Origin: Thermoanaerobaculia bacterium
Lineage (GTDB): Bacteria > Acidobacteriota > Thermoanaerobaculia > Gp7-AA8
DNA length: 64,000 bases
Direction of reading: 5' to 3'
NCBI GenBank assembly: GCA_036261885.1
Contig: DATAJY010000012.1
Coordinates: 143,458-207,457 of the forward strand
The notes beneath the pieces were generated by a model. The model had not been told where the DNA came from and did not search any database. It was given only the letters and a program-made list of their open reading frames with translations. This document shows, one piece after another, positions 1 through 64,000 of the stretch. A program made the position numbers and the translations under genes. The stretch's first letter is position 1. Each line of letters starts with the position of its first letter.

Positions 1-27
1 CGGAAGTCTACCAGTACACTACGCGCC

Positions 28-981
28 GTGAAGCGCTTCCTCACCCTGGCCCGGCCATTCACGCTGCTCCCGCCGCTGCTCGGAATCATCTCCGGCGCGG
101 TCTGCGCGTGGGGATCGGCGCACAACCCCGATCCGTCGCGCGCGGTGACGGTCTCGGTGATTCTGACCGTCGCGCTCGGCTCGCTCTGCGCCGCGTTTCT
201 CAACGCCGCGAACAACACGCTCAATCAGATCTACGACCTCGAGATCGATCGCATCAACAAGCCGAATCGTCCGCTCGTGACCGGCGAGGTCTCGATCCGC
301 GACGCCTGGGTCTTCACCTGGATCTGCTACGCCGTCGGCACCATCCCGACCTGGCTCGTGGTCGTCTATCCGTACACCACGTTCACGCGGAAGCTCTTCG
401 CTCCGCTCTCGTGGCACGAGTGCTTTTTCATCTACGCCGTGGCGCTGCTCTCGACGTTCGTCTATTCGGTCCCGGCGCTCGGCCGCACGAAAGCGCATCC
501 GATCGGTGCGAACCTCACCATCGCCATTCCCCGCGGCTGTCTCCTGAAAGTGGCCGGCTGGACGATGGTCGCGCGCGCGTCGTTCGCCGAGCCGTGGTTC
601 ATCGGTCTGATCTTCATGACCTTCCTCCTCGGCGCGGCGTCGACGAAAGACTTCAGCGACATGGATGGCGATCGCGCCGGCGGCTGCCGTACGCTGCCGA
701 TCGCATTCGGCGTGCGCAGAGCCGCGTGGATGATCGCGCCGTTCTTCGTGCTGCCGTGGTTGCTGATGCCGCTCGGGGCCCGTCTCGGCATCCTCACCGG
801 GAACGCGACGTTCATCACGATTCTCGGGATCGTCCTCGCGCTGTGGGGCGTCTACACGGTCTGGTTGATCGTGCGCAATCCCGACGAACTCACCGCGACG
901 GAGAATCACCCGTCGTGGCGGCACATGTATCTGATGATGATGGCCGCGCAGGTCGGCTTTGCCGCAGCCTATCTCGTTTGA
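28..981 (+). CDS. UbiA-family prenyltransferase (integral membrane)
   Basis: 317-aa ORF with many hydrophobic segments. Asp-rich motif NNTLNQIYDLEIDRINKPNRP and a second acidic motif KDFSDMDGDR are typical of the UbiA superfamily. The frame is open to the window edge, so the true start could lie upstream of GTG 28. Confidence 0.8.
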   Translation: MKRFLTLARPFTLLPPLLGIISGAVCAWGSAHNPDPSRAVTVSVILTVALGSLCAAFLNAANNTLNQIYDLEIDRINKPNRPLVTGEVSIRDAWVFTWICYAVGTIPTWLVVVYPYTTFTRKLFAPLSWHECFFIYAVALLSTFVYSVPALGRTKAHPIGANLTIAIPRGCLLKVAGWTMVARASFAEPWFIGLIFMTFLLGAASTKDFSDMDGDRAGGCRTLPIAFGVRRAAWMIAPFFVLPWLLMPLGARLGILTGNATFITILGIVLALWGVYTVWLIVRNPDELTATENHPSWRHMYLMMMAAQVGFAAAYLV

Positions 982-1038
982 TCGCCGTCGCGTCTGCTAA
1001 ACTCGCTCGTTCAGTTCGCATCGGTCCGCAGGTCAATC

Positions 1039-1416
1039 ATGAGAATTCCGCAGCCGCCCGTGAGCCACGAGTGTATCGACGGCGAAGTCGTCATCATCAA
1101 CATGGAGACGGGCACGTACTACAGCCTGCTCGGTCTCGCGTCGACGCTCTGGCAGAACATCGTCGCGGGAACGACTTACGACCGGCTGCTCGCCCGCTTC
1201 GACGGGGACGTGCAGCCTGAAGTCAGCGCGTTTCTCCACGAGCTCGCACAGGACCGCCTCGTCGATCTCGACGCGGAGCCCGCGCAGATCGGTGAAGAGA
1301 TCGCACTGCCGGCGTACAGCACTCCGCGCGTCGAGAGATTCACGGACCTTCAGGAACTGCTGATGCTCGACCCGATTCACGAAGTCGACGCCGCAGGCTG
1401 GCCCCACAAGAGCTGA
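1039..1416 (+). CDS. PqqD-family protein (RiPP-recognition-element-like peptide chaperone)
   Basis: 125-aa ORF. The pattern IDGEVVIINMETGTYYSLLGLASTLWQNI...VSAFLHELAQDRLV matches the PqqD/RRE winged-helix signature as I remember it. No clear SD, so the start is uncertain. Confidence 0.7.
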   Translation: MRIPQPPVSHECIDGEVVIINMETGTYYSLLGLASTLWQNIVAGTTYDRLLARFDGDVQPEVSAFLHELAQDRLVDLDAEPAQIGEEIALPAYSTPRVERFTDLQELLMLDPIHEVDAAGWPHKS

Positions 1417-1418
1417 CG

Positions 1419-2411
1419 GTGCCGCTTACGCAGCAGCTCGAGATCGAAGATGTCTTCGCCGTCGCCGCGGCGCGCCTCGGCGTTTACGAAGATCATCTCT
1501 CGATCGCCGGACTGCACGTCCAGCTCCGATTCGCCGGCGATCGTCTGCGCACGCGACTCCTGCCCGCACTCACGCATCGCATCACCGTTCCGCGCGATCC
1601 CGACGCGACGATCCTGATTTACGACTGCGCGTCCGCGCGCATCGAGAAGCCCGCCGTTCCGTGGCGCGCCGAAGACGTTGGCGTGCGCGGCGAGGTTCAG
1701 CTCGACGACGCGCTGCGCGTCTCGCTCTTCGCACCGTCGGGCGCGCTGAGTGTGTTCGACGCGTCGCGCAATCTCGGGATCTTCACCGTCGGCGACGCCA
1801 TCGGACTGCCGTCATACGAACGCGCGGCACCGTTCCGCACGTTGCTGCACTGGCTGCTCGAATCGCGAAATTGCAGGCTCGCACACGCGGCCGCCGTCGC
1901 GACGGATCGCGGCGGTGCGTTGCTCGCGGGTCGCGGCGGCTCGGGCAAATCGACGACGGCGCTCCTCTGCGCGACTGCCGGACTGCGTTACGCCGGCGAC
2001 GACTACGTCGGCATCACGGCCGCTCCCGCGACCGCGCACGCGCTGTACTCGAGCGCGAAGATCGATGCGACGTCCGCGGCGTTGCTGCCCGGCGTCGCGC
2101 TGCACATCGACCCGCGGGAGAATGAAAAAGGTGTGGCGTTGCTGACCGAAGTCGCCGATTCCTTTCCGATTCGCGCGCTCGTGTTGCCGCGGGTCACCGG
2201 CGGCACGTCGCGACTTCGGCGGGCGAGTGGTGCCGAGGCGTTGCGGGCGCTTGCGCCGACGACGGTGTTCCAACTGCCCGGCAATGACGGCGCGACGTTC
2301 GCGTGGATGGCCACGCTCGCACGTACGATCCCCGCGTTCGCGCTCGACCTCGGCGACGATCGCGAGCAGATCCCCGCGCTCGTGCAGCGCGCGATCGAGG
2401 AGAGCGCATGA
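1419..2411 (+). CDS. HprK-related kinase-like P-loop protein
   Basis: 330-aa ORF with a GTG start 2 nt after the PqqD-like stop. P-loop GRGGSGKSTTALL followed by YAGDDYV resembles the HPr kinase C-terminal domain. Confidence 0.65.
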   Translation: MPLTQQLEIEDVFAVAAARLGVYEDHLSIAGLHVQLRFAGDRLRTRLLPALTHRITVPRDPDATILIYDCASARIEKPAVPWRAEDVGVRGEVQLDDALRVSLFAPSGALSVFDASRNLGIFTVGDAIGLPSYERAAPFRTLLHWLLESRNCRLAHAAAVATDRGGALLAGRGGSGKSTTALLCATAGLRYAGDDYVGITAAPATAHALYSSAKIDATSAALLPGVALHIDPRENEKGVALLTEVADSFPIRALVLPRVTGGTSRLRRASGAEALRALAPTTVFQLPGNDGATFAWMATLARTIPAFALDLGDDREQIPALVQRAIEESA

Positions 2412-3070
2412 GCGTCGTGAGCGTGATCGTTCCGACATTCAACGGCGCCGCGACGATCGTCGAGGCGGTGGAAAGCGTGCGCGCGCAGTCGATGCCCGTC
2501 GAGATTCTCGTCGTCGACGACGGCTCCACCGACGACACGCCGCGCCTCCTTCGCGACCTCGGCGTCCTCACGATTCGTCAGGAAAATGCCGGCCCCGCGG
2601 CCGCGCGCAACACGGGACTCGCGCATGCGACCGCGGCGTACGTCGCGTTCATCGACGACGACGACATCTGGATGCCGCGCCGCCTCGCCACGCAGCTCGC
2701 GATTCTCGAAGCGCATCCGGAGGTGTTCGCGACGATCGGCTACTCCGCGTTCGTCGCGTGTGATGCGAACGGCGATGCGATGGGCGAGCCGACCGAACCG
2801 CATCTCTTCGCGAACATGGGCGCAGCGCTCGTGCGTCGCGAGGCCTTCGATCGCATCGGCGCGTTCGATCCGACACTCACGGGCAGCGAAGACGTCGACT
2901 GGTATCTCCGACTGCGCGACGCCGGACTCGGTCCGCTGATCACGCGCGATCTCGTGCAGCTCGTGCGCAGAACCGGCGAGAACATGACGCGCGGCAAAGA
3001 TCTGCGCGAGCTCGACATGCACACGGTGCTGCAGCGCTCCATCGCGCGGCGGAGGAAGGTGGGCGCATGA
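2408..3070 (+). CDS. Glycosyltransferase family 2
   Basis: Internal ATG 2408 overlaps the upstream stop (ATGA). N-terminus VSVIVPTFNGAATIVEAVESVRAQS...ILVVDDGSTDDT, then FIDDDD (DxD). Classic GT2 fold motifs. Confidence 0.85.
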   Translation: MSVVSVIVPTFNGAATIVEAVESVRAQSMPVEILVVDDGSTDDTPRLLRDLGVLTIRQENAGPAAARNTGLAHATAAYVAFIDDDDIWMPRRLATQLAILEAHPEVFATIGYSAFVACDANGDAMGEPTEPHLFANMGAALVRREAFDRIGAFDPTLTGSEDVDWYLRLRDAGLGPLITRDLVQLVRRTGENMTRGKDLRELDMHTVLQRSIARRRKVGA

Positions 3071-3741
3071 CGCAGCAACCGCCCGTCGCGGTGATCGTGC
3101 CGGTGTTCAACGGTGCGCGCTTTCTTGCCGAGGCGCTGGACAGCGTGCTGGCGCAGGACTATCGGCCGCTGGAGATCATCGTCGTCGACGATGGCTCGAC
3201 CGACGGCAGTGCGGAGATCGCAGCGACGCGCGAAGTCCTCGTCATCCGCCAGGAACGTCGCGGCGTCGCGACGGCGCGCAACGTCGGCATCGCCGCGGCG
3301 ACCGCGCCGATCCTCATGCTGATCGATCAGGACGACCTCTGGCGGCCCGGCAAGGCGCGCAAGCAGGTCGACGTGTTGCTCGCGCATCCCGATCGCGTCT
3401 GTCTGACGCTGCAGGAGTTTTTCCTCGACGCATCGATCGCGGAGCGGCCGGTCTGGATGCGGCCGGAGTTGATGGACGCGCCGAGTCCGGGATGGATGCC
3501 GAGCTGCATCGCATTCACGCGATCGACGTTCGAGTATGTCGGCGAGTTCGATCCGAGCTACGCGCAGGGCAGCGATTCGGACTGGTTCGCCCGCGCCAAA
3601 GCGAAGGGCGTCCTCTTTGAAACGATCGAGGAGTCGCTCGTGCGGCATCGCCTTCATGATTCCAACGAGTCAGGCGCGGTGAGCGCGCATCGCGAACTGC
3701 TGCAGGTGGTGCGTCGCGCGGTGGCGCAACGACGGAAATGA
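3067..3741 (+). CDS. Glycosyltransferase family 2
   Basis: ATGA overlap with the upstream gene. VAVIVPVFNGARFLAEALDSVLAQDYRPLEIIVVDDGSTDGS and LIDQDD motifs. Confidence 0.85.
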   Translation: MTQQPPVAVIVPVFNGARFLAEALDSVLAQDYRPLEIIVVDDGSTDGSAEIAATREVLVIRQERRGVATARNVGIAAATAPILMLIDQDDLWRPGKARKQVDVLLAHPDRVCLTLQEFFLDASIAERPVWMRPELMDAPSPGWMPSCIAFTRSTFEYVGEFDPSYAQGSDSDWFARAKAKGVLFETIEESLVRHRLHDSNESGAVSAHRELLQVVRRAVAQRRK

Positions 3742-4439
3742 CGCCCATGAATCAGCCTTTTCTCAGCGTCGTCGTCCCGGCGTACAACTCCGAGCGCACC
3801 ATCGCGGAGGCGCTCGAAAGCGTGCTCGCGCAGACCCCGCGCGAAACCGAAGTGATCATCGTCGATGACGGCTCGACCGACGGCACGGTCGCGGTCGCGG
3901 AAGGATTCGGCTACCTCGTGCGCATCGTGCGCGCGCCACACGCCGGCATCGCGCGCACGTTCAACCGCGGCATGCAGGAGGCGCGCGGCAAATGGGTTGC
4001 ATCGATCGACGCCGACGATCGCTGGCTGCCGCACAAGCTCGAGCGCCAGTTCGCCGCGCTCGATGCGGATCCTTCCATCGACGTCGTGTTCGGCTTCGTG
4101 CGCCAGTTCGTTTCTCCCGAGCTCGCCGATCAGCGCTGGCGTTTCGCGATCTCCGATGAGCCCGTGCCCGGCCTGCATCGCGGCTGCATGCTCATGCGTC
4201 GCGAGGTGTGGGATCGCGTCGGCGAGTTCGATACGAAGATCTCCGCCGGCGAGTTCGTCGGCTGGTACGCGCGCGCCGTCGATGCGGGCGTGACGATGCA
4301 CACGATCCCCGAGGTCATTTACGAGCGGCGCGTGCACGACAACAACACCGTTCGCCGCGAGCGCTCCACGCTCGACAGCAATTACCTGCGTGTGCTCAAG
4401 GCGACGCTCGATCGCCGTCGCACGGAGAAGAACGGTTGA
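3738..4439 (+). CDS. Glycosyltransferase family 2
   Basis: ATGA overlap with the upstream gene. LSVVVPAYNSERTIAEALESVLAQTPRETEVIIVDDGSTDGT and SIDADD motifs. Confidence 0.85.
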   Translation: MTPMNQPFLSVVVPAYNSERTIAEALESVLAQTPRETEVIIVDDGSTDGTVAVAEGFGYLVRIVRAPHAGIARTFNRGMQEARGKWVASIDADDRWLPHKLERQFAALDADPSIDVVFGFVRQFVSPELADQRWRFAISDEPVPGLHRGCMLMRREVWDRVGEFDTKISAGEFVGWYARAVDAGVTMHTIPEVIYERRVHDNNTVRRERSTLDSNYLRVLKATLDRRRTEKNG

Positions 4440-4468
4440 TCTACTTCGCGCATCGCTCCGGCACGTTC

Positions 4469-5581
4469 ATGCCGACCCGCGTCGAGCATCATCTGCTGCG
4501 CGCGTCGCTGTCGGCGGACGCCGTCGCGGTGCGCGCGTCGTTCGATGAGTGGAAGGCATCCGTCGATTTGAACGACGTCGAGTACGGATCGCTGCGTCTG
4601 TTGCCGCTGCTGTATCGCAACCTGCAGAAACACGGCATCGACGACGCGGTGATGCCGCGCCTCAAAGGCATCTATCGCAACGCGTGGGTGCGCAATCAGC
4701 TCGTCGTCCAACACGGACTCCGCGCGATGCGCGCACTGCGCGAGCAAGGCATCGCGTCGATCGTGCTCAAGGGCGCGTCGTTGGTCGCCGATGGTTCGTA
4801 CGCGGAGCTCGCATTGCGTCCGATGGAAGACTTCGATCTCCTCGTCGCGCCGGACGAATTTCGTCGCGCGGTCGATGTGCTGCGCGATGGCGGCTGGAAC
4901 TTTCATCCGGCGTCCGTCGAGGCCGAGTGGTACCTGCCGTATCGCCACGCGGTCGCGTTTCGCAACGGCAGCGGCGAGCTCGATCTGCACTGGGCGTCGA
5001 TTCGCGATCGCTTCCACGGCGACGATGCATTTCGTCGCGCGTCCGTCGATGCGAAGCTGCTGGGCGAGGACGTGCGCGTGCTGGCGCCGCCCGATCAGTT
5101 GCTGCAGGCGTGCGGACACGCGAGCGCACGCAACGTCGACGTCGCGCCGATCCGCTGGGTCGCGGACGTCTGGTTCCTCCTCGCGAAACACGGCGACGCG
5201 TTCGACTGGCAACGCGTCGTGAGCGGCGCGCGCGATCGCGACCTCTCCTTCGCCGCGCTCCGGTGCCTCGAATACCTCCATGTCGGCCTCGGCGCCAACA
5301 TCCCGCTCACGGTTCTGCTCGAGCTCGAACGCGACTCCGGCATCGCCAGTCGCGTGTCGCTGAAGCTGCGCAACAGCTACGGTCCCGCGATCTACGCGTA
5401 CGTGCTATCGGTGTGGCTGCGACTCGCATTCGCGAAGCCGTATCGCGGCATCCCGCGCCGCGTCGCGCTGCTGCCGAAATACGTGCGCTTCTACTTCCGC
5501 CTGCCGCAGGACGCATCGCTGATGCGCTTCGTCGCGCGCAAGCTGAGAGCGCGCCTCGCTCCGGCGTCATCCCAGGCGTAA
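4469..5581 (+). CDS. Uncharacterised nucleotidyltransferase family protein (NTP_transf_5-like)
   Basis: Frame of ORF 4208..5581. First ATG after the upstream stop is 4469; an alternative TTG at 4436 overlaps that stop. VLKGASLVADGSYAELALRPMEDFDLLVAPDEF matches the PF14907-type motif as I remember it. Confidence 0.65.
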   Translation: MPTRVEHHLLRASLSADAVAVRASFDEWKASVDLNDVEYGSLRLLPLLYRNLQKHGIDDAVMPRLKGIYRNAWVRNQLVVQHGLRAMRALREQGIASIVLKGASLVADGSYAELALRPMEDFDLLVAPDEFRRAVDVLRDGGWNFHPASVEAEWYLPYRHAVAFRNGSGELDLHWASIRDRFHGDDAFRRASVDAKLLGEDVRVLAPPDQLLQACGHASARNVDVAPIRWVADVWFLLAKHGDAFDWQRVVSGARDRDLSFAALRCLEYLHVGLGANIPLTVLLELERDSGIASRVSLKLRNSYGPAIYAYVLSVWLRLAFAKPYRGIPRRVALLPKYVRFYFRLPQDASLMRFVARKLRARLAPASSQA

Positions 5582-5599
5582 ACACGGGATCCCCTTCAC

Positions 5600-7024
5600 T
5601 CAAACGCTCGCCGCCAGCTCCTTCCGCAGAAACGCGATCGCCGATTCGAGCTGATGGCGCTCCAGCGCGATCGCCCGGACGTCGCCGCCGCAGTGCGGGC
5701 AGATCTGCGTCATCGGCTGGATGTACTGCATGCAGCCGAAGCAGAGATCGAGCGTCGGCGGCAGCCGATCTTCGTCGCGCTGCTCCGGTTCCTTCATCTC
5801 CCACCGCGGCGGCACGGCGACCGTGCGCGGACCCTCGCCCCCATCGAGCGGCTCGGTGATGAGATCGAAGCGTCCCTGATCGAACGGCGTGCCGGGCGCT
5901 TCCTGCGTCTTCACGATCCGCTCGCGCAGGCCTTCCTTCGCCAGCTGCGTGGCGCGGTAATGACAGTACGGATTGTTGCCCGGACGTCCGAACAACACGG
6001 TCGAAGTCCACGTGCAGCCGCCGCGGCAGACGTCGGCGTAGTAGCACGTGCCGCAACGCCCCCACAGTTCGGAGATCTGGCGATCGCGCGAGAAGCGGAT
6101 CTCGCGGCTGTAGCGCCAGATGTCTTCGATGGTCATGTCGCGAACGTTGCCGCCGCTGAAGCCGACGGTCGGCAGCGACGGACATCCTTTGATCACACCA
6201 TCGGCCTCGATGCCCATCACGCCGTGACCGGCCGCGCATCCGCTCCAGTGCTTTTCGTTGTTGCCGAGGCGCCACTTGTGCTCGTACGGTCCGAAGTAGC
6301 CGACGTTGTTGCCGGGCTGCATGGCCACGCCGAGCGCGCGCGCCTCGTCGTACAACTCGCCGAGGAGCGGCATCAGGTCGAGCAGTTCATACGGCTGCAG
6401 GAGCAGCGAGTCGTTGTCGACGGCATTCCCCATTGCCACCGTCAGCTGGATCTGCCAGCCGCGCGCACCGCGGCTCGCGATCTCGTGCAGGATGCCGCGC
6501 ATCTGCGGCATGGTCCGGCTGTGGATCTGCGTGTTGCAGCCGGCCGGAATCTCGTACTGGCGCAGCAGCTCGAGCGCGTGCATCGCGGAGCGGAACGAGC
6601 CCTTCACACCCCGGATCTCGTCGTGCAGCTCCTCGAGCCCGTCGACCGACACGCCGCACGTGCCGAGGCCTGCTTTCTTCGCCGCCGCAATGCGCTCCTC
6701 GGTGAGCGCGCGTCCGCCGGTCTGCATCGACGCCAGCATCCCGTGACTGGTGATGCGGGCGATGATGTCGGTCCAGTCGCGGCGCAGATACGCTTCGCCG
6801 CCGATGATCGTGATCTCGCGCGTGCCGAGTGCGGCGAGCTGATCGACGACGTCGAAACACTCCTCGGTCGACAGCTCCGAGGGACGACGCTTCCCCGCGC
6901 GCGAGCCGCAATGCGCGCACTTCAGATTGCACGCGAGCGTGATCTCCCACACCACGTGCACGGGATGGGCGTGCATGAAATCGTCTTCACGCAACGCACG
7001 GCGGGGAAGCGCCTCGGCGGTCAT
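5600..7024 (-). CDS. Radical SAM / SPASM-domain enzyme with C-terminal zinc-ribbon extension
   Basis: 474 aa. CxxxCxxC cluster motif ITLACNLKCAHCGS. SPASM-like Cys cluster GCPSLP...GRCGTCYYADVCRGGCTWTS...YCHY. An extra about 100-aa tail carries CFGCMQYIQPMTQICPHCGG. Confidence 0.85.
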   Translation of the reverse strand: MTAEALPRRALREDDFMHAHPVHVVWEITLACNLKCAHCGSRAGKRRPSELSTEECFDVVDQLAALGTREITIIGGEAYLRRDWTDIIARITSHGMLASMQTGGRALTEERIAAAKKAGLGTCGVSVDGLEELHDEIRGVKGSFRSAMHALELLRQYEIPAGCNTQIHSRTMPQMRGILHEIASRGARGWQIQLTVAMGNAVDNDSLLLQPYELLDLMPLLGELYDEARALGVAMQPGNNVGYFGPYEHKWRLGNNEKHWSGCAAGHGVMGIEADGVIKGCPSLPTVGFSGGNVRDMTIEDIWRYSREIRFSRDRQISELWGRCGTCYYADVCRGGCTWTSTVLFGRPGNNPYCHYRATQLAKEGLRERIVKTQEAPGTPFDQGRFDLITEPLDGGEGPRTVAVPPRWEMKEPEQRDEDRLPPTLDLCFGCMQYIQPMTQICPHCGGDVRAIALERHQLESAIAFLRKELAASV

Positions 7025-7314
7025 GAGGTCTGGGTCGATCCGAGATGCTGTTCGAGTGTGCTGATCGCCGCCGAGAGATCGGCACGCCCGGTCGCACGCG
7101 CCGATTCGAGCAGCGACTGCAGCTCTTCCTTCGATGCGCCGGCGGAGATCCGCTGCTGGATGATCACGCCGTACAGCGTGTGAAGACCGCCGTCATTGAA
7201 ATACCCCTTTGCGGCCTGCAAGACCTCTTTCATCTGATTCGCATCGCCGCTGCTCAGCGCTTCGTCGATCCAGACTCCATACAAGGGACGCGGACGGGAA
7301 CCATAGCCTGCCAT
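7021..7314 (-). CDS. Small internally repeated helical protein (possible rSAM substrate or partner)
   Basis: ATG 7314 is preceded by AAGGAGG with a 6-nt spacer (reverse complement of 7318-7326). The stop overlaps the rSAM start (ATGA at 7021-7024). Two repeats: LYGVWIDEALSSGDANQMKEVL and LYGVIIQQRISAGASKEELQSLL. Possibly DUF1843-like (from memory). Confidence 0.6.
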   Translation of the reverse strand: MAGYGSRPRPLYGVWIDEALSSGDANQMKEVLQAAKGYFNDGGLHTLYGVIIQQRISAGASKEELQSLLESARATGRADLSAAISTLEQHLGSTQTS

Positions 7315-7429
7315 AGCTGCCTCCTTTTTTCCGTGGGACAACGGATGTTTATGGGAAGGAAGAAATGATTAGTGTCCAAACGGCAGGAAGTCAACAATCA
7401 AAAATAGCAGGCTGTGCGACGATAGCCCG

Positions 7430-8332
7430 ATGTTCTCCCTCCGGCCCGAGCTCGAACGATTGCGGCCGCTGCTCGGCGAGTCACGCACCGACGCGCTGAT
7501 CGCCCGCGAGCGGCGCGAAATCTTTTCGATCTACCCGGAAGTGCGCCTCGCCGCGTGGGCTGGCGTGATGCTCCTCGCCGGCGCCGCCGGCGTTCTGTTG
7601 AAAAACAATCTCGAGCGCATCGGACCGGTCGCTCTCGCCACCGGCATCGCCGTGCTCGCCGCCGCGTGCTATGCCTTCGTCACTTGGCGCCGCGACCGCG
7701 CCACGCTCGTCGATGATTACGTTCTGCTCCTTGGGGCACTGCTCCTCAGCGCCGACGTCGCGTTCATCGAGACGCAGTTCCACGTTCTCGGCCAGCAGTG
7801 GCGACAGCATCTGTTGCTCATCGCGATCCTGCACGCCATCACCGCGTATCGCTTTCGATCGCGCGTGATTCTGTCGCTCGCGATCTCGTCGCTGGCCGCG
7901 TGGGTCGGAGCCGATCATCGCATCGCGCGGCCGTACCAGTTCGGCGTCGCCGCGTACGTCATGGTCGCGCTGCTGCTGGTGTGGCGCGCGCTCGATCAGC
8001 GTTTCGCGAAGAGCGATTTCGCGCGCACGCTCGAACACTTCGCCGCGAACTTCGCGCTGCTCGGCGGGCTCGCGTTCATCGATACGAACGTCGCCGCCGG
8101 CTGCCTGATCACCATCGTCGTTGCGGCGGTGGTCATCTACTGGGGCTTCGGCTCGCGCAGCGAGTGGTTCGTGCTCTATGCGTTTCTCTACGCCGTGATC
8201 GCGCTGAACATCCTCATCATCGACGCGATGCACTTCGAGGCGGCGGCGTTCCTGCTGATCATCGTTTCGATCGTCGGCTCGATCATCGGCCTCTTCGCCA
8301 TTCATGCGAAATTCAAGGAACTGCACGCATGA
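7430..8332 (+). CDS. Polytopic membrane protein, unknown function
   Basis: 300-aa ORF with about 8 hydrophobic helices. Strong third-position GC bias in this frame. Divergent from the small protein/rSAM pair across an AT-richer spacer. Confidence 0.6.
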   Translation: MFSLRPELERLRPLLGESRTDALIARERREIFSIYPEVRLAAWAGVMLLAGAAGVLLKNNLERIGPVALATGIAVLAAACYAFVTWRRDRATLVDDYVLLLGALLLSADVAFIETQFHVLGQQWRQHLLLIAILHAITAYRFRSRVILSLAISSLAAWVGADHRIARPYQFGVAAYVMVALLLVWRALDQRFAKSDFARTLEHFAANFALLGGLAFIDTNVAAGCLITIVVAAVVIYWGFGSRSEWFVLYAFLYAVIALNILIIDAMHFEAAAFLLIIVSIVGSIIGLFAIHAKFKELHA

Positions 8333-9327
8333 ACGTGATCGAGGAACGCGAACAGGCTGCGCGGTCGCGCTTTCCGCGCGAGGCGAAGGAAGCATTCGGC
8401 GAAGCGAAGTACCGCGCCAACGGCGTGGTGGTGCAGGTCGTTTTTTTTCTCCTGACGTGCGTCGGCATCGGCGCGATGTACGCGTTTCTCGAAGCTCTCG
8501 ATTTCGATGACAGCGCGGGTGTCATCACCGGCGTGATCGCGATCGCCATCGGCGAGGTGCTGATTCGCGTGCGCCGCTGGTTCGGCACCGGTGTCGAAGC
8601 GGCGCTGTGGCTCGGCGGTCTCGTTTCGATCATCAGCGAGCTGCCGAGCAGCGGTGCACCGGAGGCGATGCTGGTGCTCGGCGCCGCCGCGGCGCTCGCG
8701 GGGTGGCGCGTGCGCAATCCGTTGTTCGGCGCCGTTGCCGCGATGTTCGTGGCCGAGTACGCGGAGAAGCGGGCCGACCTCGGCGTCGTCTGCGCGCTCG
8801 CGATCGCGCTCGCGGCGGGGCTGCTCCTGCTGCGCGAGTGGAAGCGGCCGTCGACGGAGTGGCTCTTCATCGCCCTCGTCGTGCTGCTGCCGCTCTTCGG
8901 CCGCATCACAGCAGACCCGCAATGGCGGACCACGACCATCACGCTTTACGGCGTCTTCGGTGCGCTGCTGCTGACGCTCGGCGTGGTGAAGCGTCATCAC
9001 GCGCTGCTCGTGTCCGGGCTTCTGGCGCTGGCCGTCGGGGTCGCGGATTTCGGGGCGCTGCTCGATGCGCCGCTGGAGTCGGAGCTGCTGGTCGCCGGCG
9101 CGTTGCTTCTGGCCGGCTCGTACCGGGTTTCGCGGACGCTGCGCGGGCGAACGACCGGTATCGTCGTGACGCCCGCGAAGCTCACGCCGGTGGACGAAGT
9201 TTTCGAGTCGGCGGGCGGCTTTGTAGCCGGTCATGCGACACAGTCGATCGATTCGCCGGCCGCGGGCGAAGCGAGGCCGGCCGGGGACGGCCGTTTCGGC
9301 GGCGCGGGCGCAAGCGACGGGTATTGA
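8329..9327 (+). CDS. Polytopic membrane protein, unknown function
   Basis: Internal ATG 8329 overlaps the upstream stop (ATGA). 332 aa, many hydrophobic helices, with a Gly/Ala-rich soluble tail. Confidence 0.55.
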   Translation: MNVIEEREQAARSRFPREAKEAFGEAKYRANGVVVQVVFFLLTCVGIGAMYAFLEALDFDDSAGVITGVIAIAIGEVLIRVRRWFGTGVEAALWLGGLVSIISELPSSGAPEAMLVLGAAAALAGWRVRNPLFGAVAAMFVAEYAEKRADLGVVCALAIALAAGLLLLREWKRPSTEWLFIALVVLLPLFGRITADPQWRTTTITLYGVFGALLLTLGVVKRHHALLVSGLLALAVGVADFGALLDAPLESELLVAGALLLAGSYRVSRTLRGRTTGIVVTPAKLTPVDEVFESAGGFVAGHATQSIDSPAAGEARPAGDGRFGGAGASDGY

Positions 9328-9705
9328 AGATGTTCCACGTGCCACAATTTGTGTGCAGTCCCCTCACAGACCACCATCCCTTGTGGTTCTGAATCGCGGA
9401 AAACTCGTTTTCCACAGATTTCGGCTACCGCCTTCCTTTCGCCCTTTTTTCAGTGGCCGGGTCCGCTTCTCCGGCGCGGAATTCACCTCGAAAAAGCTGC
9501 TGAAAAGAGAACGACGTCCGTTGCTGATAATTCGCACGGAAAACATGCGCAAAAGCTGCGGAGAACGGGCGGATTTACTGAGGATTCACGGATTTCAGAC
9601 CTGTGAATAACCCTGCGGAAAACCTGTCGAGAAGCAGCGGAACACCAGCGGATCTCCGGTGGAAAAGGAGGCCGATGCGGCCTCAGCCATGGAATGCGTA
9701 ACTAC

Positions 9706-9735
9706 TTGGAAACACGAATATTTACGCGCTATATT
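9706..9735 (+). promoter_or_regulatory. Candidate sigma70-type promoter for nrdJ leader
   Basis: TTGGAA (9706-9711), 18-bp spacer, TATATT (9730-9735). The -10 lies inside NrdR-box-like site 1. Confidence 0.35.
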
Positions 9736-9739
9736 GTGT
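9724..9739. promoter_or_regulatory. NrdR-box-like operator 1
   Basis: ACGCGCTATATTGTGT matches 13/16 positions of the NrdR box consensus acaCwAtATaTwGtgt as I recall it. Confidence 0.5.
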
Positions 9740-9750
9740 TTGCCCGGAGT

Positions 9751-9774
9751 AAGACCACAAGATCTTGTGGTCTT
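9751..9774. promoter_or_regulatory. NrdR-box-like operator 2 inside a perfect 24-bp palindrome
   Basis: AAGACCACAAGATCTTGTGGTCTT is a perfect palindrome. Its core CCACAAGATCTTGTGG (9755-9770) matches 12/16 of the NrdR consensus. Centre-to-centre distance to box 1 is 31 bp. Confidence 0.55.
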
Positions 9775-9846
9775 CGTCTTGACACGCCGAGGGCCGAAGC
9801 GTACGTTGTCGAGCATCAAAACAACGTGCTGATGTGAGGGAGGCGT

Positions 9847-9999
9847 ATGAAGGATTTGAAGCAGTCGACTCGTCCTGTGAACCATGCCCCCGTCCGCTCC
9901 GTTTCGCTGCAGATCCGCGATTATCAGGTGACGGTGAAGGTCAGGTCGTCGGTGCCGCAAATCCAGGGTTCTCGCTCCGTTCGCGCGTCGTTTCGTTGA
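9847..9999 (+). CDS. Possible 50-aa leader ORF in nrdJ 5' region
   Basis: ATG 9847 is preceded by GGGAGG with a 5-nt spacer. Translation: MKDLKQSTRPVNHAPVRSVSLQIRDYQVTVKVRSSVPQIQGSRSVRASFR. Codon bias is weak, so it may be non-coding. Confidence 0.2.
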   Translation: MKDLKQSTRPVNHAPVRSVSLQIRDYQVTVKVRSSVPQIQGSRSVRASFR

Positions 10000-10022
10000 T
10001 CGTTTGAAGCCATGAAGGTTGC

Positions 10023-10054
10023 GCCATCGCACCCACCAATTTTGGTGCGATGGC
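10023..10054 (+). promoter_or_regulatory. Perfect 11-bp stem hairpin in nrdJ leader
   Basis: GCCATCGCACC (10023-10033), 10-nt loop, GGTGCGATGGC (10044-10054). Confidence 0.5.
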
Positions 10055-10174
10055 AGTGTCGGGGGAGGTAGGGGATGGAAGTTCGGTCGAGGGACACCGG
10101 AGTCCCGGCGGCGCTCTGAAAAGGATCCACAGAGCTCCTGCCGTTCGGTTTCCTTCCACGCAGGTCGAACTGCC

Positions 10175-10218
10175 CTCCTCTGCTTTTTTTTTCTGAATGT
10201 GTGTGTGATTGAGAGGAG
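10175..10218 (+). promoter_or_regulatory. Possible anti-SD/SD pairing plus T9 tract ahead of nrdJ
   Basis: CTCCTCT (10175-10181) is complementary to AGAGGAG (10212-10218) in the nrdJ SD region GAGAGGAGAG. A run of nine T (10184-10192) lies between them. Confidence 0.3.
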
Positions 10219-10227
10219 AGTTGAGTC

Positions 10228-13092
<2,865 letters not shown>

Positions 13093-13117
13093 GAAACACG
13101 AGTCCTGAATTCCCGGA

Positions 13118-13147
13118 AAGGCCGCGGTGCAAGCCGCGGCCTTTTTC
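13118..13147 (+). terminator. Rho-independent terminator after nrdJ
   Basis: GGCCGCGG (13120-13127), 6-nt loop, CCGCGGCC (13134-13141), followed by TTTTT. Confidence 0.8.
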
Positions 13148-13167
13148 TTACGCGTGAGCTTGCGGCG

Positions 13168-14127
13168 GTGACGGCGATCCCACAAATGCTCCCGGAGCAA
13201 TGCGAATCAAACGCGGAGCCGGAGCCGCGCACGAGAGCCGGCGTCGGGACGCCGGTCATTACGGTGCTGCTGCCGACGACGAAGGCGTGGCCGGAAATCG
13301 CGAGCGCATTGGACGCATTGCTGGCGCAGGCGGACGCGCCGCCGTTCGAGATTCTCGTGCTCGACGGTCATGGCCGGGCGCTGCCGTCGCCGCCGCCGCC
13401 GTCCCCGATGATTCGCTGGCTGCGCTTGCCGGGAAACGATCCCTTCGCTTTACGCGCGGCCGGTGTCGCCGGAGCGCGGGGCGAGATCATCGCGGTGAGC
13501 GAGGATCACTGCATCGCTCCGCCGACGTGGATTGCGTCCATTGCCGCGGCGCATTGTGCCGATCCGGCAGCAGCCATTGTCGGTGCCACGATGAATCATC
13601 CCGATTCGGCCGGCTCTGCGATGGATCGCGCGAATTTCCTTCTGACCTTTGCAGGGCAGAATCACATGCGCCTCGATCTGGCGGTCCGCCGTCTGCCGGT
13701 ACCGACCAATCTGTCCTTCAAGCGCCACGCCGCGCCGGCAGGCGAGCTCGGGGCCGGTGAGCTCGAATATCGCTGGCTCGCGACGTTGAGCCACGCGGGA
13801 GCCGTCGGCGTCGCAAAATCGGTCGTATTGCACCATCGGCAATGCTGGGGGCGATCCGCGCCGCGCATTCACTTCGCGAGCGGCCGGTCGTTCGGTGCCT
13901 CGGTCCGAGAAGCCCCATTGCGGCACCGCCTGCAGTGGTGGTCGTCATTGCCGCTCCTCCCATTGCGCCTCGCGAGCATGATCTGGCCCGATCTGCGTGC
14001 CGGCGCGGCAGGACGACGTCCGTCGATGGCCGATGCCCTCTGTGTGGCGATCCTCATTGCAGCGAATGTCTGCGGACAGATCGCCGGCGCGGCCATCGGA
14101 GCAGGCGACAGCAGAGCGAGTCTCTGA
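13168..14127 (+). CDS. GT-A-fold glycosyltransferase-like protein
   Basis: 319-aa ORF. VITVLLPTTKAWPEIASALDALLAQADAPPFEILVLDGHG and SEDH resemble a divergent GT2 N-terminus. Start uncertain (GTG 13168 or ATG 13186). Confidence 0.45.
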   Translation: MTAIPQMLPEQCESNAEPEPRTRAGVGTPVITVLLPTTKAWPEIASALDALLAQADAPPFEILVLDGHGRALPSPPPPSPMIRWLRLPGNDPFALRAAGVAGARGEIIAVSEDHCIAPPTWIASIAAAHCADPAAAIVGATMNHPDSAGSAMDRANFLLTFAGQNHMRLDLAVRRLPVPTNLSFKRHAAPAGELGAGELEYRWLATLSHAGAVGVAKSVVLHHRQCWGRSAPRIHFASGRSFGASVREAPLRHRLQWWSSLPLLPLRLASMIWPDLRAGAAGRRPSMADALCVAILIAANVCGQIAGAAIGAGDSRASL

Positions 14128-14172
14128 CGGCGAGCTCCGTCCGCGGAAAGGCACTGTGTCGTTCAGGCGAAC

Positions 14173-14190
14173 TCGTGAGCCAGCTCACGA
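14173..14190. promoter_or_regulatory. Near-perfect palindrome upstream of 14251 gene
   Basis: TCGTGAGC-CA-GCTCACGA, about 60 bp upstream of the ATG. Candidate operator. Confidence 0.25.
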
Positions 14191-14250
14191 ACACCGCGGC
14201 ACGCCGATGCGATCATCCGCGTCCCATTTCGTCGGTCTGGAAAGGTAGAC

Positions 14251-15045
14251 ATGAAACGTATCGTTGTGGTGGTGCTTCTTCTCTCTGCAATCGGCTTCAA
14301 TGCGGTGGGGGCGGGGGATGTCTGGCAGGAGCTGAAATTAGGGAAAGAGGTGGCCGCGAAGGAAGTGGTTTCGTCGTTCGCGTATGGCAATGTGAGCACG
14401 TATCGCGTGCGGGACGTGTTCCGGAACGCGAGTCCGGCCGTACGCACAGCGCTCGTGGAGCAGGTGCTGGTCTGGACCAGGGCGTACGTGAATTCGCCGG
14501 CATTTGCGAAAGCGTATGCGCAGACGCGCGAGGAGGCGAAGCCGGAGCCGCCGGAGGAGCAGGTCTCCGTCGACGAGGAGCTGGAGCAGCGCCGCCAGCA
14601 GCGGAAGGCGGAGCTCGAAGAGGCGAAGAAGAGCATTGCGGAAATGCCGGCGGAATATCGTAAGGCGGCGGAAGAAGGCTACAAGGCCGCGGCCGAGTCG
14701 ATGAAACAGCTGGATACACCGGAATTCCGCAAGATGGAGCGTCAGGGAATCGAGATGGAACGGAAATCGAACCAGGAGGCGTATGAGCAGCAGGTCGCCG
14801 ATTGGGAGGAGAGTTATCCGGCCGATCCGAAATCGCTGGTGAAAAAGCGCCTCGAAGAGTTTCTCGAGGCGACGGAAGACGTCGATTACGAAGCCAGGAC
14901 CGTTCAGAAGTACAACAAGCTGCGTTTCGTCGACGGCGAATACGAAAGCAAAGGCTCGGAGTGGAAGCTCGCCTATCGCGCCGGCAAAGAGCCGACCGAA
15001 AAGGCCCGCGCCTTTGCAAAGGCGTGGCTCGCCGAGCTCAAATAG
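14251..15045 (+). CDS. Secreted hypothetical protein with charged coiled-coil-like region
   Basis: Signal peptide MKRIVVVVLLLSAIGFNAVGA, then a Glu/Lys-rich central segment. SD-like GAAAGG upstream. Confidence 0.6.
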   Translation: MKRIVVVVLLLSAIGFNAVGAGDVWQELKLGKEVAAKEVVSSFAYGNVSTYRVRDVFRNASPAVRTALVEQVLVWTRAYVNSPAFAKAYAQTREEAKPEPPEEQVSVDEELEQRRQQRKAELEEAKKSIAEMPAEYRKAAEEGYKAAAESMKQLDTPEFRKMERQGIEMERKSNQEAYEQQVADWEESYPADPKSLVKKRLEEFLEATEDVDYEARTVQKYNKLRFVDGEYESKGSEWKLAYRAGKEPTEKARAFAKAWLAELK

Positions 15046-15064
15046 AACGAACAGTGGCGGCGGC

Positions 15065-15742
15065 TCAGGAGAGAGCCGCCGTCACCTGCTTGTAGGTCGT
15101 GTAATCGGCCACGGACGGATCGCCGTCGTCATAAGGGGGATTCGGACGGTATTGAATCGACAATTGAATGTCGCGCGCCACCTGATCGCCGGCAATCTGC
15201 CCCACCAGGTGTAATGCCTCGTCGATTCCCGACGAAATCCCGCCGCCGGTCGTGAATTTTCCGTCCGTCACATAACGCGGATAGCCATTGACGACCTGTA
15301 CGTCCGGGAACTGCTGTTGGAATTGCGCCAGATACATCCAGTGCGTCGTGGCCTGCAGAGTCCCGAGCAACTTCGCGGTGGCGAGCACGAAGGCGCCGGT
15401 GCAGACCGATGCGACGAAGCGGGCGGTGGCACCTTTCGCCGACACGAAATTCAGCAGGTCCTGATCGCTGCACGCATTCCTGATGTACGTTCCGCCGCCG
15501 CCGGGGACGAAGAGAACGTCGACCGGCGTCTCCTGCAGTTCCTGAAACGACGCGTGCGTCAGCAGCGTCGCGCCATTGAAGGCGGTCACCGGCGCTTTCG
15601 CCTCATGGCCGGCCAGCAGCACGTTCAAATCGCCGTCCGCCGGTTTCCAGTACGGCTTCATCCAGGAGAAAATCTCGTACGGATTTGCGACGTCCATCAT
15701 GTCGAAATCCGCAACGATGGGGATGCAGATCGTGAATGCCAT
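15065..15742 (-). CDS. DJ-1/PfpI family protein
   Basis: 225 aa. VLFVPGGGG and nucleophile-elbow-like ASVCTGAFVLA motifs. Confidence 0.85.
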   Translation of the reverse strand: MAFTICIPIVADFDMMDVANPYEIFSWMKPYWKPADGDLNVLLAGHEAKAPVTAFNGATLLTHASFQELQETPVDVLFVPGGGGTYIRNACSDQDLLNFVSAKGATARFVASVCTGAFVLATAKLLGTLQATTHWMYLAQFQQQFPDVQVVNGYPRYVTDGKFTTGGGISSGIDEALHLVGQIAGDQVARDIQLSIQYRPNPPYDDGDPSVADYTTYKQVTAALS

Positions 15743-15872
15743 CGTGCCACCTCCGGGCGCGTAGTGTACTCCGCACGAGCTCGCCTGCTTCGGAACGCTC
15801 CAGGGCGCAACAAAGACGCCTGACGCGGGGCATTGGCGGTCGTTGAATCACTCCCAGGCAGGGGAGGGTTTG

Positions 15873-16349
15873 ATGGCCATTTTCCGAATCACCGACGTGC
15901 GCGCGCGAATGAACGCTGGTGTCCTGCGGATCAACCTGAAAGGACCGGGCGTGTCGCAGCCACTGCCGGCGACGTACCCGCTCGCCCGCGGTGCCGCTCT
16001 GTTGCAGATCTTCACGTCCGGCCGCGACTGTTACTTCGACACCAATGGCAGCATCGTCTCGACGAATCCGGTGACGATCGGAAATCCGCCCGGCAGCGCC
16101 GGCAGCGGGGTCGTCGTCGTGTGGGACATGCGGATGCCGCCGAACGATGCCGACCCGATCGACTTCTTCTTCGGGCTGGCAAATCCGGGTGACGTGAACA
16201 AGACCTCCGGAGTGGCGGCCGCGGCCTTCGTGCGCGTGCAGTACACGCAGCCCGAAGTGAAAGGCGTGCTGGCGATGCTCTCGTCCAGGTATGTCTTCTA
16301 TGAAAACGGCGCGCTGCGAAACACCGACTTTACAGAGGGCATCCTCTAG
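15873..16349 (+). CDS. Hypothetical protein
   Basis: ATG 15873 is preceded by GGGAGGG with a 5-nt spacer. 158 aa. I recognise no family. Confidence 0.5.
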   Translation: MAIFRITDVRARMNAGVLRINLKGPGVSQPLPATYPLARGAALLQIFTSGRDCYFDTNGSIVSTNPVTIGNPPGSAGSGVVVVWDMRMPPNDADPIDFFFGLANPGDVNKTSGVAAAAFVRVQYTQPEVKGVLAMLSSRYVFYENGALRNTDFTEGIL

Positions 16350-16393
16350 TCGTTATCCTTCCTCGTTCGCCACCGGGCGGGCGAGGAGGAACG

Positions 16394-16663
16394 ATGGCCG
16401 AAGGTCCCTGCACGCACATCGAAGCGATCACGTCGATCCGGCACGCAGAGAAGCGCGAATGCGAAGAGTGCGTGAAGATCGGATCGCGCTGGGTGCATCT
16501 GCGCACCTGTCAGGAGTGCGGTGTGACGCTCTGCTGCGACAGCTCGCCGAATCGCCACACCACCAAACACGTACGCGCGACGAAGCATCCGGTCGTCGCC
16601 TCCGCGGAGCCGGGCGAGCGCTGGCTCTACTGCTATCCGGATGATGCCTTCGCCGAATACTGA
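16394..16663 (+). CDS. UBP-type zinc-finger domain protein
   Basis: 89 aa with a strong SD (GAGGAGG). The Cys/His pattern CTH...CEEC...HLRTCQECGVTLCCDSSPNRHTTKH is typical of zf-UBP. Confidence 0.75.
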   Translation: MAEGPCTHIEAITSIRHAEKRECEECVKIGSRWVHLRTCQECGVTLCCDSSPNRHTTKHVRATKHPVVASAEPGERWLYCYPDDAFAEY

Positions 16664-16686
16664 GCTCCACGATTCGTAGCGCAAGC

Positions 16687-16718
16687 GCCGTAAATCACCG
16701 TTTTTACGGCGACTTTTC
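16687..16718 (+). terminator. Candidate terminator after zf-UBP gene
   Basis: GCCGTAAA (16687-16694) pairs with TTTACGGC (16703-16710), followed by a T-rich GACTTTTCACGTTT. Confidence 0.45.
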
Positions 16719-16778
16719 ACGTTTCTGTTGACGCGCATCCCTCAACGCCGATCTGATCCGCGTCGAGGAGGATCCCTG

Positions 16779-17261
16779 ATGACCACCAATGCCGATTTTT
16801 TCGCCGAGAAGTGGGAAGCGGAACAGGGCGCGTTCCGCAGAGTGCTCGCGGCCCTGCCGGCCGACAAGCTCGACTACAGACCGCATGAGCGCAGTACGTC
16901 CGCGGGCGATCTCGCGTGGCAGCTCGCCATCGAGCAGCGCGGCATGGCCGATCTCGCGAAGTCGAGCCAGACCGAGTGGGACGGCGGTGCGCGACCGGGG
17001 ACGCTCGACGAGATCCTGACCGTATGGGATCGCGCCACCGAAGAGATGCGCGAAACGCTCAAGTCGAGAGACGATGCGAAGTGGGATCAGGATGCGCAAT
17101 TCATCATGAAGGGCGCACCGGTCTGGACGACGAAACTGCGCGACATGTTGTGGGGCTTCCTCTTCGACATGGTGCATCACCGCGGACAGCTGAGCAGCTA
17201 CATCCGTCCGATGGGCGGCAAAGTGCCGGCGATTTACGGACCATCCGCCGACAGCGAGTGA
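16779..17261 (+). CDS. DinB-family (DinB_2-like) metal-dependent protein
   Basis: ATG 16779 is preceded by GAGGAGG. C-terminal DMVHHRGQLSSYIRPMGGKVPAIYGPSAD is a typical DinB-family ending. Confidence 0.8.
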   Translation: MTTNADFFAEKWEAEQGAFRRVLAALPADKLDYRPHERSTSAGDLAWQLAIEQRGMADLAKSSQTEWDGGARPGTLDEILTVWDRATEEMRETLKSRDDAKWDQDAQFIMKGAPVWTTKLRDMLWGFLFDMVHHRGQLSSYIRPMGGKVPAIYGPSADSE

Positions 17262-17376
17262 GCGCGCCAGGCGCGCGAGCATTTCGAGAGGCAGAAGGTG
17301 GTGCGGCGCGCGCGCGTCGCGCCGCCACCCGCGCTCCAGGCGCTCCGAGCCCTGCCATTGTTGTCGCGTTACGCCG

Positions 17377-18423
17377 TCAGCTCACCGCGCCTTCATCGAC
17401 GCTCAGCGTTCCGGCATCGGCATCGAGCGTGGCCATCGCGCCGACCGGAATGGTCAGCTTCTGTTCGATGTGCCCGAACGACAATCCGGAAATTGCCGGC
17501 TTCGGACCGCTGCCGAAGCGGTCGCGCAGGATGTCTTCGAGGCTGAAGGAGGGGCCGTCGTAATTGCATTCGCTGCAGCGGCCGAAGATGAAGCCGGCCA
17601 TGCGATCGAACTTCCCGCCGAGGGCCAGCTGCGTGAGCATGCGGTCGATGCGGTAGAGCTGTTCGCGCACGTCTTCGGTGAACAGCAGACGTCCTTCCGT
17701 TTCGATCTCGTACGGTGTTCCCATCAGCGACGCGAGCAGCGTGAGGTTTCCCCCCGCGAGGCGGCCCGTCGCTTTTCCGGGAGCGAGTTTCAGCACGCGG
17801 TTCGTGCGATCGATGAGCTCCGTCGGCTTCTTTTCCGGTGAGGCGAGAAGACCGAACGGCTCGGGCGACATCAGCATCCGCCTGAAGTTGTCGAGCGAAT
17901 ACGGATCGAACGACGAGCTCGCGACCGGCCCGTGAAACGTGATCAGGCCGGTGCGCTGATGAATGGCGTTGAGCAGCGCGGTGATGTCGCTGTAGCCGAT
18001 CAGCACTTTCGGCTTGCGCGCGATGAGATCGTAGTCGAGATACGGCAGCACGCGCGGCGAGCCCCAGCCGCCGGTGTAGCAGACGACGCCGGCGATGCCG
18101 TCGTCGGCGAACATGCGATTGAGATCGTCGGCGCGATCGCGATCCTTGCCGGCGAAGTAGCCATGGCGATCGTACGCGTGCGGTCCGATCACCACGTTCA
18201 GCCCCATCGCTTCGAGCTGCTCTTTCGCGACCGAGATGCGATCCGCTTCGAACACGGCCGATGCGGGCAGGACGAGACCGACGGTATCGCCTTCACTGAG
18301 GCGCTTCGGTTTGACGATCGGCTTCACGATCGTGCGTGAAACCGGGGCGGCACTGAGCGTCGAAGCGGCGGTGGCGAGCGTGACGAGTCGGGCGAACCCG
18401 CGGCGATCGATCATGCCCGGCAT
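17377..18423 (-). CDS. LD-carboxypeptidase (peptidase S66) with twin-arginine-like signal
   Basis: Only the C-terminal 348 aa of ORF 17377..18975 look real. MPGMIDRRGFARLVTLATAAS (RR signal). The GYSDITALLNAIH nucleophile motif and the overall S66 pattern are present. Confidence 0.85.
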   Translation of the reverse strand: MPGMIDRRGFARLVTLATAASTLSAAPVSRTIVKPIVKPKRLSEGDTVGLVLPASAVFEADRISVAKEQLEAMGLNVVIGPHAYDRHGYFAGKDRDRADDLNRMFADDGIAGVVCYTGGWGSPRVLPYLDYDLIARKPKVLIGYSDITALLNAIHQRTGLITFHGPVASSSFDPYSLDNFRRMLMSPEPFGLLASPEKKPTELIDRTNRVLKLAPGKATGRLAGGNLTLLASLMGTPYEIETEGRLLFTEDVREQLYRIDRMLTQLALGGKFDRMAGFIFGRCSECNYDGPSFSLEDILRDRFGSGPKPAISGLSFGHIEQKLTIPVGAMATLDADAGTLSVDEGAVS

Positions 18424-18444
18424 TCTGTCGCATACTTGCCCCCC

Positions 18445-18954
18445 ATGAAACGCACCGTCGCGCTCCTCGCCGTTCTCGTTTTCGCATTTGTTGCGCTTGC
18501 GGAGGAACCGTCGCCGGTGACGACGGTGATCCTCGTGCGGCATGCCGAAAAAGATCTGACCGTGGCGCAGGACGACAACACGCCGCTCTCGAAAGAAGGG
18601 GCGGAGCGCGCGCAGCGGCTGAAACGGATGCTCATCGACAGCGGCGTTTCCGTGATCTATACGACGAAGACGACGCGCACGCGCACGACGGCCGGCCCGC
18701 TCGCCGAGGCGTTGCACCTCGAGGCGAAAGAGCTCGAGAAAACCGATACGCCGGCGATGATCGCGGACAAAATCCGCGCGCACAAAGGGGCGACGCTGCT
18801 CGTGGTCGGGCACTCGAATACGACGCCGAACATCATGAAAGCCCTCGGCATCGCCAACGCGCCGAGCATCGACGACAAGACCGAGTTCGACAATCTCTTC
18901 ATCGTCACGCTCGCGGACAGCGCGGCGCCGTCGATGACGCGCATTCGTTACTGA
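18445..18954 (+). CDS. Histidine phosphatase (phosphoglycerate-mutase-like) family protein, secreted
   Basis: Signal peptide MKRTVALLAVLVFAFVALA. Catalytic RHAEK motif (VILVRHAEKD) and LVVGHSNT. Confidence 0.75.
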   Translation: MKRTVALLAVLVFAFVALAEEPSPVTTVILVRHAEKDLTVAQDDNTPLSKEGAERAQRLKRMLIDSGVSVIYTTKTTRTRTTAGPLAEALHLEAKELEKTDTPAMIADKIRAHKGATLLVVGHSNTTPNIMKALGIANAPSIDDKTEFDNLFIVTLADSAAPSMTRIRY

Positions 18955-21900
18955 AACGCGCTTCGTCCGACCCACCCCGCGCTGACCGGCACTCGGCGTC
19001 CGGCGAGCAGCGCCGCCGCCGTTTCGTTGACGAGCGGAGTCGATTCCGTCAGCGGCCGGAGGTACTCCCCTTCGAGCACCGACACCGCGACGCCGTTGCG
19101 ATACGCGATGCGCGTGCCCGCCACCGCGCGGATTCTTTCATCGCTCGTGAGGATGCCGGTGAGGTTGAGCGGATCGGCGGCGCTGATGACGAGAATCGTT
19201 TCGTCGTGCGGTTCGCGGCGGATCTCGCGCATCCGTTCGATTGCCTCCGGCAACGCGAACTGTTCGCCGCTCATCCCTCGCACGAAACGTCCGCCGCGAA
19301 TCTCTCCTCGGGCTTCGAGCCGCCGGTAGACGCGCGCGAGCTCGCGCCACGGCGCGATGTTCGTTTCGCGCGAGAGGAGGCGTCGGAAGACGATGCCGTA
19401 GCGACGCAACAGGACGCGCGCCTGGATCTCGATCGCGGCATCGTTGCCGGCATCGGTTTCGGCACGTGCGAGCAGTGACCAGCGGCCGGCGCGCTGCTTG
19501 TCGCGCGCGAATGACGCGACGAGCGCGCGCAATCCGGCGTAGCCGTCGGAGGAAACGAGTCCCGCGGAAACGAGCTCCGCGAGCGCGCGCTGGACGTCGT
19601 CGTCCTCGCCGAGATCGCGTGCGAACGAGGCGCCGCGCGCCTGCAGCTGTTCGAGCACGCGTTTCGCGGAGTCGCTGAGCGCGATGTCATTCGCGAGCGG
19701 TCGCAGCGTCTGCCAGACGTCGGCGTGCTCGCGCAGGAAAAGCGCGATCGGCGTGGCGCTGACGACGTTGGTCTCGGCACCCGAGAGTCTCGCCCAGCCG
19801 ATCTCGCCCGAAAGGCAGAGCGTGTCGAGCAGCGTGGCGTCGTAGCCGCTGATGCGCGACGGCAACACGGCGCGTTCCCATGCGCTGGCGGCGACTTCGA
19901 ATCCATCGAGCTGCGCGAGCACCGCCTGCAGTCCATCGACTCCGATGAGTCGCGACGACGGAGCGACGTGCTGCCACGCGAAAAGGAAGCGCATGAAATC
20001 GGCGGCACCGACCGGCTCGATCTCCGCGCGCAGCCGGTTGAGCGTGTAGCGATGAATGCGGGCCAGCAAGCGCCGCTCGCACCACTGTTTCGGCGCGCTG
20101 AACGCGCCGCGCAGAATGACGCCTTCTGATTCGAGCTGGATGAGCGCCAGCTCGACTTCGTTCTCATGAATGCCGAGCTGCGAGGCCAGCTCGCTCGCGG
20201 TGACGGGGCCGAGGATCGAGATGCGGCCGCGCAGGAATTCGACGGTCGCCTCTTCGCGCGACCACACCTTCCTGCGCGATGCGGGCGCGGTGATGGAAAC
20301 GTCGGCGTCGTGAATGGCGAGGAGCTCGGGAAGACGTTCGGCCGCGATGAGGAGGCTGCGGGAGCCTTCGCACGAAACCCGAGTCGCGCGTCGCGTTCGC
20401 ATCAGCTCCGCGAACAGCTCCGCATCCACTTCCCCGTCGAGGAGGAACCCCGCGGTCATGAGCGCGTCGTGCAGTTCATCGGCATCGCGCGGATCGGGAC
20501 GCTCTTCATCCTGCACGCGCTCGATCGCGGCGAGATCGAGGATTCCGGGCTCGTGGGATTCGCCGGCGCGTCGCGTGTAGACCGCCTGCGTGCGTCGTTC
20601 TTCGAGCGGCGCGTCGTCGAGAAACGCGTATGGCTTCGCGTTGAGAATCTCATGCGCGAGCGGCGACGGTTCGACGGTGTCGCGCGCGACGAGCTCGAGC
20701 TCGTTCGCGTGAATCTTCGTGAGGAGGCGCGCCAGTCCATCGAAGTCCATCGCTTCCTCGAGGCAGTCGCGTACGACCTGACTGACGAGCGGATGATCGG
20801 GGATCTGCCGATCGCCCGGGATGTTCTCGAAGCATGCGGCTGCATCGGGGAAGACCGCGGCCATGAGGTCGTCGGCCATCATCCGCTGCAGTTGCGGCGG
20901 CACTTTCCGGCCGTGCCGATTGCGCGGGATGGCCAGCGAGATGGTGGTGTTCCAGCGCCAGCGCGTTTGAAAGACCGGCGCGTCGAGGAACGCCTGCACG
21001 AGCACGTCCTTCGCGGTGTTCGGATGGAGGTAGCGGAAGACGTCGGCGAGCGGAAACGAATGCTGCGGCCCGAGGGAGAGCAGGATGGCGTCTTCGGTGG
21101 CCGCGGCCTGCAGCTCGACGTTGAACTGGCGGCAGAAGCGCTTGCGCAACGCGAGCCCCCACGCTTTGTTGATGCGGCTGCCGAACGGTGAATGCACGAC
21201 CAGCTGCATGCCGCCTGACTCGTCGAAGAAGCGCTCGAGCACGAGCGTCTCCTGCGTCGGCAGCACGCCGAGCACTTTGCGCGCTTCTTCGAGATACGCC
21301 ACGATCTCATCGGCGGCATCGCGCGGCACGCCTGCTTCGCGCACGATCCATTCGGCATCGACGAAGTCGCGGCGGAACTCACTCACCGCGCGCGAAAGCT
21401 CGTCGCTGCGCGCGGGCGCCTCGCCGAACCAGAACGGGATGCTGGGCGGCTGGCCGTGTGCATCGGCAACGCGCACCGTACCGGCCGTGACCTGCGTGAC
21501 CTGCCACGACGCATTGCCGAGCTGGAAGATGTCGCCGACATTGCTCTCGATCGCGAAGTCTTCGTTGAGCGTGCCGATGAAGGTCTCTTCCGGCTCGAGC
21601 ACGACCCGGTAATCGGCGACTTCGGGGATGGCGCCGCCGTTGGTGATCGCGGTCGATCGCGAGCCGCGTCGTCCCTTCACCCGCGCGTTCACTTCGTCGC
21701 GATGGACGAGCGCACCGCGCCGGCCGCGTTTCGTGGCGAAGCCGTCGGCCGTCATCTTCACGACGTCATCGAAGTCCTTGCGCGCGAGGTCGCGATACGG
21801 ATGCGCGCCGCGCACGAGCGCGAACAATTCGTTTTCACTGAAGTCGTCACACGCGGCCTCGGCGACGAGCTGCTGCGCGAGCACATCGAGCGGCGCGTCG

Positions 21901-23132
21901 TGCTGCACGATCCGGTCGAGCTCCCCCTGTTTCACCGCACGCAACATCGCCGTGCATTCGACGAGATCGTCGAGCGACACCGGGAAGAGGCGTCCCTTCG
22001 GCAACCCGCTCACCGTGTGGCCGGAACGCCCGACGCGCTGGAGCAGCGTGGCGATGCGATGCGGCGAGCCGATCTGGCAGACGAGATCGACGTGACCGAT
22101 GTCGATGCCGAGCTCCAGCGATGCGGTGGCGACGAGCGCTTTCAGTTGTCCGCTCTTGAGCCGCGTCTCCGCATCGAGCCGATTCTCTTTCGACAAGCTC
22201 CCGTGATGTGCGGTGACGGCGGTTTCGCCGAGCCGCTCGGAAAGATGGCGGGCGAGCCGCTCCGCCATGCGTCGTGTGTTCACGAAGACGAGCGTGGTCC
22301 TGTGCTGCTCGATGAGCTGCGTGAGGCGGTCGTAATACTCGCCCCACACCTCCGCGGACATCACCGCGTCGAGCGGCGATCCGGGGAGCTCGAGATTGAG
22401 ATCCATCGCGCGGCGATGGCCTTCATCGATGATCGTCACTCCGTCGTGGAGCGGCGCATCCGGCTGACGAGCGGCGGGCGTTCCGCGCAGATACGCCGCC
22501 ACGTCCTCGATCGGTTTCTGCGTCGCGCTCAAGCCGATGCGCAGGAGCGGGCGTTCCGCCACGGTCTGCAATCGTTCGAGCGTCAGGGCGAGGTGTGCGC
22601 CGCGTCGCGTGCCGATCACGGCGTGGATTTCGTCGACGATCACGGTCTGCACCGTGCGCAACATCTCGCGGCTGCGTTCTGCCGTCAGCAGGAGGTAAAG
22701 CGATTCCGGGGTGGTGACGAGGATGTGCGGCGGCTTGCGCAACATCGCCGCGCGTTCCTGCGTGCTGGTGTCGCCGGTGCGGACGCCGGTGGTGATCTCA
22801 GGAGCGCGCAGGCCGATCGATTCGGCGATGCGCATCATGCCGAGGCGGGGCTCGGCGAGGTTCTTGTGAATGTCGGTGCTGAGCGCTTTGAGCGGCGAGA
22901 CGTAGACCACGCGCACTTCATCGCGAAGAGGAGCGGCGAGCCCTTCGACGAACAGTTCGTCGAGGGCGGTGAGAAAGGCGGCGAGCGTTTTGCCGGAGCC
23001 GGTCGGCGCGGCGATGAGGGTGTGTCGTTTGTCGCGGATCGCGGCCCAGCCGCGGCGTTGCGGCGGAGTCGGTTCGCCGAGGGTCTCGGTGAACCAGCGG
23101 CGCGTCACTTCATGAAAAGAGTCGAGGGGCAT
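18948..23132 (-). CDS. lhr: Lhr-type large ATP-dependent DEAD/DEAH-box helicase
   Basis: 1394 aa. Walker A APTGSGKT, DEIH box (VIVDEIHAV), the helicase C domain and a long Lhr-like C-terminal extension. Confidence 0.9.
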   Translation of the reverse strand: MPLDSFHEVTRRWFTETLGEPTPPQRRGWAAIRDKRHTLIAAPTGSGKTLAAFLTALDELFVEGLAAPLRDEVRVVYVSPLKALSTDIHKNLAEPRLGMMRIAESIGLRAPEITTGVRTGDTSTQERAAMLRKPPHILVTTPESLYLLLTAERSREMLRTVQTVIVDEIHAVIGTRRGAHLALTLERLQTVAERPLLRIGLSATQKPIEDVAAYLRGTPAARQPDAPLHDGVTIIDEGHRRAMDLNLELPGSPLDAVMSAEVWGEYYDRLTQLIEQHRTTLVFVNTRRMAERLARHLSERLGETAVTAHHGSLSKENRLDAETRLKSGQLKALVATASLELGIDIGHVDLVCQIGSPHRIATLLQRVGRSGHTVSGLPKGRLFPVSLDDLVECTAMLRAVKQGELDRIVQHDAPLDVLAQQLVAEAACDDFSENELFALVRGAHPYRDLARKDFDDVVKMTADGFATKRGRRGALVHRDEVNARVKGRRGSRSTAITNGGAIPEVADYRVVLEPEETFIGTLNEDFAIESNVGDIFQLGNASWQVTQVTAGTVRVADAHGQPPSIPFWFGEAPARSDELSRAVSEFRRDFVDAEWIVREAGVPRDAADEIVAYLEEARKVLGVLPTQETLVLERFFDESGGMQLVVHSPFGSRINKAWGLALRKRFCRQFNVELQAAATEDAILLSLGPQHSFPLADVFRYLHPNTAKDVLVQAFLDAPVFQTRWRWNTTISLAIPRNRHGRKVPPQLQRMMADDLMAAVFPDAAACFENIPGDRQIPDHPLVSQVVRDCLEEAMDFDGLARLLTKIHANELELVARDTVEPSPLAHEILNAKPYAFLDDAPLEERRTQAVYTRRAGESHEPGILDLAAIERVQDEERPDPRDADELHDALMTAGFLLDGEVDAELFAELMRTRRATRVSCEGSRSLLIAAERLPELLAIHDADVSITAPASRRKVWSREEATVEFLRGRISILGPVTASELASQLGIHENEVELALIQLESEGVILRGAFSAPKQWCERRLLARIHRYTLNRLRAEIEPVGAADFMRFLFAWQHVAPSSRLIGVDGLQAVLAQLDGFEVAASAWERAVLPSRISGYDATLLDTLCLSGEIGWARLSGAETNVVSATPIALFLREHADVWQTLRPLANDIALSDSAKRVLEQLQARGASFARDLGEDDDVQRALAELVSAGLVSSDGYAGLRALVASFARDKQRAGRWSLLARAETDAGNDAAIEIQARVLLRRYGIVFRRLLSRETNIAPWRELARVYRRLEARGEIRGGRFVRGMSGEQFALPEAIERMREIRREPHDETILVISAADPLNLTGILTSDERIRAVAGTRIAYRNGVAVSVLEGEYLRPLTESTPLVNETAAALLAGRRVPVSAGWVGRSAFQ

Positions 23133-23328
23133 CGGGGGCTCCGTGTGAATGGGGAGATTTTATGCGAACGGCGCCATCGGTCTGCGTGCTGTAGCGCGCA
23201 TGCGTGACGAATTCGCAGTCGGCCATTGCGCCGTGCTCACCGAGGGCCGCGAAGGGCCGCAGACCGCGCTGACCGCCGCCGATGCGTCGAAGACGATCGG
23301 AGGCAATTCGATCGCCGCGCTGAACGAA

Positions 23329-23706
23329 TCAGCGCATTAGCACTTTTGCGATCGTGGCGTCGAGCGATTCGAGGCGCTGCTGCAGGGAGTGGAGTTGTCG
23401 CAGCGCCGCATCGAGCTTCTGTTCGATGCGCACCATCGGATCGTCGGAGATCGTTGTTGCGGGTTCGGCCTGTGCCGGAACCGGCTCGAGTGCCTGGCCC
23501 GGCTTCAGGACGACGGTGCCGAACTCATCGCTTGCGGGCTCGGCCTCCGGTTTCGCCGATTCGAGATCCTGCGGTTCGAAGTCCTGGTTCCGCAGCTGAA
23601 AGATCGTGCGATCGCCGAACTCGAACGGCTCGTTCTCGGTCTTCTTCCGCTCCGGAGCGGGGGCGGGGCGATGGGTCGGCAGGAACTTCGTCTCGTCGGA
23701 GTCCAT
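23329..23706 (-). CDS. Hypothetical protein (acidic/Pro-rich N-terminus, C-terminal coiled-coil-like helix)
   Basis: 125-aa ORF with reasonable GC3 bias. No SD and no recognised family. Confidence 0.4.
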   Translation of the reverse strand: MDSDETKFLPTHRPAPAPERKKTENEPFEFGDRTIFQLRNQDFEPQDLESAKPEAEPASDEFGTVVLKPGQALEPVPAQAEPATTISDDPMVRIEQKLDAALRQLHSLQQRLESLDATIAKVLMR

Positions 23707-23763
23707 GTTGGCGGGAAGAACGCGGGCGCCGCGGAAAACATGCCGCGCGCCCGCGTCACGACG

Positions 23764-24138
23764 TCACATCGCGTAGAAGAATTCTTCGCGCACGATCCGG
23801 CCGTCCTTCACGGTGTAGAGCGCGACTTCGTCCATTGCGTAACGATTTCCCGCCATCGGTCCTTCTTTCGGCGTGACCTCGTAGTGGTACTTCACGGTGA
23901 AGCGATCGCCGTTCGGGTAGGGACCCTCGACCGTCGCGGCGTGCACTTCGTGGTTGTTCAGCCACCACTGATTCTTTCCGCGAATGGCGTCGATGCCGTT
24001 CATCTCGCGCGGCATCGTGCCGTCGTCCATCGCTTCGACACTGGCGATGTCGGGGCTGTAGAGCTCCTCGATCGCATCGAGGTTGCGTCCCTCGCGACAG
24101 AGCTCGACCAGCCGATCGCCCACCTTCTTCGTATCCAT
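23764..24138 (-). CDS. SnoaL-like / NTF2-fold protein
   Basis: ATG 24138 is preceded by AAGGAGG. 124 aa: MDTKKVGDRLVELCREGRNLDAIEELYSPDI...VKDGRIVREEFFY, typical of the NTF2-like fold. The rest of ORF 23764..25677 is artefact. Confidence 0.7.
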   Translation of the reverse strand: MDTKKVGDRLVELCREGRNLDAIEELYSPDIASVEAMDDGTMPREMNGIDAIRGKNQWWLNNHEVHAATVEGPYPNGDRFTVKYHYEVTPKEGPMAGNRYAMDEVALYTVKDGRIVREEFFYAM

Positions 24139-24212
24139 CACGTCCTCCTTGTTCGGTGCGCGTATCAGAACGGATCGGGAGGAACGCGGCGATGAACTTT
24201 GCGTAAAGATGT

Positions 24213-24401
24213 TCAGTCGTGATGTGCGCTCGGCTGCAGGGTCTCGGCCCCTTCGAGCACGCCGATCAGCAGGTCGGGCTGATGGATGATGATCGGCAGG
24301 TGCTGCGGGCAGATGTGAAACGTGCCGCCGCGATACTGCATGGAGATCAGCGGCACGCGGTCGGAATCGCTCTGGCAGACGAGGCAGGCGGTGTTGTTCA
24401 T
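24213..24401 (-). CDS. Possible small Cys/His-containing protein
   Basis: 62-aa ORF MNNTACLVCQSDSDRVPLISMQYRGGTFHICPQH.... No SD, weak support. Confidence 0.25.
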   Translation of the reverse strand: MNNTACLVCQSDSDRVPLISMQYRGGTFHICPQHLPIIIHQPDLLIGVLEGAETLQPSAHHD

Positions 24402-24459
24402 GCGCCGATGGTGCGCGCGGAGGGAGGCCGGGCGGTATGCGCGATGTCATACTCCGCGC

Positions 24460-24651
24460 ATGTTGTGGTCTCTCGTATTCGTGGCGATCGTCGGGGTGAC
24501 GGTCATCTTTCTCCGCAGGCCGCTCGCACAACAGCAGGCGTTTCTGGCCGGCGGCCGCGTGCTGCCGGGCTGCGTGATCGCGGAAGGGGTGTTCCTGATC
24601 GTGCTCGCGCTGGTGTTGTACCTGCTCTACCGCGCCGGCGCGTTCGCGTGA
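24460..24651 (+). CDS. Possible small two-helix membrane protein
   Basis: 63 aa: MLWSLVFVAIVGVTVIFL...VFLIVLALVLYLLY. Its 3' end overlaps the convergent beta-lactamase-like gene by 25 nt. Confidence 0.3.
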   Translation: MLWSLVFVAIVGVTVIFLRRPLAQQQAFLAGGRVLPGCVIAEGVFLIVLALVLYLLYRAGAFA

Positions 24652-25508
24652 GTCCAGACGGAGCGCGCGATCTCGGCGATCACGCGCTCCGCCTGCTCGT
24701 GTTTTTCGAAATCCTTCGTCAGCACGACCAGCACGCGTTTCGAGCCGTCGTCGCTGAGGATCACCCCGCCGTCGTGCGCGATCTTCGTGATCGAACCGGT
24801 CTTGTGAGCGACGCGCGTTCCTTTCGGCAATCCGGCCGGAATGCCGTTGTTGTGCTCCTGCGCCTCGAGGATGCGCACCATCGCCTCCGACGCCTCCGGT
24901 GAGACGGCGTGATGTTCCGCGAGCGTTCTGAAAATCACCGCCAGGTCGTACGCGGTGGTGGTGTTGTTCATCCCCGCGTGGTACGCCTTGTCGTCTTCGA
25001 CGCCCCGCAGCACCTGCACGTCGTTCGCGCCGATCGACCGCATCAGCGTCATCACGCGCGGCGCGCCGATCAACTCGATCACGAGGTTCGTGGCCAGGTT
25101 CGAGCTGCGCACGATCATCCGGCGCACCAGCTCTTCGAGCGGCACGTCGGTACCGATCTTTTCGTAGAGCTCCGCATCGGAGTCTTCCTTCGGATCGAGC
25201 GTGTAGGACGAGCCGTCGAGGATGCTCTTGAATTCGTTGCGCACGCGCACCGGCTGGTCGAGGCGCAGCTCGCCGCGGGTGACCGCCTCGAAGATGCCGA
25301 GCATGACCGGCACCTTCATCGTGCTGGCGGCGTGGAACACGGTCCGCTCGTTCCGATAGAGGCTCGCGCCGCTCTGCAGATCGACGTATGCGACGGCGAT
25401 GGTCTGCCGCGGATGCCGCGCCAGGATGCGGTCGACGTCCGACGGCAGATCGCGCGAGGTCGCGCAGCCGATCAGCAGAAAGACGGCGAGCAGGGAGAGT
25501 CGCTTCAT
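24627..25508 (-). CDS. Class A beta-lactamase-like serine hydrolase (lipoprotein signal)
   Basis: 293 aa. MKRLSLLAVFLLIGC lipobox, SxxK motif ASTMK, and KTG motif HKTGS. Confidence 0.8.
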   Translation of the reverse strand: MKRLSLLAVFLLIGCATSRDLPSDVDRILARHPRQTIAVAYVDLQSGASLYRNERTVFHAASTMKVPVMLGIFEAVTRGELRLDQPVRVRNEFKSILDGSSYTLDPKEDSDAELYEKIGTDVPLEELVRRMIVRSSNLATNLVIELIGAPRVMTLMRSIGANDVQVLRGVEDDKAYHAGMNNTTTAYDLAVIFRTLAEHHAVSPEASEAMVRILEAQEHNNGIPAGLPKGTRVAHKTGSITKIAHDGGVILSDDGSKRVLVVLTKDFEKHEQAERVIAEIARSVWTHANAPAR

Positions 25509-26161
25509 GCGAGCAATCTAAAGGAAGCGAGCGCGACGCGCTCGATTTTGTGGCAGCCGTTTGCGTCGAACAGTACGTCGTGCACGAAGGCATCGACGTC
25601 GTGCATGCCGTGGAGCAGGCGGCGGCGCAGTTCGTTCCGAGGATCGGCCAGCAGCTTGCGGCGTTTGATGTCCGCATTGAGTGCGCCGAGGAGAGTCGGG
25701 TCCTTCGCCAGCGCGACCGTTAATGCGTGCCGCGTGCGGTCGAAACGGCTTCGTACGGTCCGCTGGTACGTTTCCTTGTGAGACGTGCGCGCGGGACGGT
25801 ATTCACAATGCGCCTTCCAATGGCCATAGGCGTGATTGCCGACCACGGTATTGGGAAGAAGCGCCCGCACTCGTTGCAGTTTCAGCGTCAGGGGCAGGCC
25901 GCGCGTGAGCTTGTCGCACCAGTGCATGAAGTGGTTGAGCTTGTCGGCGCCCTGGCGGCTCCGGACGACCCATCGCATCGAAACCGTGCGTGTCAGATCG
26001 ATCGGCGAGTATTCGTCGTGAAGCGGGATGTCCTGTCGCACGCCGCGACGGGCGGCGCGCTTTACGGCTGCTTTGTGTTTACGGGCGCTCTTGCGCGCCT
26101 TCGAGGGAAGAATGCTGCGCGTCATGTCGAGCAGCTTTTCGGGGGAGACTTCCTTTCTCAT
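25505..26161 (-). CDS. Highly basic hypothetical protein
   Basis: 218 aa, Arg/Lys/His-rich. Its stop overlaps the start of the beta-lactamase-like gene (ATGA at 25505-25508). I recognise no family. Confidence 0.55.
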   Translation of the reverse strand: MRKEVSPEKLLDMTRSILPSKARKSARKHKAAVKRAARRGVRQDIPLHDEYSPIDLTRTVSMRWVVRSRQGADKLNHFMHWCDKLTRGLPLTLKLQRVRALLPNTVVGNHAYGHWKAHCEYRPARTSHKETYQRTVRSRFDRTRHALTVALAKDPTLLGALNADIKRRKLLADPRNELRRRLLHGMHDVDAFVHDVLFDANGCHKIERVALASFRLLA

Positions 26162-26222
26162 ACGTTCTTCGTTTCCATGGAGGGCGGGCGCCGCTTGATA
26201 CGCCCGCCCTCGTGCCTGCCGC

Positions 26223-27323
26223 TTACAGCAGCTTCACGACCCGGCTGGTGAGTCCCTCGTCACCGAGAACCACCGTCAGGTTCGCCTTTCCGGCAACCTT
26301 CTCGAGCACTTCCAGCTCCTTGAGCTTCATCAGCGTCGGAGAGGATTCGAGAATCTTTGCCGTATTGGCCTGCATGCGCATCGCCGCCGTTTCCTCGCGG
26401 CGCGTGATCAGCGATGCTTCCGCGGCCTTCTTTGCTTCCGTGACCTTGTTCATCAGATCCTTCATGTCGCCCGGCAGAATCACGTCCTTGACGCCCGCCG
26501 AGACGAGCGCCAGACCGAGCTCGATGGCGCGCGGTGCAATGCGCTCCGCGAGCTCACGCCCCAGTGCGTCTTTCGCCTGGAGCAGTGCGTCGAGCTCTTT
26601 TGCGCCGACCGCTTCCCGCAGCGCGAGCTGCGCGGCGCGGTACAGCGCCTGACCGGCACCGTCGACTTCCATCACGCTGCGCAGTGCATCCACAATGCGG
26701 TACGAAACCATGGCATTGAGGCGCAGCGTGACCTTGTCGGCGGTCATGATTTCCTGGCCGCTGATGTCGAGCACCTGCTCGCGCAGATCGACGGTCATCA
26801 GCTTCAATGTGCCGGTGCCCTTCCAGAACGCGTACGTGCCCGGGGCGAGCGTGGCCTGGAATGCGCCGTCGCGAAACCAGAGCCCGGCGTGACCCGGCTC
26901 GACATTGAGGATCTGCAGGTGATTCGCGGCGCGCGGCGACGCGAGAATGACCGCCAGATCCTCATGAACGAACTGCATGTTGCGTGCGTCGAGCACCTCG
27001 ACGCGCACCTGGTACTCGGTGGTCCAGAGCACGTACGTACCCGGCCCGACGATCGCATTGAAGCGCTCCTCGACCCAGACCACTGCACGCTCGTGATCGC
27101 GCAGCTGCAGCACGATCCCTTCATCGCCGAGCCGGCCGGAGCGCGCAATGCGCTCGAGCTGTTCGTGATGCAGCCAGGCGTTGTCCATCGAGACGACGTC
27201 GACACGCGTCTTGAAAAGCGGTGCGTAAATCCAGTGCGAGCCCGGCTTCAGGACGCCGGCGAACTCGCCGTCGCGAAACAGAAGACCGCGCGTATGCGGA
27301 CGAATATGGACGTGTCGAAACAT
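26223..27323 (-). CDS. SPFH/band-7 (slipin-like) domain protein
   Basis: 366 aa with a strong SD (GAAGGAGG). The SPFH core and C-terminal coiled coil (KDVILPGDMKDLMNKVTEAKKAAEASLITRREETAAMR) are present. No obvious TM segment. Confidence 0.85.
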   Translation of the reverse strand: MFRHVHIRPHTRGLLFRDGEFAGVLKPGSHWIYAPLFKTRVDVVSMDNAWLHHEQLERIARSGRLGDEGIVLQLRDHERAVVWVEERFNAIVGPGTYVLWTTEYQVRVEVLDARNMQFVHEDLAVILASPRAANHLQILNVEPGHAGLWFRDGAFQATLAPGTYAFWKGTGTLKLMTVDLREQVLDISGQEIMTADKVTLRLNAMVSYRIVDALRSVMEVDGAGQALYRAAQLALREAVGAKELDALLQAKDALGRELAERIAPRAIELGLALVSAGVKDVILPGDMKDLMNKVTEAKKAAEASLITRREETAAMRMQANTAKILESSPTLMKLKELEVLEKVAGKANLTVVLGDEGLTSRVVKLL

Positions 27324-27570
27324 GCTGTACCTCCTTCAATGGAACCGGCCGCGAATCGGAAGACACACGTCTGCCACGCTCTCGATGCGGAGCATTGCGG
27401 GTGGTCGCGCGTCGTCACTGTGAGCTCGCACGGCACAGTGAGTCCGTCGCGCCATACGGCGCATGCTGCAGGGCCTCGATTACGCTCGCCCTCGAATCCG
27501 AAAACCCGGGGCAGGCACGCCCGCGGCTCTGACCCGCGGCCGGTGATCGCTTACGGCGATCAGTCGTCAT

Positions 27571-27600
27571 GGACGGTGAGAGGAGTCGAACCTCGAGGGC
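27571..27600 (-). other. tRNA/tmRNA T-arm-like fragment (no complete RNA gene)
   Basis: The minus strand reads GAGGTTCGACTCCTC-TCACCGTCCA, a canonical GGTTCGAnTCC T-loop. No complementary 5' acceptor strand or anticodon arm could be folded. Confidence 0.3.
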
Positions 27601-27730
27601 TGTTCAGGCCCTTACCTGGAGCAACAAGCACCCTTCCGTTGATCCCGTTCGCGGGACGCGGAACGCTGACGTCAGAGCGGACCGCGCCGCCGGTGTGAAC
27701 GGTGTTGTCGCCGAAATTCATTGTGGCCGC

Positions 27731-27765
27731 AAACAAAAAGCCCCTTCGGATTCTCCGAAGGGGCT
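27731..27765 (-). terminator. Rho-independent terminator (minus strand)
   Basis: AGCCCCTTCGGA / TCCGAAGGGGCT, a 12-bp stem (27739-27765). On the minus strand it is followed by TTTTGTTT. There is no T-run on the plus strand. Confidence 0.6.
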
Positions 27766-27883
27766 CGCAAACGAGCTGCTCTTATGAATAGAGAGCTAGC
27801 GCGCTGGAGCTCCTCCGGCTTTTTCGTCGCACGTGCCGGGGCACGACAACGGGCTGAGTTGATGGCGGCGATTGATCATTGAG
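27731..27883 (-). ncRNA. Candidate about 150-nt small RNA
   Basis: Bounded by a TTGACA-17-TATTCT promoter-like site (27890-27918, minus strand) and the terminator at 27731-27765. Contains several short hairpins. No family recognised. Confidence 0.25.
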
Positions 27884-27889
27884 GTGCGA

Positions 27890-27918
27890 AGAATAGGGAC
27901 CGTCATTGTGATTGTCAA
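27890..27918 (-). promoter_or_regulatory. Candidate sigma70-type promoter (minus strand)
   Basis: The minus strand reads TTGACA (27918-27913), a 17-nt spacer, then TATTCT (27895-27890). Confidence 0.3.
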
Positions 27919-27939
27919 TAGGAAATTCATTGCAGGAGT

Positions 27940-28434
27940 ATGATTTTCGCCATGATTCGTAAATTCGCCGTGGTTCTGATCGCAATGCTGTACGCGGCCG
28001 CATTACACGCCGCGACCACTCTGCCGAAACCGAAGAACATCGTCACAGACGGTGCGGGCATATTGACGAACGAGGAGGTCGCGTCGCTGACGTCCGACCT
28101 CCAGGCATTACGAACGCGCGGGCTCGGGCAGGTGCTGATCTACATCGTGCCGGCCTTGCCGCCCGGCGAAACGATGGAGGAGGTGACGCTGCGCTCGGCG
28201 AATGCCTGGGGCGTCGGCGACCGGATGCGCGATGACGGCGTCGTGATCTTCGTCTTCATGAGCGATCGTAAGATCCGCATCGAGCTCGGACTCGGCGTGG
28301 AGAAGAAAATCGACGATGCCACCGCCGCCCGCATCATTCAGGAAAAGATGGTCCCGGCGTTCAAGCGAAGCGCGTACGCAGCGGGCCTGCACGACGCGGT
28401 CGTGGAAATCGGACGGCGATTGAGTGCGCCCTGA
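27940..28434 (+). CDS. TPM-domain (YgcG-like phosphatase fold) protein, secreted
   Basis: Signal peptide, then NIVTDGAGILTNEEVASL...DDGVVIFVFMSDRKIRIELGLGVEKKI...AFKRSAYAAGL, typical of the TPM domain. Start is ATG 27940 or 27952. Confidence 0.8.
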   Translation: MIFAMIRKFAVVLIAMLYAAALHAATTLPKPKNIVTDGAGILTNEEVASLTSDLQALRTRGLGQVLIYIVPALPPGETMEEVTLRSANAWGVGDRMRDDGVVIFVFMSDRKIRIELGLGVEKKIDDATAARIIQEKMVPAFKRSAYAAGLHDAVVEIGRRLSAP

Positions 28435-28480
28435 CGCTCCGGTCCGATGAGCGGCCACCTCTGCTACTCTCATTTCAATC

Positions 28481-29212
28481 ATGACAGTCGCATTGGATGT
28501 CCCGGCACCCGTCCGCACGGTGGTGGACGATCTCGTTGCATCGGCGCGTGAATCGTTCGGCGATGCGCTGCGCTCGGTGATCCTTTATGGCTCCGCGGCC
28601 GAGGGGCGCCTGCGCGCCACGTCGGATGTCAATCTCCTCTTCATCCTGGCGGTCTTCGACTCGCGCGTCGATGCCTTCCGCGAGCCGTTCCGATTCGCGC
28701 AGGCGGCGGCGAACGTCAATGCGATGTTCCTTCTCGAAGACGAATTGACGGAAGCGGGGGAGGCGTTCGCGCAGAAATTCGCCGACATCGCCAATCGTCA
28801 CGTCGTGCTGCATGGCGCGGACGTCATTGGCCGGCTGTCGATTCCGCGGGCCGCGCTGGTGCGCCGCCTGCGACAGGTCCTGCTCAATCTCACGATCCGT
28901 TTGCGGGAGTTGTATGTCTCGCGGAGCCTGCGCGAGGAGCAGTGCGCCATCACGATGGCCGAGGCCGCCGGCCCGTTGCGGACATCCGCGTCGGCGATTC
29001 TGGAGCTCGAAGCGGGACGCAAGCTGCCGCCGAAGGAGGCGCTCGAACACGTGGTGCGCGAGCTCGACGACCGGTTCGCGGCGCTGCTGCCGCATCTTTC
29101 CGAGGCGCGCGAACAACGGGTGTTGCCGGCCGGAGAGGCCGCCCGGCTCCTGTTCACGACGCTCGAGATCGCGCGGGCGCTGCACGCGCGGGCCATGCGG
29201 ATCGCCGAATGA
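28481..29212 (+). CDS. Nucleotidyltransferase-domain protein (Pol-beta superfamily) with helical C-terminal domain
   Basis: 243 aa. The minimal NTase motif is LYGSAAEGRLRATSDVNLLFI (GS...D.N/D). The stop overlaps the next start (ATGA at 29209-29212). Confidence 0.7.
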   Translation: MTVALDVPAPVRTVVDDLVASARESFGDALRSVILYGSAAEGRLRATSDVNLLFILAVFDSRVDAFREPFRFAQAAANVNAMFLLEDELTEAGEAFAQKFADIANRHVVLHGADVIGRLSIPRAALVRRLRQVLLNLTIRLRELYVSRSLREEQCAITMAEAAGPLRTSASAILELEAGRKLPPKEALEHVVRELDDRFAALLPHLSEAREQRVLPAGEAARLLFTTLEIARALHARAMRIAE

Positions 29213-30099
29213 ATCCCTTCGATTTCTACGGCCCGCAGTTTCTCGTCTTCTATTTTCTGCTGACGATCTCCACGCTGCTCGTCATGGCGCTCGTGCGGCG
29301 GTTCATCGATCGCGCGGTGCCCGAAGCGGCGGATGCGAAACTGACGGACGCGTATGTCATCGCGCTGCTGCGCGGCGGCCGCAAGGAAATGGTGCGCACG
29401 ACGATCGTCTCGCTGCTGGATCGCGGATTGTTGGAGCAGACCGCCAACGGCAAGGTGCACACGAGCGGCGTCGGCAGCAGGATGCGCGCGCGCCGCGACA
29501 TCGAAGAGCGAATTCTCGAATACTGTCGCAGCGATCGCGACCTCGGCGATCTTCCGGACCAGAAGGAATTCGCGCACCTCTGCGCGCCGTACGAAGGGGA
29601 GTTGCAGAGGCTGGGCATGCTGCCGAGCGGCCCGCAGCGAGCCGCGCGTTACGCGCTCTTTCTCGTCGGCGGAGGATTTCTCGCCGCGGTCTCGGTCACC
29701 AAGATTCTGATCGCGCTCTCGCGCGGGCGCACGAACATCGCGTTTCTCGTCATCGTCACCGCCGCGGCGGTGTGGCTGGCGTCGCGCGTCGCCGCGCCAC
29801 GCCTCACCGCGAAAGGCAACGCGACCCTCGCCGAACTGCAGAATCTCTTCAAGGCGCTCAAGCTCCGCGCGAAAGAATTGAAGCCCGGCGGCGCGACGTC
29901 CGAGCTGGCGATGCTCACCGCGGTCTTCGGCGGCACGACCGTGATGACCCTCGGCAATTTCCCCGGCCTCAACGTCCTCTATCCGCGCGCGACGTCGACC
30001 GGCAGCAGCGGAAGCAGCTCCGGCAGTTCGTGTGGCAGTTCCTGCGGAAGCTCGTGCGGCGGTGGTTGCGGCGGCGGATGCGGAGGCTGCGGCTCGTGA
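29209..30099 (+). CDS. TIGR04222-like polytopic membrane protein with C-terminal Ser/Gly/Cys repeat tail
   Basis: Internal ATG 29209. N-terminus MNPFDFYGPQFLVFYFLL matches the family signature as I remember it. At least 4 hydrophobic segments. C-terminus: STGSSGSSSGSSCGSSCGSSCGGGCGGGCGGCGS. Confidence 0.75.
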   Translation: MNPFDFYGPQFLVFYFLLTISTLLVMALVRRFIDRAVPEAADAKLTDAYVIALLRGGRKEMVRTTIVSLLDRGLLEQTANGKVHTSGVGSRMRARRDIEERILEYCRSDRDLGDLPDQKEFAHLCAPYEGELQRLGMLPSGPQRAARYALFLVGGGFLAAVSVTKILIALSRGRTNIAFLVIVTAAAVWLASRVAAPRLTAKGNATLAELQNLFKALKLRAKELKPGGATSELAMLTAVFGGTTVMTLGNFPGLNVLYPRATSTGSSGSSSGSSCGSSCGSSCGGGCGGGCGGCGS

Positions 30100-30109
30100 G
30101 GCAGCAGCG

Positions 30110-31141
30110 ATGAAGTTCGGCCTCGGCTGGCGCGCGCCGATCGGCGCGGCGATCTTCGCGAACCTCGAACAGATCGACGTCGTCGAGATCATGGCCGAGG
30201 ATTTCTTCGCGGCGACGAAGGCCGAGAAGCGCGCGCTGCGTTTTCTCGGCGAGCACGTGACGCTCGTGCTGCACGCGACGTGTCTCGGGCTCGCATCGAC
30301 TGAATGCGTCGACCGGAAGAAGCTCGATGCCGTGGCGCGTGTGGTCGGCTGGCTCGAGCCCGAGGTCTGGTCCGAGCATCTCGCGTTCGTGCGCGGCGGC
30401 GGGATCGAAGTCGGACATCTCGCGGCGCCGCCGCGCAATGACGCCACGCTCGCGGGGCTCGTGCGCAACATCGAGCTGGCGACGCGCGTCGCCGGCGCGA
30501 GACCGCTGCTCGAAAACGTCGCCTCGCTCGTCGAGCCGCCGCACTGCGCGTACGACGAAGGAGCCTGGCTGCACGCGGTGCTGGAGGCGACGCGATGCGA
30601 CCTCCTGCTCGATCTGCACAACGTGCATGCGAACGGCGTGAACTTCGGCTTTTCCGCGCGCGACGTGGTCACGTCGCTGCCGATGCATCGCGTGAAGGCG
30701 GTGCATCTCGCCGGCGGAAAGCGGATCGAGCGCAATCGCCTGCTCGACGATCACAGGCACGCCGTGCCGGACGAGGTGTTCGCGCTGCTCGCGCACGTCC
30801 CCGCCGAAGACGCCTTCGTGATCCTCGAGCGCGATGGCGAGTATCCGGCGTTCGACGGACTGCTCGCGGAACTGGCGCGCGCCCGGGCGGTGCCGCGCGT
30901 GCGCACGGCGCATGCGCTCGAGCGGACGAAGCGTGCGGTCGCGGATACGCCGGAGGTCATTGCGCGACTGGCGCAGATTTACGTCGATCCGGATGCGCGC
31001 GAACGCTTTCTCGCGAATCCGGAGTTCGCGATCGATCGGGAGGATCTGCTGCTCGCCGCGCGAAGCTTCGAGCGCAAGCGCATGGACGTGTCATCCCGAG
31101 CGGAGCGCGAAGCGCGAAGTCGAGGGATCCCCAGTCGATAG
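30110..31141 (+). CDS. DUF692 / multinuclear non-heme iron oxidase (MNIO, MbnB-like) family protein with C-terminal extension
   Basis: ATG 30110, 10 nt after the upstream stop. Motifs LHATCLGLAS, WSEHLAF, LENVAS, LLDLHNVHAN, VHLAGG and LLDDHRHAV follow the DUF692 TIM-barrel metal-ligand pattern. About 80 extra C-terminal residues. Confidence 0.85.
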   Translation: MKFGLGWRAPIGAAIFANLEQIDVVEIMAEDFFAATKAEKRALRFLGEHVTLVLHATCLGLASTECVDRKKLDAVARVVGWLEPEVWSEHLAFVRGGGIEVGHLAAPPRNDATLAGLVRNIELATRVAGARPLLENVASLVEPPHCAYDEGAWLHAVLEATRCDLLLDLHNVHANGVNFGFSARDVVTSLPMHRVKAVHLAGGKRIERNRLLDDHRHAVPDEVFALLAHVPAEDAFVILERDGEYPAFDGLLAELARARAVPRVRTAHALERTKRAVADTPEVIARLAQIYVDPDARERFLANPEFAIDREDLLLAARSFERKRMDVSSRAEREARSRGIPSR

Positions 31142-31202
31142 CACGAGGGGCGCTCCGTAGGCGGGAGGTCCCTCCACTCGCTTCGCTCGGTCGGGATGAC
31201 AC
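31088..31202. repeat. REP-like inverted repeat (GTGTCATCCCG ... CGGGATGACAC)
   Basis: Perfect 11-bp termini at 31088-31098 and 31192-31202, with GC-rich AGCG/GAAGCG-type interiors. The same GTGTCATCCCG module builds the array at 48764-49314. It spans the stop codon of the DUF692 gene. Confidence 0.55.
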
Positions 31203-31262
31203 GAAACTCGCGTCGCGCTTCCCTACGTGGGTCCGAAAACCGCGGACGCCAGGTAATTGCCG

Positions 31263-32276
31263 TTAAGCCTGCGTTCCCTCGATAAACAACACGAACTCCG
31301 AGCCGAACGCCATCGACGGCGTGAGCGCGCCCTTCAGCTCCGATTGCAGCACGCGCTCGACCGCGGCCAGCGCGGACAACATCGTGAAGTGATAGCCCTC
31401 GGCGACGGACATGGTCAGCGACACCTCGTCGTTGTTCGCGTTGCGCGCGCGGCCCCACAACTCCACGCGCGCGCTCGCCCGCGTCTCGGCCGACGGCCCG
31501 GCCGTCTTCGACGCCCAGCGCTGGGCGATCTTCTGAACCGGTTTGAACTTCAGCAGCGGGAGCAGCGGTTTGATGCGCTTCAGCTGTTTGAGTGCACCGC
31601 GTGACTGCGATGAGTACACGCGAATGTTCGGAATCTTCGTCGAGCGATACGCGGTGCTGATGTCGCCCCACGGGATGGTCATCGAAATGCGCGGTCCCGA
31701 TGCATAAGGAATCTCGCGCACGTCGAACATCTGCGGCACGCGGCGGATCTTTCCGTTCTCACGAATGGCGCCGCCGTGCGGCATTCCCTCGAGCATCGTC
31801 TTGAGCGTGCCGCGGCTGACGCCGCTCTTCGACGAGAACGCGAGCCACAGCTCCGTCGCATCAGGCATGCGCTTGTGCAGCATCGCCGCGAGACAGTCGG
31901 TCGGCACGACGTCGAAGCCGACGCCGGGGATGAGGGCCACGCCGCGCGCGACCGCGTCGTCATGTCTGCGGAACACCGACTCGAACACCACGATCTCACC
32001 GGTGATGTCGAGGTAATGCACGCCGGCCGCGAGACAGGCATTCACCATCGGTGCGGACGTGTGCAGGAACGGCCCTGCGCAATGCAGGACGAGCTGCACT
32101 CCGGAAAGATCGGGCCGGGTCAGATCGAAGGCGCGCCACTCGCAGCCGAGCTCGCGCGCCAGCGGCTCGATCTTCGCGGCGTCGCGACCTGCCAGAATCG
32201 GCCGGTCGCCGCGGCGCACCGCCTCGCGCGCAATCAACTCGCCGGTATACCCGTTCGCGCCATACAGAAGCCACAT
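31263..32276 (-). CDS. Saccharopine-dehydrogenase-like NAD(P)-binding protein
   Basis: Start ATG 32276. MWLLYGANGYTGELIAREAVRRGDRPILAGRD is a Rossmann GxxGxxG motif. 337 aa. Confidence 0.75.
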   Translation of the reverse strand: MWLLYGANGYTGELIAREAVRRGDRPILAGRDAAKIEPLARELGCEWRAFDLTRPDLSGVQLVLHCAGPFLHTSAPMVNACLAAGVHYLDITGEIVVFESVFRRHDDAVARGVALIPGVGFDVVPTDCLAAMLHKRMPDATELWLAFSSKSGVSRGTLKTMLEGMPHGGAIRENGKIRRVPQMFDVREIPYASGPRISMTIPWGDISTAYRSTKIPNIRVYSSQSRGALKQLKRIKPLLPLLKFKPVQKIAQRWASKTAGPSAETRASARVELWGRARNANNDEVSLTMSVAEGYHFTMLSALAAVERVLQSELKGALTPSMAFGSEFVLFIEGTQA

Positions 32277-32319
32277 GGCGGAGGAGTGTACGCGAGGGAG
32301 GCGTAGACTGAGTGCCTCG

Positions 32320-33858
32320 ATGAAATTCGAATCGCAGATCACGGAGATCACCTCCGCGTGCGCGAAGCTCGATCGCGCGGCCGCGGGAAACGCGAGCGAA
32401 TCGTTTGCGAAGGAGATCCGCGCGACGGGCGCGACGTTTCCTTCCTCGACCGCTTCGCCCGTGATTCAGGCGCTGATCCGCAAACGCTGGTTCACCGAAG
32501 CCTTGTGCGTGGCCGAGGCGGTGCTCGAGAGCGGACAAGGCTCGGCCAGTGTGAAGCTCGATTATGCGCAGGCGCTCATCGACAGTGGCCGTCTGACCGC
32601 GGCGCTTCCTCTTCTGCAGCAGTTGCTCACGACCGCGGTGCGCCGCTCGCGCGTGGAGCAGGCCGCGCGCGGCAGCATCGGGCGCATCTACAAACAGCTT
32701 TACGTCAATGGTGCGGGCGAGCCCGAGCTGCGGGCCGATCGCATTCTCCGCTCGTTCAATGCGTACTTCGATGCGTACGTCGAGAGCCCGCTGCTGCACT
32801 GGCACGGCATCAATGCGCTGGCGGTGTTCGCGCGTGCGGATCGCGACGGCATTCGCATCAACGCGACTCCGCCCGATGCGCGCGTGCTGCTCGCGGCGGC
32901 GGAACAATCGGACTCGCTCTGGTCGCACGCGATCGCCGGTGAGGCAGCGATTGCACTCGGCGATACGGAGCTCGCGTACCGGCACTACAAGGCTTACGTG
33001 AATTCGAATGACGAACGCGCCGATGCGTTCGAGATTGCGAGCTCGCTGCGCCAGCTCGTGGAGGTGTGGGAGCTCACCAGCGAGCACGATCCCGGTGCGC
33101 GGATTCTGCCGCTCCTGCACGGAGCGGTGTTGCGCAAGCAGGGCGGCCTGCTCGAGCTGCACGGCCACAGCGTGCGGACGGAGCTGGAGAAAACGTTCGG
33201 CAGCGACGCCGCGGTTTCGTTCCAGTGGTACCGGCAGGGGCTCGAGCGTTGCCTCTCGGTCTGCTGCGTGCGCCACGAGCGCGGCGACGCGTGGGGCACC
33301 GGCTTCATCGTGCGCGGAACCGATTTCGGCTTCGCCGACGAGTTGATGATGCTGACCAACGAGCACGTGCTCAGCGAAACGTCGTGTGACGCACTGCGTC
33401 CCGGAAAGGCGTATGCGACGTTCGAGGCGTTGCCGGAGCGACCGAGCGCGCGCTGCGTCGAGATCGTCTGGAGCAGTCGCGCGCTCGATGCCACGCTGGC
33501 GCGCTTCGATCCGCCGCTCACCGGCGTCACGCCGATCGCGATCGAACGCGAGGTCGAACTGCCGGAAGGGGACGACGACACCGCGCGCGTCTATCTGATC
33601 GGCCATCCGCACGGCGGCGGACTCGCGTTTTCACTGCACGACAATCTCGTCACCGGCTGGGACGACGAGCGCGTGCACTATCGCGCGCCGACGGAGCATG
33701 GCAGCTCGGGCAGCCCGGTGTTCGACGATCAGTGGCGGCTCATCGCGCTGCATCACGGCGGCGGACGTCTGCGACGGCTCGACGACAGCGGCGAGTTTTA
33801 CGAGGCCAACGAAGGATTTCGCCTCGACCGCATCTGCGCCGCCGCGACCGCGCGATAA
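32320..33858 (+). CDS. TPR-like sensor domain fused to trypsin-like serine protease
   Basis: Internal ATG 32320, 512 aa. The helical-repeat N-terminal half includes GSIGRIYKQLY. The C-terminal protease carries His (TNEHV), Asp (LDATLARF) and Ser (TEHGSSGSPVF) motifs. Confidence 0.75.
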   Translation: MKFESQITEITSACAKLDRAAAGNASESFAKEIRATGATFPSSTASPVIQALIRKRWFTEALCVAEAVLESGQGSASVKLDYAQALIDSGRLTAALPLLQQLLTTAVRRSRVEQAARGSIGRIYKQLYVNGAGEPELRADRILRSFNAYFDAYVESPLLHWHGINALAVFARADRDGIRINATPPDARVLLAAAEQSDSLWSHAIAGEAAIALGDTELAYRHYKAYVNSNDERADAFEIASSLRQLVEVWELTSEHDPGARILPLLHGAVLRKQGGLLELHGHSVRTELEKTFGSDAAVSFQWYRQGLERCLSVCCVRHERGDAWGTGFIVRGTDFGFADELMMLTNEHVLSETSCDALRPGKAYATFEALPERPSARCVEIVWSSRALDATLARFDPPLTGVTPIAIEREVELPEGDDDTARVYLIGHPHGGGLAFSLHDNLVTGWDDERVHYRAPTEHGSSGSPVFDDQWRLIALHHGGGRLRRLDDSGEFYEANEGFRLDRICAAATAR

Positions 33859-33867
33859 TCGACGCCC

Positions 33868-34602
33868 ATGCCGCGCATCACCCGCGAAACCCAGCGCATG
33901 CTCGCCATCGCCTTCGTCGTGGCGCTGGTCGTATATCTCGTTCCGTTCACCCGCTTCGTGCTCTCCGCGCTGGTGACGCTCTTTCACGAATTCGGTCATG
34001 CGGTGATGGGCTGGATTCTCGGATATCCGTCGCTGCCCGCATTCGATCTCGTGTACGGCGGCGGGTTCACGCATCAGGGGACGTTCAAGCTGCCGATCGC
34101 CATCCTCGTCGCCGGCATCTTCGGCTACATCGCCTGGCTCAATCGCGACAATCGCAGAGGGCTGATCGTGATCGGCATCGTCGCCGCGGTGTGGCTGCTG
34201 TTCGTGACGCGCGAATGGCGTCGCGAGCTGGCGATCGCCTCCGCGGGCCATCTCGCCGAATTCGTGCTCGCGGGCGTGATGCTCTACAAATCGATCACCG
34301 GCGAAGGGTGGCGCAATCCCGACGTCGAACGTCCCCTCGGCGCGTTCATCGCCTTCTTCGTCCAGATCCACTCCACGCATTTCGCCTGGAAGCTGATCCA
34401 CGACACCGGCTTCCTCGAGTGGTACCGCGAAGGCAAAGGCGGCGCGATCATGAACGACCTCGAAGTCGTCGCCCTCGACCTCCAGATCTGGCTCGGCTGG
34501 CAACCCCAGATCGAAGGCGTAGCGAAGGGGCTGTTGTTCTTCTCCCTCGTCCCCCTGGTGATCGCCGTTTATCGCGCCTCGCGGGTGGAGATTGAGAATT
34601 GA
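33868..34602 (+). CDS. Membrane protein with HExxH motif (M50-like metalloprotease candidate)
   Basis: 244 aa, about 6 TM segments. LFHEFGHAVMG lies in the first helix region. Starts 10 nt after the protease gene. The stop codon lies inside the heptamer repeat arm. Confidence 0.6.
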   Translation: MPRITRETQRMLAIAFVVALVVYLVPFTRFVLSALVTLFHEFGHAVMGWILGYPSLPAFDLVYGGGFTHQGTFKLPIAILVAGIFGYIAWLNRDNRRGLIVIGIVAAVWLLFVTREWRRELAIASAGHLAEFVLAGVMLYKSITGEGWRNPDVERPLGAFIAFFVQIHSTHFAWKLIHDTGFLEWYREGKGGAIMNDLEVVALDLQIWLGWQPQIEGVAKGLLFFSLVPLVIAVYRASRVEIEN

Positions 34603-34699
34603 AAATTGAAAATTGAAAATTGAAATCACTCATCGCCAGTGCAAAACGCGTCGCTCTTGCGACACCTGATTTCAATTTTCAATTTTCAATTTTCAATTC
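34591..34699. repeat. Heptamer-armed hairpin element E1 (ATTGAAA x5 / TTTCAAT x4)
   Basis: The left arm 34596-34626 and right arm 34669-34699 are perfectly complementary (31 bp). The 42-nt core contains a GTCGC-TCTT-GCGAC mini-hairpin. It lies between convergent stop codons at 34602 and 34742. Confidence 0.9.
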
Positions 34700-34709
34700 A
34701 ACAAATCCC

Positions 34710-34737
34710 CAATCCTCAATCCTCAATCCTCAATCCC
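34710..34737. repeat. Tandem heptamer CAATCCT x3 plus one variant (CAATCCC)
   Basis: CAATCCTCAATCCTCAATCCTCAATCCC, directly after E1 and 5 nt before the kinase stop codon. Confidence 0.9.
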
Positions 34738-34741
34738 CGTT

Positions 34742-36190
34742 TCACCCTCCCCGAAACCACCTCTTCACCCTCTCCCACCGCCCCGGCTTCTTCTCCGCTT
34801 CCTTCTTCTCGGGCGCCGGCTCGTCGCTCTCGCGTTTCGTTTTTCTCGCGGTGCGCTCCACTTCGACTTCCGTTTTCGGGGTTTGTTCGTCGAGCAGCTT
34901 CTGTGTCGCGTCGCGTTCGGTCCGGGCGACGAGGCTTTGCGGATGGCGTTTGAGGAAATCGTCATAGAGCGCGAGCGATTCTTCGAACTTGCCGTCGCGC
35001 GTCAGTGCCCGCGCGCGTTCGAGCTCCGACTTCTTTGCCTGGTCGAGCCGCACCTGTTCGGGCGTGATCACCGCGACCGGCTTCTGCTTCGAGATGCCGC
35101 TGCGCAGTGCGACCACCGCCGTGGCCAGTCCGCCGACGAGCAGGAGCACGATCAACCAGAACGCGATCGCCGGCACGTCGCGATTGAAGCGGCGGCGCGG
35201 CGTCGCTTCCCCGGGGATCTCGTCGATGAGCGTCGGCAGCGGCGTGCCGGCATCGTCGGCGTGCGGGATCATCACCGTCTCCGCGTCGCCGAACATCGTG
35301 TTGTCGACATCGCGCGGCGCGCGTCCGCTTTCCAGATCCGCGAGCGCATCGGCCGCCGCGGCGTAACGCTCTTCCGGCGTTTTCGCGAGCAGCTTCTGGA
35401 CGACGCGCGACACCGCTTGCGGCACCGCGGGATTCACCTCATGCACCGGTGAGGGGACGAGATTGACGACGTTGTAGAGGATGCCGCTGAGCTCCGGGGA
35501 GGCGAACGGCTTGATGCCGGTGAGCAGCTCGTACATCACCACGCCGGTGGAAAAGAGGTCGCTGCGCGGGGACACCGGCGTCGTGCGTACCTGCTCCGGC
35601 GACATGTAGTTCGGCGTGCCGACGAGCGTGCGCGTCGTGGTGAGGCTCGAATGCAGCGGACGCGCGACGCCGAAATCGGCGATCTTGGCCTGCCCCTCGG
35701 AGGTGAGCAGGATGTTCGCCGGCTTGATGTCGCGATGGATGATTCCTTTCGCGTGCGCGTACGCCAGCCCGCGCAGCACGTCGCACGCGATCGACATCGC
35801 TTCGACGAGCGGCAGCGGGCGCGTCCGGCGCAGCCGCGCCAGCAGCGACTCGCCGTCGATGTACTCGGTGGCGAAGTACGAGACCACCTCGCCGTCATAG
35901 CCGACGTCGTACAACGTGACGATGTTCGGATGCTGCATCGAGCCGCAGAGCTCGGCCTCGCGTTGCAACCGCTTGTAGAACTCACGCTCGTCGATGTCGT
36001 CTTCGAAACGATGCTCGAGGTGCACCGTCTTCAGCGCGACACGGCGGCCGATGCGGCGATGGCGGGCGAGATAGACCTTGCCGATCGATCCCTTGCCGAG
36101 GAACGACTCGACGTCGTAGTCGCCGTAGCGTGCGCCGTCTTGTGAAGCTTGTTCCGTCACGTCCTCGGGTAGAGTAAGCGAAGTCGTCAT
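34742..36190 (-). CDS. Ser/Thr protein kinase with single TM and C-terminal extracytoplasmic or charged tail
   Basis: Start ATG 36190. GKGSIGKVYLA...VALK, HRDIKPANILL, DFG and TPNYMSPEQ motifs. TM segment IAFWLIVLLLVGGLATAVVAL. Confidence 0.9.
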   Translation of the reverse strand: MTTSLTLPEDVTEQASQDGARYGDYDVESFLGKGSIGKVYLARHRRIGRRVALKTVHLEHRFEDDIDEREFYKRLQREAELCGSMQHPNIVTLYDVGYDGEVVSYFATEYIDGESLLARLRRTRPLPLVEAMSIACDVLRGLAYAHAKGIIHRDIKPANILLTSEGQAKIADFGVARPLHSSLTTTRTLVGTPNYMSPEQVRTTPVSPRSDLFSTGVVMYELLTGIKPFASPELSGILYNVVNLVPSPVHEVNPAVPQAVSRVVQKLLAKTPEERYAAAADALADLESGRAPRDVDNTMFGDAETVMIPHADDAGTPLPTLIDEIPGEATPRRRFNRDVPAIAFWLIVLLLVGGLATAVVALRSGISKQKPVAVITPEQVRLDQAKKSELERARALTRDGKFEESLALYDDFLKRHPQSLVARTERDATQKLLDEQTPKTEVEVERTARKTKRESDEPAPEKKEAEKKPGRWERVKRWFRGG

Positions 36191-36201
36191 CCGGGAGCCC
36201 C

Positions 36202-38409
36202 ATGCGATCGCTCGTTCCAGTCCACATTCTTGCCAGTGTCCTGTCCGCTTTCCTCGTTCCGTTTGCCGCCGCGCAGGAGCCGATGTGCGGCACGAGCGCC
36301 GATCACGATCGTTATCTCGAAGCGCTGCACGCGCGTCCGCGCGGCGGTGTTTCCGCGCTCGCGCAGAACACGTCGATGCTGCGCGACGGCGCGTTCTATC
36401 TGCCGGCCGATGAGTTGATCCTGCCGGGCTATCACCGTTTCGATCTCGAAGGGACGTCGCTGGTGTTCGAGCCGCTGCCCAGCGGCTATGCGATGCGTCG
36501 CGAAACGGCGCCGCCAATCCTCTCCGCTCCGGCGCTTCGCGACTTCGATCAGACGCAGCCGGACGACGCCTGGTTCGTCGCGTACGACCTGCCGTTCGCG
36601 TTTCCGATCTTCGGCCGCAACGTGACGCGGATCTACATCACGAAATTCAACGAGATCCGCTTTGATCCTCCCGTCGCGCAAACGAATGCGGTGCAGTTCG
36701 GTGCAGCAGAGGTCGCGGCGACCCCAGAGCCGGTCGTCTCGCCGCTCGTCCTGACGACGAGCAAACCGCGGCTGGTCGTAAATCCCGAAGTCTCCGTCGA
36801 AGCGACGGCGAATTCCGTTCGCGTGCAATGGGTGAGCGCGACGCCGGTGGAAGTGGATGCCGAGGAGACGCTGCGGCGGCGCGTCGAGTATGTGGTGCAG
36901 GCGGAGTTGCGTGGCGACGGCACGATCGTGCTGGCCTATCCGGCTGCATCGCCACTGCTGTGGGGCGCGCCGTTGATCTCGGCCGGAACGATCGGCCGCA
37001 ATCCGATCGCCGGTCTGGCCGATCCGATCGATGTGATCTCGACGTCTGTGCCGGTGGAACTGCGGCCGATGCTCGACATCACCGGCGTCGAGACCAATCG
37101 CATCAATGACGCGGATGTGTTTTCGATTCGCGCCACGCTCGCGGCGACGCCGGATGTGACGAAGCTCGGTGAAGGCGAGTCATTTCGCTTTCTCTTCGTC
37201 GCGGAGGATGACAGCGGCTACGTCGACATCGACGCGAGCGGTGTGGTCGTGACCGGGTTCGGTGCGCCGAAAGGGGTGGCCAGCGCGATCTCCGCGAAGC
37301 TCGTGAACAATACGATCGAGCTGTTCGGCTTGCAGCGCGACGCGGGATCGTCCTCGATCGTTTCGGTGCGCGTGCTCTCGTTCCTGCGGCCGCGTCCCGT
37401 CGTCATCGATGCGACGGGCACGTTGCAGATGCGGCTCGATGCCGCGCCGAAGCGGACGTCGCTCGACCTTTCTGCCGTTGCGAATGGAACCGAGCTGACG
37501 CTGCCGATCGCCGAGACGTTCGAGCTCGCGCCGCTCGATGTGAATGCGGTGTGGGATCGGCTGCAGTACGAGCAGAAGCTCAGCGACTACGACGTTGACG
37601 GCGTGGCGATCTATCAGTCGTTCTATACCGACATCATCTTCTACGCCGGTGCGTACTCGACGCGCGGCAATCCGGCGGTCGATGGCATTGCGCCGGGGCA
37701 GCCGCCGTTCCGCCAGCGCGATCCGCGTTTTCCCGCGCTGCTGCACATGAATCAGCTGACGTACAACTACAGTGCCGCGCCGGAGACGGCCTCGAAGGTG
37801 CTGCTGCACGAGTTCGGGCATCGCTGGCTCTACTTCATCTCCATCGCCGAGGATGGTGTCGCGACGCGGTCGTTGAATCCGGTGAGCTCGCATCCCGCGG
37901 CGTACGTGCACACGCCGTCGGCGTTTCCGGTGTACGGCGAGAACGAGTCGTCGGTGATGGGCGGCGCGTATTTCGCGCAGCAGGGCGACGGCGCGTACAG
38001 GGCGCACGCCGCGAACATGGGCTACAGCTGGACCGATCTCTATCTGATGGGCCTCGCCGCGCCGGGTGAAGTGCCGAACTGGTTCTATCTCGCGGGGACG
38101 ACGTTGCCGCTGGAGTACTGGCCCGCCGAAGGCGCGGTCGTGACCAACCCCGCGCGCAAAGAGGTGGGCATCGAACAGGTTCTCGCCGCGCAGGGCTCCC
38201 GTTTTCCATCGCACGAGCTCGGCCAGCGCAAGTTCCGCCTGCTCTTCGTGCTCGTCACCGAGCCGGGCACGAATCCCACACCGGCCGAGATCGCGAAGAT
38301 GAATGAGTGGCGCGCCCTGGTCGAACGCAATTTCGCATTGGCGACGGGCGGGAGAGGGAAGTTGGCGACGGAGTTCGTCAGGCCGGCGAAAACGCGGGCG
38401 GCGCGATAG
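36202..38409 (+). CDS. Secreted large protein with HExxH zinc-metalloprotease motif
   Basis: 735 aa. Signal peptide MRSLVPVHILASVLSAFLVPFAAA. VLLHEFGHRWLYF lies near residue 535. The family assignment is not resolved. Confidence 0.65.
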   Translation: MRSLVPVHILASVLSAFLVPFAAAQEPMCGTSADHDRYLEALHARPRGGVSALAQNTSMLRDGAFYLPADELILPGYHRFDLEGTSLVFEPLPSGYAMRRETAPPILSAPALRDFDQTQPDDAWFVAYDLPFAFPIFGRNVTRIYITKFNEIRFDPPVAQTNAVQFGAAEVAATPEPVVSPLVLTTSKPRLVVNPEVSVEATANSVRVQWVSATPVEVDAEETLRRRVEYVVQAELRGDGTIVLAYPAASPLLWGAPLISAGTIGRNPIAGLADPIDVISTSVPVELRPMLDITGVETNRINDADVFSIRATLAATPDVTKLGEGESFRFLFVAEDDSGYVDIDASGVVVTGFGAPKGVASAISAKLVNNTIELFGLQRDAGSSSIVSVRVLSFLRPRPVVIDATGTLQMRLDAAPKRTSLDLSAVANGTELTLPIAETFELAPLDVNAVWDRLQYEQKLSDYDVDGVAIYQSFYTDIIFYAGAYSTRGNPAVDGIAPGQPPFRQRDPRFPALLHMNQLTYNYSAAPETASKVLLHEFGHRWLYFISIAEDGVATRSLNPVSSHPAAYVHTPSAFPVYGENESSVMGGAYFAQQGDGAYRAHAANMGYSWTDLYLMGLAAPGEVPNWFYLAGTTLPLEYWPAEGAVVTNPARKEVGIEQVLAAQGSRFPSHELGQRKFRLLFVLVTEPGTNPTPAEIAKMNEWRALVERNFALATGGRGKLATEFVRPAKTRAAR

Positions 38410-38415
38410 ACGGCG

Positions 38416-38850
38416 TCATCGCCGTTGCGCGACGTTCGATGTGTGTGCGCTCACCAGCAGCCACTTTCCTTTGCGTTTCACGTAGACGTCGGTGTAGCGC
38501 AGATCGCTTTGATAGCGGATGCCGCCGAGGGTGAAGCGCTGGAGCATGCGTCCGGTGACGACGGCGGCGTCGCCGTAGAGACGGATCTGGACTTCGCGCG
38601 GATCGTACGGCTCCATCTTCATGCCGGTGGTGGCGAGCTCGCGGATGACGTCGGCTTTGGAGCGGCGCGTGCCGCCGGGAGTGATGAGCACGTAGTCGTC
38701 GCCGAGGTTTTTCTCGAACCACTCCGCGTCGCCGGTCCAGGTGGCCACGGTGATTTCCTCATCCAGCCGTTTGATTTCCTCGAGGTCATCGGCGAGGGCG
38801 ACGCTCGAAACGAGCATCAGCGCGATCGCGAACAACGGGAATCGTTTCAT
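38416..38850 (-). CDS. DUF4440/SnoaL-like (NTF2-fold) secreted protein
   Basis: 144 aa with a signal peptide. WFEKNLGDDYVLITPGGTRRSKADVI...YTDVYVKRKGKWLLVSAHTS is the typical DUF4440 pattern. Confidence 0.7.
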   Translation of the reverse strand: MKRFPLFAIALMLVSSVALADDLEEIKRLDEEITVATWTGDAEWFEKNLGDDYVLITPGGTRRSKADVIRELATTGMKMEPYDPREVQIRLYGDAAVVTGRMLQRFTLGGIRYQSDLRYTDVYVKRKGKWLLVSAHTSNVAQRR

Positions 38851-38983
38851 CGCGCTCCGAACCTAAAGCGAGTCGGCGGGAGGGTCAAGGACATCGCGAC
38901 GCTTGATCCGGTTCCGTAACCCGAGCGGCGCGAGGTCGTGACGCGGGAATGGAATTGCGTTTCGCTGTATATAGACCGTCCGT

Positions 38984-40660
<1,677 letters not shown>

Positions 40661-40680
40661 GGCGGGCGGCGGGAGCCGCG

Positions 40681-40750
40681 TGCTCAGCCGGCGGGACGCC
40701 GGCGCTCCGCGATGATGCTGACGGAACGCCGGCGTCCCGCCGGCTGAGCA
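40681..40750. terminator. 24-bp perfect inverted repeat between convergent genes (bidirectional terminator candidate)
   Basis: TGCTCAGCCGGCGGGACGCCGGCG (40681-40704) and its exact reverse complement (40727-40750), with a 22-nt loop. No T-run. Confidence 0.5.
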
Positions 40751-40782
40751 GTGCGCCGTCCCGGCGCGGGTGGGCGGCGCTT

Positions 40783-42024
40783 CTACAACGATCGCAGGAA
40801 CGCCAGCAGGCGATTCCGATCGTTCGCGTTCAATGCATTGAAGCGATCGCGTGACGCGCGTCCCTGCCCGTCGTGCGCATTGATCGCCGCGTCGAGCGTG
40901 TTCGCGCGGCCGTCGTGCAGGAATTGCGTGACCACGCGCAGTCCCCACAGCGGTGCGGTGCGGATCTCGCGTGCGCTCGCGGCGCCCTGCGGAATGCCGT
41001 CGCCGAGGTTGCCCATGTCGTGCAGCAGGAAATCGGAGTACGGCTGATACGTGACGCGATTCAGCGCCGCGATCGCATGCGCGCCGCTCTGCAGCGACGC
41101 GACGTGACAGGAGTTGCAGCCGATCTGATTGAAGAGCTGTTCGCCTGCATTCGTGTCGGCGTTCGTGGCGCCGCGCGGCGGAGCGGCGAGAATGGCCATG
41201 AAATCGGCGAGCAGGGTCACGTCTTCGCCGCCGTCGTTCAATCCCGGGCGCGGGTTGAACTGCAGCTCCGCGCAGTTGCCGCCCGGGCAGTTTTCATTCG
41301 GGAACGCGGGGCTGGTGATCCCCATCTCGTTGAGATACGCGTCGCCGGAGAATTGCAGCAGCGTCGCGATCTGCGCCTTCCAGCCGAACTTGCCGACCGT
41401 GCGCGTGCCCGCCGCGGCGTTGTCGACCAGCGCCACGCGGCCGGCGGTGCCGTCGTTGCGTGCGGCCTGTGCCGCCGCGAGGTTGATGAACGTCTGATCG
41501 GGCGTCGCGTCGACGAGACCGAGACCGAACAGCGGCGTCGATCTGCGCCGCGTGACGACGTTCGCCTGTTGCGGCACCTGCTCCGGACGGAACGCATGCG
41601 GCGAGCCGTCGCGCGGGCCGATGGCCTGATTCTGCAGGAGCTGCCCGCCGAGGTTCATGAGTGGATCGTAGACGCCGTTCGTCGTCCGGCCGATGCGCGT
41701 CACGAGGCGATTGCTCCCGCCGCCGAGCGCGGGCTGATTGTGGCATTCGCCGCACGAGCGCCCGTTGAAGACCGGACCGAGTCCGTCGTCGACATCCTCG
41801 ACGCTCCCGAACTCCGTTCTGCCTTCATTGAAGCGCGCCGTCTGTGCGGCATTCAGGCCGGCCAGAGGTGCGCCGAAATTGACTGGCGGCTGCGGTTGCG
41901 GTTGAGGCTGTGGCGCGGGCGGTGGAGGGGTCTGCGGCCCGGCCGCACGCCTGCGGCCCTGCGCCTCCGCGCCGCCTGCCAGAACGAGTGAACAAAGCGC
42001 GGCCACTGCGAGAAATCGCTTCAT
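40783..42024 (-). CDS. Di-haem cytochrome c oxidoreductase-like protein (DUF1111-like)
   Basis: Start ATG 42024 with AAGGAG SD. Signal peptide and a Pro/Gln-rich linker. Two CxxCH motifs (CGECHN, CNSCHV). Confidence 0.8.
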   Translation of the reverse strand: MKRFLAVAALCSLVLAGGAEAQGRRRAAGPQTPPPPAPQPQPQPQPPVNFGAPLAGLNAAQTARFNEGRTEFGSVEDVDDGLGPVFNGRSCGECHNQPALGGGSNRLVTRIGRTTNGVYDPLMNLGGQLLQNQAIGPRDGSPHAFRPEQVPQQANVVTRRRSTPLFGLGLVDATPDQTFINLAAAQAARNDGTAGRVALVDNAAAGTRTVGKFGWKAQIATLLQFSGDAYLNEMGITSPAFPNENCPGGNCAELQFNPRPGLNDGGEDVTLLADFMAILAAPPRGATNADTNAGEQLFNQIGCNSCHVASLQSGAHAIAALNRVTYQPYSDFLLHDMGNLGDGIPQGAASAREIRTAPLWGLRVVTQFLHDGRANTLDAAINAHDGQGRASRDRFNALNANDRNRLLAFLRSL

Positions 42025-42037
42025 TTTCGGACTCCTT

Positions 42038-42171
42038 GGTTGTCGGTAGTCGGTTGTCGGTAATCGGTGGAACGATGAGAATTGGGGAAGTTGCGAATTG
42101 GACTGAGCGAGTGCGGTTGCGTTTACGTACGCCCTACAACCGACAAGCGACAACCGATGACTGACGACTGA
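42038..42171. repeat. Heptamer-armed element E2
   Basis: Left arm: GGTTGTC GGTAGTC GGTTGTC GGTAATC (42038-42065). 64-nt core. Right arm: CAACCGA CAAGCGA CAACCGA TGACTGA CGACTGA (42137-42171), ending on the A of the kinase ATG. Confidence 0.8.
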
Positions 42172-43241
42172 TGAAACGAGATCTCGAGATCATTGCCTCC
42201 ATCGCCGAGGCGTTGAACAGCGCGCCGGATGTGCAGGAGGCGCTGGAGCGGACGCTCGATGTGATTGCGCGCGAGCTCGATCTCGACACCGGCTGGGTGT
42301 GGCTGCTCGACGCGGAGACCGGCCACGTCTACAGCGCCGCCGCGCGCAATCTGCCGCCGTATCTGCAGGAGCCGATGCGCATGAGCGGTTCGTCCTGCTG
42401 GTGCATCGAGCAGTTTCGCGCGGGCGAGCTCAGTGCCGCGAACGTCGACGTGATGGGCTGCAGCCGTTTGCGGCCGGCGCTGCATCGCGACGATCTCACG
42501 CGCGGCATCGCCCATCACGCCACCGTGCCGCTCTTCTTCCAGGACCAGCCCCTCGGCGTGCTCAATGTCACGGCGCGCGAGATGCGCCGCCTCTCCGCGC
42601 GCGAACTGCGACTGTTGTCCACGATCGGCTTTCAACTCGGCGTCGCCATCGAGCGCGCAAGACTCGCCGAGGAAAGCGCCACGCATGCGCGCGCCGATGA
42701 ACGGACGCGACTGGCGCGCGAGATTCACGACACCATCGCTCAGAGCCTCACCGCGATCGCGCTGCAGATCGAGTCGGGGAATCTCGACGAGGCGCTGCGC
42801 GTCACGCGCGCCACGCTCGACGAAGCGCGCCGCTCCGTGATGAATCTGCGCGCGGAGCCGCTGGCCGGACGGCCGCTCGCGCAGGCGCTGGCCTGGCTCG
42901 TCCGCGAATTCACCTCCGCCTCCGGCGTGCGCGTTTCCCTCGATGCCGCGCCGTGCGGCTTGCCGCTCGCCGTCGAAGCGGAGCTCTATCGCATCGCCGA
43001 ACAGGCCCTCGCGAACGTGCGGCAGCATGCGCATGCGAAGCACGTCGACGTGGCGTTGCGTTGCACGAAAACCGCGGTGACGCTCACGATTCAGGATGAT
43101 GGCCGCGGCTTCGAGGTGCGCCGCGTGCCGGACGATCGCCACGGCATCCGCGGCATGCGCGAGCGCGCGAAGCTCGCCGGCGGCACGATGAAGATCGATA
43201 CGAAACAGGGAACGACGATCGTCGTGCGCGTGCCGCGATGA
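42171..43241 (+). CDS. GAF-domain sensor histidine kinase (HisKA_3 / NarL-partner type)
   Basis: 356 aa. H-box REIHDTIAQSLTAI and an HATPase_c C-terminus (ALANVRQHA...DDGRGF...GIRGMRERA). Confidence 0.85.
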   Translation: MKRDLEIIASIAEALNSAPDVQEALERTLDVIARELDLDTGWVWLLDAETGHVYSAAARNLPPYLQEPMRMSGSSCWCIEQFRAGELSAANVDVMGCSRLRPALHRDDLTRGIAHHATVPLFFQDQPLGVLNVTAREMRRLSARELRLLSTIGFQLGVAIERARLAEESATHARADERTRLAREIHDTIAQSLTAIALQIESGNLDEALRVTRATLDEARRSVMNLRAEPLAGRPLAQALAWLVREFTSASGVRVSLDAAPCGLPLAVEAELYRIAEQALANVRQHAHAKHVDVALRCTKTAVTLTIQDDGRGFEVRRVPDDRHGIRGMRERAKLAGGTMKIDTKQGTTIVVRVPR

Positions 43242-43822
43242 AGATCGTGATCGTCGATGATCATCCGATCGTGCGGGAAGGTCTGGCCGCGGCGCTGGCG
43301 CGGCAGCAGGAGTTCGAGATCGTCGCGCAGTTCGGTTCCGCGGAAGAGTTGCTGTCGTCGCGCGTCGCGGCGGACGTCGTGCTGCTCGATCTCGAACTGC
43401 CGGGGATGAGCGGCGTGGATGCGGTGGCGCAGCTCGACACGCCGGTGCTCGTGCTCACGGCGTATGCGAACGACGAGCAGATCGATGCGGTGCTGCGCGC
43501 CGGCGCGCTCGGATACCTGTTGAAAGGCGCGGCACTCGCGGAGATCGAGCATGCGCTCCGCACGGTCGCGCGCGGCCAGCGCTACATCGATCCGCGCGTC
43601 GCCTCGCGACTGGTCGCGCTCACCAGCGCGCCGCGCCTTTCGCCGCGCGAGCGGGAAGTGCTGCGACGCATCGCCGCCGGCAAATCGAACAAGGAGATCG
43701 CCACCGACCTCGGCGTCACCGAACGCACGGCCAAGTTCCACGTCACCGCGATCCTGACCAAGCTGAATGCCGAGAATCGCGCCGAGGCCGTACGCATCGG
43801 AATCGAGAAAGGGGTGGTGTGA
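43238..43822 (+). CDS. NarL/FixJ (LuxR-type) response regulator
   Basis: ATGA overlap with the kinase gene. REC domain (VIVDDHPIVREGL, LLDLELPGMSG) and a LuxR HTH (LSPREREVLRRIAAGKSNKEIA). Confidence 0.9.
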   Translation: MKIVIVDDHPIVREGLAAALARQQEFEIVAQFGSAEELLSSRVAADVVLLDLELPGMSGVDAVAQLDTPVLVLTAYANDEQIDAVLRAGALGYLLKGAALAEIEHALRTVARGQRYIDPRVASRLVALTSAPRLSPREREVLRRIAAGKSNKEIATDLGVTERTAKFHVTAILTKLNAENRAEAVRIGIEKGVV

Positions 43823-43829
43823 GGAGGCA

Positions 43830-43930
43830 GGAGTCGGGAGTCGGTTGTCGGTAGTCGGGAGACCCCAACCCACCCGCGAAAGCGAAGCGGTGATCGGGTG
43901 GTGGCCTCCCGACTCCCGACTCCCGACTCC
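43830..43930. repeat. Heptamer-armed element E3
   Basis: Left arm: GAGTCGG GAGTCGG TTGTCGG TAGTCGG GAG (43831-43861). 43-nt core ending GGGTGGTGGCC. Right arm: CTCCCGA x3 (43906-43926). Confidence 0.85.
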
Positions 43931-43994
43931 CGACTCTTCACACCTGTACTTCCGTACATGGTTGAGAGCGCAGCGCGTGCTGCATCTTCTCCTC

Positions 43995-44648
43995 ATGAAA
44001 CCTACTGCTCTCATCACCGGTGCTTCGCAGGGGCTTGGTCGTGCGGTGGCGCGGCTGCTCGCGCGGCGCGGGTATCGTCTCGTTCTCAATGCTCGCAATG
44101 CGGAGCCGCTGCAGGCGCTGGCGCGCGAGCTCGATGCGCTCGCGGTTCCGGGAGATGTTTCCGAAATAGCCGAGGAGCTCGCCGCGAAGGCTGGGGCGAT
44201 CGACGTCCTCATCAACAACGCCTCGGAGCTCGGTCCGCTGCCGATGCCGCGCCTCGAGGAGTATCCGTGGGACGCGCTGCTGCGCGTGTTCCAAGTCAAC
44301 GCCGTCGCGCCGTTGCATCTCGCGCAACTCGTGCTGCCGCGGATGAAGGAGCGCGGCTCCGGCACGATCCTCAACATCATTTCGGATGCCGGCATCAACG
44401 CGTACCCGGGCTGGGGCGGCTACGGCGCCAGCAAGGCCGCGTTGCTCCATCTCTCGCGCACGCTCGCCGCGGAGCTCGAAGGCACAGGCGTGCGCGTCTT
44501 CGCGGTCGATCCCGGCGACATGCACACGGAGATGCATCGCCTCGCGCTCGGCGTCGATGTCGGCGCCGATCTCTCGCATCTGCCGATGCCGGAAGAGGTC
44601 GCGCCGATGATCGTTCGCTACTTCGACGAGCTCGCGGAGGCGGTATGA
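43995..44648 (+). CDS. Short-chain dehydrogenase/reductase
   Basis: Internal ATG 43995. TGASQGLGRAVA (TGxxxGxG), NNAS, and YGASKAAL (YxxxK). Confidence 0.85.
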   Translation: MKPTALITGASQGLGRAVARLLARRGYRLVLNARNAEPLQALARELDALAVPGDVSEIAEELAAKAGAIDVLINNASELGPLPMPRLEEYPWDALLRVFQVNAVAPLHLAQLVLPRMKERGSGTILNIISDAGINAYPGWGGYGASKAALLHLSRTLAAELEGTGVRVFAVDPGDMHTEMHRLALGVDVGADLSHLPMPEEVAPMIVRYFDELAEAV

Positions 44649-45655
44649 CGACGCTCGACTTCGAGCTCCCGCGCGAGCTGGAAGCGCGCGAGCCGGCGGA
44701 GCTGCGCGGCGCGGGGCGCGATGACGTGCGCCTGCTCGTCAGCGTTCTCGCGGACGACGAGCTCGTGCACGCACACTTTCGCGACCTGCCGCGATTCCTG
44801 CGGCCAGACGATCTGCTCGTGCTCAACACGACCGCGACGCTTCCGGCCGCGCTCTCCGCGATTCGCGACGACGGCGACGTGATCGCGCTCCATGTGTCGA
44901 TGCCGATCGCGGCGGGATTGTTCGTCGTCGAGCCACGCGTCGCCGGACGCGAGCCGGCGAAGACGCGGGAACGATTCGCGTTGCCGGACGAGCTCACCTG
45001 CACGCTGCTCGCGCCGTATCGCGATTCGCAGCGGCTGTGGATCGCGTCGATCGGCGTTGCCGACATGCGCGCGTATCTCGCGCGCTACGGCCGTCCGATT
45101 CACTACTCGTACATCGAGCGGCCGTATCCGCTTGACGCCTATCAAACCGTCTTCGCCGATGCTCCCGGTTCGGCGGAGATGCCCTCCGCCGGCCGCGCGT
45201 TCACACGCGAGATGCTGGTCTGCCTGCGGCGCAGCGGCGTCCGTCTGGCGAAGCTCGTGCTGCATGCCGGCGTGGCCAGTCTCGAAGCGCACGAGCGTCC
45301 GTACGAGGAGCACTACGAGGTGCCGTTGCGCACGGCGGAGGAGGTGCGGCGTGCGAAAGCGCGCGGCGGGCGCGTCATCGCGGTCGGCACGACGGTCGTG
45401 CGCGCGCTCGAGTCCTCCGTCGATCGCGATGGCCGCGTGATCGCCTCGCGCGGATGGACCGATCTCGTGATCACACCGGAACGCGGCGTGCGCGTCGTCG
45501 ACTCGTTGCTCACCGGTCTGCACGAGCCGCGCGCGACGCACCTGGCGATGCTCGAGGCGATCGCCGGCCGCACGCACATCGAGCGCGCCTATGCCGCCGC
45601 CGTCGCGGAAAAATATCTGTGGCACGAGTTCGGCGATCTGCACCTCCTGCTCTGA
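44645..45655 (+). CDS. queA: S-adenosylmethionine:tRNA ribosyltransferase-isomerase-like
   Basis: ATGA overlap with the SDR gene. 336 aa, colinear with E. coli QueA blocks (FELP, LLVLN.T, YQTV.A...GS.E.PSAG, VIAVGTT.VRALES, KY...EFGD). Confidence 0.75.
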   Translation: MTTLDFELPRELEAREPAELRGAGRDDVRLLVSVLADDELVHAHFRDLPRFLRPDDLLVLNTTATLPAALSAIRDDGDVIALHVSMPIAAGLFVVEPRVAGREPAKTRERFALPDELTCTLLAPYRDSQRLWIASIGVADMRAYLARYGRPIHYSYIERPYPLDAYQTVFADAPGSAEMPSAGRAFTREMLVCLRRSGVRLAKLVLHAGVASLEAHERPYEEHYEVPLRTAEEVRRAKARGGRVIAVGTTVVRALESSVDRDGRVIASRGWTDLVITPERGVRVVDSLLTGLHEPRATHLAMLEAIAGRTHIERAYAAAVAEKYLWHEFGDLHLLL

Positions 45656-45733
45656 GCCGTAACGCCGCGCCGGCATCCGTGCGGAGAAATTCCTCCCGCG
45701 CCTTCGAGGTTCACCCATTTCCGCATTCCGACG

Positions 45734-47785
45734 ATGGGTGTCTTACTCGAAACTCAGGTCCTCACGCCGCCGATCGCGAAGAAGGTGCGCACCACCGCGG
45801 TGCTGCACGGCGACGAGCGCATCGACGATTACGCGTGGCTGCGCGAGAAATCGCACCCCGATGTGCTCGCCTATCTCGAGGCCGAAAACGCGTACGCCGA
45901 TGCGCTGATGAAGCCGACCGAGCCGCTGCAGCAGGAGCTCTACGCCGAGATCCTCGGCCGGCTGAAGCAGACGGACATGAACGTCCCGTTCCGCAAAGGC
46001 GACTGGTTCTATTACTCGCGGACGGAAGAGGGCAAGCAGTATCAGATCTGGGCGCGCAAACGCTCCCTCGATGCCCCTGAAGAGATCATCCTCGACGTCA
46101 ACGAGCTCGCCGAAGGACAGGAGTACATGTCCATCGGCGCGCTCGAAGTGAGCGACGACGCGAATCTCCTCGCGTACGCCACCGACGACACCGGCTATCG
46201 CGAATACACGCTCTACGTCAAGGATCTCCGCACCGGAGAAGTGCTCGGCAAGATCGCCGAGGCTGCCGAATCGATCGAATGGGCCGCGGACAATCGGACG
46301 ATCTTCTATTCGATCGAGAACGACGCCAAGCGGCAGTACCGCGTCTATCGCCACGTCCTCGGCACCGACGAGCACACGCTGATCTACGAGGAAGACGACG
46401 AGCTCTTCGACGTCTGGGTGGAACGTTCGCGCAGCGGCGACTGGATCTTTCTCGTCTCCGATTCGAAGACCACGAGCGAGATCCGCATCATCGATGCGCA
46501 TGCGCCGGAGAGCGCGCCGCGCGTGGTCGTTCCGCGCCGGGAAGGACATCAGTACTACGTCGAGCATCGCGGCGAATCGTTCTACGTGATGACCAACGAC
46601 GCCGGCATCAACTTCCGAGTCGTAACCACTCCGGTTACAGATCCGGATGAAACGAACTGGCGCGAGCTCGTGCCGCATCGTCCGCCGGTGCGCATCGAGT
46701 CGATCGATCTTTTCGCCAACCACATGGCCGTCCATCTCTGGGAAGACGGTCTCAGTCATCTCGAGATTCACGATCTGCGCGGTGGCGATGCGCATCGGGT
46801 GAGCTTTCCGGAGCCGGCGTACGCACTGTTCGCGAACGCCAATCCGGAGTTCGAGACCAACATCCTCCGCTACACCTACCAGTCGTTCATCACGCCGCCG
46901 TCGACGTATGACTACGACATGGATACGCGCGAGCAGACGCTGCTCAAACGGACCGAAGTGGTCGGCGGTCACGATCCGTCGCTGTTCAAGGTGGAGCGCA
47001 TCTTCGTGCGCGCGGACGATGGCGCCGATGTGCCGGTGTCGATCGTCTATCGCCGCGATCTCGATCCGCACGGTGTGAATCCGCTGCTGTTGTACGCATA
47101 CGGTTCGTACGGCGCGTCGATGCCGGCCACGTTCAACCTCTCCCGCCTTTCTCTCCTCGGCCGCGGCGTCGTCTATGCGCTCGCGCATATCCGCGGCGGC
47201 GGCGAGATGGGGAAGGAGTGGCACGAGCAGGGACGGATGATGTCGAAGCGGAACACGTTCACTGACTTCATCGCCGTGGCCGAGCACCTCATCGAAGAGA
47301 AATGGACCTCGCCCGGGAAGCTCGCGATCATGGGCGGCAGTGCCGGCGGCCTGCTGGTCGGCGCCGTCGTGAACATGCGCCCGGAGCTCTTCAAGGCGGC
47401 CATCGCCATCGTGCCGTTCGTCGACGTGATGAACACGATGCTCGACGCCTCGATCCCGCTGACGACGCAGGAGTACATCGAGTGGGGCAATCCGAACGAG
47501 CGGGAGGCGTACTTCTACATGAAGAGCTACTGCCCGTACTCGAACGTGCGCGCGCAGTCGTACCCGGCCATGCTCGTGCGCACCTCGCTCAATGACTCGC
47601 AGGTCGGATACTGGGAAGCGGTGAAGTGGGTGGCCCGCCTGCGCGCGATGAAGACCGACGCGCATCCGCTCGTGCTGCGCGTGAACATGGGTGCGGGACA
47701 CGGCGGCGCGTCCGGACGCTACGACAAGTTGCGCGAGGACGCGCACGACTACGCGTGGCTGCTCACGACGCTCGGCGCACGGTAG
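45734..47785 (+). CDS. ptrB: Oligopeptidase B / prolyl oligopeptidase family S9A
   Basis: 683 aa. N-terminal beta-propeller region (DDYAWLRE) and catalytic GGSAGGLL, with C-terminal Asp/His region motifs. Confidence 0.85.
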   Translation: MGVLLETQVLTPPIAKKVRTTAVLHGDERIDDYAWLREKSHPDVLAYLEAENAYADALMKPTEPLQQELYAEILGRLKQTDMNVPFRKGDWFYYSRTEEGKQYQIWARKRSLDAPEEIILDVNELAEGQEYMSIGALEVSDDANLLAYATDDTGYREYTLYVKDLRTGEVLGKIAEAAESIEWAADNRTIFYSIENDAKRQYRVYRHVLGTDEHTLIYEEDDELFDVWVERSRSGDWIFLVSDSKTTSEIRIIDAHAPESAPRVVVPRREGHQYYVEHRGESFYVMTNDAGINFRVVTTPVTDPDETNWRELVPHRPPVRIESIDLFANHMAVHLWEDGLSHLEIHDLRGGDAHRVSFPEPAYALFANANPEFETNILRYTYQSFITPPSTYDYDMDTREQTLLKRTEVVGGHDPSLFKVERIFVRADDGADVPVSIVYRRDLDPHGVNPLLLYAYGSYGASMPATFNLSRLSLLGRGVVYALAHIRGGGEMGKEWHEQGRMMSKRNTFTDFIAVAEHLIEEKWTSPGKLAIMGGSAGGLLVGAVVNMRPELFKAAIAIVPFVDVMNTMLDASIPLTTQEYIEWGNPNEREAYFYMKSYCPYSNVRAQSYPAMLVRTSLNDSQVGYWEAVKWVARLRAMKTDAHPLVLRVNMGAGHGGASGRYDKLREDAHDYAWLLTTLGAR

Positions 47786-47842
47786 CGCCGACGTTCCGCT
47801 GATACACTCCACGGCGTTTCGTTTGCAGACGCAGGATCACAC

Positions 47843-48760
47843 ATGCCGCACGCTGAGCCGTTGACCACCCGGATCGCCGAGGGACCGCTTCCTGCCGAAG
47901 AGGTCGTGCAGATCGGGAAACGCATCGCGGAGGCGGTGGCGATGATGGCCGTGCACGGCGAGTTGTGGCCGGGCGCGATCACCCTCGACGACGACGACAT
48001 CGACATCGGTCCGGCCGGCACCGAGGATCGCTGGCTGTATGGACACTACGCCGCGCCGGAGCGCGTTCTCGGCAAGCTCGCGACGTATGAATCCGACGTG
48101 TTTTCGATCGGCGCGATTCTGTTTCACGCGCTTTCCGGACGTCTGCCCTTCCGCGGTGACACCCCTGCGCAGGTCATGATGGCCATCTGTACCGATGCGC
48201 CGCTCGACCTCCCTCCGGATGCGCCGCGCGAGCTCGCCGCGATCATCCAGCGTTGCCTGATGCGCGAGCCGTCGGCGCGCTACCCGACGCCGGCCGTGCT
48301 GCGCGACGCGCTCGATGCTCTGACCGCGAAACGCGAATACGCCGGACGGCGCATTCTGGTCGCGGACGACGAGGCCGATCTTCGCGATGCCTACGCGCGC
48401 CTCACCTCGCGCCTCGGCATTGAAGCGGACATCGTCGGCAGCGGGCGCGAAGCGATCACGGCGCTGAAGGCGCGCCGTTACGATCTGGCGCTGCTCGACC
48501 TGAACATGCCCCGCCTCAGCGGCTGGGAAGTGCTCGATTTCCTCCGTGGCCGCACCGAGATCCGTCCCCGCCGCCTCTTCATCGTCACCGGCTTCACCGA
48601 CCAGCGCATCAGCGACGCCGACCGCGACCTCGTCGACGCCGTGATCTACAAACCAGTCGCCCCCGACGAACTCCGCACCCTCCTCACCGAATGCCTCGGC
48701 GGCGGCGAACTGATCCTGCGAAACGTGCTCCGCACGACGAAGCACCTGGCTTACGCGTAG
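47843..48760 (+). CDS. Kinase C-lobe-like (pseudokinase) domain fused to response-regulator receiver
   Basis: 305 aa. YAAPE...SDVFSIGAILFHALSGRLPF...RCLMREPSARY is the C-lobe. There is no Gly-loop/VAIK, and HGELWPGAI replaces HRDxKxxN. The C-terminal REC is ILVADDEADL...LLDLNMPRLSG...KP. Confidence 0.7.
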   Translation: MPHAEPLTTRIAEGPLPAEEVVQIGKRIAEAVAMMAVHGELWPGAITLDDDDIDIGPAGTEDRWLYGHYAAPERVLGKLATYESDVFSIGAILFHALSGRLPFRGDTPAQVMMAICTDAPLDLPPDAPRELAAIIQRCLMREPSARYPTPAVLRDALDALTAKREYAGRRILVADDEADLRDAYARLTSRLGIEADIVGSGREAITALKARRYDLALLDLNMPRLSGWEVLDFLRGRTEIRPRRLFIVTGFTDQRISDADRDLVDAVIYKPVAPDELRTLLTECLGGGELILRNVLRTTKHLAYA

Positions 48761-48763
48761 GGG

Positions 48764-49314
48764 GCATTCGCGCGTTCGTGGGGTCCCGCTTCGTGTCATC
48801 CCGCGCCTTCGGCGCGGGATCCCCTCCCGACGAAGCAGGGGGATCCCGTGCTGACGCACGGGATGACACGTGAACCGAACGTGCTCACGGTTCGTCGCGC
48901 GTTCATGGTGTCCCGTGTCATCCCGCGCCTTCGGCGGGGAGGGGATCCCGTGCTGACGCACGGGATGACACGGCAACAAACGCGTTCGCGTGTTCATCGC
49001 GCGTTCATGGTGTCCCGTGTCATCCCGCGCCTTCGGCGCGGGATCCCCTTCCCACGAAGCAGGGGGATCCCGTGCTGACGCACGGGATGACACGTGAACC
49101 GAACGTGCTCACGGTTCATCGCGCGTTCATGGTGTCCCGTGTCATCCCGCGCCTTCGGCGGGGAGGGGATCCCGTGCTGACGCACGGGATGACACGGCAA
49201 CAAACGCGTTCGCGTGTTCATCGCGCGTTCGTGATGTCCCGTGTCATCCCGCGCCTTCGGCGCGGGATCCCCTTCCCACGAAGCAGGGGATCCCGTGCTG
49301 ACGCACGGGATGAC
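48764..49314. repeat. 224-bp tandem repeat array (alternating 122- and 102-bp subunits), about 2.4 copies
   Basis: GTGTCATCCCGCGCCTTCGG recurs at 48793, 48915, 49017, 49139 and 49241 (spacings 122, 102, 122, 102). Copies 48793-49016 and 49017-49240 differ at about 5 positions. Each subunit holds perfect hairpins (ATCCCGCGCC-TTC-GGCGCGGGAT; ATCCCGTGC-TGAC-GCACGGGAT). Confidence 0.9.
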
Positions 49315-49457
49315 TCGCGTGTAACCGGTTCCACCAATCACCACTCCAGGGGATGACCGGAATTTGTGCAACTTTCATGTTGCCCGATCGCCTTTTTTCC
49401 ATTTACTATCCGCGCATCCCACCAACAATCAGGCGAACGTCTCGGGGGGAGGGTGTG

Positions 49458-49970
49458 ATGGGGGAGATGAGGCTGTTCCAGTTGTGCTACGAGGGCGATC
49501 TCACCGTCGAGGTCTCTCACGTGATGCGCCGTCTCGGCGCGGAGCCGAATTTCGACCAGAGCTGGCAGGTGTTTCTGCCCGAAGGCCGCCACGCCGCTCC
49601 GCTCGTCCGCTACGTCCGCTCGCAGCTCCGCGAAGACTCGCGTCTTCTCGTGGCCTGCACGCAGTTCACCACCAGGCGGGACTTCCTGCTCGTGCGCCAC
49701 AGCCTCACGCCCGGCGCCGACTACTCGGAGCTGCACGATGCACTCGAACGCCTCGGCATGATCGTCGAACTGCCGTTCGAGTCGACGTTCGTGATCGCCA
49801 GCGATGACCGCACCGACGTGCGTACCCTCGGCGAAGCACTCGGCGAGCTGTGTCCCGACGAGTCGCTCATGGTCACCGGCATCAGCCACGACTGGGCGTA
49901 CTGCAACTCCGGCATCTCGCGCATGTTCGTCGCGAGCGAGGCCGAAGAGGCGCAGTTCAAAGGCTTCTGA
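49458..49970 (+). CDS. Hypothetical protein
   Basis: ATG 49458 is preceded by a G-rich SD-like GGGGGGAGGG. 170 aa. No family recognised. Confidence 0.5.
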   Translation: MGEMRLFQLCYEGDLTVEVSHVMRRLGAEPNFDQSWQVFLPEGRHAAPLVRYVRSQLREDSRLLVACTQFTTRRDFLLVRHSLTPGADYSELHDALERLGMIVELPFESTFVIASDDRTDVRTLGEALGELCPDESLMVTGISHDWAYCNSGISRMFVASEAEEAQFKGF

Positions 49971-49980
49971 GCGCGGCGCG

Positions 49981-51306
<1,326 letters not shown>

Positions 51307-51450
51307 GGCCGCACCTTACCGGAAAACCGACGGTACGCAAGACGGAGGAAGACACGAGCGGTCGCGAATCCGTCACGAGAGGCTCGCTGCCCGTTGGCGG
51401 CCGTCAGGGCGGAGTGCCGGACCGTCGACGGACGATGGTTGATCAGGATT

Positions 51451-51464
51451 TGCATCGCGATGCA
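51451..51464. promoter_or_regulatory. 14-bp perfect palindrome in divergent POT promoter region
   Basis: TGCATCGCGATGCA, flanked by A/T. Lies between the two divergent POT genes. Confidence 0.25.
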
Positions 51465-51593
51465 TTTCCGGCTCCTGGCATACCCGCCGGGAAATCACAC
51501 CAGACAATGACCACCAATCGCTAACCAAACCTCACGCACATCTTGTATCGTCCGCCGAACACAAATCACGTCCGTACGCGGAAGGAAACGTTG

Positions 51594-53120
51594 ATGGCCA
51601 CTGCGACCACCGAGAAACATCCTCGAGGACTGTACGTGCTGTTCGGGACGGAGATGTGGGAGCGCTACAGCTTCTACACCGTCGCCGCGATGCTCACCTT
51701 GTACCTGCGCGATACCACGCAAGGGTTCTCGATGACCAACGCGCAGGCGGCGTCGATCTACTCGACGTACAACATGTTCATCTACTTCACGCCGCTGCTC
51801 GGCGGTCTCATTGCCGACCGGCTGACCGGCTATCGCAAGGCCATCGTCATCGGCGGCATCGCCTTCATGATCGGCCATGCGCTGCTCGCGGTGCCGAACA
51901 ACCTCTGGATCTGCTACGCCGCGCTCGCCTTCCTCGTGCTCGGCAACGGCTTCTTCAAGCCGAACGTCTCCTCGATGGTCGGCAACCTCTATCGGGAAGG
52001 CAGCCATCTCAAAGACAAGGCCTACCTGATTTTCTACATGGGCATCAACGTCGGTGCGACGCTGGCGCCGATCGTTGCCGCGTTCGTGCAGCCGAAGTGG
52101 GGATTCCATCCCGCCTTCTTTCTCGGCGCCGTCGGCATGCTCATCTCTCTCGTCGTCTTCGGGATGAACCAGAAGCACGTGCGCCACGCCGATCGCGCCA
52201 AGGCGAAGCTCGAGACGCAGATCGATGCGAAGGCCGTCGCGGTCACCGAAGACCTTCCGCCGACGCCGGAAGCGGCGGCCATGGCGGCCGTTCCGGAGTG
52301 GAAGCGCATCGCCGCGCTGATCGTCATTTTCCTCATCGTCATCGTCTTCTGGATGGCCTTCCACCAGAACGCCATCTCGCTGACCTTCTTCGCGAACGAT
52401 CATTCGCGCCAGCTGCCGGGCATTCTCTCGAACGCCATCAACCCGCTCTGGATCATCATTCTCTCGATTCCGCTGGCGATGTTCTGGACGTGGCTCGACA
52501 AGAAGAACCTCGAGCCGTCGACGCCGATGAAGATGATGTTCGGCATGGTCCTCACCGGCCTCGCCTTCGTCGTGCTCAACCTCGCCTCCACCTCCGGCGG
52601 CTTCACGAAACCGGTGGCCCCGGTCCTCGAATCCGATGCCACGGGCTCCTACATCGCCATTTCGCCGGAAGCGCGCGAGCATCTGAAGATCACCGTTCCG
52701 CCGGCCAAGCAGATCGACGGAAAGAACGTCTGGCGCGTCAATGCGCCGAACGTCGCCAAAGGCGAGTATCTGCGCCTCGAGAACACCAGCGGCAGCGAGC
52801 TCACCGTGGCCACGACCTCGCGCGTCTCGGCGATGTGGCTCGTGATCGCCTACTTCATCCTCTCGCTCGGCGAGTTGATGCTCAGCCCGATGGGACTCTC
52901 GCTGGTCTCGAAGGTCGCGCCCATCCGCATGCGCGGCCTGATGATGGGCGGCTGGTTCGCGGCCACCGCCATCGGCAACAAGCTCACCGGGATCGCCAAG
53001 TACTGGGATCTCTGGAGCCACTCCTTCTTCTTCCTCATCATCGCGTCGCTCGCGTTCGTGATGGCCGTGGTCTTGCTCGTTCTTCTGCGACCGCTGAAGA
53101 AAGCGATGCCCGGAGTTTGA
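51594..53120 (+). CDS. POT/PTR2 family peptide transporter (long form with extracytoplasmic insert)
   Basis: ATG 51594 with SD GGAAGGAAA. HPRGLYVLFGTEMWERYSFYTVAAMLTLYL. 508 aa. Confidence 0.9.
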   Translation: MATATTEKHPRGLYVLFGTEMWERYSFYTVAAMLTLYLRDTTQGFSMTNAQAASIYSTYNMFIYFTPLLGGLIADRLTGYRKAIVIGGIAFMIGHALLAVPNNLWICYAALAFLVLGNGFFKPNVSSMVGNLYREGSHLKDKAYLIFYMGINVGATLAPIVAAFVQPKWGFHPAFFLGAVGMLISLVVFGMNQKHVRHADRAKAKLETQIDAKAVAVTEDLPPTPEAAAMAAVPEWKRIAALIVIFLIVIVFWMAFHQNAISLTFFANDHSRQLPGILSNAINPLWIIILSIPLAMFWTWLDKKNLEPSTPMKMMFGMVLTGLAFVVLNLASTSGGFTKPVAPVLESDATGSYIAISPEAREHLKITVPPAKQIDGKNVWRVNAPNVAKGEYLRLENTSGSELTVATTSRVSAMWLVIAYFILSLGELMLSPMGLSLVSKVAPIRMRGLMMGGWFAATAIGNKLTGIAKYWDLWSHSFFFLIIASLAFVMAVVLLVLLRPLKKAMPGV

Positions 53121-54154
53121 TGACGCTGCCGATCGAAGAGAACGTTCCTCTCGCGCCGTTGACCACCATCGGGATTGGTGGTCCGGCGCGATTCTTTTTC
53201 CGCGCCACGACGGTCGATGAAGTGCGCGAGGCGCTGGCGTGGGCGCACGAGCGCCGGCTCGACGTCTTCGTTCTCGGCGGCGGCAGCAACCTGCTGATCC
53301 GCGATGAGGGCTTCGACGGCCTCGTGCTGCACATCGATCTGCGCGGCATCGTCGTGGAGAGCGAAGACGAGTTCGCCATGGTGCGTGTCGCGGCGGGCGA
53401 GCCGTGGGATGACTTCGTCGCCTTCGCGGTCGCGCATCGTTACGCCGGCATCGAGTGTCTCTCGGGCATCCCGGGATCGACCGGCGCGACGCCGATTCAG
53501 AACGTCGGCGCGTACGGGCAGGACGTCAGTGAAACGATCGTGCGCGTCGAGGCGCTCGATCGCACGCGCGATCGGGTGATCACGCTGACGAAATGGGATT
53601 GCCGCTTCGGCTATCGCTCCAGCCTGTTCAAGAATTACGAGCGCGATCGCTACATCGTCGTCGGCGTGACGTTCCGCCTGAAGGTGGGCGGCTGCGCGAC
53701 GATTCGCTATCCCGAGCTGCAGACGTTCGTCGAGGAGCGAGGCATCTCGGTCGACGATCTGCATGGTGTGCGCGAGGCGGTGATCGCCATTCGCAAGCGC
53801 AAGGGGATGGTGCTCGATCCCCAGGATGTCGACACGCGCAGCGACGGCTCGTTTTTCATGAATCCGGTGCTGACGCTGGAGCAGTACGAAGAGTTCGCGC
53901 GCGTTGCGCCCGAGGCGCCGCACTATCCGGCAGGAAACGAAGTGAAGTTGTCGGCGGCGTGGCTGATCGAGCATGCCGGGTTCGCGAAAGGATTCGTGCT
54001 CGGCAACGTCGGGCTGTCGTCGAAACACACGCTGGCGGTGATCAATCGCGGCGGAGGAACGGCCGCGGAGATCCGGATGCTCGTGGCGTTGATTCAGGGA
54101 GCGGTGCGTGAGAAATTCGGCGTCGCGTTACATCCGGAACCGAATTTCATTTAG
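53120..54154 (+). CDS. murB: UDP-N-acetylenolpyruvoylglucosamine reductase
   Basis: The ATG shares its A with the upstream TGA. LAPLTTIGIGGPARFF, FVLGGGSNLL, and C-terminal SAAWLIE..GFAKG motifs. Confidence 0.9.
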   Translation: MTLPIEENVPLAPLTTIGIGGPARFFFRATTVDEVREALAWAHERRLDVFVLGGGSNLLIRDEGFDGLVLHIDLRGIVVESEDEFAMVRVAAGEPWDDFVAFAVAHRYAGIECLSGIPGSTGATPIQNVGAYGQDVSETIVRVEALDRTRDRVITLTKWDCRFGYRSSLFKNYERDRYIVVGVTFRLKVGGCATIRYPELQTFVEERGISVDDLHGVREAVIAIRKRKGMVLDPQDVDTRSDGSFFMNPVLTLEQYEEFARVAPEAPHYPAGNEVKLSAAWLIEHAGFAKGFVLGNVGLSSKHTLAVINRGGGTAAEIRMLVALIQGAVREKFGVALHPEPNFI

Positions 54155-54162
54155 CGCGGCGG

Positions 54163-54600
54163 CTACTCCATCCCGCCCGCGGTCGGGATCATGCGCATCT
54201 TCTTCGACGCCCGTTCCTGTTCACGCTCGATCAGTCGCTGCTTCTTGCGCTCGAGCGACTCCGCGTCTTTCACGGCCATGCCGCTCTTGAAGAGCGAGTT
54301 CACGGCCAGCGCGTAGGTCGGATCGGGTTGCAGCTGAATGCCGGTGCGGTAGACGAGACCGGCCGGCGTCGGAATCATCTGGCTCCAGATCACTTTGCCC
54401 TGCACGAGCGCGGTGACGTCGCCGATTTTGAATGAGAACTTGCCGGCCGTTCCGATGCGCACCGATTGTGCGTGTTCGAGTTTCGCGCCGCCGATGCTGA
54501 CGTCGAGGATCGAAGCCTCGAGCGGGCCGAAGGTGCCGGTGAGCGGTTGCACGAGGACAAAGCGCGCGTTTTTGCGAACTTCTGCGACTTCGATTTCCAT
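54163..54600 (-). CDS. PilZ-domain protein
   Basis: 145 aa. RKNARF (RxxxR-like) and DVSIGGAKLE (D/NxSxxG) motifs. Confidence 0.7.
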   Translation of the reverse strand: MEIEVAEVRKNARFVLVQPLTGTFGPLEASILDVSIGGAKLEHAQSVRIGTAGKFSFKIGDVTALVQGKVIWSQMIPTPAGLVYRTGIQLQPDPTYALAVNSLFKSGMAVKDAESLERKKQRLIEREQERASKKMRMIPTAGGME

Positions 54601-54623
54601 TGTGTGGGGAACCCGCGGCGATT

Positions 54624-55043
54624 TTAACCGCCTTCGACGTACGGCGCGAGCTTTTCACGCACCACAGCGGGCACAGCCACAGGCCGGAACGCACCCTTTT
54701 CCACGCTGACGAGAATGTATTTCCCCGTCGCGACGACCTCGCCCGGCCGCTCTTTGCGCGTCACCTCGAAGTGCAGATGAATGGAGCTCTCGCCGATCTT
54801 TCCGAAGAACGCATCGACGACGAGCAGCTCATCGAGCGTGACCGGTTTCAGGAAATCGCACTCGACGTGCACGCGCGGCAACCACACGCCGAGCTCTTCG
54901 AACAGCGTGCGATACGGCAGTCCGCACGAACGGAACAACTCCACTTCCGCCAATCCAAAAAAGCGGAGGTACGCCTGATAGTTGATGATCCCCGCCGCAT
55001 CAATGTCTTCCCAGCGAACATATTCGGAAACCTGGAAACGCAT
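54624..55043 (-). CDS. 4HBT-fold acyl-CoA thioesterase (YbgC-like)
   Basis: Internal ATG 55043, 139 aa. VRWEDIDAAGIINYQAYLRFF is a typical hot-dog thioesterase N-terminus. Confidence 0.8.
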   Translation of the reverse strand: MRFQVSEYVRWEDIDAAGIINYQAYLRFFGLAEVELFRSCGLPYRTLFEELGVWLPRVHVECDFLKPVTLDELLVVDAFFGKIGESSIHLHFEVTRKERPGEVVATGKYILVSVEKGAFRPVAVPAVVREKLAPYVEGG

Positions 55044-55051
55044 GGGGGAAT

Positions 55052-55210
55052 GGTAGTCGGTAGTCGGTTGTCGGGAGTCGGTTGTCGGGAGTCGGGGGAC
55101 CACCACCCTCCCACGATTTCCTGCGATTGCGATGCTTCGCCAACCGCCAACCGCCAACTGCCAACCAAAGTCGGTTCCCCCGACAACCGACAACCGACTC
55201 CCGACAACCG
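55052..55210. repeat. Heptamer-armed element E4 (three heptamer families)
   Basis: Left arm: six units TAGTCGG TAGTCGG TTGTCGG GAGTCGG TTGTCGG GAGTCGG (55054-55095). The core starts CCACCACCC and contains CCAACCG CCAACCG CCAACTG CCAACCA (55140-55167). Right arm: CCGACAA CCGACAA CCGACTC CCGACAA (55180-55207). Confidence 0.85.
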
Positions 55211-55265
55211 CCTGTTAACCAACAGCGCTCTTCTCCCGTATTAGCTCCGAATCGGAGGCTTTCAC

Positions 55266-55700
55266 ATGGAAATGATTCCCATCATCGGCATTCTTTCGAG
55301 CTCGGCGATGGTCGTTCTGGTCGTCTTTTTTGTGACGCGGGGGCGGCAGCGGCGGGTGGAGGTGCAGACGGAGATGCAGGCCAAGTTGATCGATCGTTTC
55401 GGCACGGCGCCGGAGCTGATCGAGTTTCTTCACTCGCCGGCCGGGCGTCAGTTCGTCGCGGGCGTACAGACGGCGCCGGCGATTCTCACGCGCGAGCGCG
55501 TGCTCGGCGGAATGACGCGGGCCATCGTGCTGACGTGTCTCGGCAGCGCGTTCCTTCTCCTCACGTTCGTATACGAGGACAATTTCGCGGTTCCGGCGGC
55601 CATTCTTCTTTCCCTCGGCATCGGGTATCTGATCTCGACGGTTCTCTCGTACAAACTGTCGGGCAAGTTCATCACCAACGATCTCACTCCTGGTGTCTGA
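55266..55700 (+). CDS. Small membrane protein, unknown function
   Basis: 144 aa with an N-terminal TM and two C-terminal TMs. Directly precedes the ECF sigma gene. Confidence 0.55.
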   Translation: MEMIPIIGILSSSAMVVLVVFFVTRGRQRRVEVQTEMQAKLIDRFGTAPELIEFLHSPAGRQFVAGVQTAPAILTRERVLGGMTRAIVLTCLGSAFLLLTFVYEDNFAVPAAILLSLGIGYLISTVLSYKLSGKFITNDLTPGV

Positions 55701-55702
55701 TC

Positions 55703-56278
55703 ATGTTCGCCGCCGCATGGACGACCGCCGCGACGCTCCCGAAAGAAGAGCGCACGCGCACGGGGAAGCCCGGTCCGATGGATGAAGCGCGATTCGAGAC
55801 GTTCTATCGCCGCAACGCGGGAGCGCTCTGGTCGTATCTCTATCGTCTGACCGGCGATTCCTCGGCGGCGGACGACCTGTTGCAGAAAGCGTTCTTCCGC
55901 TTTCTGCGCGCCAACCCGCTCGTCGAAAGCGACGAGCACCTGCGGCGCTGGCTGTTTCGTACGGCCACCAATCTCGCCTTCGATCACTTCCGCGAAACGA
56001 AGCGCGAGCGGGCGCACGGTGAGTCGGCCGACGAAGCGGTCGCGCCACCCGAGTCGCGCGAGTGGCTGCGTCACGACATGATGAAAACGTTCGCCGAGCT
56101 CAAGCCGCGCGAGCGCGCGCTGCTGTGGCTCGCGCACGTCGAAGAGGCGGATCATGAAGACATCGGCGACACCCTCGGCGTGAAAACGAAGAGCGTGAAA
56201 GTGCTGCTGTTCCGCGCCCGCCGCAAGCTCGGCGAGCTGCTCACGAAGAAAGGACTGGCCCCGGAGGTGACGCGATGA
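55703..56278 (+). CDS. ECF-type RNA polymerase sigma-70 factor
   Basis: Region 2 (ADDLLQKAFFRFL...RWLFRTATNLAFDHFR) and region 4 (ALLWLAHVEEADHEDIGDTLGVKTKSVKVLLFRARRKL). The start could be ATG 55703 or 55778. Confidence 0.85.
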   Translation: MFAAAWTTAATLPKEERTRTGKPGPMDEARFETFYRRNAGALWSYLYRLTGDSSAADDLLQKAFFRFLRANPLVESDEHLRRWLFRTATNLAFDHFRETKRERAHGESADEAVAPPESREWLRHDMMKTFAELKPRERALLWLAHVEEADHEDIGDTLGVKTKSVKVLLFRARRKLGELLTKKGLAPEVTR

Positions 56279-56754
56279 GTGCGTGCCGATTCGAAGCGCA
56301 GATTCTCGAAGCGGTCGAGCGCGACGCCTGGACCACGGCGTTGCGCGAGCATCTTTCCGGATGCGACGACTGCATCGCCGCCGCGACGGTCTCGCCATGG
56401 ATGAGCCGTTTCGCGAACCTCGGCGATCGCGAGCATCGTCTCCCCGACGCGTCGATTGTCTATCTCAAAGCGAAGCTGCTGCAGGGGCGTGTCGACGTCC
56501 TCCGCGCCTCGCGCCCGATGGACATCGTGCAGATGATCGCCTACCTCGTCGTCGCCGGCGGCTGGGCCGCGCTGCTGACCTGGAAGTGGCAGGCCATCGA
56601 AGCGTGGCTGCGCAGCCTCACGCCGACCGCGATCGTGCTGAAGCAAAGCTCCGGCGCCGCGGAATCGCTCTCGATGTCGTTCCTCGCCTTCGTGATCGTG
56701 CTCGCTTCCATGACCGTGATGCTCGCTCTGCACACGATCATGGCGGAAGAGTGA
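56275..56754 (+). CDS. Anti-sigma factor (zf-HC2-like N-terminus, membrane anchored)
   Basis: ATGA overlap with the sigma gene. HLSGCDDC motif, then hydrophobic segments. Confidence 0.65.
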   Translation: MSACRFEAQILEAVERDAWTTALREHLSGCDDCIAAATVSPWMSRFANLGDREHRLPDASIVYLKAKLLQGRVDVLRASRPMDIVQMIAYLVVAGGWAALLTWKWQAIEAWLRSLTPTAIVLKQSSGAAESLSMSFLAFVIVLASMTVMLALHTIMAEE

Positions 56755-56801
56755 GTGTGCGATGAGAGAGGACGCGGTCCTCTCCCATCGCTCTGCTCGG
56801 A

Positions 56802-58973
56802 TCACTCCTGAAACTTCGGCGCACGCTCGCCGCGAATCGCGAGGTCGTGGATCTTGTCGGCGAGGATCTGCTTTTCGCCGAGGACCTGGGCGACGCGGCG
56901 AACGTTCACGCCGTTCTGCGTGCTGTTCGGTCCCATCTGCGCGTCCATGAGGTTGCGCGTGCGGTCGGAGAGCAGCCAGCCGAGGGGGAAGACGGCGTTC
57001 GATTGCTCGAGCCAGAACGTCGTGTGATGTTCGGCGCCGACGAGCTCCTGCAATTCTTCGGTCGCGAGATTCGCATGTGAGCCGCGCACCGCGAGCAGCG
57101 CGCGCACCGGAGAGAGCACCTCGTTCGCGAAGCGTTCCGATGTCACGGGAGCCGGCGTCTGCATCTTGAACTGAATGAAGATCACGTGCGGACGGATGCG
57201 ATCGGCGTACTTGCTGCGACGGATCACGCGCAGCAGATCGGACGCCGTCGCGGAGCCGGAGTTCTCGAAGTAGCCGCCGTCGACGACGTGTTCGCAGCGC
57301 TCGCCCGGATCGCACGTCAGCGGCGAGCCGCCGGTGCCGCCGCTGGCGCGAAGAAGCGTGCCGGCCGGCGAGACGTAGGTGAAGCGCGTGCTGTTATCGA
57401 CGGCGGTGCTGACGCGCACGTCCGCGCCGAGCGCGCCGAAGAGGTCGATCGAATCGGCGAGCTCGCCGTACGAGCCGCTGTCGATGCGCAGGTTCGACGC
57501 GATGATGCGCTGTCCCGTCTCCACGACCGTGCCGTTGAGGAACAGCGACGGGATGTGATTCTCGCGATCTTTCATCAATGCCAGGAAGCCGCCGGCGAAC
57601 GTGTCGTCGTCTTCCATGTTGCGGCGTTGAATCGTCGAACGCCACGCGTGTTCCCAGCCGCCTTCGAGCGCGCGTGCGCGATCGGGAAGAATCGGCGCGG
57701 GGATGAAGCGCTGCGCGAGATCGGGCTGCGTCATCGCCGCGAGCGTCGGCGCGAGTGAATCCTCGGAGAGCATCTGACGGGCGCGGAAGCGCAGTGAATA
57801 TTGCTCGCCGGCCTGCGGCGTGTAATCCGTCTCCTCGAGATTCGCGAGCGTTTCATTGCGGCGGATGAGCAGCGCGTCATAGACCGTCGCACCGAGAGCG
57901 CCACCGGAGACGGCGCTGATCGCGAACGTGTGATCGGCGAACGTCGGCAGCGTATCGGTGAGCGACGTCAGCACCGCGGCGGTCCAGTACGCGGCGCGAA
58001 TACCTCCCCCTTCCGTGGCCACGAGGATCACCGGATACTTCCCGTCCGCACCGGGCGGGTGCTCCGCCTGCAGTCGTTCGAACCAGCGATCGAACGTCGT
58101 CGAGATCGTCGGCCGCGCATTCGGATCGAACGGCATCGTCTGCACGACATGGTTGTCGGTGAGCGGGCTGATGAGCACGGCCCAGACCAGCAGGAACGTG
58201 AAGATCGGAACGCCCGCGCGCATGCCGAGGGCGACCAGCAGCGAGCCGACCGGCACCGAGAGCGCGAACGCGCAGATCACGACGGCCGCCGAGCCGATGA
58301 GCACGATGCTCTGCACGAACCAGGTCGACCAGATGAACAACGCCGCGGCGAAGGCGATGCTGATCCAGAAGAGGATCTTCACCGAGCGGGCACGCTGCCG
58401 GCGCGGCACCACGAGCGCCGCCGAGACGTGCAGCCAGTGGCGGCGCCAGATCGTGAACGCGAGAAACGCGATCATCAGCACGCCGAGCCAGATGGCCATC
58501 TTCGTCAGTTCCGCGACCGGCTCGGGCACGCCGTAGTTCCGCGCGACGCGCCAGAGCGATCCCATCGCGATCAGAAACGCCGACACGCCGCAGATGCGCG
58601 GCAGCCACGTCGTGAGCCACGGAAACTCTTCCGGCCGCGGACGTCCCGGCGCCGGCTCGTTGTGCAGCAACTGCCGCGACCAGAACCACGTCTGGATGGC
58701 CAGGAAGACGATGCCGATGATGTAGCCGATGCGCTGGCCGTCATGCGGCGGCGTTGCGCCGGTCGGATCGTCTTCGGCGAGATTGGCAATGATGTCGTAG
58801 CCCTGCGCCGAAATCAGAAACGCGAACGCGACGGCGATCAATGCGATGAAGCTGAAGCGCAGCGGCAACAGAAAAAGGTACAGCCGTTTGGCGTGTTTCC
58901 ACACGCCGCCGATGAGCGAAACGCTCTCCACTCGCTCCTCGGGCGGAGCGGTCGTAATGACTTCGCTGGCCAT
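56802..58973 (-). CDS. Patatin-like phospholipase with N-terminal polytopic membrane domain
   Basis: 723 aa, about 8 TM helices. Oxyanion motif ATEGGGIRAAYW and GxSxG-like ISAVSGGALGA. Confidence 0.8.
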   Translation of the reverse strand: MASEVITTAPPEERVESVSLIGGVWKHAKRLYLFLLPLRFSFIALIAVAFAFLISAQGYDIIANLAEDDPTGATPPHDGQRIGYIIGIVFLAIQTWFWSRQLLHNEPAPGRPRPEEFPWLTTWLPRICGVSAFLIAMGSLWRVARNYGVPEPVAELTKMAIWLGVLMIAFLAFTIWRRHWLHVSAALVVPRRQRARSVKILFWISIAFAAALFIWSTWFVQSIVLIGSAAVVICAFALSVPVGSLLVALGMRAGVPIFTFLLVWAVLISPLTDNHVVQTMPFDPNARPTISTTFDRWFERLQAEHPPGADGKYPVILVATEGGGIRAAYWTAAVLTSLTDTLPTFADHTFAISAVSGGALGATVYDALLIRRNETLANLEETDYTPQAGEQYSLRFRARQMLSEDSLAPTLAAMTQPDLAQRFIPAPILPDRARALEGGWEHAWRSTIQRRNMEDDDTFAGGFLALMKDRENHIPSLFLNGTVVETGQRIIASNLRIDSGSYGELADSIDLFGALGADVRVSTAVDNSTRFTYVSPAGTLLRASGGTGGSPLTCDPGERCEHVVDGGYFENSGSATASDLLRVIRRSKYADRIRPHVIFIQFKMQTPAPVTSERFANEVLSPVRALLAVRGSHANLATEELQELVGAEHHTTFWLEQSNAVFPLGWLLSDRTRNLMDAQMGPNSTQNGVNVRRVAQVLGEKQILADKIHDLAIRGERAPKFQE

Positions 58974-59041
58974 GATCCCGGACCTCCTCGGATATGGAGA
59001 GAAGGATACGCTGAAAGGTGTCCTGCGATACGCTGCACGCC

Positions 59042-59785
59042 ATGTGGTCGCCGGATCAGTACGAGAAATTCAAGGCCGAGCGTCAGCAACCGTTTCATGA
59101 CCTTCTGTCGCTCGTGGAGAAGCGGCCGCACATGCGCCTCCTCGACCTCGGCTGCGGCACCGGCGAGCCGACGCGCGAACTGCATCTCACGCTCGAAGCG
59201 CGCGAGACCCTCGGTATCGACAACTCGGAAACGATGCTGCTCAAGGCCGGCAGTTTCGGCGGCGAAATGCTGCACTTTCAGAAGAACAGCATCGAGGCAT
59301 TCGTCACCGACGATCCGTACGATCTGATCTTCTCCAACGCCGCGCTGCACTGGGTTCCCGATCACGAGCGGCTGCTCGTGCGCCTCACGAACTTTCTCTC
59401 CGCCGACGGCCAGCTCGCCCTCCAGATGCCGGCGAACGACGACCATCCGTCGCACGTGATCGCCGCCCGCCTGGCCCGCGACTTCGGCATCGAGGCCCGG
59501 CCCGATTTCGTGCTTCCGCCGGAGCGGTACGCGCAACTGTTGCACCGTCTCGGCTACAAACGCCAGCACGTGCGGCTGCAGGTCTACGGGCACCTCCTGC
59601 CGTCCACCGCCGACGTCGTGGAATGGGTGCGCGGCGCACTGCTCACGCACTACGAAGCGGCGCTGACGAAAGAGCGTTTCGCGGAGTATCTGCAGGCCTA
59701 CCGCGAACGACTGATCGCGGAGCTCGGTGAGGAACGGCCGTTCTTCTACACGTACAAACGCGTGCTGGTCTGGGGCACGTTCTAG
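59042..59785 (+). CDS. tam: Trans-aconitate 2-methyltransferase-like SAM methyltransferase
   Basis: Internal ATG 59042. Colinear with E. coli Tam (W.P..Y..F..ER..P..DLL; LDLGCGTG; DLIFSNAALHWVPDH; LALQMP). Confidence 0.8.
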   Translation: MWSPDQYEKFKAERQQPFHDLLSLVEKRPHMRLLDLGCGTGEPTRELHLTLEARETLGIDNSETMLLKAGSFGGEMLHFQKNSIEAFVTDDPYDLIFSNAALHWVPDHERLLVRLTNFLSADGQLALQMPANDDHPSHVIAARLARDFGIEARPDFVLPPERYAQLLHRLGYKRQHVRLQVYGHLLPSTADVVEWVRGALLTHYEAALTKERFAEYLQAYRERLIAELGEERPFFYTYKRVLVWGTF

Positions 59786-59800
59786 CGCCCGCAAGCGGCG

Positions 59801-60472
59801 TCACTTCGCGATCTTCGCCTTCACACCAGCGCGGAATCGCCGGCTCATCACCAGCTCGGTGCCGTCGGTCAGCACGACCGTCGAGTCGTTGCGCAGCTCC
59901 GCGATTCGACGCAGATTCACGATGATCCGGCGATGGATGCGAATGAAGTGGCGTTGTTCGAGGCGTGCCTCGACGGCGGCCATGGCATCGCGCACGAGAT
60001 GCGATTGCTCGCGGACGTGCACGCGCACGTACTTTCCCTCGGCCTCGATCCAGTCGACGTCTTTGACCGCCACGAGAATGGTTCGGTCTCGTTTGCGCAC
60101 GGTGAAGAACGCCGAGGCGAGCTCGCGCGGCTTGCGCGTCTTCGCCCGTTCGATGGCCTGATTGAATCGATCGCTGTCGAACGGCTTGAGCAGGTAATCG
60201 ACGGCGGCGACGTCGAACGCGCGGACGGCGTAGTCGTCGTACGCGGTGATGAAGATGACCGCGGGCGGCCTGGCGTCGAGCACGTCGAAGCCGCTGCCGC
60301 CGGGCATCTGGATGTCGAGCAGCACGAGGTCGGGCTTGTCGCGCTCGATGGCCGCCTTCGCATCGGCGACGTTCGCCGCCTCACCGACGATGACGATGTC
60401 GCCGCGCGCCTCGCAGAAGCGCCGCACTTTCTCCCTTGCGAGACGTTCGTCATCGACGATCAGCGCGCGCAT
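59801..60472 (-). CDS. LytTR-family response regulator
   Basis: The ATG shares its A with the kinase TGA. The REC domain is ALIVDDERLAREK...LLDIQMPGGSGF. The LytTR DNA-binding C-terminus is FIRIHRRIIVNL. Confidence 0.9.
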   Translation of the reverse strand: MRALIVDDERLAREKVRRFCEARGDIVIVGEAANVADAKAAIERDKPDLVLLDIQMPGGSGFDVLDARPPAVIFITAYDDYAVRAFDVAAVDYLLKPFDSDRFNQAIERAKTRKPRELASAFFTVRKRDRTILVAVKDVDWIEAEGKYVRVHVREQSHLVRDAMAAVEARLEQRHFIRIHRRIIVNLRRIAELRNDSTVVLTDGTELVMSRRFRAGVKAKIAK

Positions 60473-61485
60473 CAGGCCACGCTCCACGGCAGGGTGATGT
60501 CGACGGCGAAGCCGTTCTTCGCGGCGCTGTAGCAGAACGATCCGTGCAGCGCCTCCACGCGCGCACGCGTGTTCGACAGCCCGACGCGCTCGCGCACTTC
60601 GCCTTTCGTCTCCGCGTCGTCATGCACCGAGAGGCGCAGCAGCGAGCCGTCGCGGGAGGCGCGGATGACGATGTTGCCGCCGCTCGCGCTGCGGGCGATG
60701 CCGTGATGGATCGCGTTCTCGACGAGCGGCTGCAGCAGCAGCGACGGCACCAGCGCCTTGCCGGACTGCTCCTCGACGTCGAACTGCACGCGCAGGCGAT
60801 CTTCGAAACGGATCTTCTCGATGGCGAGATAGCGCTGCGCGAGCTCGATCTCTTCGTCGAGCGGAATCTCCGCGGCCGGCTGCCGGTCGACGGTCATGCG
60901 CAGCAGTTCCGAAAGCCGCGTGAGCATCGCGTCGGCGGCCCGGACGTCGGTGTACATCAGCGACGAGACGGAGTTGAGCGTGTTGAAGAGAAAGTGCGGA
61001 TTGAGCTGCATCTTCAGCGCGTCGAGCTGCGCGCGCGAGAGCTGCGCCTCGAGCCGCGAGGCACTGCGCGAGTAATCCCACGCCAGCGTGGCCGCGAGAA
61101 TCAGCCAGTACGTCGGCAGGCTGCTGTGGAAGTTCACGCCGAACGCGGTCTTGATCGCGTACAGCAATCCTTCCTGCCGGTAGGCGGCCGATGAGAACGT
61201 GGTGAGAATCGCTTCGGCGAGCACGAGCTGAATCGCGGTCAGAACGATGCTCGCGAGCACATGCACGAAAAACGCGGAGAGCCGTCGCAGCGGAAACCGC
61301 CGCGCGAGCAGGATCACCAGCGGCGTGGCCGCGCCCCAGAGGTAGTAGTAGGTGACGTTGATCGCCACCGCTTCGCCCCAGCGCGGGCGCATGCGAAATG
61401 CCGGATTGAAGTACGCCTGCGATGCGAAATAGAAAGCGACCAGCGTCCACGCCGCGAGGCCGATCAGGACGATGCGTGCCTTCAT
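60472..61485 (-). CDS. LytS/YehU-type sensor histidine kinase
   Basis: Start ATG 61485. Membrane N-terminus and the H-box region LNPHFLFNTLNSVSSLM, with an HATPase C-terminus. Confidence 0.85.
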   Translation of the reverse strand: MKARIVLIGLAAWTLVAFYFASQAYFNPAFRMRPRWGEAVAINVTYYYLWGAATPLVILLARRFPLRRLSAFFVHVLASIVLTAIQLVLAEAILTTFSSAAYRQEGLLYAIKTAFGVNFHSSLPTYWLILAATLAWDYSRSASRLEAQLSRAQLDALKMQLNPHFLFNTLNSVSSLMYTDVRAADAMLTRLSELLRMTVDRQPAAEIPLDEEIELAQRYLAIEKIRFEDRLRVQFDVEEQSGKALVPSLLLQPLVENAIHHGIARSASGGNIVIRASRDGSLLRLSVHDDAETKGEVRERVGLSNTRARVEALHGSFCYSAAKNGFAVDITLPWSVA

Positions 61486-61606
61486 GCCGTCGATGATAGC
61501 GGCCCCGCGCGACGCGCGCGGACCGCTCGTGACCACGCGCAGCACGCTCGTGACGTTTGCGCGGCACGCGTGCCGCACCACGCCCTACGTTCATGCGCGA
61601 ATGATC

Positions 61607-63112
61607 ATGCGCAAACTCGCTCTGCTGTCGTTGCTGCTCGCTCTCCCACTGCACGCCGATCTCTGGTCGACGCTCGAGCCCGGTCCGTACACCGCGGGCT
61701 TCACGCAACTCGAGCGCTCCGATGCGTCACGCCCGTTCCGTACGCCGCGCAGGCTCGACGGCACGTTGCGCGGCGGCGACCGCGCGCGGCCGATCCGCAT
61801 CAGCATCTGGTATCCAGCGCAGAAAACCGGCGGCACGCCGCTGACGTTCGGCGATTACCTCGACCTCGTGGCGCAGGAGCAGACGTTCGCACCGGTCACG
61901 GCCGACGATCGCCGCCGCGCCGAAGAGGCGTTCTTCAACGTTCCGCTGCTGAACACGCTCACGAAAGAACAGCGCGCGGCCATGCGGCCGCTGGCGGGCC
62001 GCGCCATTCGCGATGCGAAGCCGGTCGACGCGAAGTTTCCGGTACTCCTCTACAGCCTCGGCTCCGCGGCGATCGCGCACGTCACGCCCGAGTATCTCGC
62101 CAGCCACGGGTACGTCGTCGTGCAGTCGCCGCGTCTCGGCGCGTTCGCGGGGCTGCCGCAGGACAACCGCGACGCGCTCGATCTCGAGACCAAACTGCGC
62201 GACGTCGATTTCGTGCTCAACGAAGTGCGCGCGTGGAAGCAGGCCGATCTCACGAGTCTCGCCTCGCTCGGCTTCAGCGCCGGCGGGCGATGGGCGTTGG
62301 CGGCGGCGATGAAGTATCCCGACCTGAAAGCGGTGGTGTCGCTCGACTCGGTGATGCTCTTCGACGATCCGCTGCTCGCCGCGTGGCGCACGATGCCGCA
62401 CTTCAACCTCGACGCGGTGCGCGTGCCGGTGCTGCACATCACGCGCAAAGAATTCGCCGACCAGGACAGCGCGGCGATGTGGAAGGAGCTGCGCTACGCC
62501 GATCGCACGCAGATCGTCTGCGAGCCGGGACTCGATCACTGGGACTTCCAGTCGCTCGGCCTCGCCACCGCGCTGGCCGGCGCACGCGGCGCGCTCGCGC
62601 CGCGCATCGAACAGACCTTCGTCGAGTGGAATCGCAACACGCTCGCGTTCCTCGATCAGCACCTGAAAGGAGGGAAGAAGTTCGAACCGCAGAACGCCAC
62701 GCATCTCGCCGCGCTGCCGGCGCCGGTCACCGCGCCGGAGTTTCTCGGCGCCTTCGTCGATGAGGGGACGGACGTCGCCCTCGCCGCGTTCAGGAAAGCA
62801 TGGCAGGAGCGCGGCACGCCGCCGGTCGCGGAAGCGGTCGTGAACCTCGTCGGCTACAACCTCCTCTTCGGTGGACGTGCAACCGAAGGGTTGCGCGTGC
62901 TCGAGCTCAACGTCGAAGCGTATCCGCGGTCCTCGAACACGTACGACAGTCTCGCCGACGCGTATCTCGCCGCCGGCAATCGCGCGAAGGCGCTGGAACT
63001 GACGAAGAAGGCAGCGGAAATGCTGGCGAAGGAGACGGGGCTGAACGAGCAGCGTCGGGCCGCGATTCAGGGGAGCATCGATGGGAAGTTGAAGGAGCTC
63101 GGCGGCCGGTAG
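61607..63112 (+). CDS. Secreted alpha/beta hydrolase (PAF-acetylhydrolase/dienelactone-hydrolase-like) with C-terminal TPR-like region
   Basis: Signal peptide MRKLALLSLLLALPLHA. Nucleophile elbow LGFSAGGRW. Helical-repeat tail (YDSLADAYLAAGNRAKALELTKKAAEM). Start is ATG 61601 or 61607. Confidence 0.7.
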   Translation: MRKLALLSLLLALPLHADLWSTLEPGPYTAGFTQLERSDASRPFRTPRRLDGTLRGGDRARPIRISIWYPAQKTGGTPLTFGDYLDLVAQEQTFAPVTADDRRRAEEAFFNVPLLNTLTKEQRAAMRPLAGRAIRDAKPVDAKFPVLLYSLGSAAIAHVTPEYLASHGYVVVQSPRLGAFAGLPQDNRDALDLETKLRDVDFVLNEVRAWKQADLTSLASLGFSAGGRWALAAAMKYPDLKAVVSLDSVMLFDDPLLAAWRTMPHFNLDAVRVPVLHITRKEFADQDSAAMWKELRYADRTQIVCEPGLDHWDFQSLGLATALAGARGALAPRIEQTFVEWNRNTLAFLDQHLKGGKKFEPQNATHLAALPAPVTAPEFLGAFVDEGTDVALAAFRKAWQERGTPPVAEAVVNLVGYNLLFGGRATEGLRVLELNVEAYPRSSNTYDSLADAYLAAGNRAKALELTKKAAEMLAKETGLNEQRRAAIQGSIDGKLKELGGR

Positions 63113-63122
63113 TTGCGGAGCG

Positions 63123-63773
63123 CTACCGCGGCTCCTTCAGGCCGAGAACCTCCAGCACCTTCTTCACGTCCTGCTTCTTGCCGGTCACGCGCATCCGCCC
63201 CCTGGCCAGCGCCTCATCGGAAGCAGCGCGATCGTGCGCGGCCTGCGCGAGCGTCGACATGTCGCCGGCGATGATCACGTCGGCGACGTCGGCGGGGCCG
63301 GCATGCGTTTCCATCGCGCCATTCTCGATGCGCGCGTGCATCGCCTCCCCGCCGCTTTCGAACTGCAGCACGAGCGTCGTGTTCTGCGCGCGGTCGGAAC
63401 GAAACATGACGTGCAGCCAGTGGGCGAGCCAGTCGATGTGGAACGCCTCGCCTTTGCGTTTGCCGAGGAACTGCAGGCCCCATTTCGCGAGCTCGCGCAG
63501 CACCGGCGTGAGGGCGCGGCCCGATTCGGTGAGCTCGTAGACGACGGACGCCGCCGGCGGCGGCAGCGTGCGCCGGGCGATGACGCCGCTCTCCTCGAGC
63601 TTCCTGAGGCGCGCGGCGAGAACGTCGGTGGCGATGCCCGGCGTCCCGCCGAGGAGATCGCTGTAGCGCTTCGCGCCGCTGGTGAGCTCGCGCACGAGCA
63701 GCAGCGTCCAGCGCTCGCCGACGAGATCGAGCGCCTTGGCGACGGCGCAGTACTGGTCGTAGGTTTTTTGCAT
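63123..63773 (-). CDS. HxlR-family transcriptional regulator with C-terminal SCP2-like extension
   Basis: CAVAKALDLVGERWTLLLVRELTSGAKRYSDL is the HxlR wHTH signature. 216 aa. Confidence 0.85.
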   Translation of the reverse strand: MQKTYDQYCAVAKALDLVGERWTLLLVRELTSGAKRYSDLLGGTPGIATDVLAARLRKLEESGVIARRTLPPPAASVVYELTESGRALTPVLRELAKWGLQFLGKRKGEAFHIDWLAHWLHVMFRSDRAQNTTLVLQFESGGEAMHARIENGAMETHAGPADVADVIIAGDMSTLAQAAHDRAASDEALARGRMRVTGKKQDVKKVLEVLGLKEPR

Positions 63774-63887
63774 GGTTGGTTGTCGGTTGTCGGTTGTCGG
63801 TTGTCGGGAGAACCGCTCCGCTACTGCTCAGTACCTGGTGGATGGGTGGCGGCCTCCCGACAACCGACTCCCGACTCCCGACCCCCG
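63774..63887. repeat. Heptamer-armed element E5
   Basis: Left arm: TTGTCGG x4 then GAG (63780-63810), beginning 1 nt from the hxlR-like ATG. 42-nt core ending GGGTGGCGGCC. Right arm: CCGACAA CCGACTC CCGACTC CCGACCC (63857-63884). Confidence 0.85.
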
Positions 63888-63934
63888 AATCTTACCACTT
63901 GACTTTTCCAAGTAGTGACACCAGATTGCCAAGC

Positions 63935-64000
63935 ATGAACGCGCGTGGTCTCGTGCTCGATCCGGCCGCCCTTCGCCTCCGCGCGGTGCGCGGCGTCTTC
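63935..64000 (+). CDS. 5' end of an unidentified CDS (truncated by window)
   Basis: ATG 63935, open to the window end (MNARGLVLDPAALRLRAVRGVF). Divergent from the HxlR-like regulator. Confidence 0.25.
   Translation, partial: MNARGLVLDPAALRLRAVRGVF

Follow-up and report, generated by a model that had tools for sequence, protein, structure and literature searches.

Paired heptamer arrays in Thermoanaerobaculia: a possible lineage-wide class of REP-like palindromes

Within the window (the whole 64-kb stretch of DNA that was analysed, from a Thermoanaerobaculia genome), we find five hairpins, E1 to E5, of 100-160 nt each, whose stems consist of 3-6 tandem heptamers. We see about an even chance that these loci belong to a lineage-wide Thermoanaerobaculia (Acidobacteriota of soil) class of non-coding REP/BIME-like heptamer-array palindromes, kept by slippage and arm-to-arm templating. 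What is conserved is the DNA-level complementarity of two period-7 arrays, and no particular sequence. An earlier note on this DNA had reported five such elements; the sequence, Tandem Repeats Finder and shuffle tests bear out their positions, while some of their ends required revision, with E3 extending to 43936, E4 to 55212, and E5 spanning 63775-63889.

The five elements and their gene context

Four of the five window elements are built from GTCGGNN units paired with NNCCGAC, and one from ATTGAAA paired with TTTCAAT. Arms and cores are given here on the plus strand, and gene context follows frame analysis and Pfam. The 5' arm of E1 (34591-34625) comprises ATTGAGA and four ATTGAAA units, and its 3' arm (34670-34699) four TTTCAAT units, matching period-7 arrays identified by Tandem Repeats Finder at 34591-34625 (ATTGAAA x5.0) and 34670-34698 (TTTCAAT x4.1). 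Its 44-nt core (34626-34669) contains a small GC hairpin (GTCGC-TCTT-GCGAC) and is partly kept in the orthologous locus L123, from which an unpaired AATCCTC x4.7 array beside E1 (34704-34736) is absent. E1 lies between convergent genes: its first units overlap the last codons and TGA (34600-34602) of an M50B-like peptidase gene (33868-34602), and the protein kinase gene on its 3' side, on the minus strand, has its stop at 34742.

Divergent genes flank E2, E4 and E5, three of the five copies in the window. In E2, a 5' arm of GGTTGTC, GGTAGTC, GGTTGTC and GGTAATC (42038-42068) and a 3' arm of five degenerate units (42136-42170; ACAACCG, ACAAGCG, ACAACCG, ATGACTG, ACGACTG) flank a 67-nt core (42069-42135), the first 15 nt of which (GGAACGATGAGAATT) are homologous to sequence 5' of the histidine-kinase gene in L123; Tandem Repeats Finder places the arrays at 42038-42068 and 42136-42157. 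A lipoprotein-like gene with an AAGGAG Shine-Dalgarno sequence has its ATG (42024, minus strand) 13 nt from the start of the 5' arm, and the 3' arm reaches the ATG (42171) of a GAF histidine-kinase gene. The 5' arm of E4 (55052-55095) has six GTCGGNN units (NN being TA, TT, GA, TT, GA and GG), and its 3' arm (55180-55212) has four CCGAC blocks and a final CCGCC, separated by AA, AA, TC and AA (arrays at 55052-55095 and 55180-55210). The 84-nt core (55096-55179) holds an array of its own, CGCCAAC x4 at 55138-55166, its unit being a one-base variant of the E4 arm unit. This 5' arm begins approximately 9-12 nt from a thioesterase ATG (55043, minus strand), with no Shine-Dalgarno sequence between them, and directly 3' of the 3' arm is a conserved CTGTTAACC, which resembles a -35 box for the plus-strand gene that follows (ATG 55266). 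E5 consists of a 5' arm of GTTGGTT, three GTCGGTT units and GTCGG (63775-63807), a 46-nt core (63808-63853) and a 3' arm of CTCCCGA, CAACCGA, CTCCCGA, CTCCCGA and CCCCCGA (63854-63889), with arrays at 63778-63807 and 63854-63888; its 5' arm lies directly against the start codon (ATG at 63773, minus strand) of a gene for an HxlR-family regulator.

E3 lies between co-directional genes, its 5' arm (43830-43861; four GTCGGNN units with NN being GA, TT, TA and GA) starting 8 nt past the stop (43822) of a LuxR-type response-regulator gene, and its 3' arm (43906-43936; CTCCCGA x4.4) lying approximately 58 nt upstream of a short-chain dehydrogenase ATG (43995); the arrays detected cover the same intervals, 43830-43861 and 43906-43936. 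The E3 core (43862-43905) is partly self-complementary, and its 3' end, GGGTGGTGGCCTC, is similar to that of the E5 core.

A search of the window for (GTCGGNN)2GTCGG with at most one mismatch gave 19 matches, where shuffled sequence leads one to expect 0.04, and E1-E5 rank among its longest inverted repeats. As RNA, they fold (E1 to E5) at -50.2, -58.6, -79.6, -84.3 and -69.8 kcal/mol (z = -8.9, -4.4, -7.8, -10.5 and -5.9), and none of 200 shuffles folds as well as the native elements. Consequently, a chance origin of the window arrays is excluded. The arrays also account for the shadow ORFs that the earlier note had attributed to them, VVGCRLS being the translation of GTT GTC GGT TGT CGG TTG TCG, PTTDSRL that of CCG ACA ACC GAC TCC CGA CTC, and FNFQFSI that of TTC AAT TTT CAA TTT TCA ATT.

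Given these positions, the elements might be translation or leader elements, with divergent transcripts starting in the core and having in the G-poor (NNCCGAC)n arm a 5' leader that is unstructured and independent of a Shine-Dalgarno sequence. For three genes of the window (HxlR, thioesterase and histidine kinase) the start codon is 0-12 nt from an arm and lacks a Shine-Dalgarno sequence, and the polarity of the elements gives G-poor leaders on both sides. The Beggiatoaceae TAACTGA repeats upstream of start codons offer a precedent, heptamer repeats having been found to end 1 nt before start codons (PMC4679880). Yet E1 and E3 each have an arm that precedes no gene, scans of the cores found no promoter-like site, intragenic copies cannot act in this way, and most copies are co-directional and keep near the upstream stop, not the downstream start. 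We therefore regard this explanation as very improbable.

Abundance and family-wide anatomy

The genome-scale pattern search that the earlier note had proposed revealed many further copies: two scans, one of a genome and one of a metagenome, each returned at least 120 loci. The same architecture is present in at least 138 metagenomic copies, these being GTCGG hairpins in 925 kb, and 276 of 298 arrays are paired among the loci listed for this sequence. Density in unselected related sequence is approximately one per 8-10 kb, which is consistent with the claim of hundreds per genome, and a multi-copy hairpin family with heptamer-array arms and non-conserved cores is upheld. Named matches among the homologues of QueA and MutS are from Thermoanaerobaculia. 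A comparison with Rfam, also envisaged in the earlier note, gave no match to the elements.

Among the copies listed, arms most often have four units (81 of the 138 left arms, 73 of the 138 right ones). The unit is GTCGGNN in most cases; other heptamers, ATTGAAA for instance, build the same architecture in the same genomes, with a comparable number of units (mostly 3-5). Polarity is constant, in that the C-poor arm is placed 5' across copies: the partner of GTCGG arrays lies downstream rather than upstream, and in hairpins of other heptamers the purine-rich arm is 5' in 38 of 44 cases (p ~1e-6). Variable NN positions form Watson-Crick pairs in 68.5% of cells, compared with 35% when arms are re-paired between elements, and the sense strand shows no excess of G-U pairs (19 vs 37); consequently, arm complementarity is maintained at the DNA level.

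The four-unit mode is also that of the Xanthomonas GGGAATC repeats (PMC4692102), for which a role as G-quadruplex-forming regulatory repeats has been proposed, and many metagenomic copies have GTCGGGG or GTCGGGA units that supply four G3+ tracts. The window units GTCGGTT, GTCGGTA and GTCGGGA, however, mostly offer GG runs only, and hairpins of ATTGAAA, GAATGTT, GAAACCA and similar units share the architecture without G tracts, making a G-quadruplex function scarcely credible for the family.

Placement in relatives and possible functions

The earlier note had described all copies as strictly intergenic, which does not hold for the family: besides the overlap of E1 with the end of its upstream gene, relatives carry in-frame copies inside MutS, Lhr, UvrD, DnaE, DnaX, ABC transporter, AFOR, GH38 and E1 dehydrogenase genes. 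The places occupied are those where an insert of approximately 100-160 nt is tolerated, namely directly after stops, in divergent intergenic regions and, among relatives, in-frame in protein linkers or loops.

An alternative explanation is that these hairpins are structural signals that benefit the host and are selected at particular intergenic sites, either as RNA (Rho-independent-like terminators, or hairpins protecting 3' ends) or as DNA, in cruciforms that take up supercoiling and so insulate divergent promoters; all that would then count is the capacity for a long stem, and the sequence could change freely. In most cases a stop codon does lie within 0-20 nt of the hairpin, and E1, which is kept in L123, has convergent neighbours and arms rich in A (5') and U (3'), making it the best candidate for a bidirectional terminator. 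Sites that retain a hairpin of changed sequence (see below) are also as this explanation would predict. Against it, divergent gene pairs hold 21 of 91 classifiable copies in addition to the three in the window, whereas convergent contexts are under-represented (6 of 91 copies, compared with 69 of 473 background gene pairs). Moreover, GTCGG copies lack a U-tract and a terminator scan found no terminator at the elements, the transcribed strand shows no G-U bias, many copies are in-frame within genes, where termination would do damage, and the element is often missing in close relatives. We consider host-beneficial structural signals unlikely, and our overall reading of the elements is that they are for the most part selfish or neutral, not dedicated regulators.

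Turnover at orthologous sites

Presence or absence, a check suggested by the earlier note, differs between relatives, and close relatives often lack the element entirely. At the MutS site, five relatives with approximately 90% identical MutS display five different states, and both arms of the inserts have been altered together (GVGSRGSGVG..PTPDSR to GVGSGEWGVG..PTPHS); a concerted change of both arms, from GAAGGCA/CTTCTGC to GAAACCA/TTTCTGG, is seen at one further site. E3 is missing from L123 and L124, and L127 has it with different arm units; its site holds different hairpins in L123 (a small GC stem, then TTT) and L252. The E2 site has a hairpin in L252 and one leftover unit in L123. The E4 site has GTCGGNN arms in the window and L125, where the 84-nt core is replaced by an unrelated 115-nt core, and GCGGATC arms in L252, all beside the same conserved CTGTTAACC flank. 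Finally, one orthologous site in L142, L249 and L250 is occupied by three different heptamer hairpins. These comparisons show fast turnover: elements are gained and lost, unit numbers change, whole arms are replaced, and both arms change in concert. In orthologous pairs whose flanks are 75-90% identical, the hairpin is retained and the core is unrecognisable, spacers behaving as neutral sequence. Both members of the metagenome pairs were found by pattern, so that arm conservation among them is subject to ascertainment bias; the unbiased comparisons are those anchored on QueA and MutS.

Such variation among close relatives, together with conserved genes that have gained in-frame insertions of new sequence, would also be expected of classical non-autonomous transposons (MITE/REPIN-like), moved in trans by, for instance, a RAYT or an IS200/IS605-type HUH enzyme that acts on hairpins in single-stranded DNA and for which the arrays would be binding sites. 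HUH-type (IS200/IS605) transposition leaves no target-site duplication, and we found none at the elements. Constant strand polarity, and the short-read contigs that break inside E3 and E5, point the same way, as does a sub-family (L136, L202 and L226) in which similarity spans whole elements including the core while flanks are unrelated, evidence for the copying of whole elements. However, cores are mostly unique even among copies of one genome, the elements bear no conserved GTAG- or CGTC-like tag at their ends, and filled and empty sites are not separated by a clean insertion difference. Many co-existing heptamers would need as many enzyme specificities, no transposase gene was seen in the window or in the partly annotated loci of relatives, and we know of no RAYT for heptamer-array elements. 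The classical MITE-type reading is thus contradicted by the lack of a duplication or tag and by the mostly unrelated cores, and we hold transposition of this kind to be distinctly unlikely.

Origin and maintenance

Under the palindrome class that we favour, arrays would expand and contract by replication slippage, arm complementarity would be kept via arm-to-arm template switching (quasipalindrome correction), and new sites would be seeded, or old ones overwritten, by copying or gene conversion between copies, possibly assisted by a hairpin-specific ssDNA enzyme. Propagation is inferred, given that we found neither an enzyme to mobilise the elements nor a target-site duplication or terminal tag. 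If transcribed, the elements would probably fold into a highly stable stem-loop, which could shield the mRNA upstream or end it, as has been suggested for REPs.

Several observations sit uneasily with this explanation. Most cores are unique, unlike those of REPINs or MITEs, which copy as units. The hairpin persists with its sequence wholly replaced at the E4 site (window, L125 and L252) and in L142, L249 and L250, and structure could therefore be selected at those sites, implying function rather than selfishness. Furthermore, an in-frame insert that has a new core and lies in a conserved gene is hard to obtain by pure in-situ slippage, and slippage alone does not explain constant polarity, the four-unit optimum or a 7-nt period that is independent of sequence.

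Comparison with known systems

Drosophila foldback (FB) transposons have inverted arms of tandem short repeats, variable arm length and a heterogeneous centre, yet these are kilobase-scale elements of eukaryotes with a known transposase, and the likeness is an architectural analogy only. Heptamer SSRs (cyanobacterial STRR and Beggiatoaceae TAACTGA) are also similar, with a 7-nt period, 2-6 units, and intergenic positions that are sometimes near start codons, although these are mainly direct arrays that are not paired into hairpins; MacGregor reported the inverted case in only 1 of 170 sets, and a heptamer excess among long SSRs is attributed to Mrazek (2007) in the summary given in PMC4679880. 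Rickettsia palindromic elements (RPE; PMC10969869) are likewise palindromic in-frame inserts of approximately 100-150 bp, translated within unrelated housekeeping genes, but RPE families are conserved over their full length, confined to Rickettsia and lack tandem-repeat arms.

REP, BIME and REPIN sequences (Di Nocera et al. 2013, PMC3733652; Bertels & Rainey 2011, PMC3116915) resemble the elements in being high-copy palindromes, usually less than 20 nt after stops, that form larger hairpins as inverted pairs, lack target-site duplications and are lineage-specific and strain-polymorphic. REPs lie within approximately 20 nt of stop codons and have intragenic copies in replication and repair genes (PMC3733652), as is often the case for intragenic copies here. 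REP units, in contrast, are 20-40 bp long and themselves palindromic with an unpaired GTAG/CGTC tag, whereas the arms here are non-palindromic, have a period of 7 and carry no tag; REPIN copies have a common spacer, and spacers here are mostly unique.

The earlier note was aware of no described class of such elements, yet paired inverted heptamer arrays are already known from Xanthomonas, where each genome has 70-75 pairs of convergent GGGAATC arrays that can fold into a stem-loop or cruciform (Rehm et al. 2015, PMC4692102). Shared features include tandem heptamers in two opposite-strand arrays a short distance apart, a G-rich array 5' on each strand, a mode of four units, mostly intergenic positions near the upstream ORF, and a pair type kept between species while lengths vary. 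The elements described here differ in phylum and in their heptamers, many of which co-exist; the window arms cannot form G4, copies are not depleted between divergent genes, and relatives have frequent in-frame intragenic copies and whole-sequence turnover at fixed sites. The architecture is therefore one already known from Xanthomonas and the positional habits are those of REPs, while the co-existence of many heptamers and the turnover of whole sequences are documented here.

Structure and gene context of the window elements

Five hairpins with arms of tandem heptamers had been described in the earlier note, and direct reading of all five places finds them present as first described: E1 (34591-34699, with ATTGAAA/TTTCAAT units) and four with GTCGGNN/NNCCGAC units, E2 (42038-42170), E3 (43830-43936), E4 (55052-55212) and E5 (63775-63889). 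The sites stand with small boundary corrections, and the description of the copies as strictly intergenic is slightly off, the first units of E1 overlapping the stop codon of the upstream gene. Period-7 arrays are detected at all ten arms by Tandem Repeats Finder, and (GTCGGNN)2GTCGG, allowing at most one mismatch, has 19 matches in the window vs 0.04 expected from shuffles, all of them within E2-E5. E1-E5 rank among the longest inverted repeats of the 64 kb, with single-strand folds of -50 to -84 kcal/mol (z -4.4 to -10.5); the palindrome of 100-160 nt is formed by the arm pair only, single arms being direct heptamer arrays. No element matches Rfam 15 at the gathering threshold, and assignment to an Rfam family was rejected, since an E-value search returned only sub-threshold chance matches to miRNA precursors. 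No tRNA or tmRNA was found.

Window genes were called by third-position GC and then checked against Pfam. E1 has convergent neighbours, an M50B-like peptidase gene and a Ser/Thr kinase gene, and E3 follows the stop of a LuxR-type response regulator by 8 nt and precedes a short-chain dehydrogenase by about 58 nt. Divergent regions hold the other three: E2, between the ATG of a minus-strand lipoprotein-like gene (42024, with an AAGGAG Shine-Dalgarno sequence) and that of a GAF histidine kinase (42171); E4, between a minus-strand thioesterase (ATG 55043) and a DUF6249-like gene (ATG 55266); and E5, which touches the ATG of a minus-strand HxlR regulator (63773).

This arrangement bears on the main rival to our reading of the elements, namely that the stem-loop serves the host as a terminator, stabiliser or insulator. 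The chief reason for entertaining such a function is that at some sites a hairpin is kept while its whole sequence changes, yet a simple terminator is a poor fit to a set in which three of five copies lie between divergent genes, and overall we consider a host function unlikely. A scan for intrinsic terminators found none at the elements, and a scan covering sigma-70-like promoters only found none in the cores (the sequence between the arms) of the divergent copies. The GTCGG copies are without a U-tract; in E1 the 3' arm is U-rich and the interior includes a GC hairpin, and E1 is the best terminator candidate of the set. The suggestion that the inverted arrays are no more than two divergent 5' leaders was rejected, since neither E1 nor E3 nor the majority of copies, which are co-directional, can be read in this way.

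Abundance, distribution and polarity

The expectation of further copies was borne out by a genome-scale pattern scan, in which a query of four GTCGGNN units matched at least 120 loci of a genome collection. Among the matches listed, solitary arrays are spread over many phyla; those paired with an inverted array 30-120 nt further downstream belong mainly to Thermoanaerobaculia and other Acidobacteriota, with a few in Thermomicrobiales, Fibrobacteres, Bacteroidota and Planctomycetota, and a partner upstream of the array is essentially never seen. The named QueA and MutS homologue matches are all from Thermoanaerobaculia (Acidobacteriota). In metagenomes, the full hairpin pattern was found at no fewer than 120 loci, mostly from soil, and the 925 kb of listed metagenome loci contain at least 138 hairpins, with 276 of 298 arrays paired. 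Four units is the mode in these loci (81/138 left arms and 73/138 right arms, in a scan demanding at least three units), and the spacer has a median of 32 nt (range 4-134 nt). Unit number in the left and right arms of the 138 hairpins is uncorrelated (r about 0), because both arms cluster at four units. Density is about one element per 8-10 kb across the window and the related loci L123, L125 and L252 (116.5 kb, not hairpin-selected), from which we infer by extrapolation several hundred elements per 5-Mb genome. Same-sample short-read Logan contigs end inside E3 and E5, as multi-copy repeats would lead one to expect. The arms of E3 and E5 are breakpoints in independent short-read assemblies, as seen at the starts of L001 (window 43907), L127 and L253 (window 63805).

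An identical architecture is built from other heptamers in the same genomes, including GAATGTT, GAAACCA, AGACGTG, AAGAGTG, CGAAAGT, GTTGGCG, TAGGCGG and GTGGGGA, as well as the ATTGAAA of E1. Consequently, the invariant is the 7-nt period together with pairing, and not GTCGG. The purine-rich arm is 5' in 38 of 44 other-heptamer hairpins (p about 1e-6), and inspection of their consensus units shows that these 5' arms also tend to have more G than C. Among the few hairpins that break this polarity rule is one at 11028-11106 of L252 (AGCTCNC ... GAGCTGN), with the C-rich arm 5'.

Sequence turnover at orthologous sites

The NN positions of the GTCGGNN units are Watson-Crick complementary between arms in 68.5% of cells, vs 35% when arms are re-paired across elements. 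On the sense strand, that transcribed from the upstream gene, G-U-compatible mismatches show no excess (19 vs 37), so that complementarity looks to be a property of the DNA, and selection on the arms at the RNA level was rejected on this ground. Cores are unlike one another between loci, orthologous loci excepted: in the listed loci 13 of 7750 core pairs exceed the null, most of them from orthologous loci or nested arms. Inspection shows nested arms in some long cores. Cores are slightly more structured than shuffles (12% fall below a z of -2), and with a mean z of only -0.58 a fold-back origin, the core itself being a palindrome, was dropped as a general rule. The E3 and E5 cores are alike at their ends and the core at the E4 site of L125 begins like that of E5, resemblances that hint at mosaic exchange between copies.

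Orthologous pairs with flanks 75-90% identical retain the hairpin in place with a core that is unrecognisable and of different length, although this set is biased, the pattern search having found both members. The unbiased comparisons are those anchored on QueA or MutS, and in these the presence of elements at orthologous intergenic sites of relatives, which had been proposed as a gauge of mobility, does vary. At the E1 site, the arms in L123 (QueA 89% identical) are the same as in the window and the core has diverged in part. At the E4 site, L125 (QueA 87%) carries 4+4 GTCGGNN units around an unrelated 115-nt core and L252 (QueA 77%) a hairpin with GCGGATC/GATCCGC arms, the conserved flank CTGTTAACC adjoining the hairpin in window, L125 and L252 alike. 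E3 is not present in L123 and L124, which have a small GC stem then TTT instead; it is present in L127 (QueA 96%), with right-arm units AA/TA rather than TC, and in L252 the site is occupied by a different repeat hairpin. The E2 intergenic region of L252 holds a GTCGGTT-type hairpin, and the E2 site of L123 a single unit-like remnant, GGTTGTCCG, with the neighbouring lipoprotein gene also missing. That gene (40783-42024, minus strand, MKRFLAVAALCSLVLAGG...) has no counterpart at the syntenic position of either L123 or L252, in which the histidine kinase comes directly after GlnRS, a gene-sized indel adjoining E2. In L252, a relative whose genome is complete, the GlnRS (5613-7306) is called in two pieces, 5613-6437 and 6983-7306, which suggests a frameshift or an assembly error.

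The same turnover is seen in the MutS-anchored relatives (L142 and L248-L251, five Thermoanaerobaculia with MutS about 90% identical). GTCGGGG-, GTCGGTT- or GAATGTT-type hairpins occupy one orthologous site; at a second, the unit is GAATGTT or GAAGAGT, or else is 9-10 nt long; and at other sites there are unrelated palindromes or nothing. Both arms have changed together at one site, from GAAGGCA/CTTCTGC to GAAACCA/TTTCTGG, and likewise in a MutS insert, where GVGSRGSGVG...PTPDSR becomes GVGSGEWGVG...PTPHS, equivalent to a change of GTCGGGR to GAGTGGG plus its complement. In L250 (3501-3613) and L142 (reverse complement, 1708-1878) a rhodanese gene has a GAAACCA/TTTCTGG hairpin at its 5' end. 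In L248 (about 3790-3860), which is without the hairpin, a lipoprotein signal peptide (MKTSAALLIFALCLLPSC) is found there, its DNA already degenerately 7-nt periodic.

In-frame copies within genes

For the gene context of relatives, hairpins were masked before ORF calling and Pfam was checked afterwards; an unmasked pass overcalls intragenic hairpins, as no frame is closed within the arrays. With masking, 24 of about 76 ORFs running toward a hairpin read through it in frame. Pfam identifies real genes on both sides of such inserts in relatives, a situation not seen in the window. Inserts lie between domains I and II of MutS, between the two RecA-like domains of the Lhr helicase, inside UvrD_C of UvrD, past domain III of DnaX and in the linker of an ABC transporter, with further in-frame cases in DnaE, an E1 dehydrogenase (E1_dh), a GH38 mannosidase and an aldehyde:ferredoxin oxidoreductase (AFOR); the Lhr gene of locus L054 also appears, from its sequence, to be interrupted. 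Arm peptides are rich in Gly/Ser/Arg/Val or in Pro/Thr/Asp/Ser/Arg. Among 40 close MutS sequences the loop may be empty or carry a single hairpin, a pair of hairpins, a lone arm or short remnants, and it may alternatively hold another palindrome family, encoding the peptide AGVPPA from GCCGGCGTCCCGCCGGC. At the DNA level, filled and empty MutS alleles show no clean insertion difference.

Other palindrome families

A BIME-like cluster belonging to a second repeat family occupies window 48792-49314, between a kinase/receiver gene (47843-48760) and the next gene. It consists of 2.3 copies of a 224-nt unit with sub-periods of 102/122 nt, in which two palindromic modules, GTGTCATCCCGCGCCTTCGGCGCGGGATCCCC and GGGGATCCCGTGCTGACGCACGGGATGACAC, each about 32 nt long, alternate; the end of Logan contig L001 falls within the cluster. 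At 31089-31205 this family (GTCATCCCGAGCGGAGCG...GGGATGACAC) is represented by a hairpin between convergent genes, and the family's motif TGTCATCCCGAGCGGAGCGAGGGACC occurs inside the orthologous E4 core of L125 (about 10790-10815), where one palindrome family has been inserted into another. A third family is represented past the GlnRS stop by a near-perfect hairpin at 40681-40750 (TGCTCAGCCGGCGGGACGCCGGCGCTCCG; 29-bp arms, 97% complementary), whose GCCGGCGTCCCGCCGGC motif (AGVPPA) also fills the MutS loop of the protein sequences P0124, P0140, P0143 and P0160 from other Thermoanaerobaculia.

Mobility and mechanism

Direct repeats between flanks are at best as long as those of a re-paired control, giving no target-site duplication; 271 outer flanks from the listed loci show, in their position frequencies, only a partial unit (G)GG(A) in place of a conserved terminal tag, with neither GTAG nor CGTC at the element end; and no gene for a RAYT (REP-associated transposase; Y1/HUH) was seen in the few annotated loci. 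A whole core is common to a sub-family of three loci (L136, L202, L226, perhaps also L169) with unrelated flanks, which argues that at least some copies were made by whole-element copying. In L249, 8709-8738 and 9674-9695 both repeat, in direct orientation, the right half (end of the core and arm) of a GTCGGTT-type hairpin, and the two-gene segment between them (HTH_31 regulator and glyoxalase, 8827-9580) looks as if it had been inserted by recombination at the hairpin.

The elements are real and belong to a large, dynamic repeat class, in which the modes of turnover comprise unit-number change, en bloc arm replacement, joint arm change, spacer drift, and site gain and loss. We infer that stems are upheld by slippage and by template switching from arm to arm (quasipalindrome correction), and that sites would be seeded or overwritten by copying between copies. 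This mechanism does not account for why the period is always 7 nt, why four units are the optimum and why the polarity is fixed, nor for where the new spacers of one-step in-frame inserts come from and why replication/repair genes are favoured.

These gaps leave room for a dedicated DNA-level machinery that builds the palindromes, either a hairpin-specific ssDNA enzyme (HUH/RAYT-like) or a break-repair activity, which would extend each end of a break 5'->3' with 7-nt repeats. Machinery of this kind, if it existed, would account for period 7 whatever the sequence, an optimum of about four units, unique spacers, a C-poor arm 5' on both strands, and one-step in-frame inserts in conserved, often replication/repair, genes. 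It also predicts telomere-like growth, with old degenerate units outside and new units inside, a gradient that looked true at one site but was not found in general (58 imperfect outermost vs 44 imperfect innermost units in 276 arms, p = 0.2), and growth of this kind was rejected. We hold a dedicated machinery to be improbable.

Implications for Thermoanaerobaculia genomes

Thermoanaerobaculia are a widespread, mostly uncultured soil class. If our reading of the elements as palindromic microsatellites kept by slippage and arm-to-arm templating is true, their genomes would each carry hundreds of microsatellite-stemmed palindromes that reshape intergenic regions, break short-read assemblies, and add peptide segments to MutS, Lhr, UvrD, DnaE and DnaX. 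In MAG annotation, the elements give rise to spurious ORFs, broken contigs and wrongly called gene starts. As a system they are tractable for studying the source of period 7, fixed polarity and concerted arm evolution.

Comparison with known repeat systems

The earlier note regarded the architecture as undescribed, which was too strong, given that paired heptamer arrays have been reported in Xanthomonas (Rehm et al. 2015, PMC4692102). There, GGGAATC simple sequence repeats (SSRs) form 70-75 convergent pairs per genome, with a mode of four units, a position near the upstream ORF and a pair type kept between species; their function is not known, and the authors favoured G-quadruplexes (PMC4692102). 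The present elements share with them a 7-nt unit in two or more copies, here at all ten arms, a preference for four units, and close, convergent arrays on opposite strands, the partner lying downstream in the paired arrays of the listed loci (276/298). Unlike the Xanthomonas repeats, the GTCGGTT, GTCGGTA and ATTGAAA units of the window have no G3 tracts, and a G-quadruplex reading fails for the window arms and for AT-rich heptamers; some relatives with GTCGGGG units do carry G3+ tracts.

REPs lie <20 bp from ORF 3' ends, often as inverted dimers, and intragenic REPs are often in replication/repair genes (Di Nocera et al. 2013, PMC3733652). Our elements match this positional behaviour exactly and are, in related loci, of high copy number, mostly extragenic and near ORF 3' ends, as REPs are; they differ in having no self-palindromic unit of 20-40 bp and no GTAG/CGTC tag. 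The arms of E1-E5 are inverted repeats of the MITE terminal type, but identity with MITEs was rejected, there being neither target-site duplication nor shared interior. In-frame insertion in functional genes, seen in relatives and not in the window, recalls the RPEs, which are the classic in-frame palindromic inserts (PMC10969869). Among the long SSRs of prokaryotes, heptamer units are the most common, perhaps for reasons to do with the polymerase, according to a statement in PMC4679880 citing Mrazek 2007. The elements join two literatures that have been treated separately, on the unexplained excess of prokaryotic heptamer SSRs and on REP/RPE-type palindromes, and are best filed with paired heptamer SSRs showing REP/RPE-like behaviour, to which the Thermoanaerobaculia variant adds co-existing heptamers, a polarity rule, in-frame copies in repair genes and sequence turnover at fixed sites.
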